NCBI GenBank assembly: GCA_023213395.1
Contig: CM041465.1
Location: 141,181,741 to 141,245,740, forward strand
Length of the DNA: 64,000 nt
Origin: Cycas panzhihuaensis
Lineage: Eukaryota; Plantae; Cycadophyta
Direction: 5' to 3'
The position numbers were made by a program, and so were the translations under genes. How positions within the stretch are numbered: position 1 is the stretch's first letter; the number at the start of each line of letters is the position of its first letter. Positions 1-64,000 of this stretch are shown here, piece by piece. The notes below the pieces were generated by a model, which saw nothing but the letters and a program-made list of their open reading frames with translations, did no database searches and was not told the DNA's origin.

Positions 1-3000
1 GAGCTCAAAATATTATAAAAATACTAATAAAAAATTATAGAACAATGTGAAATGGTCAAATGTAGTTTATAGAGCTTCTAAATATATTTTTAGTTGAAAA
101 ATTTTGAGAAATAATATATGTAAAATATGTAATAATGATAGATTGGAGGCTATTAAGTAACTCAACTTTGATGGCTTTGAAAATTGGTAAAAACACTTGA
201 AAACTTATAAAAAAAAATAGTTTTAGTTCAAAGAGGAGTGAGTCAGCATCCCAATGAAACTGAATTCTGATGTAAAATAGAAAAGTTATAATGAAAATGG
301 CAACAAGTAGTTTTATGGTAAAATGTTTAAAAAATGCTAAAAAAACACTACAGTGTCACTTTGGTTGATTAAAATAATGATTAAAATAAATCTTAAAAAA
401 TAAAATAAATATATGGTAATGAAGTTTATTGATAGTAGATGACTTCAAAATAGATCTAGGTAAAAAATAGTCTTCCACTGATAATATATAATCTGACAAA
501 AAAGTGATTTTGTGAAAATAATTTAAAACAGCCTTAAAACTTAATGAGTGACTTTAAACTGACTGAAAATGAGTCAAATCAGCTCCAAATTAGTCATATG
601 ACCAGTCAAAATCATACCTCAAAAAATTCTAGACCTAATGGGATAGGTTTTGTCAAAAACTGATAACTCAATGAAGAGTTATAGGAAAACGTTTCTAGGT
701 ACCCTATGTAAAATAAAAAAGAAAAAAAATAAATAAAAAGAAAAAGATTATAAAGTTGAAAAAATTTGTTGAATTAGATAATAGAAGAGGTCACATGGGA
801 AGGAATGTGACTAGGGGCTAATATTAAAGGGGCTTAAGTCTTTAATCATCTAGAATTTAAAATTTTATATAAAATAATTTAATTTTTAAAAACTTTATAA
901 AAAATAAAAAAATAAAAAATAAAAAATTGAATTCTTAAAAGTTGGACTACCGTCGTTGGCATGTAGATGCTACATGTCAGCTTGTCATGTAGCGCTACTT
1001 CCATAGAGATTGCATCTGATTCACTAGGCTCTGAAGTAAATTTTAGACTAAAAATAGTACGAGATACAGGTTACAACATCAGAACCTGCTAACTATGCAG
1101 TAAATTTACATGGAAGCCAATAGAAACTACAGGTCACAAGGTTGAAACCTGCCAAAATGGATGGTAAATTTTGTGCTAAAAATAGTGGCCACTACAAGTC
1201 ACAAGGTCAAAACTGGTTGACTATCAATGGAATTTAGTTCCTAAAATAGTGAAAATACCAGTGTGTGTGCCGGTCTCATCTCATGATAAATCAAGAACCA
1301 AGAAGGTACTTAGATTCCATGTGTCAATGCATCTACTTCTTGCTTCATGAAAAAGGTGACGTTTGATGTGCTTTACTGTGTCATCCAAGAATGCTTATGA
1401 TGGCTGGTATAGAGAGGCACATTGATGGGTCAAGAGATAATAATCTTAAGAAGGATAGAATGCCTATGGTCTGGTTATACACAGCAGATCAACGGTGCAC
1501 TTTTAAAGGTAAAAGGATGGAGAAGGTAAACGATAAAATATGATGTTTACTTTGTATCATAGTAAAAAATAGTGAATGTCAGAAGTCTCCCTACTGTAAA
1601 TCTTTGGAAGAGTTTAAGCTGGCTTTAATGGCTCTCAATTTTTGCACGAAATCCTTTCATTAAAGCTCGAATTAAGTTTAATCTTTAGTATAAATTTGAG
1701 CATTCTTGGTTTTAGATCAAATCTGGAGCACCATAGTTTGTGTGGATTCAACATTTTCTCCTTCAAAATGGAGGAGATTTTGAGTAAAATGGATGAATTC
1801 GATGCTATAATCCTTGATAATTCATGTATGAAAATTTCTGGAGGTTTTAGATCACAATGGATCATTTAGAGCCTCCTCATATGTGTAGCTACTACAGTAT
1901 TTAACCCAAAATGATGCCACTGCTAGTACTGGAGGTAGTTCAGATTCATGAATCGAGTTTGATCTAGAAGAGATGAGGTCAGTTAGGAATCACTAAAGAA
2001 ACATCTCATTGCTAAACCTATTGTACTCTTATGGAATGATATGATTGGTATCTTTTTCTGATTATGTATGTAGTGTAAAGAGGGTTTTGTATTAGAAGTT
2101 CAGTTGTCTTTGATTATAAAGGTATGTCAAAGTTTATTTTGAAGGATAATATGATGGAAAAAGAGCAGGAGGTGCAGAGCAGCGGTTGAAGGAATGACCT
2201 AACACTACATATAAGTTTATTATATAAATTGGTTTATGTCACAAGCAGAATATAGATGATGATATATCAGTTGATAGAAATTATTCCAGCTAGTAAAAGG
2301 CAGAAAGATCATGCAGGATATTCAAGAATATATTACTGTCTGAGAAAAAGCTTCTAGTTAAATGAGAAACAACATGTCGTATGACAAACTGTTACAACAT
2401 AATCTTCCTTCTCCAGTAGTAAGGGTTCTATATGGATATTATATTTGGTTTGTTTTGGATATAAGTTGATCCAGTATTTGTGTTGAAATTGAAAAATATT
2501 GTGCATACAAAGCAAGCTACAAGACTTGATTATTCTTTATTTATTATTTTTTTTGTTTTCTATCTATTTTTCGCTATTCTTCATACTATTCTTTCTTTTC
2601 ACTTAAGATCGTAAGACCTACTCCTTATATGGGTTTGATACAAATGCATGTAAGGGGGTATAAGAATACAAATAATCCAATTATTTTTCTTCTTTCAACA
2701 GCGGGACTCACATATGTAGTCAGTAATCTTTAATAAAGAGCAGTTGTTGTTGCCATATAGAATCAGTTTATAGAATATTCAAGAGATTTCTACAATAATC
2801 TAGATGGTTGAATGAAAGAAGAACTTTGGGCTTCTGTTGAGCTTATAACTTGTACAAAAAAGTGTAAATAATATTGGTGGATCTTTAGACCACCTTGAAT
2901 AATAGATGTAAATAATATTCTTACTATTTAAGAAGTCAATGATGCAATTTATTCTTATAAGTTTATTCCAAAAAGAGGAAAGATGACAAAGGTTTTAGTT

Positions 3001-4436
3001 TTTTTAGTTTCAAAAGAATAATCTTTGTACAATATATATATCACAAAAGAGATATTTCAAAAAAATTATATTTATAAAAAAACATGAAAATTATTGATTC
3101 AATGGAGCCACAAATGAAAATAGAAAATTTTTCAAATATTTTGACAGAAGTATATCAAATAAATGAAATGCATATATATTTGTATCTGAAACATTTTAAA
3201 TATGTTGGAACAGATATGTCAAAGAACCAAGAAATATATAAATATTTAAATCTGAAAATAAATATGAAGAACCTGGTAAGTAGCTATAGCAGATTTGTAG
3301 TAGGTTGACTTCCAAAGATGAGATTTTCTTCCACACAAATCGAAGCTTCAAACAGATTTCTCCAATACGAAGATTTAACATAATATATGGCTTGTTAGGT
3401 TGAATATGCACCAAAACTTGTAGATCTGAAAAGGAACTTGAAAAAATGGTCAAATATGTGATTAAAACATACATATTTAAAAGAATACTTGAATAAGTAT
3501 TGCAGATGTAAAGTAAATATGGCATATTTTTAGTCAATATTGCAGATCTGAAAGAAATAAATAAGAAAATAGTGAAATATTTAATAAAATAAGTAGATCT
3601 AAAAAAATATATAGCAGATCTGAAGAATATATAGTAGATTTGAAGGAAACTTGAGTGAATATTGCTTACATCCATGCTCCTACATAGATCTGGAAAAAGT
3701 ATTAGAAAATAGGTAAAATATGCTAGAAAAGTATCAAATATATGATAGAAATTTATAAAAATTTGTTGATAAAACCTCTTGTAGAATCATAAAAGCTTAA
3801 TATTTGTTGTTTGTATCTATACACCTGTATAAATCTAGAGAAAATTTGAAATATATTTGTTATTTTTCAAGTATAACTCAAGAATAAGCAGATCTCTAAT
3901 AAAAAATACAAGAAACTACTAAAAAAAACTTTGTAGAAAATAAATATAAGTAATATTTGCTTGCTTGAGTAAATCTGTTTCAAATGCTAATAAATCTTCC
4001 TTCTTCTTCAAAAAATTTCAAATGGAGATGCATTAGCCTAGTAATCTCTGCTCTAATAATGGATGGAGAACATGGTAGAACATAAAAGAGATAATCATAA
4101 ATCAATACATCATTGTTGCATAAATAAGAATCATTTGTATTCAATCCATTATTGTGAAGAGAGTATTACAAATGTCCACAATAAAGGAGGTGTCTAAAAA
4201 CACTAGGGTTACACACCCCTCAAAATATATAGTTTGGGGGAGGAGGGAAACTCTTTAACCCCTAAAATTTAAATAACAATAAAATAATAAATTAACTCAA
4301 ATGAACTTTACTCAAATTAAATCAAATCAACTTATACTTACCTATATATATGAGCACCTACATGTGTAAATTGATGACAATGAGGTGCGCACTCCTGATT
4401 GGAACGTGGGAGGGACGATGAGCATTAACCCCAACA
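1..4436 (-). mobile_element. Decayed copia-lineage LTR element: 5' LTR (~4060-4436), degenerate PBS (~4050-4060) and long non-coding leader running off the window start
   Basis: Reverse complement of 4060-4436 starts TGTTGGGGTTAATGCTCATC and aligns by eye to the LTR at 48288 (TGTTAGGGTTAATATTCATC ... CCCTCCTCCC(C)AAA-TATAT ... ACACC). 788-840 resembles the leader motif at 50231-50285. No coding domain recognised. Confidence 0.5.
1062..1261. repeat. Degenerate ~65-bp tandem repeat (3-4 units)
   Basis: Recurring ACTACAGGTCACAAGGT...AAACCTG...TAAATTT...CTAAAAATAGT units. Confidence 0.5.
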
Positions 4437-4479
4437 TGGTACTTATCAAATTTGATTTAGTGAAGAGCTCAACTAATCA

Positions 4480-7400
4480 AATACAATGATCACCTATTTT
4501 ATTAATGAATAAATAAATAATGATTGATGATACCACCTATTCTATATTAATGAAGAGCCTACTTTATTTACAATTGATGTTAGAGTGTTATTAATAATAT
4601 TAGTTCCACCTATTTATGATATATAGAGAGGAAGTCCCATATATGAATTACTTGACATATCAAAATCAGTTGTTGAAGAGTAAAACTAATATATGATATA
4701 TGTTTATTAGTGAGAAATTTGACTTGTCATGTATAAGAAGAGGTATAGAAACATATTATTTATATTAATTTATTACAACTAGCCTAACTTGTCTAAGTGG
4801 TATACTCTATTCCTAAAGTTAGCATATTCAATTTATTAATTTATTGGTGTTGATGATATTTTATTGGTTGTCAAAAGAAAGTTATAAATATAGGTAGAAG
4901 CATTATTGGATATAGTATACAAGTTATTTTCTCATACATAATAGGCAAGATGAATGAGACTAATCTTATATAACATATAAATTGTATTATTATTCTTATA
5001 TGTAAGAGGCAAGACATTTATACTACTCCTATATAATATATTAGCCTAACAACTAATGTTGTTTTATTTATTGATGAATCATGTACATGAAACACTTCCT
5101 AGAGAACTAATAATTACAATAATTGATAACTTATATACTTTAGTAATTGGTTGTTATTTTATATAGACATCAATAATCATTTTTATTTATAATTTTGATG
5201 AGATGATAGATTGATAATATTGATTGAAAGTAGATTTATAGGTAAAGATATGAAGTTGTTGTTGAGGAAACTTTATATAACATAATAAGTAAAATTCATA
5301 GAATAAAAATTGTTATTTATTTATTTATTTATTTTTATAAGATAAAATGAATTTTTAGTGGGTTTGAAATAGGATCCCACAACCTATTACATCAGGAAAT
5401 TTTGTGCAACCAAGAATTATATGATCGTGACAGCCCCATGGTCTAGGCCAGAGAGCTAAATGCCGGGACACGCCCCATGGCTAGCTGTTATAGATCATAT
5501 CCTTCTCTACCAGAACCATGAGGTCCTTAGGGAAATCACTCTTCCACACTTGACATTTCCTTTGCTTCACTCCCTAGTTTGCCAAAAAGTCAACTAGTTT
5601 ATTTCCTTCTCTCAAACTATGCCTTATACGAACATCTGCCAGTCCCTTAATGAGCTCTTTGGCATCATTAAGAAGGGGCTGGAATCTCCAGTCTGGGAGG
5701 GCCTCACCTTTCAACATATTTAACACAACCTTTGAATCCCCCTTTATTACCAAATGCTGAATATTTCCTTCAATAGCTTGATCTAGGGCTTTAAGCATAG
5801 CATGCATCTCCGCATAATAGTTTGTTTAGCATTCATAGTAATCCACAAAAGCCCAAATTGGGGAACCATTGTAGTCCCTATAAATACCCCCTCCTCCAGC
5901 TTCCCTGGGGTTCCCTTTAGCTGTCCCATCAAAGTTGACTTTGATCCAAGGCTCCTCAGGTGGCTGCCAACTGCTATGTCTGGGCTTTGCAACCTCAAAT
6001 ACAGGCTCTATACCCCAATTGCTTAGAATCCTGCTCTCCGGCAGGGATATGCGCTTTTCATTTACATTTCTAACATTTTCTCTAATGTCTGTACATATTT
6101 TGTTAAAAATGACAGTCTAATCCATCTGTTTCACCTAGAAAATTCTGCAGTTCCTCTCTTTCCATATGTTCCAAGCCAATATCGGGAGTGCACTCTTCCA
6201 AATATAGCTCAATGTTCTGCTTCTGAAAGGGCTTAGCCAGGCAAGCCATAAATCAACGGTCTTTTATGAGAATGTCCATCATACCTCTAGTTTTCCAAGT
6301 AGCATCCTCCATACCTCCCTTGTGTAAGAACACTCAAAGAAGATATGGTCCATGGATTCCTCCTCTGAACGACATAAAATACATCTGTTTGCCGGCATAA
6401 AACCTCTCTTTTTAAGATTATCCATAGTGAGAATTTTATTCATGAGACAGGTCCACCAGAATATAACAATCTTAGGAATAATAGGGAACCTCCAGATGCT
6501 ATTAAGGATTGGATTGCTCTGATCCCCTCTAATTAAACATAAATAATGGTATCCTTGTTTAACAGTATAGTCCTTGGACGAGCTCAGAGGCCACACAACC
6601 GTATCTGGCAAGGGCATTCTAGAGATGTAACTCTTATCTAAAATCCCTTTAATCTTGTTAAGGCCCTCTTGCAATCTTTCTCCTTGAATTTCCTCAAGAG
6701 ACCTCTAGCTCCTATTTTTTCCACTCCCGGACCAATAATCCTTTACATGTATGCCGTATTACCTGACACAAGGACCCATAATAGGTTTCAGTTCTGGGTA
6801 TTCCTTAAGCACTTTATCGCAGCACCATGCATCCTCCCAGAACCTAATGGAGATGCCATCTCCTAGTCTCCATTTCAAGCCATTCCTTATGGCTTTCCAA
6901 GCTTTAAGAATGCTCCTCCAGACAGTTGAGCCAACCTGTGAAGCATCATTATCTGTAAGAGAACCCCCTTGGATGTATTTTCTTGTCAGAATCTTCTCCC
7001 ATAGTCTCTCACCACCTTTGAATAGTCGCCAATCCAACTTTGCCCCTAAAGCAATATTGAAGGGAGAAAGCGTTCTCAGGTTAAGGCCTTGACCCATTTT
7101 GAATCTGAGACTTTATTCCAACTTACCAAATGTATCATATCTTTGCTTTCAGCCCCAGACCATAGGAACCTCTTCTAAATAGATTCAATAATGTTTGAGA
7201 TGCCCGCCAGAACTCTAAAAAATTATTGTTTATTTGATTAATGATTGGTTTATAAATATTTTATAGTTGGTTACTCACAGTTACTTATTAATGACCACAA
7301 CTGACTATAATTGATTACATGTTAATTACTTATAAGAAACAAGCATGATATTGATATATTTATAAGTTTTTCAAGTTACATGTGATGTGACTTAATATAA

Positions 7401-7738
7401 ATTAATATAGATTATAGGTTTAGAAATTCTAGTATACCAAGAAATAAAAGACATCAAGAAATAATGATATTAAACATTAAGGGGGAGTACTAAAATATAT
7501 AATATTTTCTAATATAGTATCAGAGTGAAATTATAAATTCTTATAATATATATAAGAGAGGCAATTTAGAGTTGGCAATTATCAGAGAGGGTCAATTATT
7601 TCTTATAATCTCTTATACATTATTATGTCTAATATTATTAGATTAGCAAGTTTTTTATTATTGAAATAATATCTAGGCTAGGCCTTTTCTTATCTCTAAT
7701 TTAGGTTTATTTAATTTTTATATTATTTAATTATAACA
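4480..7738 (+). mobile_element. Heavily decayed Ty1/copia RT-RNaseH 3' end with PPT and probable 3' LTR; interrupted by the LINE at 5323-7217
   Basis: Remnant RT/RNaseH motifs (about (W).xKRQ at ~5000, I.V..I...ADIF-like across the LINE site); PPT AAGGGGGAG at 7479-7487; LTR-like segment ending TAACA at 7738. Confidence 0.5.
5323..7217 (-). mobile_element. 5'-truncated L1-type LINE (3' end of ORF2: post-RT region, zf-RVT, RNase H; 3' UTR; degraded A-tail)
   Basis: ORFs 6759-7097 (GLNLR...FNIALGAKL.WR, GDG.SIRFWED.W), 6279-6674 (CILC...EESMDHIFFEC), 5574-5960 (NFDG..KGNPG.AGGGG, GDSK, REGN..VDFLA); (TTTA)n tail at 5323-5336; TSD AAAAATTGTTATTTATTT (5305-5322) / AAAAATTATTGTTTATTT (7218-7235), two G/A differences. 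Confidence 0.9.
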
Positions 7739-9530
7739 TGATTCCTTTATCATTGAGTTATTATTGATTATTTATATTTAATCAATCAAATGAGTCATAT
7801 TAATGTCATCATCTAAGATATTTCTTCAATATATTAAATACTATTAATTATATTATAAGGCCATGAGGGAAATTTGGTTAGTACACTTGTATATTACCTT
7901 TTATTGTAATTATTAAACAATACCTTTTTGGATATTTATATTTATTATTTTTAGGGCATTAAATTAATAAAATTATTATTAATTAATATTTATAATTTTT
8001 TTATATATCATTTAAATCTTTTATATATTTTCATATAGTAAAATTCTATGATATATACATCATATGTATTTCATAGAATAATTTATTATAAAAACCATAA
8101 TAAATGGCGATTCAATTTATAAATCTAATTCGAATACCCTTATATATACCAAATTTTTTATTTGAATTTCAAAATGTAGTTATAATTCAATAAAGATTTA
8201 ATATTGTCAACATGTTGATATTTCTACTAAACTATTATTATCTAAAGAAAGTTATTATAATAAGTCTAAAGGTATCTTATACTATATATCCTACTCAAAT
8301 GGGTTATCACTATTAGAAAATATTATTTTAAAATAACAACCATGCATTATATAATTGTTGGGTGTAATACCCAATTATATACATTAACCCTATATAACAT
8401 ATCTTTATTCATTTGTTTATATTTTATATTAGAGGTTGTGAGCCACTTAGAGATGTGTGTCACCTCTAAGTCGACCAATGGGATTCTCTCACTAGTGGTG
8501 AGCATGTATTATAAGTATATACTCTTCATTCTCTCTAATTGAGTTTTGGCCAATTCTCCACATAAAGTGTTCATGTTGTACATACTTCATTTCTCTTGTA
8601 CTTTATTGTTTATCATTCACTCACCGTTAGATGTTTGTTGTATAGTTTGCATTTGTAATTCTAACATGGTATTAGAGCCCAAGGTTCAATCCTTTGAGGG
8701 CACATCATTGTGAATCTTTTGGACATGTTATCATTTATCTTTAATTTTTATTTGAGGAACCTTTTATGCCACTATTATGGTTTGCCATTGAAAGTTCATT
8801 TTAGGTTATGAAGAACCAACCTTGTGTATATTTTAAGGGAGTTTTTTTGTGAATATTTGGGGTAATTTTGTCATTTTAAGGGGCTAATTTTGAGGCTATT
8901 AAGAGTTATTATAGGTTCTATTGTTTGCGTTTCTTAAACCTACCAGATATATTTTGAAACTACTACAAGTCATTTATTCATGTAGGCCTAATCACCCTAT
9001 AGAATCAACGTGTTTGCTATTAACATGCATGAATTTTTATACATATATGTAGTTATTATAAAGTAATCTCCTTATATACTAGTGGGCAAATTATAATGGA
9101 GATGCTTACAACAGTTGAAGGAGTATTTTTTGGTTATCTAGAAGTAAAAAATGGCTCTATCTTTAAAAAGTTTTTATAATTAAGTAATTTTCTATGAGTG
9201 TTAGGATTAGTAATTTGATAAGCATATCAAACCCAAATGGTGAGCAACAAAAGATAAAGCATGCACAGAATAGACACCATGTTGGAGAATTGGCCAAAAC
9301 TCAATTATGAACAAGTAAGAGTACATACTTATAGTACAACTTCACCACTAGAGAAAGAACCCCATTGGACTACTTAGAGGTGGCACACATATCAAGGTGG
9401 CCCACAACTCTAATATAGAATACACAAGATAGAGAGAGTTTACATAGGGCTAATGGAATTGAGTATTACACCCAACATTCCCTCGTAATAGCCAATTACA
9501 TAAATATCGTCACTTCAATGATAAGCTCAA

Positions 9531-10035
9531 GTCTCCAAAAATTCTTTGGATCGTAACCGCCGCACATAATAGAAAAGTCTTGAAGTCCATATGAAGTAGA
9601 GTCCATCTACCGAATGCATGGGTTATCACCGTGCAACCGCCAGATTGGGTAGGAACTCCCTCTGTATCGTGGATCAATCAGAGTCGGCAAGAGTAGCTAT
9701 ATAAGGTCCCACCCTTGCTCATATGGGAGTGCAAGCGTGAAAATATATATAATAAGCACATGGCACATGGCACATGGCAAGAGTCTCCAAAAGTCTTGGA
9801 TCATAAATCTTTCTTTGGATCATAAACAACTTCACTTAGAATAAAAAGTCTTGAAGTCCATATGAAGAGGAGTCCATCTACCTAATGCATGGGTTATCAC
9901 CGCCGCAACCGCCATTGGGTAGGAACTCCTTTGTATCGTGGAGCAATCGGGAGTGGCAAGAGTAGGCTATAAGGTCCCACCCTTGCTCGTATGGGAGTGC
10001 AAGCAGGAAAATATATATGTATAAAGCACATGGCA
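9531..10035. repeat. ~250-bp imperfect tandem duplication within the 3' internal region of copy B
   Basis: GTCTCCAAAA...GAAGTCCATATGAAG...GGGTAGGAACTCC...GGAGTGCAAG...GCACATGGCA occurs twice (9531-9780, 9783-10035); single in copies A and C. Confidence 0.85.
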
Positions 10036-10156
10036 AGCAAGAGTAGCTTCTAAAAGTGTCCTACCTCTTGCTCAATAGGACTAGCACTTATTCGGCATCT
10101 AATGGCCGGAAATACAATGGCACTATGGCCTCAAACATGCCACATGGGCTAAAAAG

Positions 10157-10353
10157 ATGCCTCATTGGGCTAACAACTTGCCACCATAGGCAAAAATAAC
10201 CAGCATTAGAAATTTTACATGATGCCTCATTGGGCTAACAACTTGCCACCATGGGCAAAAATAACCAGCATTAGAAATTTTTACATGATGCCTCATTGGG
10301 CTAACAACTTGCCACCATGGGCAAAAATAACCAGCATTAGAAATTTTTACATG
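10157..10353. repeat. ~66-bp near-perfect tandem triplication in copy B
   Basis: ATGCCTCATTGGGCTAACAACTTGCCACCAT(A/G)GGCAAAAATAACCAGCATTAGAAATTTT(T)ACATG x3; single in A and C. Confidence 0.95.
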
Positions 10354-13208
10354 ACTGAAAATGATATGTGATTTGTGTAGCACATGTGACTCTCTCTCAT
10401 AAATGAAGTACAATATGATCACAATGGGTTCTTCAAGAGCTAAAAAAGAAGTCCATAGTACATGTCATCTCCCCCATTCGGGGTACATTACATCAAGAAA
10501 ACCTTGAAAATACAATATGTGCCTGAAGAAACTGAGAAAAAATGAAGATAAATAGGAACTTGTGACTTTGAACTTAAAAATCTCCATGAAAACAGCTCCA
10601 AAATGTGTCAAATGACCTGTCAAATGAAAGATCTCTCTGTTACGGATCCAACGCAACAGACAGAACTGAAAACGGACCTCCCAATCTCAAGATACAGTCA
10701 GAAATGTGACAACTACTCCTTAATAATGCCGAAAAAAAAGGATGAAATAGAGATAGCCCCCTTCATAAGCTGACTGTTAGTCATATGAGGGCTCCATAAA
10801 ACTTGGAGCTGAAGTGATGAAGGGCTATATGAATCTGAAAAGATTTTCCAATATAATTAAATCAAAATCTTCAAACCAAACTAAATATAACCATTTTTAT
10901 AATAAGTCGCGTTTGCCAAATCATACGCCCAAAACCAATTTATAATAAGAGTTATAAAACCCTAATTAGGTTACATCCAAAAAGATGATCGAGTGGGGCC
11001 GCCGCCATTGATGTTGCAAGACGTGAGGATGAAGAAGGGCCGCCATGAAATAGATGAAGATGCAGGTTTATGAGCCACTATGAAGAGTGTTTGCAGGTCG
11101 TGTCGTCATGCAGAGTCGGCGCCACTGTTGTGATTGCAGGTTGCAGGCTGGAGCAGAGGAGGGCGCCGCCATTATTCCTAGATGGTCGAAGCTTCTATCC
11201 CTGTAACCTCCAAGAGAAGTATGCTCGAAGTACGAGAATGTTCATCTCAAGATCAGCCGCTTGATTATTAGGTCGCGACCAAACCTCGGAAGGAGGCGTG
11301 TAACGAAGACCGAGTAGAGACATGAAATCTGAAGATGCCAATAACATAAAGGTCGGGGCTCCTCAAGGCCGACAGCAGCGGATATGGGTCCAAACGAGTA
11401 GATCCCCTGCGATTCCCTGCGCAATTATCGACCCTCTCGTAGAGTTCTATGCCCAAAGATTGAGTGCAGATGTTTGGATTTACAACGATCTTCGCCCACA
11501 GCAAGAAGAAGAGTGGAGCTATGCTGGTGATTCTGTGAGAGGCGAAGCCCCAAATTTTGCACCCCTCTATTCTCTCCCTTAGTCACAGGTGCCAAAATGT
11601 TGGCTTGTGCTCCTGCACATAAAACCCGTCGCTTTCCCCACGCAGTTGCCAGAAGATGAAATGCGCATGAATGCTTTGAGAAAATTTATCCTTATCAGCG
11701 TCCTAGATCTTATGGCTCTTGGACTCTAAGGCAGCAGGGACTAATGGATGATAAAGAACACCTTCTGCATCAACAAACCAAGTCTGTAGGCCAAACAGAT
11801 GTTAAGTAGGGGATGGTAGGTTCCCATGAGGCGCATCAAATGCAAGGCGGAGACATGCGGGAGCAATCTTCACAGGAGCAACCTCTTTCCCTACGCCACT
11901 CTCATGGCAAGAATCAGGCCCCACATCTTGATATGAACCTGCAGACTAATCATATCCCTCAGCAGCAATCAAAGTTAACCCATATGGATCAGTAACAAGC
12001 CGAAAAAGACCAGCCAAAGTAAATTACAAATTCTGCCTCTTATCAATAGCATCAACAATCCTCTGGTCAAGGCCATTGGCAACAAGCATGGCTTAACTCA
12101 AGCACCACAAAACATGGCAGTTTTTTTTTTTTTTTTGTTGAAAAATACATAAGAATATAGGCCAGATTTGAAAGCCTTGGATACAAAATTTTTGAGCATA
12201 AAGAAGGTACATATCGAAAAATATATGTATAACACGAAAAGCGTAAATCTTTTGAAAATGGAGTCTCTTCTAGCTTCTGGATAGCGAGAAGCACTCTCTC
12301 AACTCATTAGCAGTTCTGCAAACACTGTCCCAGACATGCAAAGGAAGCAATTAAACAGAATTGGATCCGCACAAAGGATTTGGTGGACTTTCACCGCATG
12401 CAATATTATTGTGGTGCCACATGTGGCGAAACATCCACTAAGCGAGATCAACGGCTTCAAGCGACCACAAAACTTCAAAACAGGCTTGAAAACAGCCTCT
12501 CATCACCATCAAAATAGTCCTTCAAAACTTGATATCAGTCCCATAACAAAATATGCATCAGATATAACTTGAAATGATCTTCAACTTGACAAAGTCACGA
12601 ACAGCGAACACATCAAAAATTTACAAGACTTGAAAGCTCAAAAAACAGAAATGACATGTACTAGGATTTGCAAGAAAGGCCTCCAAGGGTTGAACCTTGG
12701 GCTCTGATACCATGTTAGGATTAGTAATTTGATAAGCATATCAAACCCTAATGGTGAGCAACAAAAGATAAAGCATGCACAGAATAGACACCATGTTGGA
12801 GAATTGGCCAAAACTCAATTATGAACAAGTAAGAGTACATACTTATAGTACAACTTCACCACTAGAGAAAGAACCCCATTGGACTACTTAGAGGTGGCAC
12901 ACATATCAAGGTGGCCCACAACTCTAATATAGAATACACAAGATAGAGAGAGTTTACATAGGGCTAATGGAATTGAGTATTACACCCAACAATGAGGATG
13001 TATTACTTATATAAAAAAATTCAAAAAATTGTATGTGGCCTTCAAACTTGGCCTATGTTTTTTATGTATCAAGAAAGAAAGAGGTATAAAACCATGGATG
13101 TTCCATATAACAGTCTGTTGCAGATTTAAGGTATGGTAGTGGTGACTATATTCTTTGCTACATTTTGGTTTCATTGATAAACTATTATGGATAAAAGCGT
13201 AAACACTT

Positions 13209-13379
13209 AAGATTGAATGTAATTGTTATTATTATGAATTTCTATTTGAAAAGATGGTACAGTGTGCAGATGGTCTTCTTTTCTATTTTGACTGTCTTTG
13301 AAGACATATGGAAGAGTTTATATTTGGAGCTTCACAAGTCCAAAATTCTCTACCTTGCATGGACACTTATAGCTATAAT
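13209..13379 (+). pseudogene. Captured fragment of an RNF216/TRIAD3-like RBR E3 ligase (RING1 region) in copy A
   Basis: Translates KIECNCYYYEFLFEKMVQCADGLLFYFDCL*RHMEEFIFGASQVQNSLPCMDT, matching the RNF216-type pattern IEC.CC..EF.FE...QCAD.HLFC..CL.R...E..FG......CM; lost Cys are TGT>TAT changes. Confidence 0.7.
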
Positions 13380-13420
13380 TTAAAATATTGGCTGGGCACA
13401 TGGATGTTATCCTACATACT

Positions 13421-13504
13421 CAGTGGTATCCTCTAATTAATGAAAGATGCTTCCTTCAATGGCTTGTCAATATTCCTTCTAAATAGGAACAGTTGAGAGC
13501 ATGA
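13421..13504 (+). pseudogene. UPF1: Captured UPF1 fragment (end of CH domain) in copy A
   Basis: Translates [26 protein letters not shown], vs plant UPF1 QWCPLIDDRCFL(Q/P)WLVK(I/V)PSEQEQLRAR; stops are CAG>TAG and CGA>TGA. Confidence 0.9.
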
Positions 13505-13509
13505 ATCCC

Positions 13510-13818
13510 CCATAAAATCTTAGGTTGATGCTTATGTATTTCTAGAATTTAACACCTACGAGGATGATATCAGTTAGCTAGAATTTACAGATTTGAGACA
13601 ACCAATTTATTTTAATAAGCCTTCAAGTATAACTAAAGATGTTAATGGTTTCATTCCTTTAACTACAAACAACAATGACAACAAGAAAAGGAATAATAAT
13701 AACCACACCATTGTCAATGGTGGGCTCATAGGGAGCATCGTTGGTCTTAAATTTAATGAGGACTTCAATAAAAATGATGATGATTTTTTCCAAGAGTGTT
13801 CTTCCTAAGCACGCTTAT
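13510..13818 (+). pseudogene. UPF1: Captured UPF1 N-terminal fragment in copy A
   Basis: Translates VDAYVFLEFNTYEDDIS*LEFTDLRQPI...GSIVGLKFNEDFNKNDDDF(fs)KSVLPKHAY, vs plant UPF1 DAYTFLEFNTQ..DF.YPEF..L.QPI...GLNFEE..DD...EHAC.Y. Confidence 0.8.
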
Positions 13819-13822
13819 AACA

Positions 13823-14299
13823 ATCAAGCTAGGAAAGGAAGATGAGCAGTAAAAAAATAAGCTGGTTGTTAGAGGTCCCATATGACTAGGGATGAGTGTG
13901 CTCTATCTCACCTTATTGCTTAGAAAATCAAACCCCACTAGGTCACATGGTGCATAGACATCACTTGAAGTGGATTCCCTTTGAGCTCTTCCATCCTAGA
14001 TACTTATAGTATTAGCCAAAGTTTCATCGATCTCTATAGGTATGGGTTTGAAACAAGAAGTTTTAATCGCACGTAATGCAAAAACTTTAAGATCTCATGA
14101 AAACCCCCTTAGATCATTACTACAATGCCATTGGTATATTGGATGTATGATTTAGAAGGCCCTATGGGAGTTGTGTCATAGTAGGGAATAATGGTATTCT
14201 ACTGTAGGAAACAAACTTTGTTCATCGATCAACAACCATGAGATTGTAATCCACCTTAATAATGTTAAAACCATCGATTTCAAATCCTGTATCGGCAAA
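13823..14299 (+). pseudogene. Captured fragment of a plant GT29 sialyltransferase-like (GALT29A-type) gene in copy A
   Basis: Translates ...PRYL*Y*PKFHRSL*VWV*NKKF*SHVMQKL*DLMKTPLDHYY...RRPYGSCVIVGNNGILL*...(fs)INNHEIVIHLNNVKTIDFKSCIGK, i.e. sialylmotif L (C.VVGNSGIL...ID.H..VIRLNNA...F...VG.K) plus the GALT29A-type upstream stem region. Confidence 0.85.
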
Positions 14300-15805
14300 T
14301 AGAAATTATCCATGGTAGCAACCTGCTTAAACCAACTTAACAAAAAATATTTTTGTAACCCTAAATCTTATTAGGGTTAATAATATTGATTTTTTTATCT
14401 TATTTAAATTGAGGCAAACGTCAAATTGTTTGAAAAGGGGTTAAAGTTTTTTTACAGTTTTAAAATTAAATTTAATTGTATTAGATGTATTTTTTAGGTC
14501 TGCTAGCCCTCTTGTGCTTCAACCCTTGGTCATATGGAGGCATTTTTCAACAAACAACCAGCCATGAAAGGGGCTAGTCCCTATTTCTCAATTTCGTATA
14601 GAGTACCTCTCATATTTTTACTAAAATCTTGAGTTACAAGACTCTATTTTTGCTCCTATCTATTGTGCTAGATTCGTAATAGAGAAACCTTTCCATTGGT
14701 AAGCCATTTGATGATTTTTGAAGCTATTTTGATGTAGATGTTTTAGCTTGAAGTTTAAATTTTCTGACAAATCTTTATCTTTTCTTATTTTTTTAGATTT
14801 TTAAGGCACTTGCATGTAATTTTTAAGGTTCCATAATATTGTTTGATGTAATATACTCTAAATGGGTGGGGTAATATGTACTATAGTTTAATTTCTTGGC
14901 TCTTGAAGAATCCATTGTGTTCATTTTTTACTTTATTGTATGAGAGAGAGTCATATATATTATACTCAAGTCACATCTATCAATTTTAAGTCATATAAAA
15001 ATATTTATTGCTAGTAATTTTACCCATGGTGACAAGTTGTATAGTCCAAAGAGGCATCTTTTAGCCCATGTGGTATATTTAAGGCCATAAAGCCCATTGT
15101 ATTTTTAGCCATTAGATGCTGAAGAAGTGATAATCCTATTTAGTGAGAGGTAGGACACACTTTTAAAGCTACTCTTACCCACTATGTGTCATGTGCCATG
15201 TGCCATTTATATATTTTTTTCTACTTGCACTCCCATATGAGCAAGGGGTGGAACTTTTTTCAGCTACTCTTGCCAACTCCTTATTGATCCATGTACACAA
15301 AGGGAGTTCCTACCCATTTAGTAGTTGTAGTGGCTGAGGACCCATGCATTCCAGTACATGGACTCTATTTCATATAGATATCGACAGCTTTTTATTAATG
15401 TGTAGTAGCATTTATGATCCAACATACTTTTGAAGACTCGAGCTTATTATTTGATGTGATAATATTCTATGTAATTGACTATTACAGGGGGGAATGTTGG
15501 GTGTAATACCTAATTACATACATCAACCCTATGTAACCTCTCTCTAATCATTTGTTTATATTTTATATTAAAGGTTGTGGGCCACCTACAGATGTGTGCC
15601 AACTTTAAGTTAACCAATGGGATTCTCTTACTAGTGGTGAGCATGTATTATAAGTATGTACTCTTTATTCTCTCTAATTGAGTTTTGGTTAATTCTCCAT
15701 ATAAGGTGTTCATGTTATACATACTTCATTTCTCTTGTACTTTATTATTTATCATTCACTCACCATTAAATGTTTGTTATATAGTTTACATTTCTAATTC
15801 TAATA

Positions 15806-18165
15806 AGAGTTTACAACTTTGAAGATGTCGCTCCTTTATATGTTATTTTGAGGATATCCCAAACCTCCTTAAATGTTATAGCTTCACTAACTCTAGGAAA
15901 GATATGGTCTTCTAATAAAGAAAAGATAAGTACAAGCTTTTTATTATCCTTCTTGACATTATTCTTATAATTTTTCTTTTCATCCTTCATGGCAATTTCA
16001 TCAATCTCTTCATAACCTATATTGACAAGATCCCATATATCCTTTACAATAAAAATAATCTTTATTTACCTAGTCTAATTAAGAAAGTTATTTCCATCAA
16101 GCTTAGGCACAATTACATTTCTAAGATTTACTACCATTATAAAGAAGATTACTTTGAATAATAGACTTTTAAAAAATGTAGAGTACTTGAAAGTAAATAA
16201 AATTAAATTGTACAAAAATATAATGAAAGGACACTTAACAACCACAAGAAATATCTCACTTCACCTTCAAGACTAGTGTAAATATCCTAATTGGGTCTCT
16301 AACCACCTCAAAGAGCAATTATTTTTATTTAATGAGAGGTTATAATATGTTTTTTCACTAGTTTATATAAGGGTCATCATGCATAAATCCCTTCACTAGT
16401 ACCACTTTAGAGAATAAAAATAGTACATAAAATTATTTTAATTCCTTTTTATCCTTACAAGTTGATAGAAAATAGAAATTGGAGTCCAACACTTTAGATG
16501 AGACTCAATTCTGATATAAGATCACCAAGTGATGCATTAAAAATTTTATAAAAGGTTAACCTTTTTTAACTTTAAATGTTTAAAAATATAGTGCCTTAAC
16601 ATTGCTCATTAAAAAATCAATCAAAGTGAAACTAAAGGTGGTCATGTGACCACTCATTTTGACCAAGTAAGAATGGACTTCAATTTGGTATTGAGAGAAC
16701 TAATTTTTGACTTTGTTAGTGAAAATTATGGTGCCTAGAGTAGAGGTAGGTCCTATTATTTCAATAGATATCGTAAAAAATTCTGTTATCCCCCTTTGTA
16801 AAAATTGATCTTAGTTACTTTATTCATAGCATATGACCGGTTATTATTGATATCAGGTGCTTAACTTCATTAGTTCATTAATGACTCTTGTGTGGGGTCC
16901 ATGGTAAGAAATTTAACCAAAAAATAATAAAATTAATAGAAAAAAAAACTAAGTATGATAAAGATTTAATGATCATAAGGGTTTCAGGCTATAAATAAAT
17001 AAGAAAGAGTGTCACCCAAGCCTTATTTGAGGCTAGCCATAGTTGTCGATATAGTCAATGAAGTTGTACAGTAAAAAAGGGCACACAAGTGACAAAAGTG
17101 ATAAAAAATAAAGTGTAAATATTAAATTTATCAAGTATTAAGGTTTAAAACATTAGAAAGATGAAAAATAAAATGCACTAAGCTAAAATAAGGTCTGAAG
17201 ATGTGAGTTTTTAGTTGTATGACTATAGAGATGATGCAAAGAGGGTGTAGTAGATTTTGAGGCATAAAAACTTGAGAAAAACTCATTAAAGGTAGTCATA
17301 CAGACCCAGACTAGTCATTCACTAAGAAATAGCTCAAAAATTCACTTGAATATGCTTCATTCAATGAAAAGATGTTGTAAATATAACCAAATAATCACTA
17401 AATGTAGAGGAGGGCATAAATAAGGTTGTAGGAGGCCTGTAGAACTAATCTGGCAATGGAGGTAACTAGCTAGAACTAAATTTCTATCAATATTGTCTTA
17501 TTTAGAGGCAAGAATAATGCTAGACAGAGGTTGTATATTAGTAGAGATAACTCAAGAGGATGAAAATGGAAGTGCTATGAAGTTTTATCAAAATAATGAT
17601 GAAAGAACCTCAGACATCTAAACATGCAATACAATTTCTTCTCGTTCAGGCAAATAATCTTATTCTCTTCATGATGCACATGTGTGGGAACCTGAAAACA
17701 TAGATGAGGGGCTCATAAATGTCCTTTATTCTTTGGATGGCTAAAAATTACTTGAGCAAACTTATGGTGCTCCAAATATTCGGTGTACACTTGTAAGAGG
17801 TGCGATGCCTCATATAATGGCTTCTTTAAATAAATCATGGTGCATGCAAGGTAGTTTACTCACATGCATGAAATATACTTTCAATTGTACATAACAAGAG
17901 CTATATGGATCAATTACAATATTATTATAAAATGAAGCAAAAAATTATAATGAATATGAGAACCATTAAATATTTCAACAATATAGTAAATCAATAGAAG
18001 GTATACATGTACTAAATAACTTGAATAGTAATCAACTCCTCACAAATATTTTATGTCTTTTAGTGGGGCTCCTTTTGAAAGCTTCTCCAACCTTTGTCTC
18101 TTTGTTCAAATGCTCCTGCAACAAGGCAATTCTCCAATAATGATCTAATAATCACTCTAATACCA
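15806..18165 (-). mobile_element. Decayed copia element hosting copy A: gag N-terminus (15806-16138), long leader, PBS-like TGGTATTAGAG (rc 18155-18165)
   Basis: Minus-strand translation MVVNLRNVIVPKLDGNNFLN*...IFIVKDIWDLVNIGYEE (copia gag N-terminus); similar to the gag at 51620-51930; element probably continues left of 8356. Confidence 0.55.
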
Positions 18166-20287
18166 AATGAAGGAATACATGGAATCAAAGGGAGTAAACA
18201 ATTCATAAAAGTGCAAAATTAGAATCTGACATAGTGGCAGTATTAATGATCGCCATGGTCTTTAAACCCCATGAATTTATAAGTAGGAAATGAGTAAGAA
18301 GTTCTCAATGTCTACTACTAACTGTCATTAAGAAATGTTAAAATATTTGTTACTAACATCTGACAAAGTCAGCTAGGTATGGCTAGTGGTGCTGACATAA
18401 TCTCCACCAAATCCTAAGTGGATATGAGTTCATATAAGCCCCAATGGGTATTATTCCAATAATTATCCTATTTGATTAGGTTAGATTTTCACTAAATAGG
18501 TGAATAGGACATGTGTTTAGATGGGAGAGAGTTTGGTTTGATGTAGCAATAGAAAAATAAGAATTATCATTAAAAAAAAATAGGGAGAACATGGCATGAA
18601 TAGTATAAAAGCAATGAGATTTATACCATATTCAACTAACTCATATATTCTAAGAAGAATCACCTGTCATAGAGTATACTAGAAAATTTTAAGAGACTAT
18701 TCTACAAGGAAAAATTATAATAGAACTAGGAAGTATAATTCTACTTAAGAAATCTAAGACTAGAACTAAAGACAAATGTTTAAAGAAACAACTTAAAATC
18801 TCTTAAGGAGGCCATTAGTTATGTAACAAACCTATGTTCTCAACCAATTATTTTTTAATATCTATTTTTAATACAATATATTTTATATGTTATGCAGCAA
18901 ATAAATAATAATAATGGAAATTGTGGTTTACCTTTATGTGGATATACTTTTATTCCACCTTTTAATCTATGATTTTATTTAGAGTTGCATGAGATAAAAA
19001 GTAAATAATAATTGTAGAAGGAATTTTTGTTTTTCATTATTAGTATAAAACAATTTTTGTTATACATATGAACCTTTTTTTAGAATTCAAAAGATACATA
19101 TATGTAGGAAAGCTTGTAAATCTATTATAACTAAAAGGAGGAGAGGTCTGCTAAATGACTAATAGATTATACCTAAATTGGGTGTAATCCCTACCCTCAA
19201 CACTACTAGATCTAGGATTTATTGGCTCCTATGGAGAGCATATAATAATCCATCTTCTTATGGTCACAAGCTCTCTAGGATTATAACCTAGCTCTATAAT
19301 TTCCACAAGTAAGAATCTAACCTAGCTCCAAGATTCAAAACCTTATGGCTCTTTCTCTCCCCTCCTAGAAATAAATACTATGCTTTTATTGAAAGTTCCA
19401 ATCACCCCTTTATTATGTCCTTTCATAAAGAGTATTTATTATCTCTTAATTAGTAATGATTTAATAATTTATATTAATTAAATCTTTATTTCTTTTCTTT
19501 AAAGGGATTTAGGCTCATGATGGTTCTTTTTTCCTTGATTACAATTATCCTTAGTAATTATTCCATTCCTTTATATCATAAACATACAAGCATGGTTAGT
19601 AAATAATTATAGGTATTACTTTTATATAGTCCCCCCCCCCCCCAAGTAGCATTATCTTCATCATAAGAAGTCCATTTAACTTTAATTTTAGAAATCCTTA
19701 TATTTCTAATTTATTTAACTCTTCTATCTAAATTTTCTTTAGGTTTTATAGGAACTTCACATCTAAGATCTATACTTATTTCATTATATTTAATCAAATG
19801 TATTTTGTTAAGTATATACTTCTTTAGTAAGCTTATAGAGAATACTCCATGGATTTTTAATTAAAAAAATAATATAATACAAGTTCATAGGTTAGGTTTT
19901 CTATCCATTAGAGTGTTTTAAAAGGACTACAATATCTAGGGGCTAGTTTAGTATATTTCCTAATTTTAAGCAGCTTCTTTTTGGTTTAACATGGAAAAAG
20001 ACCATATCTCCTATTTAAATTTCCCAAACTAAGTATTTTAAATCAATAGAGCTTTTATATTAGTCTTTGACTTCCTTGAGATTACTTTTAGTTTTATGAA
20101 TTACTTATTCCTTTTCTTTTAAATCCTTATTAAAATACCATTTTCTATGTACAAGGTTTGACTAAGAAAGGGGTGTGTTATAATGTTTTCTAGAAATGTC
20201 TTCAAATGGGGATATCTTAATCAAGGAATGGTAACTTTGATTCTACTAAATGTAAATAGTCCTGTTAATATAAAGGAGTTATATAAG

Positions 20288-20959
<672 letters not shown>

Positions 20960-22629
20960 CATGGAGTCTTCCACTCAATTTACTCATTCTCTTTTCCCAT
21001 TAGTCTCAAGGTGATAAATAGTACTTATTTTATGGGTAGTTCCTATCTCATAAAAAAAAATTCTCAAAAAATAGAAGTGAATCTAGGATCTCTATCGAAT
21101 ATAATACTTTTGGATACCATATGTAGTCAAAATATTTTTATGGAAAGCATATGTGCAATGTCTTTTCTAATGGATTTAATCCTAGTAAGTATAAAATATG
21201 TCATTTTAGTTAATTTGTCCATTACTACTAAGATAATGTCATGGCTTTTCTAATTACAAGATGAACTAATGATAAAATCTATACTTAATTAATTCTCATT
21301 TCCACTCAAGAATATCTAATTATTATAATAATCCTAGGGTTCTAGATTATTTTACTTTTAACTTTTTTATAAGGAAGATATTTTTGAATATATGATCATA
21401 TATTAGATTTTATTTTGGGCCTAAAAATTTATTTTCTAATAGGTTCTATAGAATCCAGGTTATCCTACTATAGGTATATCATGTTTCTCTTAAATTTTTA
21501 TCATTTATTTTAAGGGCATTGTGTATACATAACTTTTCTTTATAATATAATAACCCATTATCTATTAGGATTTATTTTTCTACTTGATCTTTACAATGAA
21601 TGTTGTATTGAGGATTATGTAGTTGGGTAAGGATCGAGCCAAAAAAATCATTTTAATTAGGTAATTTTGATGGAGTCATTTAGGTTAGTATTCACTAAGG
21701 TTATTACATTATTATATCTTCTTTTTCTAGTTAAGGGCATTGACTACTTTATTTTCTTTCCCTAGCATATACTTGATATGAAAATTATATTCAATGATTA
21801 ATTCTATCTAGTGTCTTTGACTTATGTTTAGATGAGGTTATTTAAATATATATTATAAACTATGATGATATATTTTGAGAGTAGACTTAATTAGTTGTAA
21901 ATAATATCACCAGTTTTTTTAAGAATGTACTATGCATAGTAATTCTAGATCATGAGTAGGATAGCATTTTTTAGCATCTTGTAGATTCCTTTATTCATAA
22001 CTTATAACTTTTTCATCTTTCATTAGGACTCCTGCTAGTCCATTCGTACTACCATTAGTGATTATTAGGCAAGTCCTATCTAGATTAAGTATATATAATA
22101 TTGATGTTATTATTAAATATTTTTTTTAATTTATAAAAGGCTTCTTAACATTTTAGAATCCATATGAATGTCTTATCCTTTTGAGTCAAGTTAGTTAGTA
22201 GTTTTGTGATTTTAAAGTATTCCTTAATAGATCTTTGATAAAATCCTGATAAGCCTAGAAAGCATTGCACTTCATGTACATCCTTTAACTATGGCTATTA
22301 TTATATAAATTTTATCTTTTTAGGGTCTAGGGTAATTCCTTCTTTTAAAATAATATATCCCAAGTATAAAATTTTTATTTTGAAGAATTCACATTTACTT
22401 ACTTTGGCATATCATTTATATTCCCTTTATTTTTTTAGTAACTTTTAGATGTGTTATTTATGTTCTATTTCATTCTTTGAGTATATTAATATATCATCTA
22501 AAAATATGATTATAAGTATATCCAAATAGGATGAAAATATATTGTTTATTAAGATCACAAAAATAGCCAGTACATTGGTTAGTCCAAAGGTAAACTAATA
22601 AATTCGTAATAATCATACCCAATTTTAAA

Positions 22630-25600
22630 TGTCAAATTCATCAACAAGATCATATAACTATGTGCATTCAAATATAAATTAGAAACATAAAGAACTAACA
22701 CTACAATAATGTAAATTAGTTATAGAATAGTGCAACCATCAAATTGGTTGAATGATCATTCTCAATTTTGGTAGAATTTCTGCATATGAAAATTTTCAAT
22801 GTATAAAGCATAGGGTTTATGCTTAATTTATAAGTATACAAACCCAAAATACAAGAATATAATTAATGAATATATCAGAAAAGTGAGTGGACCCAACCAA
22901 TTTAACAAATATAACATAATTTATAAAGAGGATGTTGTAATAGTACATTGAGTACAAAGTACATGATACATGAATACTAAAATGAAGATACCATTATTAG
23001 TTTTAACACCCTCCCTTAATGATATCTTCATTAGATTTAATGCCAAGTTGTACCAAAACCTTTCAAACTTTAGTTTGTCAAGTGCTTTGGTGAAGATATC
23101 TATAATCTAGTCTTGAATTTGTTGGTAGACAAGGTCAACTTCTCTATTTTGAATATGGTTATAGATGAAATGATGGTGAACCTTTATATGCTTAGGTCTA
23201 ATATAGAAAATTAGATTCTTTATCATCTTTAATACACTTTGGTTATCATAATAGAGAATGGTAGTTGAAGTCTATTGAAGTCCAAGCTCAGCAAGAATCC
23301 TTCTAAACCAAATCAACTTTGTGGTGGCATAAACAATTATTTTATATTTAGCTTCAGTGGAGGAGAGAGCAATATTAGGTTATTTCTTATAGATTTAGGA
23401 GATTACAACTGAGTTTATATCAAAATAGTATCCTAATATTAAATAGCATGTGTCTTGATAACTTGGCTAATCAATATCTGTGTATCCTTTCAAGATGGGA
23501 GATTTAGTTTGGTTGTAATCAAGTCTAAATTGATGTATGCCATGGACGTACTTAGGGATTCTAGTGGTGGCCTTTCAATGGGATGCTTTAGGCTACGATA
23601 TGTACCCAGAACAGATCCCAATTGTATAAAAGATATTTAGGCAAGTGCAAGGTAGATGAGGCTCCCAACCAACTACCAGTACAATGTGGAATCAAAGGGC
23701 TTTCCTTGTTCATCCAGGTTAAGCTTAGTTCCTATTTCCATTAGAGTTGGTGCTAGCTTATAGTTAGTCATTCTAAACTACTACAAGAGTCCATTAGAGT
23801 ACTTAGATTGTGATATGAATATGTGTCGTGGTTCTTGCCATACTTTAATGCTAAGGAAACAATGTAGCAACCCAAGGTCTCTCATCTCAAACTTGTTTTT
23901 CAATTCAAATTATAACCAAGCTGTAACTTCATTATTATTACCCATATTTATTAAGTCATCCATATAAATCACAATGATTACAATCAAGTTACCTCTAATT
24001 TAAATGTATAGGTTTGAAATAGAGGGTGGATGAGTGAATGTATGCTTTATGAAAAAATATTAATCTTTATATACTAGGCACATGGTACCTGCTTCAATCT
24101 ATATAAGGCTTTCTTGAGTTTATAAACTAGATGTTCTTTGCCAAGAATAACATAGCTCGGAGGTTATTTTAAGAAACTTCTTCTATGAGCTCCCCATTTA
24201 GAAAATCACTCTTCACATCTATTTGGTAAATAGGCCAGTTGAATTGAGCCATAAGAGATATAACCAAATAGAATATGGTCATGTTGGCTACTAGTACAAA
24301 TGTTTTATCATAGTCAATCCCCTCCTACTATTTGAAACCTCTTATAACTAGATAAGCTTTATGATGCTTGATGATGCCATCAGTATAGAATTTGGTCTTT
24401 TAAAGCCATCAATGGTTAATTAGATTCTTTTTAGGTGGCAATTCAGTTAGCTCCCATGTGTTATTCTTAAGGATAAATTTGATCTCTTCATTTAGTGCTA
24501 TTTTTCACATTTAGTCTTTAACTACCTTCTCAAATGTGGAAAGCTCAGAGATCTCAAAGACATATGCCATTAAGGCATAATTGGTGGAGTGTCTCATTCT
24601 AAACTCTCTTTTAGGAGCTATGGTAGGAGGAGGAGTATCCTTTAGTAATTATTATAGCCATGTAGGAGGTGGTTGAAAACTAATAGGCTCCACCTAAAGA
24701 TCATCAACTGATATGGGTAGCATTGATGTGTTAGTATTTGATATGGATGTTAAGGCTATTGGAATTAAAGATGAACCTAGTGTGTAAAAGGATGTAGGTA
24801 TCAGTGGCTCAAGAATTAGTGTAAGAGGCACTTTAAGTGCATCAATATCATTTTTTGCTACAAACTAAATTTTTGAGAGATCCAACTCTTGAGTATCTTC
24901 AATAAATATTATATCTCAAGCAATATATGCCTAGTTTCCAGTAGTATCATATACTTTATAGGCTTTACATCTAGGTACATAGCCAAGGAAAATGTACTTG
25001 AGGCTTTTATCATCTAGTTTCTTCATGTTCTTCTTAGGGATGAATTTATAGGTACAACATCCAAATATCCTTAAATGAGAAATTGTTAGTTTGATGGATG
25101 ACTTAGCCTCCTCAAGAGTGATGTTTCTTACTACTACTATGACACTTATGTTGGTCAGATAAGCAATAGTTAATATGGCTTTATCCCAAAACTTTGCAAT
25201 AAGATTTGTAGCACTCAACTTAGACTTTGCTCTATTTACCAATGATTAGTTCATACCTTTTATTACACCATTTTGCTAAGGTGTACAAGGGGCTAGGAAT
25301 TAGCATTTAATATTGTATTGTTTGTAAAAGTTGGTGAATTAATTAGATATATACTCTTTCCTACTGTTAGATGTTAGCACCTTGATGTTCATGCCACTTT
25401 TATTTTCTACCTTAACCTTAAATTATTTAAACTTATCAAAGGCATAGAACTTATTCCTAAGGAAGTAGACCCAAACTTTCCTAGAATAGTTATCGATAAA
25501 TGTCATGAAAAATAGATTTTCATTGAGAGAATAAACTAACATAGGCCCATAAACATTTTAGTGGACCAATCCTAATGGTTCTAAGGCTCTCCATGCTTTC

Positions 25601-28600
25601 TTTGATGGGAATCACTCTCTATGCTATTTTTCCAATAAGCATACCTCACAAATATATCTATTTATCCTGATGCTTATAAGTTCATATATCATATATAGCT
25701 TAGACATGAGATTTACGCTCTGCATATTTAGGTGACCAAGGCATCGATGTCATAGTTAGTCCTTAGTACTATTGGAGGTGGTTTTCACTTTTGAGTATGA
25801 ACATTCACCTTAATCTTAGTCAAGGGGTAGCTCTTCAACTATGATTGCTTTCTCTTTATTAAGGTGATTGCTATGTGCTATGGAACAAGATTCTTATGGT
25901 GGAATAGTGGGGAGGGGAACCCCATCAAGTTTGTAAATATCTAAGTTTCACTTGTCAATTTGGTTGATAGAGAGCAAGTTCATCTTCATGCTTGGAACTA
26001 GGAAAATATTATTTATGTGATGCCAGAGTTTAGAGTTTTCTAATGCAATGGGAGCCCTTCTAAGTTTAGTCACATCATAGGTGAGGTTATCTCCAAATAT
26101 GATAGTTTGAGCTCTAATTAGATAAGTCTCTTCTAGTAAGTCTTCAGTTCTAGTCATATGATGTGTGGCACTAAAATATAGTAACCAAGAATTATCATCA
26201 TGTTAGGATGAAAAATCTACAAAAAATAAGTTTTAGGATGAGGGTTGAGAATTAGCTACATCACCTCACTATTGTATATTTTGGTTGTTCCTTAAGTTTC
26301 TTAGTTAGGACCTTTACCTCTTTATTTGGCGATGGTTCTGGTTCTATCTCTAATTCTAATTTTATTTGAAGTATTGGCCTACCTATTGAAAAGTTGGTCC
26401 TCCTTATGTAAATTTAGGACCTTTTTATTGAAAGTAAGGGCTACCTAATTATCCCCCTTAGTTTTTAAGCATCTAGAAATTAATTTATCTTCTCTTAAAG
26501 TCAGTAGTAAGGTGCCTATTTTTTCCACAATACATGCATATGACATTTTATATATATTATTGATTCCTTAGTGGTTAAGATTATTATGGCTATTAAGGTT
26601 GTTGAGACTATTAAGAAGAAGTACCGACCTATTGAAACTATGGTTACTAATATATTAGCTACTAACTTGGCTATTATGAGATGTTTAAGGAGCTAAACTA
26701 ATGAATAAGGGTTTGCAGATGACTTGGTTATTAATTTCGCTATTGAGGGGGCTTATTCCCTCTTAAATTCCCAGTTACAAATGTAAGAGTAGAGTCAGAG
26801 GTAGATGTCACTCCTTGGTAATTGAGAATGTTCTCATCCCTGAGTAAGAGTCCTTTAAAAGTATTGAAATCTATTTTAGTAAAGGTATCATAGAGTCTAG
26901 AGACAAAGTTATTATATTCTATCAGAAGGATTTGAGGATGTTAGACATAAGGTCATGATATAAAGTATCAGTTAGGTGGGCTATGATAGTTCTAATAAAA
27001 GGTATGCTAAATAGGTTTGCTTTTAAAGTTAAGGATCTAAAGTTATCCTTCCTTTCACAAAGGGTACCAATGATGCTCTATGATTCATAGAAGGTTTGGG
27101 TTATTTTAATATTTTAATCTTCTTAGTCTTCTATAGCTAAGTGGAGAAATAAAAGGGCTATATTATCCTTAGTTTTAAAATTGGCTAAGGCAATTGGATT
27201 AAATAGAATTTCAATGGTGGGATCATTTGGATCCTTAGTAGATTTGGGTAGAGATATGTCACCATTGATACCTAATAATTATTTATAATAAGAAGATTTT
27301 TAACTTATTTCTTCTAAATTAAATAGTCATTCGTACCATTAAGTTTAATGGTATTAGATAAAAGCATTTGGATTGCCATTTTGGTATGTCCTTTAGTGTT
27401 TTTTAGTATTTTTTTATATCATATCTACCTAGTAGAGCTACTAAACTAGAATGCTAAGTTTAGAGGGGTCTCTAGAAAGCCCTTAGTTACTATTCTGTCT
27501 AGTGGTGTTTGCCTACAAGTTGTCAATTAGGGACATTATATACTAATACATGAGCTCTAGGCTCTATATACCTTAGTACGTATGCTACTGAGAAGGTCAA
27601 AGACCCCCCTAACTTGTTAGTCTACCTATGCCAGACTTATGCATAATGATAGATCCAGTTGAGAACTACAAATCAAGGCACTTACCTTTTTTGGGTCTAG
27701 CCTAATCTCCAAATACTAAGGTAGGGTTTACACCTTAGCATGCTATTTAATACATCTAATATCTATAGAATCTAAGAAAATCCAATGACGTGTATAGAGT
27801 GGTAACTTAAAGGGTCCTAATCGTTCCCCTTGCAAGGCTGGTAAAGTTTTCTTGTAGATCAGGACTTATATTTCTTAATGTTTTAGGTTGAAATTGATTT
27901 TTAAAATGTGATTTTATTTATAGAAAATGTTTTTTTTATAAAATAAAAATAAGGAGACTAAAAAAGAAATAAGAGGATTAGGATGATCTTTTAATAGACT
28001 TTACTCCAAGTGAAGAACAACCTCCTTCATATAAGAAGGACACCTACAACCACAAAGTACAAGTACTTGTTAGCAAAAAAATAAGATAACATAATATATT
28101 AGATCATGAAAACAACATTTGGCAACAAAAGATCCTTTACAAACTAAGAGATAAGCCTCCAATTAGTGATATAAGACTTATAATTACTTAATAAAGAAGG
28201 TCAATTTTAATAACTTATAACTCCTTAGAAAATTACTCAAATTTGGTTGGAATTGGTTCTAATCTAGAGAGCTCTAAACTAGGATTACAATGGTTCAGAC
28301 AATGCACAAATCTAACTTCCTATTAAGGAGATATTATAAAAGCAGTGTTAGGTACTCCTTATGGGCAAGAAACTAGGTTGGGATGGCTTAAGCCCCATTC
28401 ACTAATAAGTCTTCGGTCTTAATAGGCCTATATAGGACCACCCAATAGGCTGCAAAGGGGCTAGCAGACTTGAAAAAGATTTAAATATGAAACAATATTT
28501 TCGATTTTATAATAATTATAAAAAAGAGCTTAAAATTTTTGAAATGTACCCTTTTTGAAAAAGAAACCACAGCCACATGAGGTGAACAATGTGATCACTA

Positions 28601-29719
28601 GATAGAGCAAGGCTCCTATGTGAATCTAAAATTGATTTTAATCAAATTAAGTATAATCTAAATTATAGAAAAAATAAAAATTAAAATAATTTTAACTTTC
28701 TATGGCTGTGTGTGAATTTTTTTGGATTGCGGTGAACTAGATCAAAGATGACACAATTGAATCAAGTTATTTATATATCAATCTGCTCCCCGATCATAAA
28801 GAGGACGCCTATAAGAGTAGAGGGGAGATTTAACCTGATCATCAAACTCATATGAGATCGAATGGTGCATCAAAGGGTTAAAAGAGGGTGAATAAAAAGC
28901 AACAGTAATTAGGGTTAATACCATTAATGAACTCATTTTAAGTAATAAAATGTATGATTATACTACACTATAGAGGGATGCATAGTAGTCTCACTCTCAA
29001 TTGCAGTGATTATGAGATCAGACAATCATGATGAGCAGTGTTGATGGCTTGACAAATTTGGGATGATAAATGATGAGACATTTCTCATAAATGGTCAATG
29101 TTTCTTTGAGAGTGATATCAAAGCTAAGACTGGAGACTATTCATGGATAATAGGACAACACCCAAAGATTGGTTTTCTCATGAACACTCCCTATAGATCA
29201 TTAGATGGACTAAAAACAATTGAAAATGAGTGAAAAATAAGGAAATAGAGGTGAATGAGATGTTATTAACAAATAAGTCATCATTTCTTAGTTAAACACA
29301 TAATAAACTAAATAACATGCATATTAGAGGTTCTGATACTATGTCAAATTCATCAACACGATCATATAGCAATGTACATTCAAATATAAATTAAAAAAAT
29401 AGAGATCTAATACTACAATAATGAAAATTAGTTGTAAAATAGTGTGATCATCAAATTGGTTGAACAATCATGTCTAATTTTGGTAAAGTTTCCATATATA
29501 AAAACTTTCAATGTACAAAGCATAGGGTTGTACTTAATTTATAAGCATGCAAACCTGAAATATGAAAATATAATTAACCGACATATCAACAAAGTGGGTA
29601 GACTCGACCAATTTAATAGACACAATAAAATTTACAAAGGGGCTACCCTAATGTTATATTGAATACAAAGTATATGATACATAAATATTACAATGAAAGT
29701 GTCATTATTAATTTTAACA
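22630..29719 (-). mobile_element. Full-length but decayed Ty1/copia element D (LTRs 29342-29719 and 22630-23008; gag-pol ~27379-23040; ~2-kb leader) inserted in the gypsy RT
   Basis: ~379-bp diverged direct repeats TGTCAAATTCATCAAC...TTTTAACA; PBS rc 29329-29341; PPT rc 23009-23018; TSD TTAAA/CTAAA; integrase ORF 24931-25242 (HLRIFGC, KKLDDKS...FLGY...KAYKVYD); RT IYMDDL at ~23950-23970; RNaseH KHIKV.HHFI at ~23165-23195. Confidence 0.92.
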
Positions 29720-32700
29720 CTAAAATCTATTTTAGGTATACCTTCTTCTTTAATTCTAATTTAATGGTAATATGATCTTAAATGTATTTTAGAAAAATAT
29801 TTAGTATCATTTAATTGATCTAAAAAATCATCAATTTTCAGAAATGGATTTTTATTTTTTATTATTAATTTGTTTAATTATTAGTAGTCAATACATAACC
29901 TTAAGGTGTCATCTTTCTTTCTAATGAATAAAATTAATGCTTTACATGGATCAATATTGGGTCTAATCTCATCCTATTCTATTAGTTCTTGTAGTTGTAT
30001 TCTACGCTCAGTTAATTCTACAATGGATTATTGATATAGAGCTCTCGATACTAGTTCTGGTCTAAGTATGGGATCTATTATTTATTTCATAACAATTTTT
30101 AGGGATAACTCTTTAATTTCTAAAGGGAATACATCCTTGAATTCTTTAAAAATTATTTGACCAATAGGATTATTACTATATATTTAGGTGTTTTTTATTA
30201 CCAATGTGAAAAAATATTTACATCCTTTATACACACATCTTTTAATCTATATTATAGAAAGGGTGTGCAATTGTGTGGATCACTCTTTCCCTTGAATAAT
30301 CCCAAATCCATCAAGATGATTGATTACTATAACTTATTTCTTGTGGTAACCAACATAAGCATTGTTGGATCCTAATTAAACCATATATATTATAGTGTCG
30401 TGGTCTCTTAGATCTTATAATTAAGAATCCTCAATTGTTTGATAACCATTTATTTATAATCTTAATTCCTCTAAAATAGATTCAATTTACCTAAGTATTT
30501 CATTATCATCTAACTCTACCGAAGAGGGTTCTATTTTATGCATGTTAAATTTAATTCTTTTACTAATTTTGGTAAAAGAATGTTAGATCTACTTCCAGAG
30601 TCTATCAAGGCGATAAAAGATTATTCATTTATTTTTCTCTTAACTTGTAACAAAGATAATTATATGTGTATGTTGTTTGACTCAATGGCAATTGAATGTG
30701 CATATTAGGTTGACATTATATTAGGTCTTTTATAGTTAGGTTTCTTTTTCTCTATGCATGTTTTGAAGTTAAAGACATCTTTTATCAAATGCACTTCTCC
30801 ACATTCCCAACATTTAATAGTTCTTGATTAGCCTTCCTAATTATAATCTTGTTTATTTAACTGTCCTAAAGCTTTCTTGAATAAACTTTAACAGGTATAA
30901 CTTTTCTTTATAATAATATTATTATAGCTATTTATTTTTCTTTGATGGAAGGATTTCTTTTATGCCAGATGGTACCACCGATATAAGTGCATTCTTGTTC
31001 ATGTGACCATTCTTTTCTTTTTCCTTCACCTAGTTTTTATTCTTTATACCTTTTAATAAATGTGGCTAGTTCATCTACAAAATCAAGATTTTCACCACAA
31101 ATGCTAGTATAACATTCTCAGTTAAGCCCATTTATAAATCTTATTAGTCTATCTTTACCTTGGGCAAAGGGTCTAAATCTATTCAAGGTTTTAAAGTGTC
31201 CTTTATATTTCCTTATATCAAGGCTTCTCTGCTTTAAATCATAAAACTCATTTAATTTATTTTGGAGGAAGTTTTCAAAAATAAATTTATTGTAGAATAT
31301 CTTCTTAAATTTATTCCATAGGACTAACTCAGTCTTTATCTTATGACTTTGAAGTACATCTTACCACTAGGTGAGTGTAAGTCTTTTCAATTAATATATG
31401 ATTATTCTAGTTTTGTTATTATGGTTTAATTTTTAAGACTCAAAATGCCTCTCCATGTTGTCCAACCAATCTTTTGCCTCTTCTCCAGTGCCTCTTTTCC
31501 CTTCATATTCTATAAGTTCCAATTTTCTATTATATCAATCTCCTTCTATTACCTTTTTCTTCCTTTTATAGTGAGAAATTGCATTTGATTACGAGGCTAT
31601 TACATTAAGGTTTAAAAGATTCTTAGTAGTAGATGTTGTTTTTGTACTCATAGAACTTCCATCTAATTTATCTCTTCTTATGTTCCCTTTATTATTTCTT
31701 TTACTTTTATCCTTATATTTTCATGTTTTGTTTTCTATTTTATGCATCTCCTATATGCTTTTATTTTTATATTTCTTATTGTTTTATCTTGAGGATTCAC
31801 CCTTACTTTCTTTACTTCTTAATGTGGATTCTTCCATTTTTTCTCTTAGTGATTCTTATTTACCCTAGGAATGTTACTTGTTTGTCATGTCTATTGGAAT
31901 TAGGAATGTAACCATCATATCAAACCCTAATAGTAAGTAATAAAAAGATGAAGTATGTACAAAATAGATACCATGCAGGAGAATTGGCTAAAACTTAATT
32001 ATGAACAAATAAGAGTACATACTTATAGTACAAGCTCACCACTAGTGAGAGAACCCTATTGGACTACTTAGAGGTGGCACACATATCAAGGTGACCCACA
32101 ACTCTAATACAAAATACAAAAAATAGAGAGAGTTTACATAGAGTTAATGTAATTAGGTATTACACCCAACATTCCCCCCTGTAATAGTCAATTACATAAA
32201 TATCGCCACATCAAATGATAGATCAAGTCTTTAAAAGTCTGTTGGATCACAAATGCTACTACGTAGAATAAGAAAGTTGCCAAAATCCATATGAAGTGGA
32301 GTCCATCTACCAAAATGCATAGGTCATCAGCCACTGCAACCGCCAGTTGGGTAGGAACTCCCTTTGTGTACGTGGATCATTCAGGAGCTAGCAAGAGTAG
32401 TTGAATAAGGTCCTACCCCTTACTCATATGGGAGTGCAAGTAAAAAAAAATATATAGAAGGCACATGGCGCACGACACATGGCAGGTAAGAGTAGCTTCT
32501 AAAAGTGTGTCCTACCTCTTGCTCAATAGGACTAACACTTCTTCAGCATCTAATGGTCAAAAATACAATGACACTATGTCCTCAAACATGCCACATGGGC
32601 TAAAAGACACCTCATTGGGCTAACAACTTACCACTATGGGCAAAATAACCAGCATTAAAAGTTCTTACATGACTGAAAAAATGATATGTGACTTATGTAG

Positions 32701-33758
32701 CACATATGACTCTCTCTCATAAATGAAGTACAATATGATCATAATGGGTTCTTTAGGAGCTAAAAATAAATTCATGGTACATGATATCCCCCACATTTTC
32801 AGTACATTACATCTAAAAATACAATATGTGCCTATAGAAGCTAAGAAAAAATGAAGACAAATAGTAACTTATGACTTTGAATGAAAAAAACTCTATGAAA
32901 ATAGCTCCAAAAAGTATCAAATTACCCGCCAAATTAAAGGTCTCTTTGCTACGAATCCAACGCAATAGATGGGACTGAAAAAGGACCTCCCAATCTTAAG
33001 ATATAGCCCAAATAGTGACTAGTACTCTAGAAAATGACAAAATTGGAGACTAACCCCCTCCATGAACTAGTTGTAGGTCACATTAAGTCTCCATATGACC
33101 TAGGGCTGAAGTGATGAGGAGCTGACAGACTCAAAATCATTATATAATATAATTTAACTAATTTTTCAAAACTAAAAAAACTAAACCCCCTTTTATAATG
33201 AATTCACATCCGCGAATAATTAAAAATGCATCTAAAATAAAATATTAATCAAATCATAAGTGAACCCTATTAGGGTTCATCCACCAAAAAATTATTTAGG
33301 TTTCTTTGTGCAAGGGTTGCTGCCATGATTATCGAGTTGTAGGTTCGCCATTGCATCATCGTGATTGCAAGGGTACAGATCGTTCGTCTCTTCATTGTTG
33401 TGCAGGTCATTGTCATATATGCTAAGCTCCAATGCTCTGTTCTTCCCAGAAAATACATACTCATGTCAAAAATAGAGGATTGTTGTTGATGCAGGTCAAA
33501 AGCATAGAGTGATCACCATGGATTGAGCAAGTTAGTCCATCATATCTACGTCACCACTGTGTGTAGAACCGCCATTGTCTGCGAAGTGATTGTGGGTTTT
33601 ACCATTGCCGCACAGGAAGTCATCGACATTGTGTTTGTAGGTTTGAAGCAATGGTCACAGCTTCAGTTTCTCAAGGTCATTGGCTCGAACCCCAAGAAAT
33701 GAATCTATCATGTTTAGTTTGCTCCATGAATGGCATCTGTGTCTCTAATTATAGCCTT

Positions 33759-33835
33759 ACCACAGAAATCAAGACTCGCAGTCACACTAGGAGAGACATT
33801 TCTATTCTCCAACGATGGGAAACTACATGCGTATA
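33759..33835 (-). pseudogene. DPB2: Captured DNA polymerase epsilon subunit B fragment (mid-protein) in copy C
   Basis: Translates YACSFPSLENRNVSPSVTASLDFCG, vs plant DPB2 pattern .TCGFPPLEDR......AG.DFFG. Confidence 0.65.
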
Positions 33836-33840
33836 TCACC

Positions 33841-33987
33841 ATTTGCAAAAGACCTAAGATTGAAGCATGTGACCCTTATGTACTTGAATATTTTCTTCTT
33901 AAATTTATCTAGTAGTATTATCGTATGAGGTGTGGGATACAACCGTGGACAGTGATCATAATTCTAAATGACAGGTTACACCGTTAA
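33841..33987 (-). pseudogene. DPB2: Captured DNA polymerase epsilon subunit B fragment (C-terminal) in copy C
   Basis: Translates LTV*PVI*NYDHCPRLYPTPHTIILLDKFKKKIFKYIRVTCFNLRSFAN, vs plant DPB2 L.VQPIIWNYDH.LRLYPTPHTIVLGDKSEQKAFKYTGITCFNPGSFS. Confidence 0.9.
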
Positions 33988-34021
33988 GTTCACATAATGC
34001 TCATTTAGATATGTCAATACG

Positions 34022-34138
34022 ATAGTTCACATTACCTACTTTCAAAATCTCTCCTATATTCTTCAGAACTTGTTTAATGTGCTCCTCCACACTCTTTGAG
34101 ATAAATTTTCTAGTCTCAAGAACAAGACCCATTATGCC
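34022..34138 (-). pseudogene. RIDA: Captured RidA (YjgF/YER057c/UK114 reactive intermediate deaminase) fragment in copy C
   Basis: Part of ORF 34001-34207: GIMGLVLETRKFISKSVEEHIKQVLKNIGEILKVGNVNY, vs plant RidA [39 protein letters not shown]. Confidence 0.88.
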
Positions 34139-36439
34139 CCTGTAATAGAAGATGACATATGCCAGAACATGCATGTATGACTTTTTTAGGAAACAGGAGA
34201 GTCCCATATAGAAGTATGCACTGCAACATTTCAGTGGTAGGAGATAGATCTAGGAGATGAAAAGAGTAGATACAATGGTAGCTCAATAATAAAATTTGGC
34301 AGATCTCCCATTTTTTCTTTTGGAAATACATAAGAATATAGGCCACATTTTGAAGGTCTTAAATATAGATTTTTTTTATTTTATTTTTTAAATACAATAA
34401 ATCACAAAGAGAGTATATATTAGCATATGAATATAGAACCTTTATCCACGTGTAGATCTGTAAAAAAAAAATTGAAATAGAGTCGCTCTTGGCCAAGAAG
34501 GACTCTCTCAACTACTGTCAATGATCCTGGTTACATTCTTGTCCACTGACGTGCAATAGAGATGGTCTTCTAGTAGTTGGAATCTAAACATAAGATTTTG
34601 TGGACTTTCACCAGCATGCAATATTATTATGGCGCCACATGCAAGGAAGATATCCACTTGAGTAGCTTCAACAGGCTTCAAATATCTTCAAAAACTTCAA
34701 AATGGGCTTGAAAACAACCTCTCATCATCATCAAAATAGCCCTTCAAAACTTGATAATAGTCCCATAACAAAATATGCATAAGATGTAACTTGAAATGAT
34801 ATTCAACTTGACAAAGTCACCAAACAGGTACATAAAAAAAAATTACAAGGCTTGAAATCTCAAAAAACAAGGATAACATGTACTAGGGTTTGTAAGAAAT
34901 GTCTCTAAAAATTGAACCTTGAGCTCCGATACCATGTTAGAATTAGGAATGTAACAATTATATCAAACCCTAATGGTGAGTAACAAAAAGATGAAGTATG
35001 TATAAAATTGACACCATTTTAGAGAATTGGCCAAAACTCAATTATAAACAAATAAGAGTACATACTTATAGTACAAGCTCACCATGAGTGAGAGAACCCC
35101 ATTAGACTACTTAGAGGTAGAACACATATCAAGGTGGCCCACAACTCTAATAAAAAATACCAAAAATCGAGAGAGTTTACATAGGTTTAATGTAATTGGG
35201 TATTACTCCCAATAATGCCTTTCTTTTCATGTTCTAACTTATGTCTTATCTTAGTTATCTTTGCCATCATTCTTTATAATCTCTTTTCAAGGGTTTGATT
35301 TTTTTGTCATTCTGGCTAAGTCATGGTCATTACTCATATCGATTGGATTAGTTGATAGTTGACATATGTTTACAAGCTATTACGTTAATTCATAAATAAA
35401 TGGTATATGGTTAAAAATAAGATGTACTGAGATATTAATATAATAAGGAATTTATGAATCAAGGTTAAGGAACCTCTCTAAACATGGTCATTTAGAAAGA
35501 GAGGAAGGAAGAGGTTATTCTCCTTAGGGTGTTGGAGTTCTAACCTTAGCAAAGTTGTAAATGCTAGTTCATTTCTCTTCAACAAGCTTTCAAAAGAATA
35601 TGTTTCTACCTAGTGAAATTATCTAGAGGAAGGTAGATTTAAGGAAACATATATTATCACTTTTTCTTTCTAACTATTAACAAAAACAATATAGTAGTAG
35701 TGTAAATATTAGCCTCAAAAGAGATTTCAAAATATAGCACACTTAATTATTAATGACCTTGAGGGTATGTAAAACAACTTAGGGGGTTATGGGAAATGAT
35801 GCTCCTCAACCTCCTTCCCCCATCTTTTTAAAATTATTTATAGAGTTTTAACTACCCATGACTTAGCTAAATATGATAACTATATGTTTCCATAGAAAAC
35901 AAACATATCTATAAAAAGTAAAACCTAAAACAATCTAAGAAAAAAAAAAAGAAGTATTGGGATACTTAATCTCATTAAAACAATAATGAAAAAGGCAAAA
36001 GAGAATAGAAAATAAACTATGATTTAACTATAATGAGAAATGGACCCTACACCAATATCAAATTTGTAGGAAAAGATAAAGATAACTATTTACAATAATA
36101 GTAGTACATGGTCCTTTCAAATATGATTCAAAAGATGAGATGGATAAGGCCCAATAACTAGCAATAAACTCAAACCATTTAGAGGTATCTTGAATAGTCT
36201 TGTCAAGCCTATAAGGGGAAGACGTATTAAAAGTATATAGGTTCATAAAGAAAATTAAAGTAGTAGACCTTATAGATTAAAGAAGTAGACATAACTAGCA
36301 ATAATGGAAAAGTTATTGAATGAGGGATAAATAGGTTACATAAGGCACTTATATTCCATGGAAGTAGTAATATAAGAAACCAGGAAAACTAAAATAGAGA
36401 TGAAATTATCCTCCATCACATAGACTTTTCCTGTGTAAA

Positions 36440-38340
36440 CATTTAGGTTCTAAAGAATGGTAAGACCCCCTAAGCCTTGATGGCCATCCATGGTAACCAT
36501 CTCCACTCCCTTCCGTACCTTTTTTCTCATTGCTTCCCTATTATCTGCTATCACTTCCCAAATTAGAGCCTTTGCCTTTGCCCAGGTCCTTCTAATCATC
36601 TTGAGACTCTCTCTCCTGTCTTTTCTAGATTTTCTCAATGCAGCCTTACAGCTCAAGACTTTTCAGGGGATGGAGGCTCACTCCTGGCTAATGGACTTCC
36701 CTCTTAGGCTCTAAGTTATCTTCTGCTTCAACCACTTCATGGTTCTGATTGCTTGCTTGGAGATCTACTTCACCTTTCTCTTCCTTCTTACACCCCCCCC
36801 CCCTTTCTTTAATCAAGGTATCCCCCATCTCTAAGTTTAGATCCTTTGCAATCTCCCCCAACTCTTTTAGATTCCTGATGTTACCTCCATCTCTAAGTAT
36901 CTCTTAAGTTTCTAAACGATCCCCTTCTCCATCCTTTTTTGTTTCCCTTAGGCAATTTTGGGGGATGTGGCCAAATCACTTATAAGCTAGACATTTTATA
37001 TTATTAAGCTTGTAAATTACATCTTGATCCTTGTTCCACTCCTCTGCCTTTATCCTCACCTCTCTAGAAGAGGTCTATTGAGTATGGCCAACATGAGGAA
37101 TCTTCCATTAATTAGCCTACTTCTATTTTTCATAGTTGATTCCACAACCAATAGGGGACCTATGGCCTTTTCTACCCCTTTTATCATATTTATGTCCCAA
37201 GCTTGAAGCAGGAAACTAGGTAGTTGAACTTAAAATGACACTTGCTTTGTGGAGGACATGGACAAATCAAAGTTTGGGTGCCACTTTTCCATAATCATAG
37301 CTTTGCTCCTCATAATCCAAGGGGATTTCATTAAGATGTTTATCATATCTTCCTATGTCAAAAATTTAAAGAGGACACGACCTCTAGGGAGGGCGATAAC
37401 CTCCACGGGACTCTTTAATTTCCACGTATTTGATACCAATTTCCTAATTAGGTCTAGTGCCGACCTCGGCCCAGAAAATATCCCCATAAGGTTAAACTCC
37501 CAATATCTTACAGTGCAATCAAACAGCCTCTTATGTATGGGTATTTTAATCTCATCTTCCTCATAAATAGGATTAATATCAAAAGTCTTTGAATCCTTGT
37601 TTCTAAGGTCTTCTAAATAGGTCTTCCCAAAAGAGACATTTGGGGTTTGATTATTAAATTCCTTATCATCCATTTCAAGCATTTTATTCAACACATCCAT
37701 ACGTAAACTTATACAACATATACTTTTGGGAGGAAAAACATCTCACCTAATAAAGTTACTCCTAACTCAAGGTCCTCTCCCTTCTGACTCTATACTTCCA
37801 CCATAACTAGATTCATGAACATTCTTTCTCCCTCTAATAGTTATTTATCCATCCATACACTCCTTGGGGTTGTATCATACTGAGCCCTTTATCCATATTG
37901 CGACTAAGCTAGTGGTCCTTGGCTTGAAAGAGAAAGCACATCAACATGCGGCCACAAAAAAGAGGTGACAACCACACATATAATAACATATATTATTTCC
38001 CATCTATCCATTTCGTTAGAAGCTACACTACATTTGTATTCCCTATCCTTAGCACCCACAGACGCTTTTTGACTCTATAGTATTAGACTAGTATTATGCT
38101 TTAGTATGGGTGGCTCCTTGCATATCGATCTAATATCTAAACGATCCTTACATGGGGAGACTCAACATGAAGAAAGAGCCCTACCCTTGATATCCATTTG
38201 GGGCCTCACCCCCTCCTGTTGGAACTCTATAGAGCCCCCAGATTGGCTCATTGAAACCCTAGTTGCATCTTCCTCTCGCACCTGTCAAAAACTTCTTTTG
38301 TCGATGCACTATTTTTTTGACTCCTCTTACAAAAGGATCA
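36440..38340 (-). mobile_element. Decayed L1-type LINE 5' portion (ORF1 DUF4283-like, internally deleted, start of ORF2 endonuclease)
   Basis: ORF 37353-37700 (YWEFNLMGIF...TWKLKSPVEVIALPRGRVLFKF) homologous to ORF1 of the LINE at 58361-58800; GGLTIL*NL endonuclease remnant at 36440-36480. Ends uncertain. Confidence 0.7.
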
Positions 38341-38389
38341 CTTAATAGCATTATAAAGTAAATGATTAAATAATAGAGAAAAATGAATA

Positions 38390-40400
38390 CCCACTTATAA
38401 CAAAGAGATGCTAGCCATAATACATACCATGGAAAAATGATAAAAATATTTTCTAGGTAATAGAGTCATAATTAAAAAGGATCATAGTAACCTTGAATAC
38501 TTATTGCAATAGCTTAAATTATTAGATAGCCAATATAAATAGATAAGTAAGATTTAAATATTTAACTTTGACATTATTTATAAAAATTAATTAAAAAACA
38601 TAATAGCAAATACCGTATCTAGAAAGTAGGATGAAGCATAAATATTAGGCATGATAGTATTATACTAGGCTAGGCAAAAGAAGTTGAAAAACAATAATAG
38701 GATAATTTAAAATCTGCACCAATCATTGTTAAAATTAAATAAGGAATATAAAACCTTAGTTGGGAATATAGGAATGGAATCATTTTTTATAAAGGCTATA
38801 TCTTCATACCATAAGAATCCCTATTTATAAATAAAATATTTCAAAAATTTCATAATGTCCCATCTACATAATATATTAGAAGGGCAAAATATACACCAAC
38901 ATAAAAAACTCCTCACATTATCTAATAATGAAACAAATAATAGAAAAGCATGTCATAGAATTGGACATATGCCAACCTTAAAAAAAAACATCCCATTCCC
39001 ACACATAGTCTACTACAACCACTTTCCAAACCAAATAGCAAATGGTAAGATATATCAATGGACTTCATCATAAGACTTCACATGTCATATGTGCAAGTAG
39101 TAGATAGGCCAACTAAGTATGCTCAGTTCATGGTAAAAAAATAAATAAAGTACATAGGATGTAGAGTTATTCACAAATGACATATATAATTCAAACAAAT
39201 TTCCTAAGAGAATAGTTCAAAATAGGGACCCTAAGTTCACAAACAACTTTTGGAATGAATTCTTTTAAATTATAGGAATAATAGTTAACATGAGTACAAA
39301 CTACTACCCCCAAGAAAATGGTAAATAAAAGCAAAAAATAAATGGCTAAAAGGATACCTTATAAACTATACTACTGATAAATAAAACATATTGAATAAAT
39401 GGCTTCATTTGGTCAAGTTTTGGTATAATGAAACATACCAATTAGTAAATAAATGATACCATTTATGGCTTTTTATAGACACTTCCCTTCATTAATCAAA
39501 GAATGCATAAGCATAGACGGCATGATCCATATAGTGATAGCATCTCTTAAAAAAACATAAAATATAATGAGAGTATTAAGAAGTAAGTTACCAACTACAA
39601 GAAGCAAAATAAAATGAGGTGTTAATCAACATAGAATTGAAAGAACATTTATGGAAGGATAAATTATTTTCATGTGCTTTCAACCGTATAATCAATTGTC
39701 ATTAATAAATGGGGGTAAAAAAAGAAATGTCACATTTTTATGGCCCATTCAAAGTTATAAGAAAGGTTAGTGATATAGCGTACTTTCTTGACTTCTTAAT
39801 AAGGGCTAAATACATAACGTATTTCACATACCTTGCCTTAAAAAAATAGATAATATAAAACCACATGAAACTAAACTATTGATCTTAGGTAAGAAAGGAA
39901 AATTCATCCTTAAGCTAAAAGGCATTCTTGAAATAAAGAAAAATAACTTTGATATAGGGTAATACGGGACTATCTAATTAAATAGAAGTTCCTTCCCATG
40001 AAAGACTCAATAAGGAAATTAGAGGGATTTAACTAAAGTCATTAAAACCTCCCAAAGTATTGAGTGTAAAGATCCTTAAGAGGAGAGGGCATGTAACAAT
40101 TGTAGGAAAGAAGGGTTGGCCTAGCTAAATAAGAGGGCAAGTTGGCTATTTAAAGGCACCACCTAAAGACAATTGATATCATTTTTTGGATATTAGTTCA
40201 TGGGACCAACATTGAAGCTTTGCCACAAGTATGATTTGAAAGAAAGAGTTAGGAAAGTCATTAAGTAGACTTGAGAGCTTTCTAATAGAAAACATCCATT
40301 TGAAATAAAAGAAATAAAAAGGTGAAATTGAATAATTTATTTAAGTAATTACAATTAACAAATAGTACAATGAAAGGTAGAGATCATGGATTAATATATA
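38390..40400 (+). mobile_element. Decayed Ty3/gypsy RNaseH-integrase 3' end, PPT (40081-40090) and start of 3' LTR (TG at 40092)
   Basis: Remnants YNKEMLAI, DHSNLEYL, WLHLVKFWYN, FYGPFKVIRK, VFHIPCLKK; AGGAGAGGGC followed by ATGTAAC. Confidence 0.7.
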
Positions 40401-40480
40401 TGTCAAAGTAAAGTTATCTAAAGTGGAGATCGTGATCTTAGCTTATTTAATGATCTGCATGAAAGCACTTCTAATGAGTA

Positions 40481-40514
<34 letters not shown>

Positions 40515-40531
40515 ATATCTATATATATATA
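40481..40531. repeat. (ATCT)n(AT)n microsatellite
   Basis: Seen directly. Confidence 0.9.
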
Positions 40532-40559
40532 TGAAATAATTTGATAATATATAATAATG

Positions 40560-41600
40560 ATAAATCAACACAACATTGAATATTAATATGTTTGAATTAT
40601 CTCATTACTTGATGAATGTGAGGTATTTTTAGCTATTCAAAGATTATTTTGAGTTCCCTAATGCTCTCTAAGTGTAAAAGCTAACTCTATCATACAAAAT
40701 CAAATTTCACTATAGAGATCATTAAAATTAAAACTTGTGAGTATTGTAAGAGAGGTGATTAGTCATTTCAACATTGCTCTTTAGACTTGACCATCTTCTT
40801 CATGATGTATTTATGGGTTTTAGAATTCAACATTATCTTGATCTTGGTTTTGATTAGGTATTAATATTGTTTAGTCCATTTATGTTTAACATCTCTCAAT
40901 ATTTTTAAAGTATGCAAAACAAAGAGAAGATTAAGAAATAAGTACTAAGTATGGCAAGCTTATATCTGGAAAGTTAATGAGTTTTTACATGTATTTCAAA
41001 GTTGTTTATGATCCACTTATGCATATAGATAAAAGCCTATGCAATTATATGATGTTAGTGCTCATTCCACAATGTATAGTCAATATATAAATATTAATTT
41101 ATTTATTTAACTCGATCATAAAATATAATTAATTTTTGCCCCTATCTTATTTTGAACATCCATCTTATATTAATAAACCAACTTGAGTATATCAACATAT
41201 ATAGATATATCAATGCCATAGTTTGACAAATTGTTGAATCATTTTGTCTTATAAATTCTAAAGTTCAACCAAGGAAAATAAGTAATAAATATCTCTATGA
41301 TCTACTTTTAATAATATCTCATTAACACCAATATTTGCTCAATCAACCTTATGTCACAACTAACATATTTGGGTGCTTAATAAGCACTCTCACCTATGCC
41401 TATCATAACCAACTTAATTGATTTATTTCATACATGGCACATGATCCACTTAAACGATGTAAAGATTATCATATGAATTTCACAGATATTTTTAATCTAG
41501 CATAAGCTTCATATTTAGAGAATACATAACATCACATTCATATACATGTGGAGATAACATTCATACTAGCTAGTTGTCTTTAAAAGTCTTAGTCATATGA
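40560..41600 (+). mobile_element. Very decayed copia RT remnant
   Basis: Faint motifs YKIKF...LKLV (~40690-40740) and HLNDVKII (~41447-41470). Confidence 0.35.
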
Positions 41601-42971
41601 ATAGATTTTAAACATTTGTTTTTACTAAAACAATATCATTTTTTATTTTATTTTTAATATTTATTTTATTAACTTAGACAAATTTCAAAGTTCAGTATGT
41701 TTTTTATTTTACTTTTATGAAAATAAATCTAAGATTCATATAAGAATGCCTTAGATTTTTTTTTTTTTTTCTCTTGAATAATTAACTCTTTTTGTTAATT
41801 TTTTATTCTTTTCTTTTATTTATTGACAAGTGTAAAAAACTAAATAAGAATTGAATATTTTATTTTATTCAATAACTTATAAGCAATTATTTACATAAAA
41901 CAACATAATATAATTGCCACTATTACTTATTCATTCATAACAAACTAGTATTGTTTATCATCTACCATTTTGTTTTTGTATTTCTATACTGTGGAGACAA
42001 TATATTAAATTTAGTATGTAAGCACCACAAGAACAAAGAACACATGAAACATAATATTTATTTTTAAGAACATGAAATACATGTACTCATTTTTTCCATG
42101 GCATAAGAATTTAGGAATTGTGACTAAATACCAAACAAGTAAAATGCTTGCTTATACTTGTCTTTTTAGGTATATTAAATATACTATGTAAATAAACACA
42201 AAGAACATATAGCATATGAAACAAAAAAAGTGGAATGATTTTTAAAAGAATGAAGTGCGTGTAATCATTTTTATTGTGGCATGAAAATCTAAGAAAATTT
42301 TAGGCACCCCACTAAACAAATAAAATAATGTTATTTAGCATTTTTTATCATGGTAGTTAACAATGATTTTATTATAGTATAAGAATCTCAGAAAATTTTA
42401 GCCAACCCACTAAACAAATAAAATATTATTATTTAGCATTTTTTTTACCACAATACTTGACGTTATTCCATAGAACTTATATGTTCTATTCTACCATCAC
42501 ATAAAGAATTAAGAATTCAAGAATTGCAGACCAAAATGACTAAGTGGGAGGGCATGCAATGATTAGATGTTTGGGCTATGCAATACATGTACTTATTACT
42601 ACTTTAGCTTTTCGTTGTGTTAACTTTATAACAAGTGCAATTGTGTTCCTTTTATATATAGTTGTGAGTGGACTATATATATGTCACCTCTTGGAATGAA
42701 GAAGGTTTTGTCAAATATGTTATTATGTGGCATTTATAATTAATGACATAATCAAATTTTTGAGTTCTTTTAAGAGAATATAATACTAGTGAGAAGTATG
42801 CACCATGGTTTACACCTTGCTTGCAAGAGGTTAATATAATAAAACACATAAATATTAAATACATAATTTAATCATTAAATATTTTTTCTTTAGAAATAAA
42901 AATTATATAAGATAATATTCAAGCATAAAATATGATTTTTTTCCCCTTATAATATTGCATTGATTTTTATT

Positions 42972-42974
<3 letters not shown>

Positions 42975-43019
<45 letters not shown>

Positions 43020-43030
43020 TTGTGGGTGTG

Positions 43031-43078
<48 letters not shown>
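42975..43078. repeat. Compound microsatellite (TC)n(TA)n(TG)n(AG)n
   Basis: Seen directly. Confidence 0.95.
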
Positions 43079-43081
<3 letters not shown>

Positions 43082-43758
43082 TATTTGTTATATATAGAAG
43101 CAATCTACTTTTAATAAAATTTTATTAGATTAAAAGTTTATATTTTATGTTTAATAAATTTTATATAAATAAATTATACACACACACACATAATATTTGT
43201 GTCGATAGGTACCCTTAGGTGACTTGGGTGAGGAGTCTGCGCTCACCCAGGATCTCGAATAACTCCCCACTCAAAAAAGAGAAAAAGAAAAGAAAAGAAA
43301 AAAAAAAGAAGAAATTTGATGTACATGTGATCGCTATGTAAAATCGAAAGGTTCTAACATGCTATGCAATTGCATGGTAACCTAAAATCACTCAATTTTG
43401 AAATGTTAATTTTTATAGGTATTCAAATGATCCATTTGACTAGATTTCATTTTGTAAAGACAATCTGAACCCTTCATCAAGGGTTGATTGGCTTGTGAGT
43501 TTAAATTGGGTTTATAGACAACAATGAGGGCTGTTGACCACCATTGATAGACATATGCACTCAAACAAATACAAATACCTTCATGCCTATTGGCGCTCAC
43601 AAACTATTAACAGTTTGCACTAGTAATTGTTTATATTTCTTTGGTTGGTTTTTGCATCGATAAGCACCCTTAGGGCACTTTGACGGGGACTCCTCACTTA
43701 GGTCTCCCAATTACTTTCATAAAAGAGGATAATTACAAAAAATGTGTGCATATGTGTA

Positions 43759-44022
43759 ACGTGTAACTTGTCACAACCTTTACACGGAGTTTCGTTTATG
43801 CCACAAATAAATTGTGTGGATTAAGCATACGCAACGTGGCCACAATACATAGGAAATGAATCTCGGTTACAATTACTCTTGTAAAAGAAGACAATAAAAA
43901 ATAAAAAAAAAGTGTATACGTGTAACTTGTTGCAAACTTTACACAGAGTTTCATTTATGTCACAAATAAATTGTGCAGATTAAGCACACATAGTGTGGCC
44001 ACATTACACAAGAAATGAATCT
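43759..44022. repeat. ~105-bp direct repeat (period ~160 bp) upstream of the OMT gene
   Basis: ACGTGTAACTTGT...TTTACAC(G/A)GAGTTTC...CACAAATAAATTGTG...GATTAAGCA...GTGGCCACA...GAAATGAATCT at 43759-43863 and 43918-44022. Confidence 0.85.
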
Positions 44023-44379
44023 TGATAGTTTCATAGGTTTTCTAGAAGAATTTTAGTTGTTAGCAACTTCTGCATCTATCTCAATCAACATTCAGAAAAA
44101 CCAACTCATTAAAAATTTAATATAGTATGGATGAATGATTATCTTCACATCATAAGCTTAAAGAATACTTCATTTTTAGTGATGTGATGCTCTACATATG
44201 TATTAGTAATAGACAATAGAATTAAATCTAAAACTATTGGCCCAAGTAAAATTGAAAAATAAAAAGTATCTATTCATGTTCACATCATGTTGAATCTACA
44301 CTCATTTATTTTTTAAATTTTAGAGTATATATAAATAAAACTCTTGTACAATCATTTCAACCATCTCATTAAAAATTCA

Positions 44380-44655
44380 AGAACCGGGTAACGAAGAGTA
44401 ACCTGAAAGGGAGTGCTCCATGGTGTGGTCTGCACCGACGGTATACACCAATCAGAATAAATTAGTTCGAGCAATACGGCTACCAAGAGGATAAGAATAC
44501 CGCATCGATATCACCAAATTGGCACGTATGGTATAGAATGGACTGGACCTCTGGCGCACGCAATACATGTGTTCGTTTCTACCGTGGCTGTCCCTGTTTA
44601 TGGCTATATAACAACGCTGATTGGGCGCCCTTTAATCGCATGAAGTAAAGAGGAG
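44380..44655 (+). promoter_or_regulatory. Putative CpG-retaining proximal promoter of the OMT gene with TATA box (CTATATAA, 44604-44611)
   Basis: Abrupt switch to CpG-rich sequence; TATA ~50 bp upstream of the ATG; ACCAA(A/T) MYB/AC-like boxes at ~44447 and ~44513. Confidence 0.5.
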
Positions 44656-46162
44656 ATGGAGTCTTCGTGGAATGATAAGATTTCAGCATGGAATCTGGTG
44701 TTCTCCTTCGTGCCTGCCATGGCACTCAAATGCGCTCTCCTTCTCAAAATCCAGATATCATTTCAAGCGCCGGCGATGCCGCTCTCTCCATCCGAGATCT
44801 CGCCGCCCGCATGAAAAGGGCCCCCAATTTGGATTATCTGTGTCGAATCATGAGATATCTTTCCAGCATTGGGGTTTTCAAGGAACTCGGAACCTGAGAC
44901 TGTTTACGGTCTCACACAGATGACGAGATCGTATTTCGTGAGAGAAGGGAATCCGATGAGCATGGGAGCGTACCATCTGTGGATAAATGAGGAGGTGAGC
45001 CAAGCGGGTTGGCACCGTCTGGGAGAAAGCGTAGTGGAAGGCCGCAGTGCATTTGAGATATTCCATGGGCAATGCATGTGGGATTACACAAACGACGATG
45101 CCCTCTACAACCAACTGGTGAACCATGGAATGCGGTCCATGACCTCCGGACTAATGAAAGACATGTTGGAGGAGTAAGATGGGTTTAAGGAGGTGACCAC
45201 TTTGGTAGACGCTGGTGGAGGAGTTGGGGAAGCGTTGAATGAAATAATTGGGTTATATCCTCACATCAACGCCATCAAATTTCGATCTTCCCCACGTTGT
45301 GGCAGCCGCGCCCCGTATTGCAGGCACCGTTCTAACTTTATTTCCTCGCCTTTCATTCGTACTAAATTGAATAATGTGCTTTAAAGAGACTCACCTTTTT
45401 GTTATTCGTTTTCAAGGAACTGAATTTTGATTGGAGTTATAGCCCATTCCGGGGCTACTATTCTTTATTTCATTATTTTTTATTGATGTTCTAGTTTATA
45501 AGTAGAAGATGGTCTATTTTTTATTGATATCCTAGACTCCCTTTCCAGGGATAAAGCGCGTAGGTGGAAATATATTTGAGAGCATACCTTCTGGAGATGC
45601 CCTTTTAATAAAAGGTATGTCTTTAATTCTTCTTTTTCAAATTTTTATTCTTTCTCTTTTCTTTGAAATATAAAATAATAAGAAACCTTTACTACTCAAA
45701 TTCTTATTTAGCAAGTTTGACTAATAAGGTCCTTGCAAAATATCAATCATTGAAAATAGTTGAATTTCATAACTCACTCTTTTAAACTAGTCTATAGGAA
45801 ATATAATAGTCATTAATTTCTAGATCATTAACTGCTTTATTTAATTTTGGATTGATTTACATGAGTAGTATGTCCTACATGATTGGGATGATAGATGTTG
45901 CATTCAAATACTAAAGAATTGTTTCAAGGCTTTACCAAAAAATGGGAAACTCATATTAGCAGAGGGAGTGTTGGATGTATCTCAATCTTCATACCAATCC
46001 CTCCAACTCTTAGATCTAACAATGTTTGCTCTTGCCAATGGGGGTAAGGAGAGGAGCCGACAACAATGGATTGAGCTTCTTACAGAGGTCAGATTTTATG
46101 TTAAGAAGATTGTTGGAAGGGAGGAAAGTCTAATTAAGATTATTGAAGCCATTAAAGGTTAA
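44656..46162 (+). pseudogene. Class-II (COMT-like) SAM-dependent O-methyltransferase, 3 exons (44656-45323, 45549-45614, 45869-46162), disrupted
   Basis: MESSWNDKISAWNLVFSFVPAMALKCALLLKI(P)DII dimerisation domain; LVDAGGGVG, FDLPHVV, GGNIFESIPSGDA, YVLHDWDD, GGKERS motifs; typical OMT intron positions; in-frame TAA at 45175-45177; four apparent frameshifts; intron-1 donor reads GC. Confidence 0.9.
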
Positions 46163-47399
46163 GAGTGATTTTTCTATCTTCTATTATCTTGAATTTATAA
46201 ATTGAGATAAAGAAATTTCCAATCCAAAGAGAGGACACATGTTACATCAATAATGAAATAACTTATTGATATGTAATATATGCATGCTTATTAACTAGTT
46301 AACTTTCTTTCTTTATTTCTTATGGCAAAAGAAAATTAAGTATTTAGTTATAATCTTGACTATTTTATCAATTATTTTAAGGAAAAAAAAATCATAAAGG
46401 ATGTTTGGCAATGTCATCAATATTTAATCTATCTAGTATGTACCTATTATTTTGCCATAGCTAATATTACCGGCTAATGTGGTTTCATTAATTGATTCTC
46501 TATATATGGTATCTTATATAGTTATGCTACATGAGAATGACAACCTATTATCTATCTATAAGAGTATATACATATACACATACATACATATTTACATATG
46601 TGTGTGTGTCTATGGGTGGGTGGGTTTATCAATGTATATGGTATAATAATAATGATATGATGATAGTAGTATGGTATGATGAAGATTATGACTATTGTGA
46701 TTATTATAATAGTTATTATAGAGATGAATTTAACGATGTAATAATGACACTATAAATGTGTTTCTTCCTCAAATATTATAATGCATCATTAATGAATAGT
46801 ACACACTAATACCTAAAATATTATTCAATATTTTATAGCATTATAAAACATTATATTCTAGTGTCTATTCCGTGTTGCTAGGTAAAATCTTTTACTAGAT
46901 CACATAAAAACATGCGGCCCCATAGAAATAGAGAACATCAAGTCAATTAAATTATTCCATATAAAAAAATTAAGCCGATGATAGATATATTATAACATCA
47001 CATCATTCCATTGCTATGAAACATTCACCCTGTAACTTTTAGATCTACAATAAGGTTAACATTGCACGGGAATATCATAATTACATATCAAAGATGTTAC
47101 ATTCTTATATTATTATAAATGCTAACAAAAGGGACTGTTGTTAACAAAAGTTGAGTAGAAATATTAAATATTATATTATAATGGTTGAAACATTATGTCA
47201 ATATCAATATATTACTATTTTAGTAATGTCTTGTTTGATAATTAAAATGGCCATAAAATCTTGACATAATATTATGATAGTCATTACTATGACCCCAAAA
47301 TATAATTATGCCAATAAGGCGACTTTAATCCTCTAAGAGAGATTAAGGTAATAGATCATTGGATTTATACACCTAAAAATAATTTTGGAGTAATGAGGA

Positions 47400-47925
47400 T
47401 TAGGCATATCAAGCACCAAAAATATATGCATAAGTTATTAAGAAAAGTAAGAAGTGTATTCATTAGAACTACACTATTAAATTATTCATATATGATTCAC
47501 ATTTATATGTTATAAAGTAAGAATTGTAAGGAAGAAAATTCTATCATTCATCTTATTTTTCTTAGTATCCTAAAATAGGATATTATTATATATTAAAGAT
47601 TAATGTTTATTAGGCTTATAATATATAATTATGAACTACCCCCTTTGTTCATGTATTATTTGTTTATTATTCCAATTCTTTATAATATGATAATGGTGAG
47701 TCACTAGGGTTATACCACATTCCTTATATGTGTCAATCATAAGGGAATTAATATTTGTTTTAAGTTTATATATATGCATTGATTTTGTTCATTATAAAAA
47801 AGAAGGATTTAAATAAGGAGAGATAAATATTTAAATTTAGTAAAATTATTTTTCTCTATGTTTATATGGGTCTATCCTTCTCATATTACTTAATCCTAGT
47901 TACTAGTTTCTACATGGTATTAGAG
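47400..47925 (+). mobile_element. Decayed LTR end plus PBS
   Basis: ...TTCTACA followed by TGGTATTAGAG at 47915-47925; left boundary uncertain. Confidence 0.35.
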
Positions 47926-48287
47926 TTATTTAGGTGTAATCTAACTAGTTCTAATCTCCTATTATATAAGTCTAAAGTCTATTGTAAGTAGCTATATTGT
48001 TGTAGAATAGTATATTTATATATTTTGATATTTGAATCTTATATTATGATTTTAGTATATTTGTTATCTTTAGTTGTTTAAGTGTTTAGACAATTTTTAA
48101 AGTGCTTTACACATGTTGTAGGATTATCTTAATAGGTTTTTTAATGTTTCAAATGTCGCCTTTAAAGTTATATTGATTTTAGGGTAAAATTAAGTCATTA
48201 ATAAGTTGAAAATGCCTATTTCCTCATGGTATTTAATCAACACACACACACACACACACACACATGAAAAAGAAACATATCAATATG

Positions 48288-48822
48288 TGTTAGGGTTAAT
48301 ATTCATCACATAACCCTATATTAGAAATATGCAGCTACACACACATTAATGGTAAGTTATGGTAAGTTTATTTTATTATAAGTGGTTTATTATTTTATAT
48401 TAAATTGAATTTAGGGTTGAGGAGGGCTCTCGCCCTCCTCCCAAATATATACTTTGGAGCCAAAACCCCCATAGTTCTTTAACACCACCTCTCAAAGGAA
48501 TTTGATGTACTCTTCTACAATATTGATTAAATATAATGATATTTCAAATGTGTATTTGAATATGGCTTGACTTACGTTCATCTACTCTACTCTCATCTCC
48601 AATAACCTACATTTGGTATTAGATCCAACCTGGGTGCATAGTGTCTAGCTCCTCATATGCTGAGTGAAAGTGCAACATATGACTACTTATAAGAATTCTG
48701 GCAGATTCATCCACTCACTGGAGAAATCAGTTTGAAGTTTCACCTCCTCTTAAAGGAGTTCTCACTCTTTGAAGTCAACCTTCTACATATTGCTCACCAT
48801 CAATTTACTAAGTTTTTTTATG

Positions 48823-48873
<51 letters not shown>

Positions 48874-51800
48874 ATTAAAATTATAAGTGATAAGATCATA
48901 TTATATTGTATCGGCCTTCTAATTTTTTGGCCCTTATCCTCTTATCTACGTATTGAATAAATCCTTCCTCTATTGGTGACTCTGGTTCCTCCATTTGTCT
49001 TCAATGCTTATGACCAAGATCTATCATGAGATGATGTCTGACCATCTATAAACTCCTCTACTACCCAGATTTGAGTTCCTACTATCCAAATCTAATTTAC
49101 TGCCTTTGTTCTAGTATTGTTTAGTAAATAACAGAGGCAAGTCATTCATCTTCTATCGTCGTCATCCTACACAATTGTTCTCCATCAACTGTGTGATTTG
49201 TTATGTATGCTTTATTTAGTTTCTAAAGTTTTCTTAATAGTTTTCTATAACTTTTATTAAATATTTGGGTGATTTGGTACGTATGCTTTATACAATCAAT
49301 ATTTCTCTATATTTGTATAGTACTTGCAGGAAGATTCAACCCAACACTCATTTGGAGTAGTTTAATTGAAGTTTTATTTATTTTTTTATAAGTTTTTAAT
49401 TATTTTTTCAGTTTTTTTTTAGGTTTCTTTATAGACCTAGTCTTCTATATGTTGGTACACCTTTATAATCAAGTGGAACTGTGTCAAGTGACTACTCATT
49501 TGAATCCTTATTGAGTCTTCTCTACACCGGAACAAACGATTCTGAAAATTGTCGCTTGTACATTGAGATATTGTTCCTAGAAGCATGGTCACTCCTCTGC
49601 CTTATTGAAACCCCATTGTACAAGCTTGGAAATAAATCATTTTGCTTTGTTTGCTCATTGAATCACCCTAGAGCTGGGTCAAAGGCCTATTAGTATCTCC
49701 CTAAGATATTTCTTTGGTGTTTTTTATCTCTATTTTTTACTGTACTATCTCTGTTTAGCCATAGGACCCTCCAACACTCATTGAGCTCTTTTTGTCATCT
49801 TTTTCTTTATTTTCTCTTTAGATTTCATCCTAAATCTTAGCGTCCACCTTTTACTATCCTCTTCAATCGATCTTTGGTTGATTTTGGCTTTAGATTCAAT
49901 CGTTTCATTGATCTATTCCTCTTCATTCTCGTGCGAACCTATGTGTTTACGATTTTTCATAAACATTTATTTTTTTATATTTGATTTATCTTTTATATTT
50001 ATTTATTATAAAGTTTTAAGAAATTTAATACGATTTAATATCTTTTGGGGTTAAGCCTTCTTACTTCCCAGCTTGCAGTCCTTTTTTAGCCCCCATATGA
50101 CCCTAGGTCATTTACAAAGGGGCAGATTTCAAAACTTAATAAATTATTTTTAATAGTTTTGGATTTTAAAGGATTAAGTTGCTTTTTATATTTTTTGGAT
50201 TCCATAAGCCCCCTTTGCAAGCCAGTGACAGGTCACATGTTCTAACCAGGTGACTAGGGGCTCTAGTAAAAAGGGGTTTAAGATCCCCCACCTTCTTTAG
50301 TTTTTTATCATAAGTGATAGGCTTTATTGTTTCACTAATATCTCCTTATCCAAGAGTCTGTTTATCGAACAGTTGGATCTGTTGGAAAGGTAACTCAGAG
50401 ATCTATATAGTAAAGTTAGTTTCACACTGATTTGAAGTTATTTTATAGATGTTTTAGGCTACTAGAGTTAGCCCTCCTATTTGATCCTAGTTTAAGCTTC
50501 TTTCATCATTTTAAAGTAATTTATTAACTTTATTCAAGTATATTTATGTCATATTGATATACTAATCTATTTTTGATAAATTTCACCTTGAACTTTAAGG
50601 CTTATATATATTTTTGGCTGAATATTGTGTAGATTTACCCTTGAAGAAGAAGGCAATATTTGGATAATATTTTACAAATAAAGAACTTTCTTACTCTTAA
50701 TTTATTTTATTTTAAGCCTTCTATTTTATTTTAATCTTATTTTAAGGCTCATATTAAGTTCATTTTAGTTCATTTAAAGGTCATTTTATTTTATTATTAA
50801 AGCTCATTTCAAAGTTCATTTTAAGCTCTTTTATTACATTTCAAAGCTTATATAGAGTTCATTTTATTGTATTTCAAATCTCATTAAAGGCTTTTTTTTT
50901 TTTTTCATGTTATTTTAGAGATCATTTGTTTCATTTAGAAGGCTCATTTTTTCTTATATTTATTTTATTTAAAGGCTTATTTTATTTCATTCTTGTTATA
51001 TTTTTTAAGTTAATTTCATTTACTACTAAAAGGAATCTTATTTGTTAATAAGACCACATTTAAAATCTATTTTTATATTAAAGAGATAATTTTTTAAACG
51101 AACACCTTTTTTCTAGCCTTACAAGGGGAACTATTAAGACCCATGAAGTTACCACCCTATACATACTCTTGGCCTACTCATATTGGATGAGGAGCATCAT
51201 TGGCTATCAGCTGCAATAGATGGTAGGCTGAGGTGGAGTACCCTGCCTTTTTGGAGTTTAGAGACTAGGCTAGGCCCAGGGGGATGAGTTCCTTGATTTG
51301 AAAAGCTTTTACTGCTAGATCTATCGCTAGACATAAGTCCATCGCAGGTGGATCAACAGATCAGTGGGGTATTTCACCTTCTTAGCAACCTGTGTACTAA
51401 GATATATAGAGCCTAACACTCATGTACCAGTATATTGAGTCCCTGATTTGCTACTTGTAGACATGCACCACTAGACAAGATAGTAACTGAAAGCCTCCCT
51501 TGGATATCCTTAAACTTAGAGCCTAGAAACCATTACATACTTAAGATGCATGAACATTCATACCCATGGTATATTTGAACACTTGTATTTTCTTTAGATT
51601 ATATATCAAAGTTTTTCTTTATAATGATAATAAATCTTGGTAATATGATCATTCCTATATTTAATGGTACTAACTTTTTACATTGTAGTAAAATGATGAA
51701 ATTAATTTTTATAACTAAAAGCTATGGGAGTTTGTGAAGGATGGTTATGATGACTTAGGTAATAATGCTACCTTGGATGAGAAACAAGCCTTTAAAAAAT

Positions 51801-52489
51801 GTATGAAGAAGGATAATGAAGCATTAGCATTAATCTTTTGTACTTTAGAAGACTATATATTTTTTAGCACAAGTGAAATGACTACATCAAAGGACACATG
51901 GAATAACTTAAAAATGATTCATGTAGGAGCCACATCTATTGAAAAAGATAGTGTCTCCATTACAATAGAATTAGGAAAAACTACATATATTGATGATGTG
52001 TTGTATGGAAATCTACTATCTGTGGGACAGATGATGGAACATGACTATAATGTTGTATTTAATAATGATGAGTATACCATTACCCTAAAAGACTCCATTA
52101 AAGAAGATAATCACTATAAGGCAGAAGTTGAGAAAGACAAATATTCTAATGAAGCTGGATCTTTCATATCTACTCTAAATATTCCAAAATAGGTCTAAAA
52201 ATAACATGACCCAATAAATATGCTTGACAACAACTTTTAAAGGAAATTCACATGCTCTAATAGGATCAACTTTACTTTATTAAGCCAACTTCGAGAACCA
52301 CATGAGTCTCACACTCTTGAAGAGACCAACATTACAGTGGAGTCAATATAGGATAGTGATATTGAATTAGTCTATTGTAGAGAAAAGGAACAAGCAATAG
52401 ATATCCTCCCTAAGATCCTTAAAAAGTTCAAGTTTCACAAATTCAGAGATAAGCTTAGAGTTATATAAAATGAATGTTATAAGGGAGAA
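48288..52489 (+). mobile_element. Internally deleted copia element E: 5' LTR 48288-48611, PBS 48614-48623, ~3-kb leader, gag start ~51620-51930, deletion-joined pol remnants, PPT 52480-52489
   Basis: ORF 51734-52192 fuses gag (KKDNEALALI...SKDTWNNLK) to NLLSVGQMME.DY.VVFN (pre-integrase); RNaseH end EQAIDILPKILKKFKFHKFRDKL at ~52385-52460; leader homologous to that of element D. Confidence 0.7.
48826..48871. repeat. (TA)n microsatellite
   Basis: Seen directly. Confidence 0.95.
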
Positions 52490-53278
52490 TGTTGGAAATA
52501 ATGTTCATTTTCTACTAAGGAGTGTGCATAGTGGCATTGGAACTCTACAGGGCTACCTCTAACCGTCATCAATTGACCTAGGTAACATGTATGTATTTTA
52601 TATTTATTTTTTATTATTTTTTGATTTGAAAAAAGGTGTCAGTCGATGACGAGTTTGCCCAATGTCCTAACTATAAATATGAGGTGCAAATACTTAACAA
52701 TATTCTTTAACACCACCATTTATTAGAAATTTTATTAATTTCTCACAATATGGAATGATTACCTGTTCTACTCTATCTCTACGTACTCTTCATGGCTAAG
52801 TTTTAATTTTTATTTTATAATATTTTAGTGATATTAAAGAACTTTTTATGAAGTTTAAAGTCTACGATGAAGTCCCTCCTTTGTTTAGCCTTAGTCATAT
52901 GGAACACAAGTTGTAAGGGTTTTCTTTGGCCAATTTGGAGTTAATTTTTGATATACAACTATATCATGGTGAATATGTTTTTAAGATTTATCTTGTAGTA
53001 GTGGTCATATGCTAAGGTTTTATATTATTTTTTAAAGTATATTTAAAGTTAAGTATTTTTGGCTTAATTCTAGTTACTTATAAGTAGACAAAGGAAGTAG
53101 AATTACTTGTATCACCTTTTTTTTTTTTGATCAGGTAAAATGAATTAAAGGGGTTTTAATTGGGTCCCCAAACCCGATACATCATAGCCGGATGGCAAAG
53201 AGAGGGAAAAGAAAAACTGACCATGACAGGCCCATGGTCTAACCCAAGATAATATCTTCAGTCCTCAGACTACAGTCT

Positions 53279-56200
53279 TCAATCTTCAGTCCTGATTACC
53301 TCTCCCATATGTACATCTGCCCTAACCAATCTCAATAACTCCATCGGGAAGTCCTCTTTCCAAACTTTTGATCTTTTGTTTATCACGGCCCAATTTTCCA
53401 ACCAATCCGCCGCCGCATTGCCCTCCCTATAGGTGTGATGGATCTGAACCTCCGCTCTGTCTCTCAAAACATCCTTGGCATCCTCGAAGATATCTGAGTT
53501 CTCCCAACCCGAGTCCATTTCTCCTTTCAAGCATTTGATTACGTACATAGAGTCACCCTCTATTGTCACCTTTTGAACATTATCCTCTTCCAAAATAGAG
53601 GTGGCCCTCAGCATAGCCCGGACCTCGACTTTACGGTTCGATTGAATCCCCAAGTATTCCGCAAAGGCCCATCTCACGTTTCCTTCATGATCCCTGCATA
53701 GGCCCCCTCCTCCCGCCTCCCCGGGGTTGCCTTTCATTGCTTGTCAAAATTGACTTTTACCCAAGATCCATCCAGGAGGATGCCACTTGACTTCTCTTCT
53801 TACATTTTGGCTCCCTCCACGGGCACTATACCCCAATCTCTAATGATATCCTCTTCCCCTAGGTATCCTATCCTCCTTTGGTCTTTCCATCATTTACGAG
53901 ATCGCCTTCCGATTTCAACCACCACCATCGACTATCTTTTCTTTTCCTTCAAATATCCTACATTTCTTTCTTTCCGGATAAGCCAAGAGCCTACAGGCGG
54001 GATCATCTTCAAAGCACGGAAAGGATTTGCTCTTGAAAGGCGATGTCCATGCGACCTTTGCTCACCTAAGGAATATGAAGAGACCTGTGCTATCCCCATC
54101 CCACCGGATGACATTCCAAATCCCTACGAATAAGGACGGTGGATGCACAAGTGGTCCAAGGTTTCCACTTCCATCTTGCACATCACACATCTACTGCCAA
54201 CCGGGCGCCCCTCTTGAGAGGTTGTCCGGTGTAAGTAGTTTGTTTGAAGACATATCCACCGAAAAGCCGCAATTTTTGGGAGGATCCTAACTTCCGACCT
54301 CGGCCAACCTATCATTCCTATCCCACCCCTCACCGCTCATCCTTATGTCATAGCCTGCTTTGACCTGTAAGAACCCTCTGCAGAGGAAGGCCACACCATG
54401 GTATCTGGGCCCATCCTCCTCGGAATATACTGCTTATCTAGAATCTCTTTCACCCTGAGGATCTCCTCCCCGAGACCAGGGACTTCCTCCAACGATCTCC
54501 ACCTCCTATCCTTACCATGGCCAATCCAGTAATTCTTGACCAAAAAGCCATAGCGATTTACACATTCTCTCCTCAGAGTTCCGATATTAGGCAAATCCTC
54601 GAGCTTGAAGGGACCGCACCACCTGTCTTCCCAAAACCTTATGCTTTCACCGTCTCCCAGCTTCCATCGCAAACCTTTGCAAAGGAGGGGCCTCGAGGAC
54701 CTGATGGCTCTCCAAACTTGGGATCCCTCCCGGCAAAGCTCCTCCTCCATCAGAAATTGCTTGTCCCCCAAATACTTCCTCATGATAAGCTTATCCTGTG
54801 TCGAGGCTTCTTTGGATAGCCTCCAACCCGTCTTAGCCAAAAGGGCTTCATTGAAGTATCCCAGTCTTCTAACATTGAGACCTCTAGCCCACTTAGGTCT
54901 GCAGACCTTTTCCCAAGACACTAAGTGGAATTTCCTTTTCTCTTGACCGCCCAAAGGAATCGTTTCATAATTCCTTCCGAAGGCTATGACCCTTTCCGGA
55001 TTTTGAACCCGACATCCGAAAACCGAATACTTTGCGGAGGCCACCAACAATTGAATTTTCCCCCCACTAAGGAGAGCCCCTTTCCAACCCGCCGACTTCT
55101 GCCGAATGCTAACTATTGCATCCCACATATCCTTCCCCATCCTCTGGGTGAAAAGAGGCATACCAAGATAAGAGCTAGGAAGGGTACCTCTAGCCATCTC
55201 CAAAAGCCTCAGATCTTACCTTGAAGTCTCTCCGAAGTGTTGATAAAAAAGGCTGAGCTTTTGTTCAGATTTATTCTTTGGTTTGTAGCCTTTTCATACG
55301 CCTGAAGACCCATTTTTAGAGCCTTGGCCTCCCTCAAGGAGGCCTTACAAAGGAAAATATTGTCATCACTCACGTCATGAAGCACTATGTTGTCAAGGTT
55401 AGAGGAGGCCTTCAATCCCATGATCCTCCCAATCCTCTGAGCCTCCATCGTCGCCCTACCTAGCATCTCTGCCATTATAATAAACAGAAAGGGGGAGAGG
55501 GGGTCACCTTGCCTCAGACCCCTCGCTCCCACAAAGAAAGGTCGATCTCCGTTAATCAATCTTGAAAGAAACTCGGAATCTGACACCTCATCCACTCCCT
55601 CCATATCAGCCCAAACCCAAAGGCCTCAAGGCACTCCAACAAGCAGTCCCAGGCCACCCGATCGTAGGCCTTAGACATATCTGTTTTGACAAGCATTCCA
55701 GCTTCCTTGCGTTGCATCGTCGAGTGCAAGGTTTCATGAACAATTATAATGCCATCCGCAATTTGTCTGCCTTTGACAAACCCATCCTGGTTTGGGGATA
55801 TGATGTCCTAAGATCGCTTCAGGCGATTCGCCAGCACTTTTGCCAATATCTTATATTTCACGTTACATAGACTGATCGGTCTGAAGTCTTCCATGCTATC
55901 CACACCCTCCTTCTTTGGAATCAATGCCAAAAATGTGGCCTGCCATTCTTTCAGAATTGTGCGCTTCTGGGAGAATTCGTTAAGCGCCTCCATCAAATCA
56001 TCTTTAATTATCTCCCAATATTCCTGGAAGAAACCTGGGGGGAAGCCGTCCGGCCCCGGAGCCTTATCTCGGCCCATCTTGAATAAGGCCTTCTCCACCT
56101 CCTCCTGGGAAAAAGGTTCTACCAATTTATTATTCTGGTTCTCATTAATCAATTTCGGAATGTGATGAAGGAGTGCCTCCCTGAGGACGGGATCTTGACA

Positions 56201-57418
56201 TCCGGCTCTCAAATAACTCCTTGAAATGTGCCATAGCAATACCCTGATCTGATCCTCCGCTTCTGTCACAACCCCATCCCTGCTCTGAATTTTAGAGATC
56301 CTGTTGTGAGCCCTATGTCTCATAGTAGACATATGGAAGAATTTCGTGTTTCATCCCCTCCCTTATCCATTGCTCTCTGGATTTTGTTTCCGTAAAATCT
56401 CCTCTCGCCAAGACCTCCTCAAATCTCTTGGAAGTCGAAAACTCCTTGTGATCCAAATCCTAGGATCTACCCTCCCTCTGAATACTCAACTCTATATCTT
56501 TTAATTCCTCCAACAGAGCACCCTTATGTTCAAAAATATTCCCAAAGACCTCTTTGTTCCAAACTTTGATTTGAGTCTTTATCCAATTCAACTTCCTCGA
56601 AAATCTAAACATGGCACATCCACATGCACTGAATACCCCACCATTCCTTGATCCTCTCTCTCAAGTCTGGATGTTTCTGCCACATGAGCTCAAAACGAAA
56701 ATGCGCCCCTTTGAAAAAAGCCGGAGCAGACCCCTCCAAAATAAGAGGAGTATGATCCGACCCAGTTCTCGGAAGGGCCTCCAGACAACACCTTGAAATG
56801 GCATGCCCATTCATAGTTTATGAGCATCCTATCCAATCGCTCAGATATGATTATGCCCTAGCCTCTGTTTGACCAGTGAACCTCACTCCCTTAAGAGGAA
56901 CATCCAAAGAGCCCCAGTTGCATGAAAACAAGAGATCACCATACTCTGGACCATCCCCTTGTCCACCCTTCTTCTCTTAGGACACGGAGGGAGTTAAAAT
57001 CCCCCGCTACCAGCCAAGGCCCAACCCAATCTTTATGGGCCTCCAACACACCTTCCCATAATCTCTTCCTACCCTCAGCCGAATTAGGGGCATAGATGTT
57101 GGTGATCCTATACTCCTTGTTAGTAGATGTACTAACCAGCCCCACAGTGAGGAAGTGTTCGCTCTTACACACCTCCCAACCTTTCCATCTTTTAGGATTC
57201 CACAATGAGGCCAGCCCTCTGGAACCGGTTAAGCCTACACTCGTCTTCCCCTTTCCACTCCTCCAAATCTTATTCAGTACCTCTGCTTCCTTGATCAGCT
57301 CCACTTTGGTCTCCTGCAGGAGTACAATATCGACCTCGCACCTAATCCTAATCTCTTTAACCAATCTTTGCTTGGATGGGGCATTTAGCCCCCTAATATT
57401 CCAAGAAAGGATCTTCAT
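53279..57418 (-). pseudogene. LINE ORF2 (AP endonuclease, RT, zf-RVT, RNase H), fragmented by small indels
   Basis: MKILSWNIRGLN, LQETK, GDFN, SDH, KAPGPDG, FRPISLCNV.YKI..K, GLRQGDPLSPFLF, YLGMPL, C..C....ETLDHL, GNPGEAGGGG, EGDS, REGNAAADWL. Confidence 0.93.
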
Positions 57419-57427
57419 GGAAGACTC

Positions 57428-58850
57428 TCATCCTTTTCTACTTCTGAGGTTGGGACCTTCTAAAGCCCCCCCCTCCTTCAGCGTGCTCTGGTGCCCCATG
57501 TCTATCTGGACTTGAGTTTCTTTCTCCCTTGTAGCCTTTCTTGGGGGTCTACCCACCTTCCTCTCCACCCCATAATCTGGGACCTTTCTAGTATCTGATT
57601 TGGTGCATTTAGATACCCATTTATGTATCCCTCCACCTCTGCTCAAGTCTGATCCTTTCGCCCCACCTTCTCCTCCTCCTTCACCCACCGTAGCTGCCTG
57701 CCTCTCCTCTTGGTTCTGATCTTTCGGCGTCCCCTCCTCGGGTTCAGAAAAGTAGTCCTCCAAATCCCAGTTTATGTTCTTGGCGACCAGCGGTTCCTCA
57801 TCCACTGGGGCCCTGATATCACCTTCCTCCCGAATCCGATCTGAGTCTCCTGGTCCCTCCACACTGGGGATTACAACATTCTCATCAGCTTTAGATTTTC
57901 CTTTACCAGATTCCAATTCCTTTTGGATCTCCCCTCCTCCTCCCAGAGATTCCTTGAAGACCACTGATTCGGTTTCTACTTCTGTGAGACAAATCCCAGT
58001 AGAGGTCTCTCCACCGTCCTGCACATTGCGAGGCAATTCCTCAACAATATTCCCTTTATTCTGCGGTGTCAACCTCATCTGATCTACCGGTTTCCCTCTT
58101 ATTACCTTCTGTCTCATCCTCCCTCATTGGAATACCTGGGCATTGAAAGGGGAGATGCCCCCGGATCTTACACTTTGTGCACCTGAATGTATCCACCTCA
58201 TAAAATAATCCTTGTTTAATGGACAACCCGTCCGACTCCAGCTCAATCTCATCTGGAAGCTCGTCATCAAGCTTAGCCAGCACACAAAATCTGGCATTCA
58301 TCAATCTAGATTTGTGTTTAGTGGCTGAATCCACCGCAAGAAGAGGCCCTATCATCTTGGTCATCCCTTTAACCGCCTCGGGGTTCCAAAATGTAAGGAG
58401 CCACAGGGTTGTACCCAAACCGGGGCTTGTTTAACCACAGGGGATCCTGGGTCAAAACCCGGGTGCCATTTTTCCAATGTCATGGCCTTTCTTCTGAACA
58501 TCCATGGAGATTTCAATAGAATAGGGATCATGTCTTCCTGGCTTAAAAACCTAAACAGAACACACCCCTTAGGCATTGCCATAACTTGGACAGGATTTCT
58601 AGTCTTCCATTTGTGTCTTATCCACTCCTAATAGTGTCCAAACTGGCACGGGACGAGAACCTCCCTACCAGGCTGTTCTCCCAATACTGAATAGTTCTTT
58701 CAGTTACTTCTTTAGGTATTTTTAGTTTAAATCATTTAGATTTTTATTGGTGAAATGTCTACTTCCTCATCCTATCCATTATTCAAAACTTGCGGATAGG
58801 TCCTCCCGATGGAGAGGATTGAGATTGATTCAAAGAAGACTGCATCATAA
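57428..58850 (-). pseudogene. LINE ORF1 (DUF4283-like domain plus CCHC zinc knuckle), fragmented by small indels
   Basis: PWMFRRKAMTLEKWHPGF...APVWV; IGPLLAVDSAT...ARFCV; YE....CTKCKIRGHLPFQC. Confidence 0.88.
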
Positions 58851-60945
58851 TAACAGAAAAAACCAGAACTCAGGCAAACTAAATGAAACAACACCAGCTC
58901 ACCATTGAGCACCACCAATGTCCCTTAGGGTTGAAAATCAGTCTTGGACGGCACCCAACCGGTTCGTCCTTTCTCACCTCGCCTCGCTCGTGAACACGGT
59001 GGCGGCGTGGCCACCTTCTCTCTCGATTGCCACCACCGCCTGCTCAAAATAATCACCCTTAGCCCACACCGCGGCGGCGGGGTCTACCAATCGCTGCGAA
59101 GCGCCTCTTTTTCTTTGCGTCGACCTCCCTCCGACTGCCAACTAACCCGTCTGTCCTTGCTATTGCTCTGCGTGATGGGTCACGCCATCTGAGCAACTCA
59201 TTTGGGGGGACGCCCCCCCGTCTTCGGCCCCACGCCTCCAAAACCCTAGCCGCCGGTCGTCTGCTGCTTCGTCTTACCAGTCACGCCTTCCTCCTTCCTT
59301 TACTCTTTTAATATGAATTACTTGTATCACCTACCTATGTATAAATTGAAGTATTTCACAACTTTCCTAATTTATTTTTATGTTTTTTTAGTTGCTTTTA
59401 AGTTAATTTTGTGTGTTATTAGTTAAAAATGGCTAGTGGAAGAAGAATAATGGGTTCTATTATAGAGGAACTACTTAGTTCTAAAAATTATTTTGCCTTA
59501 AAATATTATTATTATTATTATTTTTTGAATAATCTTTGGAAGTATATTAATAATTTTGTTATGGGCAAAAATGTAATAAAAACTATTACTTTCAAAAGTA
59601 AATTAAATAAATATACTGATTTTAATAAAGAATATGACGCTAAGAATTGAATACCATTTGGATTTATTAGCTTGTCAATCAATGGGAGCATCATAATAAA
59701 CATTAAAGGTTCTATTACACTAAAGAAAATGTGGGATATAGTCATCAACCTGTTTGAACATAAGGATGATATGAGTGCCTTGAACCTATGAAGTTAACTT
59801 TATAGTTTGAAGATGATATGCACCATGATGGAATATATGCGACATATGAAATCCCATCAAAATTAATTAATGATAATAAGTGAGATAATACCTGATTCAA
59901 AGATTATTACCTACATTTTAAGGATTTTACCACTTTAGTATGAAAATTTTAAAACCATATTTATACTTTTAAATAAACTATCCACATTAATAATTAATTA
60001 TTTGGAATCTCTATTTATGCCACACGAGCAAAAGTTGAAGGATATGGACAATGAACTATCTAGAGTACTGACATCCAAATGAAAAGATAGAAAGCCCTAT
60101 ATTCCAAAGAAGAATATGAATTCTAAATCTGCAATTCAAAAGGAAAAACAAAAGAAGATCAAAGGGGTAGTATAGGCCTAAGTACTATCATTGTAGAAAT
60201 TTGCCATAAATAAAGAAGGATTATTAGGAATAACAATAATAAACAATATTCACAAGCAACTCAATAGTAACCCTAATAGTAGAAATAATAGCCATAAAAA
60301 TAACATCCATTTGGACAACATGGCCACATGACAAATGCAATAAAGAATGCACCAACTAAGATAGATAAGATGTATAAGAGGTTTGGTTTATTGATTCAGA
60401 TATATCAAGATAAATAATTAGCAGACTAAAATACTTTTATCAAATATGGGAAGTGAATCAAAGGGTTACTATTGAGGACAACACCAACTTGGAGGCTGTA
60501 GGAGTTAGAAAGGTGATGCTCATTATGCCAAATTTTAAATGATAATATTTAGAGAATGTTTTGTATGTGCCTAATATGAAGGTGAATCTTATTTTTATAG
60601 GAAAAATTGAATAATAAAATATGGTTATTAGGTTTGCTCACGGTTAATGCATAATTTGTGATAAATAAAATAAGATTATAGCCAAAGGATTTAGGGATAA
60701 TAATATGTATAAATTTGAAGGACACTCTTAAGTATAAAAAGTATTCCTTGTTATAACTCCAAAGTAGAAATTATAGCATGAATAAATAGACCATTTAAAC
60801 TGCTCTAATAACTATTTGATAAATAAGTTAAAAATGGTACATGGTCTTCCTTTGATAAATGTTAAAAATTAATTTTGAAAATCTAATATATTTAGAAAAT
60901 AACACAAAGAGCTAATTATTAAAATTTATAATTGTGCCCTGATAC

Positions 60946-63900
60946 TATAAGTGAAATGTACAGTAACACTATGTAAGTATAATAGCATAATTAACTCATG
61001 AGATATATACACAAGTAAAGTACCAAATGGATAAAGTAAAGTATCAAGTATATATTAAGTATTCAAGAGCATCGATAAGTATTCAACAAGAATCACCATA
61101 AGAGAGATATCAAGATTTATACATCGAAAACTTAGTGTAGGAAAAACCATGAGAGAAGGTGGAGTTTGGACTTCTCTTATGATCATAATAATTACATCTT
61201 GAAGTCTTCAACCTTTCTCAAGTTCTGAAGTGGTGTGCATATATATATTTATAATATAATTCACTTCATGTGTAGCTTATGACATGTCTTGAGTATTTTC
61301 ATCATCTAATAAAATAATTACATGGATATGTTTTCATCTTACATATCTCAATATATACAAATAGTGGAATGTGTGTGTGTACATTATATACATTGAATAT
61401 TATATATACGATTATTCATATATTTTAACATTTCCTCTTAATATTTAATGTCTTTAAATCTTAACTTCAAGTCTTCAAGTCTTCATCCCTTGATCTTCAA
61501 CCTATATGTTAGACTCAGTACCCTATATTCTATATGTATATATTATATTACTTGTAACATGTAATCATCCATACATTTGTCTCCTACAAGCATTAACCTG
61601 TATGTAGTCATATGTATATCAGTAGTGACTATCTGTGAACAGTCAACCTATAATATAAACCATCACTAAGATCAAAGTATATGAAATATTTTCGTATACA
61701 TCCTCATATCTTCACTTGTATAGTTACTTTCAACCAACATTCTATCAACCATGTTTAACATTTTGTCAATTATTTATCAAATCAATAAATAAATAAAGTG
61801 ATTTATAAGTCCATATAAAATAATAACCATCTACAAAAATACATAGGTAATCGGCTTCTGTAATTGCTAATTCTCTTGGTAATTACTTTAGATACATGGT
61901 TCATCATTTTTTCAAATTGCTTGTACAAGAGTAACTTATTTCTTTCTTTTAGTTGGACCATTTCAATAATTAAATATTAATTGGATCTCATCTAAAGCTA
62001 ATTCGGTATACCATATGAGAATTTTCTTCGTCTCATTAATAAGTGGATCAATCAAAATAGGTACCTTATTGAATACCAAGTGGTGTTATTAATGATCAAA
62101 ATAGGTTTAATCAACTAGTTGGTTTACTCATTTGGTTACTACTTTCCATCCACTAAACCAAATGTGTTTTTCCAAGGGGGATTTTACATGTCCAACAGAT
62201 TAAGAAATTTTCATATCATAAATTCATCAAATATTTCTCACTTCAATAATTTTTCAATTGACTTTGAGTTTTTAAATATCATAAAGGATCCTTAATTCAT
62301 TCACTTTTAAACCAAAATTTATTTTTCTTTTACCATCTTTCAAAAATAATATCACCATCATGTTTGAAGCCTTTGAAAATATTAGAATATACTTAATTTT
62401 TTCTAAAAATGATTATGGAATTTATCCTTTATAAAGTTTTAAGAACTTTTATCAACTTTACCCTTTAATTTATCTATTATCTAAAATATGTTGTATGACC
62501 ACTCATTTCGACCATCTTGAAATTCTATTTTGAATGCAACTGACAACACCTAATTCTCACATATGAGGGATGAGTTATAATAAAAAATGTTTTAATGTAC
62601 CATAAAAAGCTATATGAGCCTTAAGAAACTTGAAAATAAATTTAAAAAATCATTCAAATTTTATTAATAAATTTTGTAAAAAAAAAAAAAAAAAAACTAA
62701 TTTGATTAACTCTGTTTTGGAGTCCATCCCTTTTATTACTTAGCCCTCAGTCATATGGGCTCTATATATGATCTATAACTAAATAAGAGAGGGATAAAAT
62801 CTAAATTTCATAACTTTATAAAAGATGATTAATTTTTTCAAAACATTTATAATTTTTTAATTATAAAATAAAAAATTAATCCTCCACTTTATGCAAAAAA
62901 CATATAAGATCACAAAAATAGAATTTGATCAATTAATTGATCGAATATATATGCAAATCCATTAATAAGAAATCATTGTTAGCATTCTTCATAATTGAAC
63001 ACTAGTCCTTTCATTATTGTTAATGGGATGTAGTGACCATTATTCCTCTATGGGCATGTGATTTTTCTATACTATGGGTGGATTATTTTCATGGCTTATG
63101 GTTATCTCTAAGGTTGTGTTCCTCTTCACTTCAGTTGTGAGCTAAAAAATATATCTTCATGACTGTGGTTATTTTATCTATTGTGGTACTATTTCATTCT
63201 CTTCTTTCATGGCTAGACTCCACAGGTGTACTCTCTAGATTTGGTAGTCTTTCCATGTCTGGTCAAGTGCTTCTTCCCATTACGTAGATGGATAAAATCT
63301 ATAATCTATACCATGGAAGGTGCCTCTATCTTCTATAGAGATTCCAACAAGCAAACACAAGTATCTAACATTTTTTTAGTGATATTCCTTATCTTATGCA
63401 TGGCTTCTCCCCATGTAGAGGGTCTTCTACATTCTCTACTATGGGTAGTCAACATAAGGTAGCTCATATGGGGGGGTTTCTATGATAGACATAGTTGTAT
63501 ACTTCTACACATGTTGGCAAAATTTTCCTTCATTCATAGTAGCAATTGTTTATGGCTTCTCTATATAGATTATCTCCATGATTAACTTCTATTAGGTAGG
63601 AACTCCATTAGAATGTGTTTGTTGTTTTATGCATTTGGTATCTTTATAGCGGTGTGATAAAAATCTTTCTTCCTCCATTTGTTAAGGGCATATGATATAA
63701 GTATGTGACTGGAAAATCTATGTAACGTGAGTTATAGGGCATGGTTGTATTTATGGCCCCTTTATAGGTGGCTTCTCTACGCATGGGAATTTGGCTACAT
63801 ATTTCCATGTGTAAGGATCCATAGATAAATTTAAGCTTTATCTCTATCTGGATTTGCATGACTGTGGAGTTCATTTATTTATCATGGTAATTCTATTTCT

Positions 63901-64000
63901 CAGTATTATGTTACAATAGAGAATGTAACTCTTATGTTGAATTCATCATAAATATTGTTATAATCAACCGTTGCTAAAATTATTTTTTTTATATCACCAT
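60946..64000 (-). mobile_element. Decayed LTR element end: LTR ~60946-61430, PPT rc 61431-61440, internal region continuing to the window end
   Basis: GAAAAC...GGAAAAACCA LTR motif (61126-61150); TAACA followed by TTTCCTCTTA; leader-like motifs at 62495-62765. Confidence 0.45.

What the first reader, a model, noticed from the sequence alone, without database searches (positions are those of the whole stretch)
8356..35214. A 'Pack-LTR' family: non-autonomous LTR elements with a fixed slot holding a different host-gene mosaic in each copy
Seen: copies A (8356-15805), B (9199-12991) and C (31892-35214) share LTR, PBS, a ~0.6-kb 5' block, a ~1.1-1.5-kb 3' block and PPT, with no gag/pol. The ~1-1.2 kb between the blocks is unrelated between copies (A 13085-14300, B 11175-12120, C 33640-34310). 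A holds RNF216-like, UPF1 x2 and GT29 pieces; C holds RidA and DPB2 x2 plus unidentified pieces. All identified pieces are ~80-480 bp, uninterrupted and sense to the element. Established: single LTR elements with captured spliced host fragments exist (maize Bs1), and Pack-MULEs/Helitrons capture at the DNA level. Inference: different cargo at the same position in 3 of 3 copies points to a routine, site-directed multi-template-switch capture system, i.e. an exon-shuffling vehicle and a fossil sample of the transcriptome co-packaged in particles.
Basis: partly seen in the sequence, partly recalled or inferred. Interest (0 to 1): 0.95.

Follow-up and report, generated by a model that had tools for sequence, protein, structure and literature searches.

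The report
LTR elements carrying swapped host-gene scraps
Three related, protein-less plant jumping genes from a family with thousands of copies each carry a different patchwork of ordinary host-gene messages at the same internal position; this is a tidy, family-level example of a known habit (gene capture by retrotransposons), not a new kind of system.

Summary
The structural observation holds. A (8356-15805, + strand), B (9199-12991, - strand, nested in A) and C (31892-35214, - strand) are related LTR elements. Each has TG..CA LTRs, an initiator-tRNA-Met primer site and a polypurine tract, and none has a detectable gag or pol.

They share a ~0.6 kb 5' block and a 1.15-1.5 kb 3' block. The ~1.0-1.2 kb between the blocks shows no similarity between copies. 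Its edges agree within about 20-40 bp.

Tools confirmed RNF216-like and UPF1 pieces in A and RidA in C, all in sense orientation. DPB2 (E 0.49) and GT29 (a lead only) are weak.

Transcript-like contigs of a relative match A's RNF216 and UPF1 pieces. They also show that B's slot is mostly pieces of two expressed low-copy genes, which I could not name.

Laid genomic contigs put the LTRs and blocks at hundreds to thousands of times the flank level, and the slots near flank level.

Best reading: reverse transcriptase switched onto co-packaged host mRNAs, in the dispensable middle of a natural "retro-vector".

"Routine and site-directed" is not shown: only three copies were seen, the edges are zones, and A's mosaic exists in at least two diverged copies. 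Comparable capture is published (Bs1, pepper, rice, sorghum). The scan noted similar elements elsewhere in this genome.

The parts
8356..8666 (+). Element A, 5' LTR (TGTTGGG...CTAACA)
   Evidence: 89.7% identical to 15495-15805; followed directly by the PBS
8667..8678 (+). Element A primer-binding site TGGTATTAGAGC (initiator tRNA-Met type)
   Evidence: read from sequence and regex
8667..9198 (+). Element A 5' block, first part (interrupted by B; continues 12997-13080)
   Evidence: 58-66% alignment to the 5' blocks of B and C; summed contig depth 490-1400
9199..12991 (-). Element B, complete, nested in A in the opposite orientation. 5' LTR 12713-12991, PBS 12701-12712, 3' LTR 9199-9477, PPT 9478-9486. 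TSD ATGAG at 9194-9198 and 12992-12996
   Evidence: LTRs differ at 1 of 279 positions; TSD and PBS/PPT read from sequence
12109..12712 (-). Element B 5' block; includes an (A)16 tract at 12121-12136 (sense) about 18 nt before the cargo
   Evidence: 71% alignment to C; alignment of the three copies; depth 3800-59800
10990..12108 (-). Element B slot (49% GC)
   Evidence: no similarity to the A or C slots; summed depth 7-230 against 870-45800 in the 3' block and 3800-59800 in the 5' block
11682..12102 (.). B cargo piece from expressed transcript 'T12' (2440-nt contig). 11682-11840 and 11853-12102 match it; 105 nt of the transcript are replaced by 12 nt in B
   Evidence: X17 record 12 and loose ends at 11682 and 12102. 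Gene not identified. A composition score favours the sense strand
11170..11658 (.). B cargo piece from a second expressed transcript 'T11' (2195-nt contig)
   Evidence: X17 record 11 and loose ends at 11170 and 11658; no protein homologue in either strand's long ORF
9478..10989 (-). Element B 3' block, non-coding, with internal tandem duplications
   Evidence: alignment to A and C; duplications 9542-9765/9811-10035 and 10156-10222/10287-10354; depth 8700-45800 over 9500-10699 and 870-2300 over 10700-10899; no Pfam hit
12997..13080 (+). Element A 5' block, second part (after the B insertion)
   Evidence: A internal 533-616 aligns to C 469-622
13081..14310 (+). Element A slot
   Evidence: no similarity to the B or C slots; depth 0-65 over 13100-14099
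13203..13390 (+). RNF216-like (RING1 of an RBR ligase) fragment, sense, with one stop
   Evidence: 13203-13298 hits only RNF216 chains 7m4m/8eb0, E 9e-4; a 2500-nt transcript contig matches 13210-13366
13397..13500 (+). UPF1 fragment a (end of the CH domain), sense
   Evidence: E 4.8e-6 to human UPF1 CH domain; transcript loose ends translate to ALKDMNWDL and RQISAQQIN
13534..13805 (+). UPF1 fragment b (N-terminal region), sense, placed after fragment a although it lies before it in the mRNA
   Evidence: X17 record 15 matches 13619-13788, then 'goes back 372' to 13417-13500; outer limits read from the translation
14192..14299 (+). Possible GT29 (sialyltransferase-like) fragment, unconfirmed
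   Evidence: no Pfam or PDB hit; nearest named atlas clusters carry PF00777 at score 0.76, a lead only
14311..15494 (+). Element A 3' block, ending in PPT ACAGGGGGGAA (15484-15494); telomere-like inverted motif at 14357-14378
   Evidence: 73% alignment to C over 1.2 kb; sequence
15495..15805 (+). Element A 3' LTR
31892..35214 (-). Element C, complete. 5' LTR 34935-35214, PBS 34923-34934 (TGGTATCGGAGC), 5' block 34291-34934, slot 33328-34290, 3' block 32172-33327 with PPT at 32172-32182, 3' LTR 31892-32171
   Evidence: LTRs 88.5% identical; flanks ATGTC/ATGCC
34004..34160 (-). RidA fragment in C, sense
   Evidence: E 1.2e-9 to Arabidopsis RidA 5hp7, residues 22-69; Pfam Ribonuc_L-PSP E 0.007
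33790..34030 (-). Probable DPB2 (DNA polymerase epsilon subunit B) C-terminal fragment in C, sense, abutting the RidA piece
   Evidence: 33826-33963: sole PDB hit is human POLE2 residues 465-503, E 0.49. Outer limits rest on my reading of the translation. The atlas gave nothing

Best explanation
A, B and C belong to a very abundant, non-autonomous, copia-like LTR retrotransposon family. It keeps only the parts needed in cis: LTRs, an initiator-tRNA-Met primer site, a ~0.6 kb leader, a >1 kb non-coding 3' region and the polypurine tract. It must be copied by proteins supplied in trans.

The middle is dispensable. In different lineages it has been overwritten by short sense-strand pieces of host mRNAs.

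The most likely route (inferred, not shown): host mRNAs are packaged together with the element RNA. During minus-strand synthesis the reverse transcriptase leaves the element template near the start of the 3' block. It copies parts of one to several host RNAs, sometimes the same mRNA twice in the 'wrong' order, as for UPF1 in A. It then returns to the element template near the end of the leader.

Only products that keep both cis-acting ends can be copied again. That alone would make the cargo sit in one 'slot'. Each cargo-bearing product then founds a small lineage.

The cargo is decaying pseudogene material, not working genes.
For: Shown:
- LTR/PBS/PPT/TSD anatomy and orientation.
- No gag/pol domain in the longest reading frames.
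- Shared blocks, unrelated slots, and edges agreeing within ~20-40 bp.
- Sense-strand RNF216, UPF1 (two pieces) and RidA, and probably DPB2.
- Pieces of unlinked genes abut directly: RNF216/UPF1 and RidA/DPB2.
- X17 contigs of 1-2.5 kb match single cargo pieces for 84-489 bp and then run on as unlike sequence at both ends. In X17 these low-copy sequences are deeper than the roughly thousand-fold more abundant LTR family, so X17 is RNA.
- The UPF1 pieces are in reversed order relative to the transcript.
- B has near-identical LTRs and a perfect TSD, so it integrated with its cargo.
- Summed contig depth is 3,800-82,000 on B's LTRs, 5' block and the bulk of its 3' block, 7-230 in the slots and 11-26 in the flank.

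Published basis: abnormal template switching between co-packaged RNAs, and Bs1's three transductions (PMC13317346).
Against: - No parental gene locus could be read, so intron loss, the direct mark of an RNA origin, is untested.
- The orientation and identity of B's two pieces are unresolved.
- About a third of each slot is unexplained.
- Microhomology at the junctions cannot be judged without both parental sequences.
- Edges that agree this closely in three copies are tighter than simple survivorship predicts.
- The contents of the thousands of other copies are unknown.
- Summed contig depth is only a rough proxy for copy number; the tool says so itself.
Confidence: 0.6

Rival explanations
1. 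Few old captures, then ordinary amplification. The slot was made once, or a few times, in an ancestor. A, B and C belong to different old subfamilies, each with a fixed cargo, and most family copies share one or a few canonical interiors, possibly the gag-pol of an autonomous relative. Under this reading there is no ongoing or site-directed capture.
For: - A's mosaic junctions are spanned by two differently diverged genomic contigs in the same run (13340-13625 at 93%; 13453-13985 at 84%), so cargo is inherited.
- LTRs of A, B and C differ by 14-21%, which marks old subfamilies.
- Only ~10% of the LTR-level depth extends over the distal part of B's 5' block, so most copies differ there too.
Against: - All three copies seen have unrelated cargo. 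If a canonical interior made up more than ~63% of copies, this would happen in fewer than 5% of draws of three (simple arithmetic).
- Depth falls in steps from both blocks towards the centre of B's slot. That fits repeated overwriting better than one event.
- The scan's unchecked notes list further mosaic-bearing LTR elements in this genome.
Confidence: 0.22
2. DNA-level acquisition. The fragments entered already integrated elements as filler DNA during double-strand-break repair, by gene conversion or ectopic recombination, or as LINE-mediated processed pseudogenes landing in an A/T-rich spot of the element.
For: - An A-rich tract, (A)16 in B, lies ~18 nt before the cargo.
- A LINE with endonuclease and reverse-transcriptase domains lies in the same window.
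- Short scrambled multi-gene patches resemble repair filler.
Against: - The A-rich tract belongs to the block shared by all three copies. It lies upstream of the cargo, not at a 3' tail.
- No internal TSDs or poly(A) tails flank the pieces.
- All five identified pieces are sense (chance 1 in 32 if independent).
- B moved as a unit with its cargo after acquisition.
- The same region was hit in three copies.
Confidence: 0.1
3. A dedicated capture device. Specific sequences at the two slot edges (the A-rich tract; the start of the 3' block with its telomere-like inverted motif) actively promote template exit and re-entry, so the family samples host mRNAs at a high rate by design.
For: - Edges agree within ~20-40 bp in three copies with unrelated cargo.
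- Motifs conserved in all three copies lie near both edges.
- Several similar notes exist in the same genome.
Against: - Three copies only.
- The edges are zones, not points.
- No junction could be shown to use the motifs.
- Survivorship of cis-acting ends, plus descent from a common deleted ancestor, explains a shared slot without any device.
Confidence: 0.08

Closest known systems
Maize Bs1 (transducing LTR retroelement)
   Same: A non-autonomous LTR element whose interior holds fragments of three different host genes, acquired through RNA (PMC13317346, citing Jin and Bennetzen 1994 and Elrouby and Bureau 2001). Multi-gene mosaic, no full-length ORFs captured.
   Different: Bs1 is a low-copy element with one fixed cargo that became a new chimeric gene. 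Here three relatives from a family of apparently thousands of copies carry three unrelated cargos at one position, and the cargo is decayed.
LTR-driven retroduplication (pepper, tomato, potato, rice; rice/sorghum captured-gene surveys)
   Same: Host coding sequence with reduced intron number lies inside LTR elements. About 72% of retroduplicated pepper NLRs lie in non-autonomous LTR elements without gag/pol, and 1,398-3,898 genes per genome lie inside LTR elements (PMC5664825). Rice and sorghum surveys are in PMC3726574. In angiosperms ~33,000 TEs per genome hold exon fragments, and ~14% of host TEs hold two or more (PMC13477047).
   Different: Those surveys report whole or large gene copies, or isolated fragments, across many families. 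As far as I read them, they do not describe one family with a common slot, nor short scrambled multi-gene mosaics.
Abnormal template switching products (Veju_L TRIM, BARE-2; Sabot and Schulman 2007)
   Same: Chimeric LTR elements explained by reverse transcriptase switching between two RNAs packaged together (PMC13317346).
   Different: In those cases the partner RNA is another retrotransposon or is unknown. Here the partners are ordinary host mRNAs, several per event.
Acute transforming retroviruses and engineered retroviral or mini-Ty1 vectors (from general knowledge)
   Same: The cis-acting ends are kept (LTR, PBS, packaging leader, PPT), the coding middle is replaced by sense-strand host sequence, and the element is replicated in trans by a helper.
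   Different: The cargo here is not a functional gene, and there are several short pieces per element. No helper element was identified.
Pack-MULE / Pack-CACTA / Helitron capture
   Same: Family-level, recurrent carriage of host gene fragments, often from several genes, between conserved element ends.
   Different: Those are DNA transposons with TIRs or rolling-circle ends that capture genomic DNA, including introns. Here the ends are LTRs with PBS and PPT, and the cargo matches transcripts.

Membership tests
LTR retrotransposon, Ty1/copia-like, non-autonomous | Two direct LTRs ending TG...CA | tested here: met
   All three pairs; ends TGTTGGG...CTAACA, with point changes in old copies
LTR retrotransposon, Ty1/copia-like, non-autonomous | 5-bp target-site duplication | tested here: inconclusive
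   B perfect (ATGAG), C 4 of 5 (ATGTC/ATGCC), A none (ATAAT/AGAGT)
LTR retrotransposon, Ty1/copia-like, non-autonomous | PBS complementary to the 3' end of initiator tRNA-Met directly after the 5' LTR, and a PPT directly before the 3' LTR | tested here: met
   TGGTATCAGAGC (B), TGGTATTAGAGC (A), TGGTATCGGAGC (C); PPT ACAGGGGGGAA or ACGAGGGAA. The match to tRNA-iMet is from general knowledge; no tRNA was aligned
LTR retrotransposon, Ty1/copia-like, non-autonomous | Copia-type order of pol domains or a copia-type reverse transcriptase (needed to assign the superfamily) | not testable with these tools
   No pol is present, so 'copia-like' rests only on the PBS type and the 5-bp TSD
LTR retrotransposon, Ty1/copia-like, non-autonomous | Absence of gag and pol coding capacity | tested here: met
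   No ORF above 104 aa inside the elements; no retroelement Pfam domain in 50 reading frames tested
Transducing / retroduplicating LTR element (Bs1 type) | Host-gene sequence lies between the LTRs of a structurally complete element | tested here: met
   RidA, UPF1, RNF216; transcript contigs match the B and A slots
Transducing / retroduplicating LTR element (Bs1 type) | Captured sequence lacks the introns of the parental gene | not testable with these tools
   No parental locus is available. The only indirect evidence is continuous matches of 421-489 bp to transcript contigs
Transducing / retroduplicating LTR element (Bs1 type) | Cargo in the sense orientation of the element | tested here: met
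   5 of 5 identified pieces. B's two pieces are unresolved
Transducing / retroduplicating LTR element (Bs1 type) | Element transposed with its cargo | tested here: met
   B: LTRs 278/279 identical, perfect TSD, nested in A. A-type mosaic seen in two diverged contigs of the same run
Pack-type DNA transposon (Pack-MULE/CACTA) | Terminal inverted repeats and superfamily-specific TSD; capture of genomic DNA | tested here: not met
   The ends are direct LTRs with PBS and PPT. It works like a Pack element only in outcome
TRIM / LARD (named classes of non-autonomous LTR elements) | TRIM: total length under ~1 kb with LTRs of ~100-250 bp. LARD: LTRs of several kb and a long conserved non-coding interior (from general knowledge) | tested here: not met
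   Total length 3.3-3.8 kb and LTRs of 279-311 bp; this falls between the two classes

The most novel reading that the evidence does not exclude
This roughly thousand-copy-plus non-autonomous family is a natural retro-vector that overwrites its middle again and again. Two hot zones, the A-rich end of the leader and the start of the 3' block, favour template exit and re-entry, so a large share of copies carry their own mosaic of co-packaged host mRNAs. The family would then be a genome-wide fossil sample of the RNAs present in the cells where it replicates, and a standing source of exon shuffling.
Probability: 0.25. Interest if true: 0.75.

Novelty: new variant of a known kind. Interest (0 to 1): 0.5.

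Why it matters
If a family-wide census confirms many unrelated cargos between the same two blocks, this family would give three things:
- a rare natural measure of how often a plant reverse transcriptase switches onto host mRNAs, and where;
- a list of host RNAs that get into virus-like particles;
- a defined minimal set of cis-acting sequences for a plant LTR vector.

As it stands, it is a clean, well-delimited example of a known process. It also carries a practical warning for annotation: short decayed pieces of UPF1, RidA, RNF216 and similar genes inside such elements are pseudogene scraps, not genes.

Tried and rejected
**Other family copies outside the window**
- Two exact-pattern scans of metagenome contigs were run: PBS plus leader gave 0 hits, and PPT plus LTR start gave 9 loci.
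- None of the 9 loci resembles the elements beyond the 20-mer, so they are chance matches.
- A look-up of the scan's notes by sequence was blank.

**Naming B's cargo**
- Pfam on 20 B-slot reading frames, both strands: nothing credible.
- PDB on the best sense frame: nothing.
- Homologue searches on the 92-aa (+) and 104-aa (-) frames: nothing. The length limits of that tool make this blank weak.
- The exhaustive representative search on the 47-aa sense frame returned one bacterial Listeria-Bacteroides-repeat protein. It matched through many weak repeats and was rejected as spurious.
- A codon-position composition score favours the sense strand for 11682-12102 and no frame for 11170-11658. It separated the positive controls only weakly.

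**Other checks**
- rRNA or other structured-RNA origin of B's GC-rich slot: no Rfam family in the window.
- Gag remnant in the 3' block: no Pfam support.
- Extra B-C similarity upstream of the 3' block, suggested by MAFFT: not supported by blastn between the slots.
- Microhomology at the T11 junction (GCGCCGC on both sides): dropped, because only one parental sequence is known.
- Atlas look-up for DPB2: uninformative.

Full report
**1. What is there**

The window is AT-rich (about 30% GC) and plant-like. The region holds three structurally complete LTR elements.

| Element | Span | Length | LTR pair | LTR identity |
|---|---|---|---|---|
| A | 8356-15805 | 3,652 bp once B is removed | 311 bp each | 89.7% |
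| B | 9199-12991 | 3,793 bp | 279 bp each | 278 of 279 positions |
| C | 31892-35214 | 3,323 bp | 280 bp each | 88.5% |

- B lies inside A and is flanked by a perfect 5-bp duplication, ATGAG.
- C is flanked by ATGTC/ATGCC.
- A has no recognisable duplication.

Orientation follows from the sequence itself.
- In A the left LTR is followed at once by TGGTATTAGAGC, and the right LTR is preceded by ACAGGGGGGAA. A is therefore on the + strand.
- In B and C the same primer site (TGGTATCAGAGC, TGGTATCGGAGC) and polypurine tract are found on the reverse strand. B and C are on the - strand, and B sits in A head to tail in reverse.
- This primer site is the initiator-tRNA-Met type usual in copia elements (general knowledge). 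With no pol present the superfamily cannot be proven.

**2. Shared blocks and the slot**

Default blastn finds the LTRs and a long 3' block shared by all three copies (A-B over a shorter stretch).
- A 5' block of about 0.6 kb: B-C 71% identical, A against B and C 58-66%.
- A 3' block of 1.15-1.5 kb: 63-78% identical.

In window coordinates the part between the blocks is 13081-14310 in A, 10990-12108 in B and 33328-34290 in C.

The three middles have no similarity to each other on either strand at E<=1, and none to the rest of the window.

The edges agree closely.
- At the 5' side all three copies share a motif, an A-rich tract ((A)16 in B, 12121-12136 in sense) and about 18 more bases before they part.
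- At the 3' side, homology of A and B to C begins within about 30 bp of each other. This is some 60-100 bp before a telomere-like inverted motif (AACCCTAA...TTAGGGTT, 14357-14378 in A).

The 'slot' is therefore real to within roughly 20-40 bp. They are about 190-310 bp too far out at the 3' edges of B and C.

**3. No coding capacity of its own**

No reading frame inside the elements exceeds 104 codons. None of 50 frames tested against Pfam hits a gag, protease, integrase, reverse transcriptase or RNase H model. These included the longest sense frames of the 3' block. The elements are non-autonomous.

**4. The cargo**

*In A*
- 13203-13298 hits only RNF216 chains in the PDB, at the start of RING1 (E 9e-4).
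- 13379-13483 hits the UPF1 CH domain (E 4.8e-6).
- The frame translations show the RNF216 piece running straight into the UPF1 piece. A second UPF1 piece from the N-terminal region follows at about 13534-13805.

*In C*
- 34004-34160 matches Arabidopsis RidA residues 22-69 (E 1.2e-9; Pfam E 0.007).
- It is directly followed by a stretch whose only PDB hit is the C-terminus of human POLE2/DPB2. That hit is not significant on its own (E 0.49).

*Unconfirmed*
- The GT29 piece (14192-14299) has no Pfam or PDB support.
- It has only a low-score atlas lead to PF00777.
- I found no second, separate DPB2 piece.

*Strand and state*
- All identified pieces lie on the sense strand of their element.
- They carry stops and frameshifts, so they are decaying.

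**5. Evidence from public runs (one call allowed)**

No run holds the stretch as a whole. I laid window 8100-14099 against contigs of three genomic runs (X1, X3, X4, three coded organisms) and one small run of organism C guessed to be RNA (X17). Matches counted from 80% likeness.

*(a) Abundance.* The table gives summed contig depth. The tool warns that this is not a copy number, so these figures are orders of magnitude only. Single contigs have depth about 3-9.

| Region | Summed contig depth |
|---|---|
| Left flank | 11-26 |
| A's 5' LTR | 8,900-28,800 |
| B's LTRs (bins lying mostly within them) | 46,000-82,000 |
| B's 3' block, 9500-10699 | 8,700-45,800 |
| B's 3' block, last 200 bp towards the slot | 870-2,300 |
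| 200 bp after B's primer site | 28,000-60,000 |
| Distal part of B's 5' block | 3,800-5,800 |
| B's slot | 7-230 (7-22 in its centre) |
| A's slot, 13100-14099 | 0-65 |

The family is therefore very abundant and the slot contents are low copy. The fall towards the centre of B's slot is stepwise on both sides.

*(b) X17 is RNA in practice.* In X17 the low-copy slot sequences are deeper (80-297) than the highly repeated LTR family (30-72). This is the reverse of the DNA runs, including X4 of the same organism.

*(c) X17 contigs match single cargo pieces.* Contigs of 1.0-2.5 kb match one cargo piece each and then run on, unlike, at both ends.
- A 2,195-nt contig matches 11170-11658.
- A 2,440-nt contig matches 11682-11840 and 11853-12102. 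It has 105 nt where B has 12.
- A 2,500-nt contig matches the RNF216 piece (13210-13366).
- A 1,018-nt contig matches 13619-13788 and then 'goes back' to 13417-13500.

The loose ends beside 13420 and 13500 translate to ALKDMNWDL and RQISAQQIN, which continue the UPF1 match. Three conclusions follow.
- Both UPF1 pieces of A come from one transcript.
- A holds the two UPF1 pieces in the opposite order, without the roughly 350 nt that separate them in the mRNA. That distance is my estimate from the protein positions.

*(d) A's mosaic occurs more than once.* Genomic contigs span A's mosaic junctions twice in the same run, at different divergence: X1 13340-13625 at 93% and 13453-13985 at 84%. X4 has 13445-14096 at 84%. 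The A-type mosaic therefore exists in more than one copy, or in diverged orthologues. Cargo is inherited, not unique to every insertion.

**6. Naming B's cargo failed**

Pfam, PDB, two homologue searches and the exhaustive representative search gave nothing credible. The single representative hit is a bacterial repeat protein matched through many weak repeats. A composition score favours the sense strand for 11682-12102, but it is a weak test. The orientation of B's cargo is unresolved.

**7. How it most likely works**

*Shown*
- The cis-acting ends are kept.
- The middle is replaced by sense-strand pieces of several unlinked host transcripts, joined directly.
- One transcript was used twice, out of order.
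- At least one element integrated with its cargo (B).
- B's slot is 49% GC against a ~30% genome. The slots of the older A and C are 35% and 39%. LTR divergence is 0.4% for B against 10-12% for A and C.

*Inferred*
- Host mRNAs were packaged with the element RNA.
- Reverse transcriptase switched from the element template to host RNAs and back during minus-strand synthesis. This is the 'abnormal template switching' route reviewed in PMC13317346.
- Products that lost either end could not be copied again, which by itself confines cargo to the middle.

The close agreement of the edges and the stepwise depth profile suggest either preferred switch zones or repeated overwriting inside earlier cargo. 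Neither can be decided from three copies.

*Rivals*
- A few old captures followed by ordinary amplification.
- DNA-level filler or LINE-type insertion. The conserved position of the A-rich tract, the absence of tails and internal duplications, and the sense bias argue against this.

**8. Comparison with what is known**

- Bs1 of maize holds pieces of three host genes (PMC13317346).
- In pepper about 72% of retroduplicated NLRs sit in LTR elements without gag or pol, and 1,398-3,898 genes per genome lie inside LTR elements in six plants (PMC5664825).
- Rice and sorghum surveys list hundreds to over a thousand captured genes (PMC3726574, PMC13317346).
- Across angiosperms about 33,000 TEs per genome hold exon fragments, and about 14% of host TEs hold two or more (PMC13477047).

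The kind is therefore known. I did not find three things described in those papers:
- one abundant non-autonomous family with a common, narrowly bounded slot;
- unrelated short multi-gene mosaics in each examined relative;
- scrambled use of one mRNA.

The element is not a Pack-type DNA transposon, because it has LTRs, a PBS and a PPT rather than TIRs. By size it fits neither TRIM nor LARD.

**9. Earlier notes of this scan**

The same genome has several unchecked or partly followed-up notes of defective LTR elements with host-gene patches at a fixed internal position. Most report the cargo as antisense, and one reports a three-gene spliced mosaic. So the scan has found this kind of thing before on other DNA of this genome. 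I could not read those stretches. Here the cargo is sense by PBS/PPT orientation.

**10. Verdict**

This is a new variant of a known kind, of moderate interest, with a clear census that would raise or lower it.

Noticed in passing
window 12121-12136 (B, sense strand); aligned positions in A (~13040-13075) and C (~34300-34335): An A-rich tract, a pure (A)16 in the young copy B, lies about 18 nt upstream of the point where the three copies diverge. It is part of the shared 5' block. It may be a preferred re-entry point for template switching.
   Followed up: partly
window 14357-14378 (A); aligned positions in B (~10950-10965) and C (~33255-33270): A telomere-repeat-like inverted motif (AACCCTAA...TTAGGGTT) lies near the start of the 3' block in all three copies.
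   Followed up: no
window 9542-9765 / 9811-10035 and 10156-10222 / 10287-10354: Internal tandem duplications lie inside B's non-coding 3' block (86% and 97% identical). C and A have single copies of these segments.
   Followed up: partly
window 9300-10700 and 12500-12780, run X17: Contigs of an RNA-like run of a related organism match the family's LTR and blocks at up to 98% identity (for example 10289-10618). This hints that family members are transcribed, or that DNA is carried over in that run.
   Followed up: no
window 20148-21250: About 1.1 kb of very AT-rich simple tandem repeat (period about 8-14, 68 overlapping repeat registers, GC about 20%). It produces spurious long ORFs.
   Followed up: no
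window 22629-22817 and 29341-29529: Another pair of direct repeats (189 bp, 85% identical, 6.7 kb apart), possibly the LTRs of an unrelated element.
   Followed up: no
window 53279-58117 (- strand): A degenerate non-LTR (LINE) retrotransposon: endonuclease (Exo_endo_phos), RVT_1 and RVT_3/RNase H domains in separate ORFs. The region is GC-rich (40-49%).
   Followed up: partly
window 51734-52192 (+ strand): A copia-type gag fragment (Retrotran_gag_2, E 6e-7). It has no LTR similarity to A, B or C, so it is not an evident helper.
   Followed up: partly
window 8694, runs X1/X3/X4: About 60-100 contigs per run share A's LTR and primer site but diverge together from A 28 bp after the primer site starts. 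Most relatives of A's LTR therefore carry a different leader.
   Followed up: no
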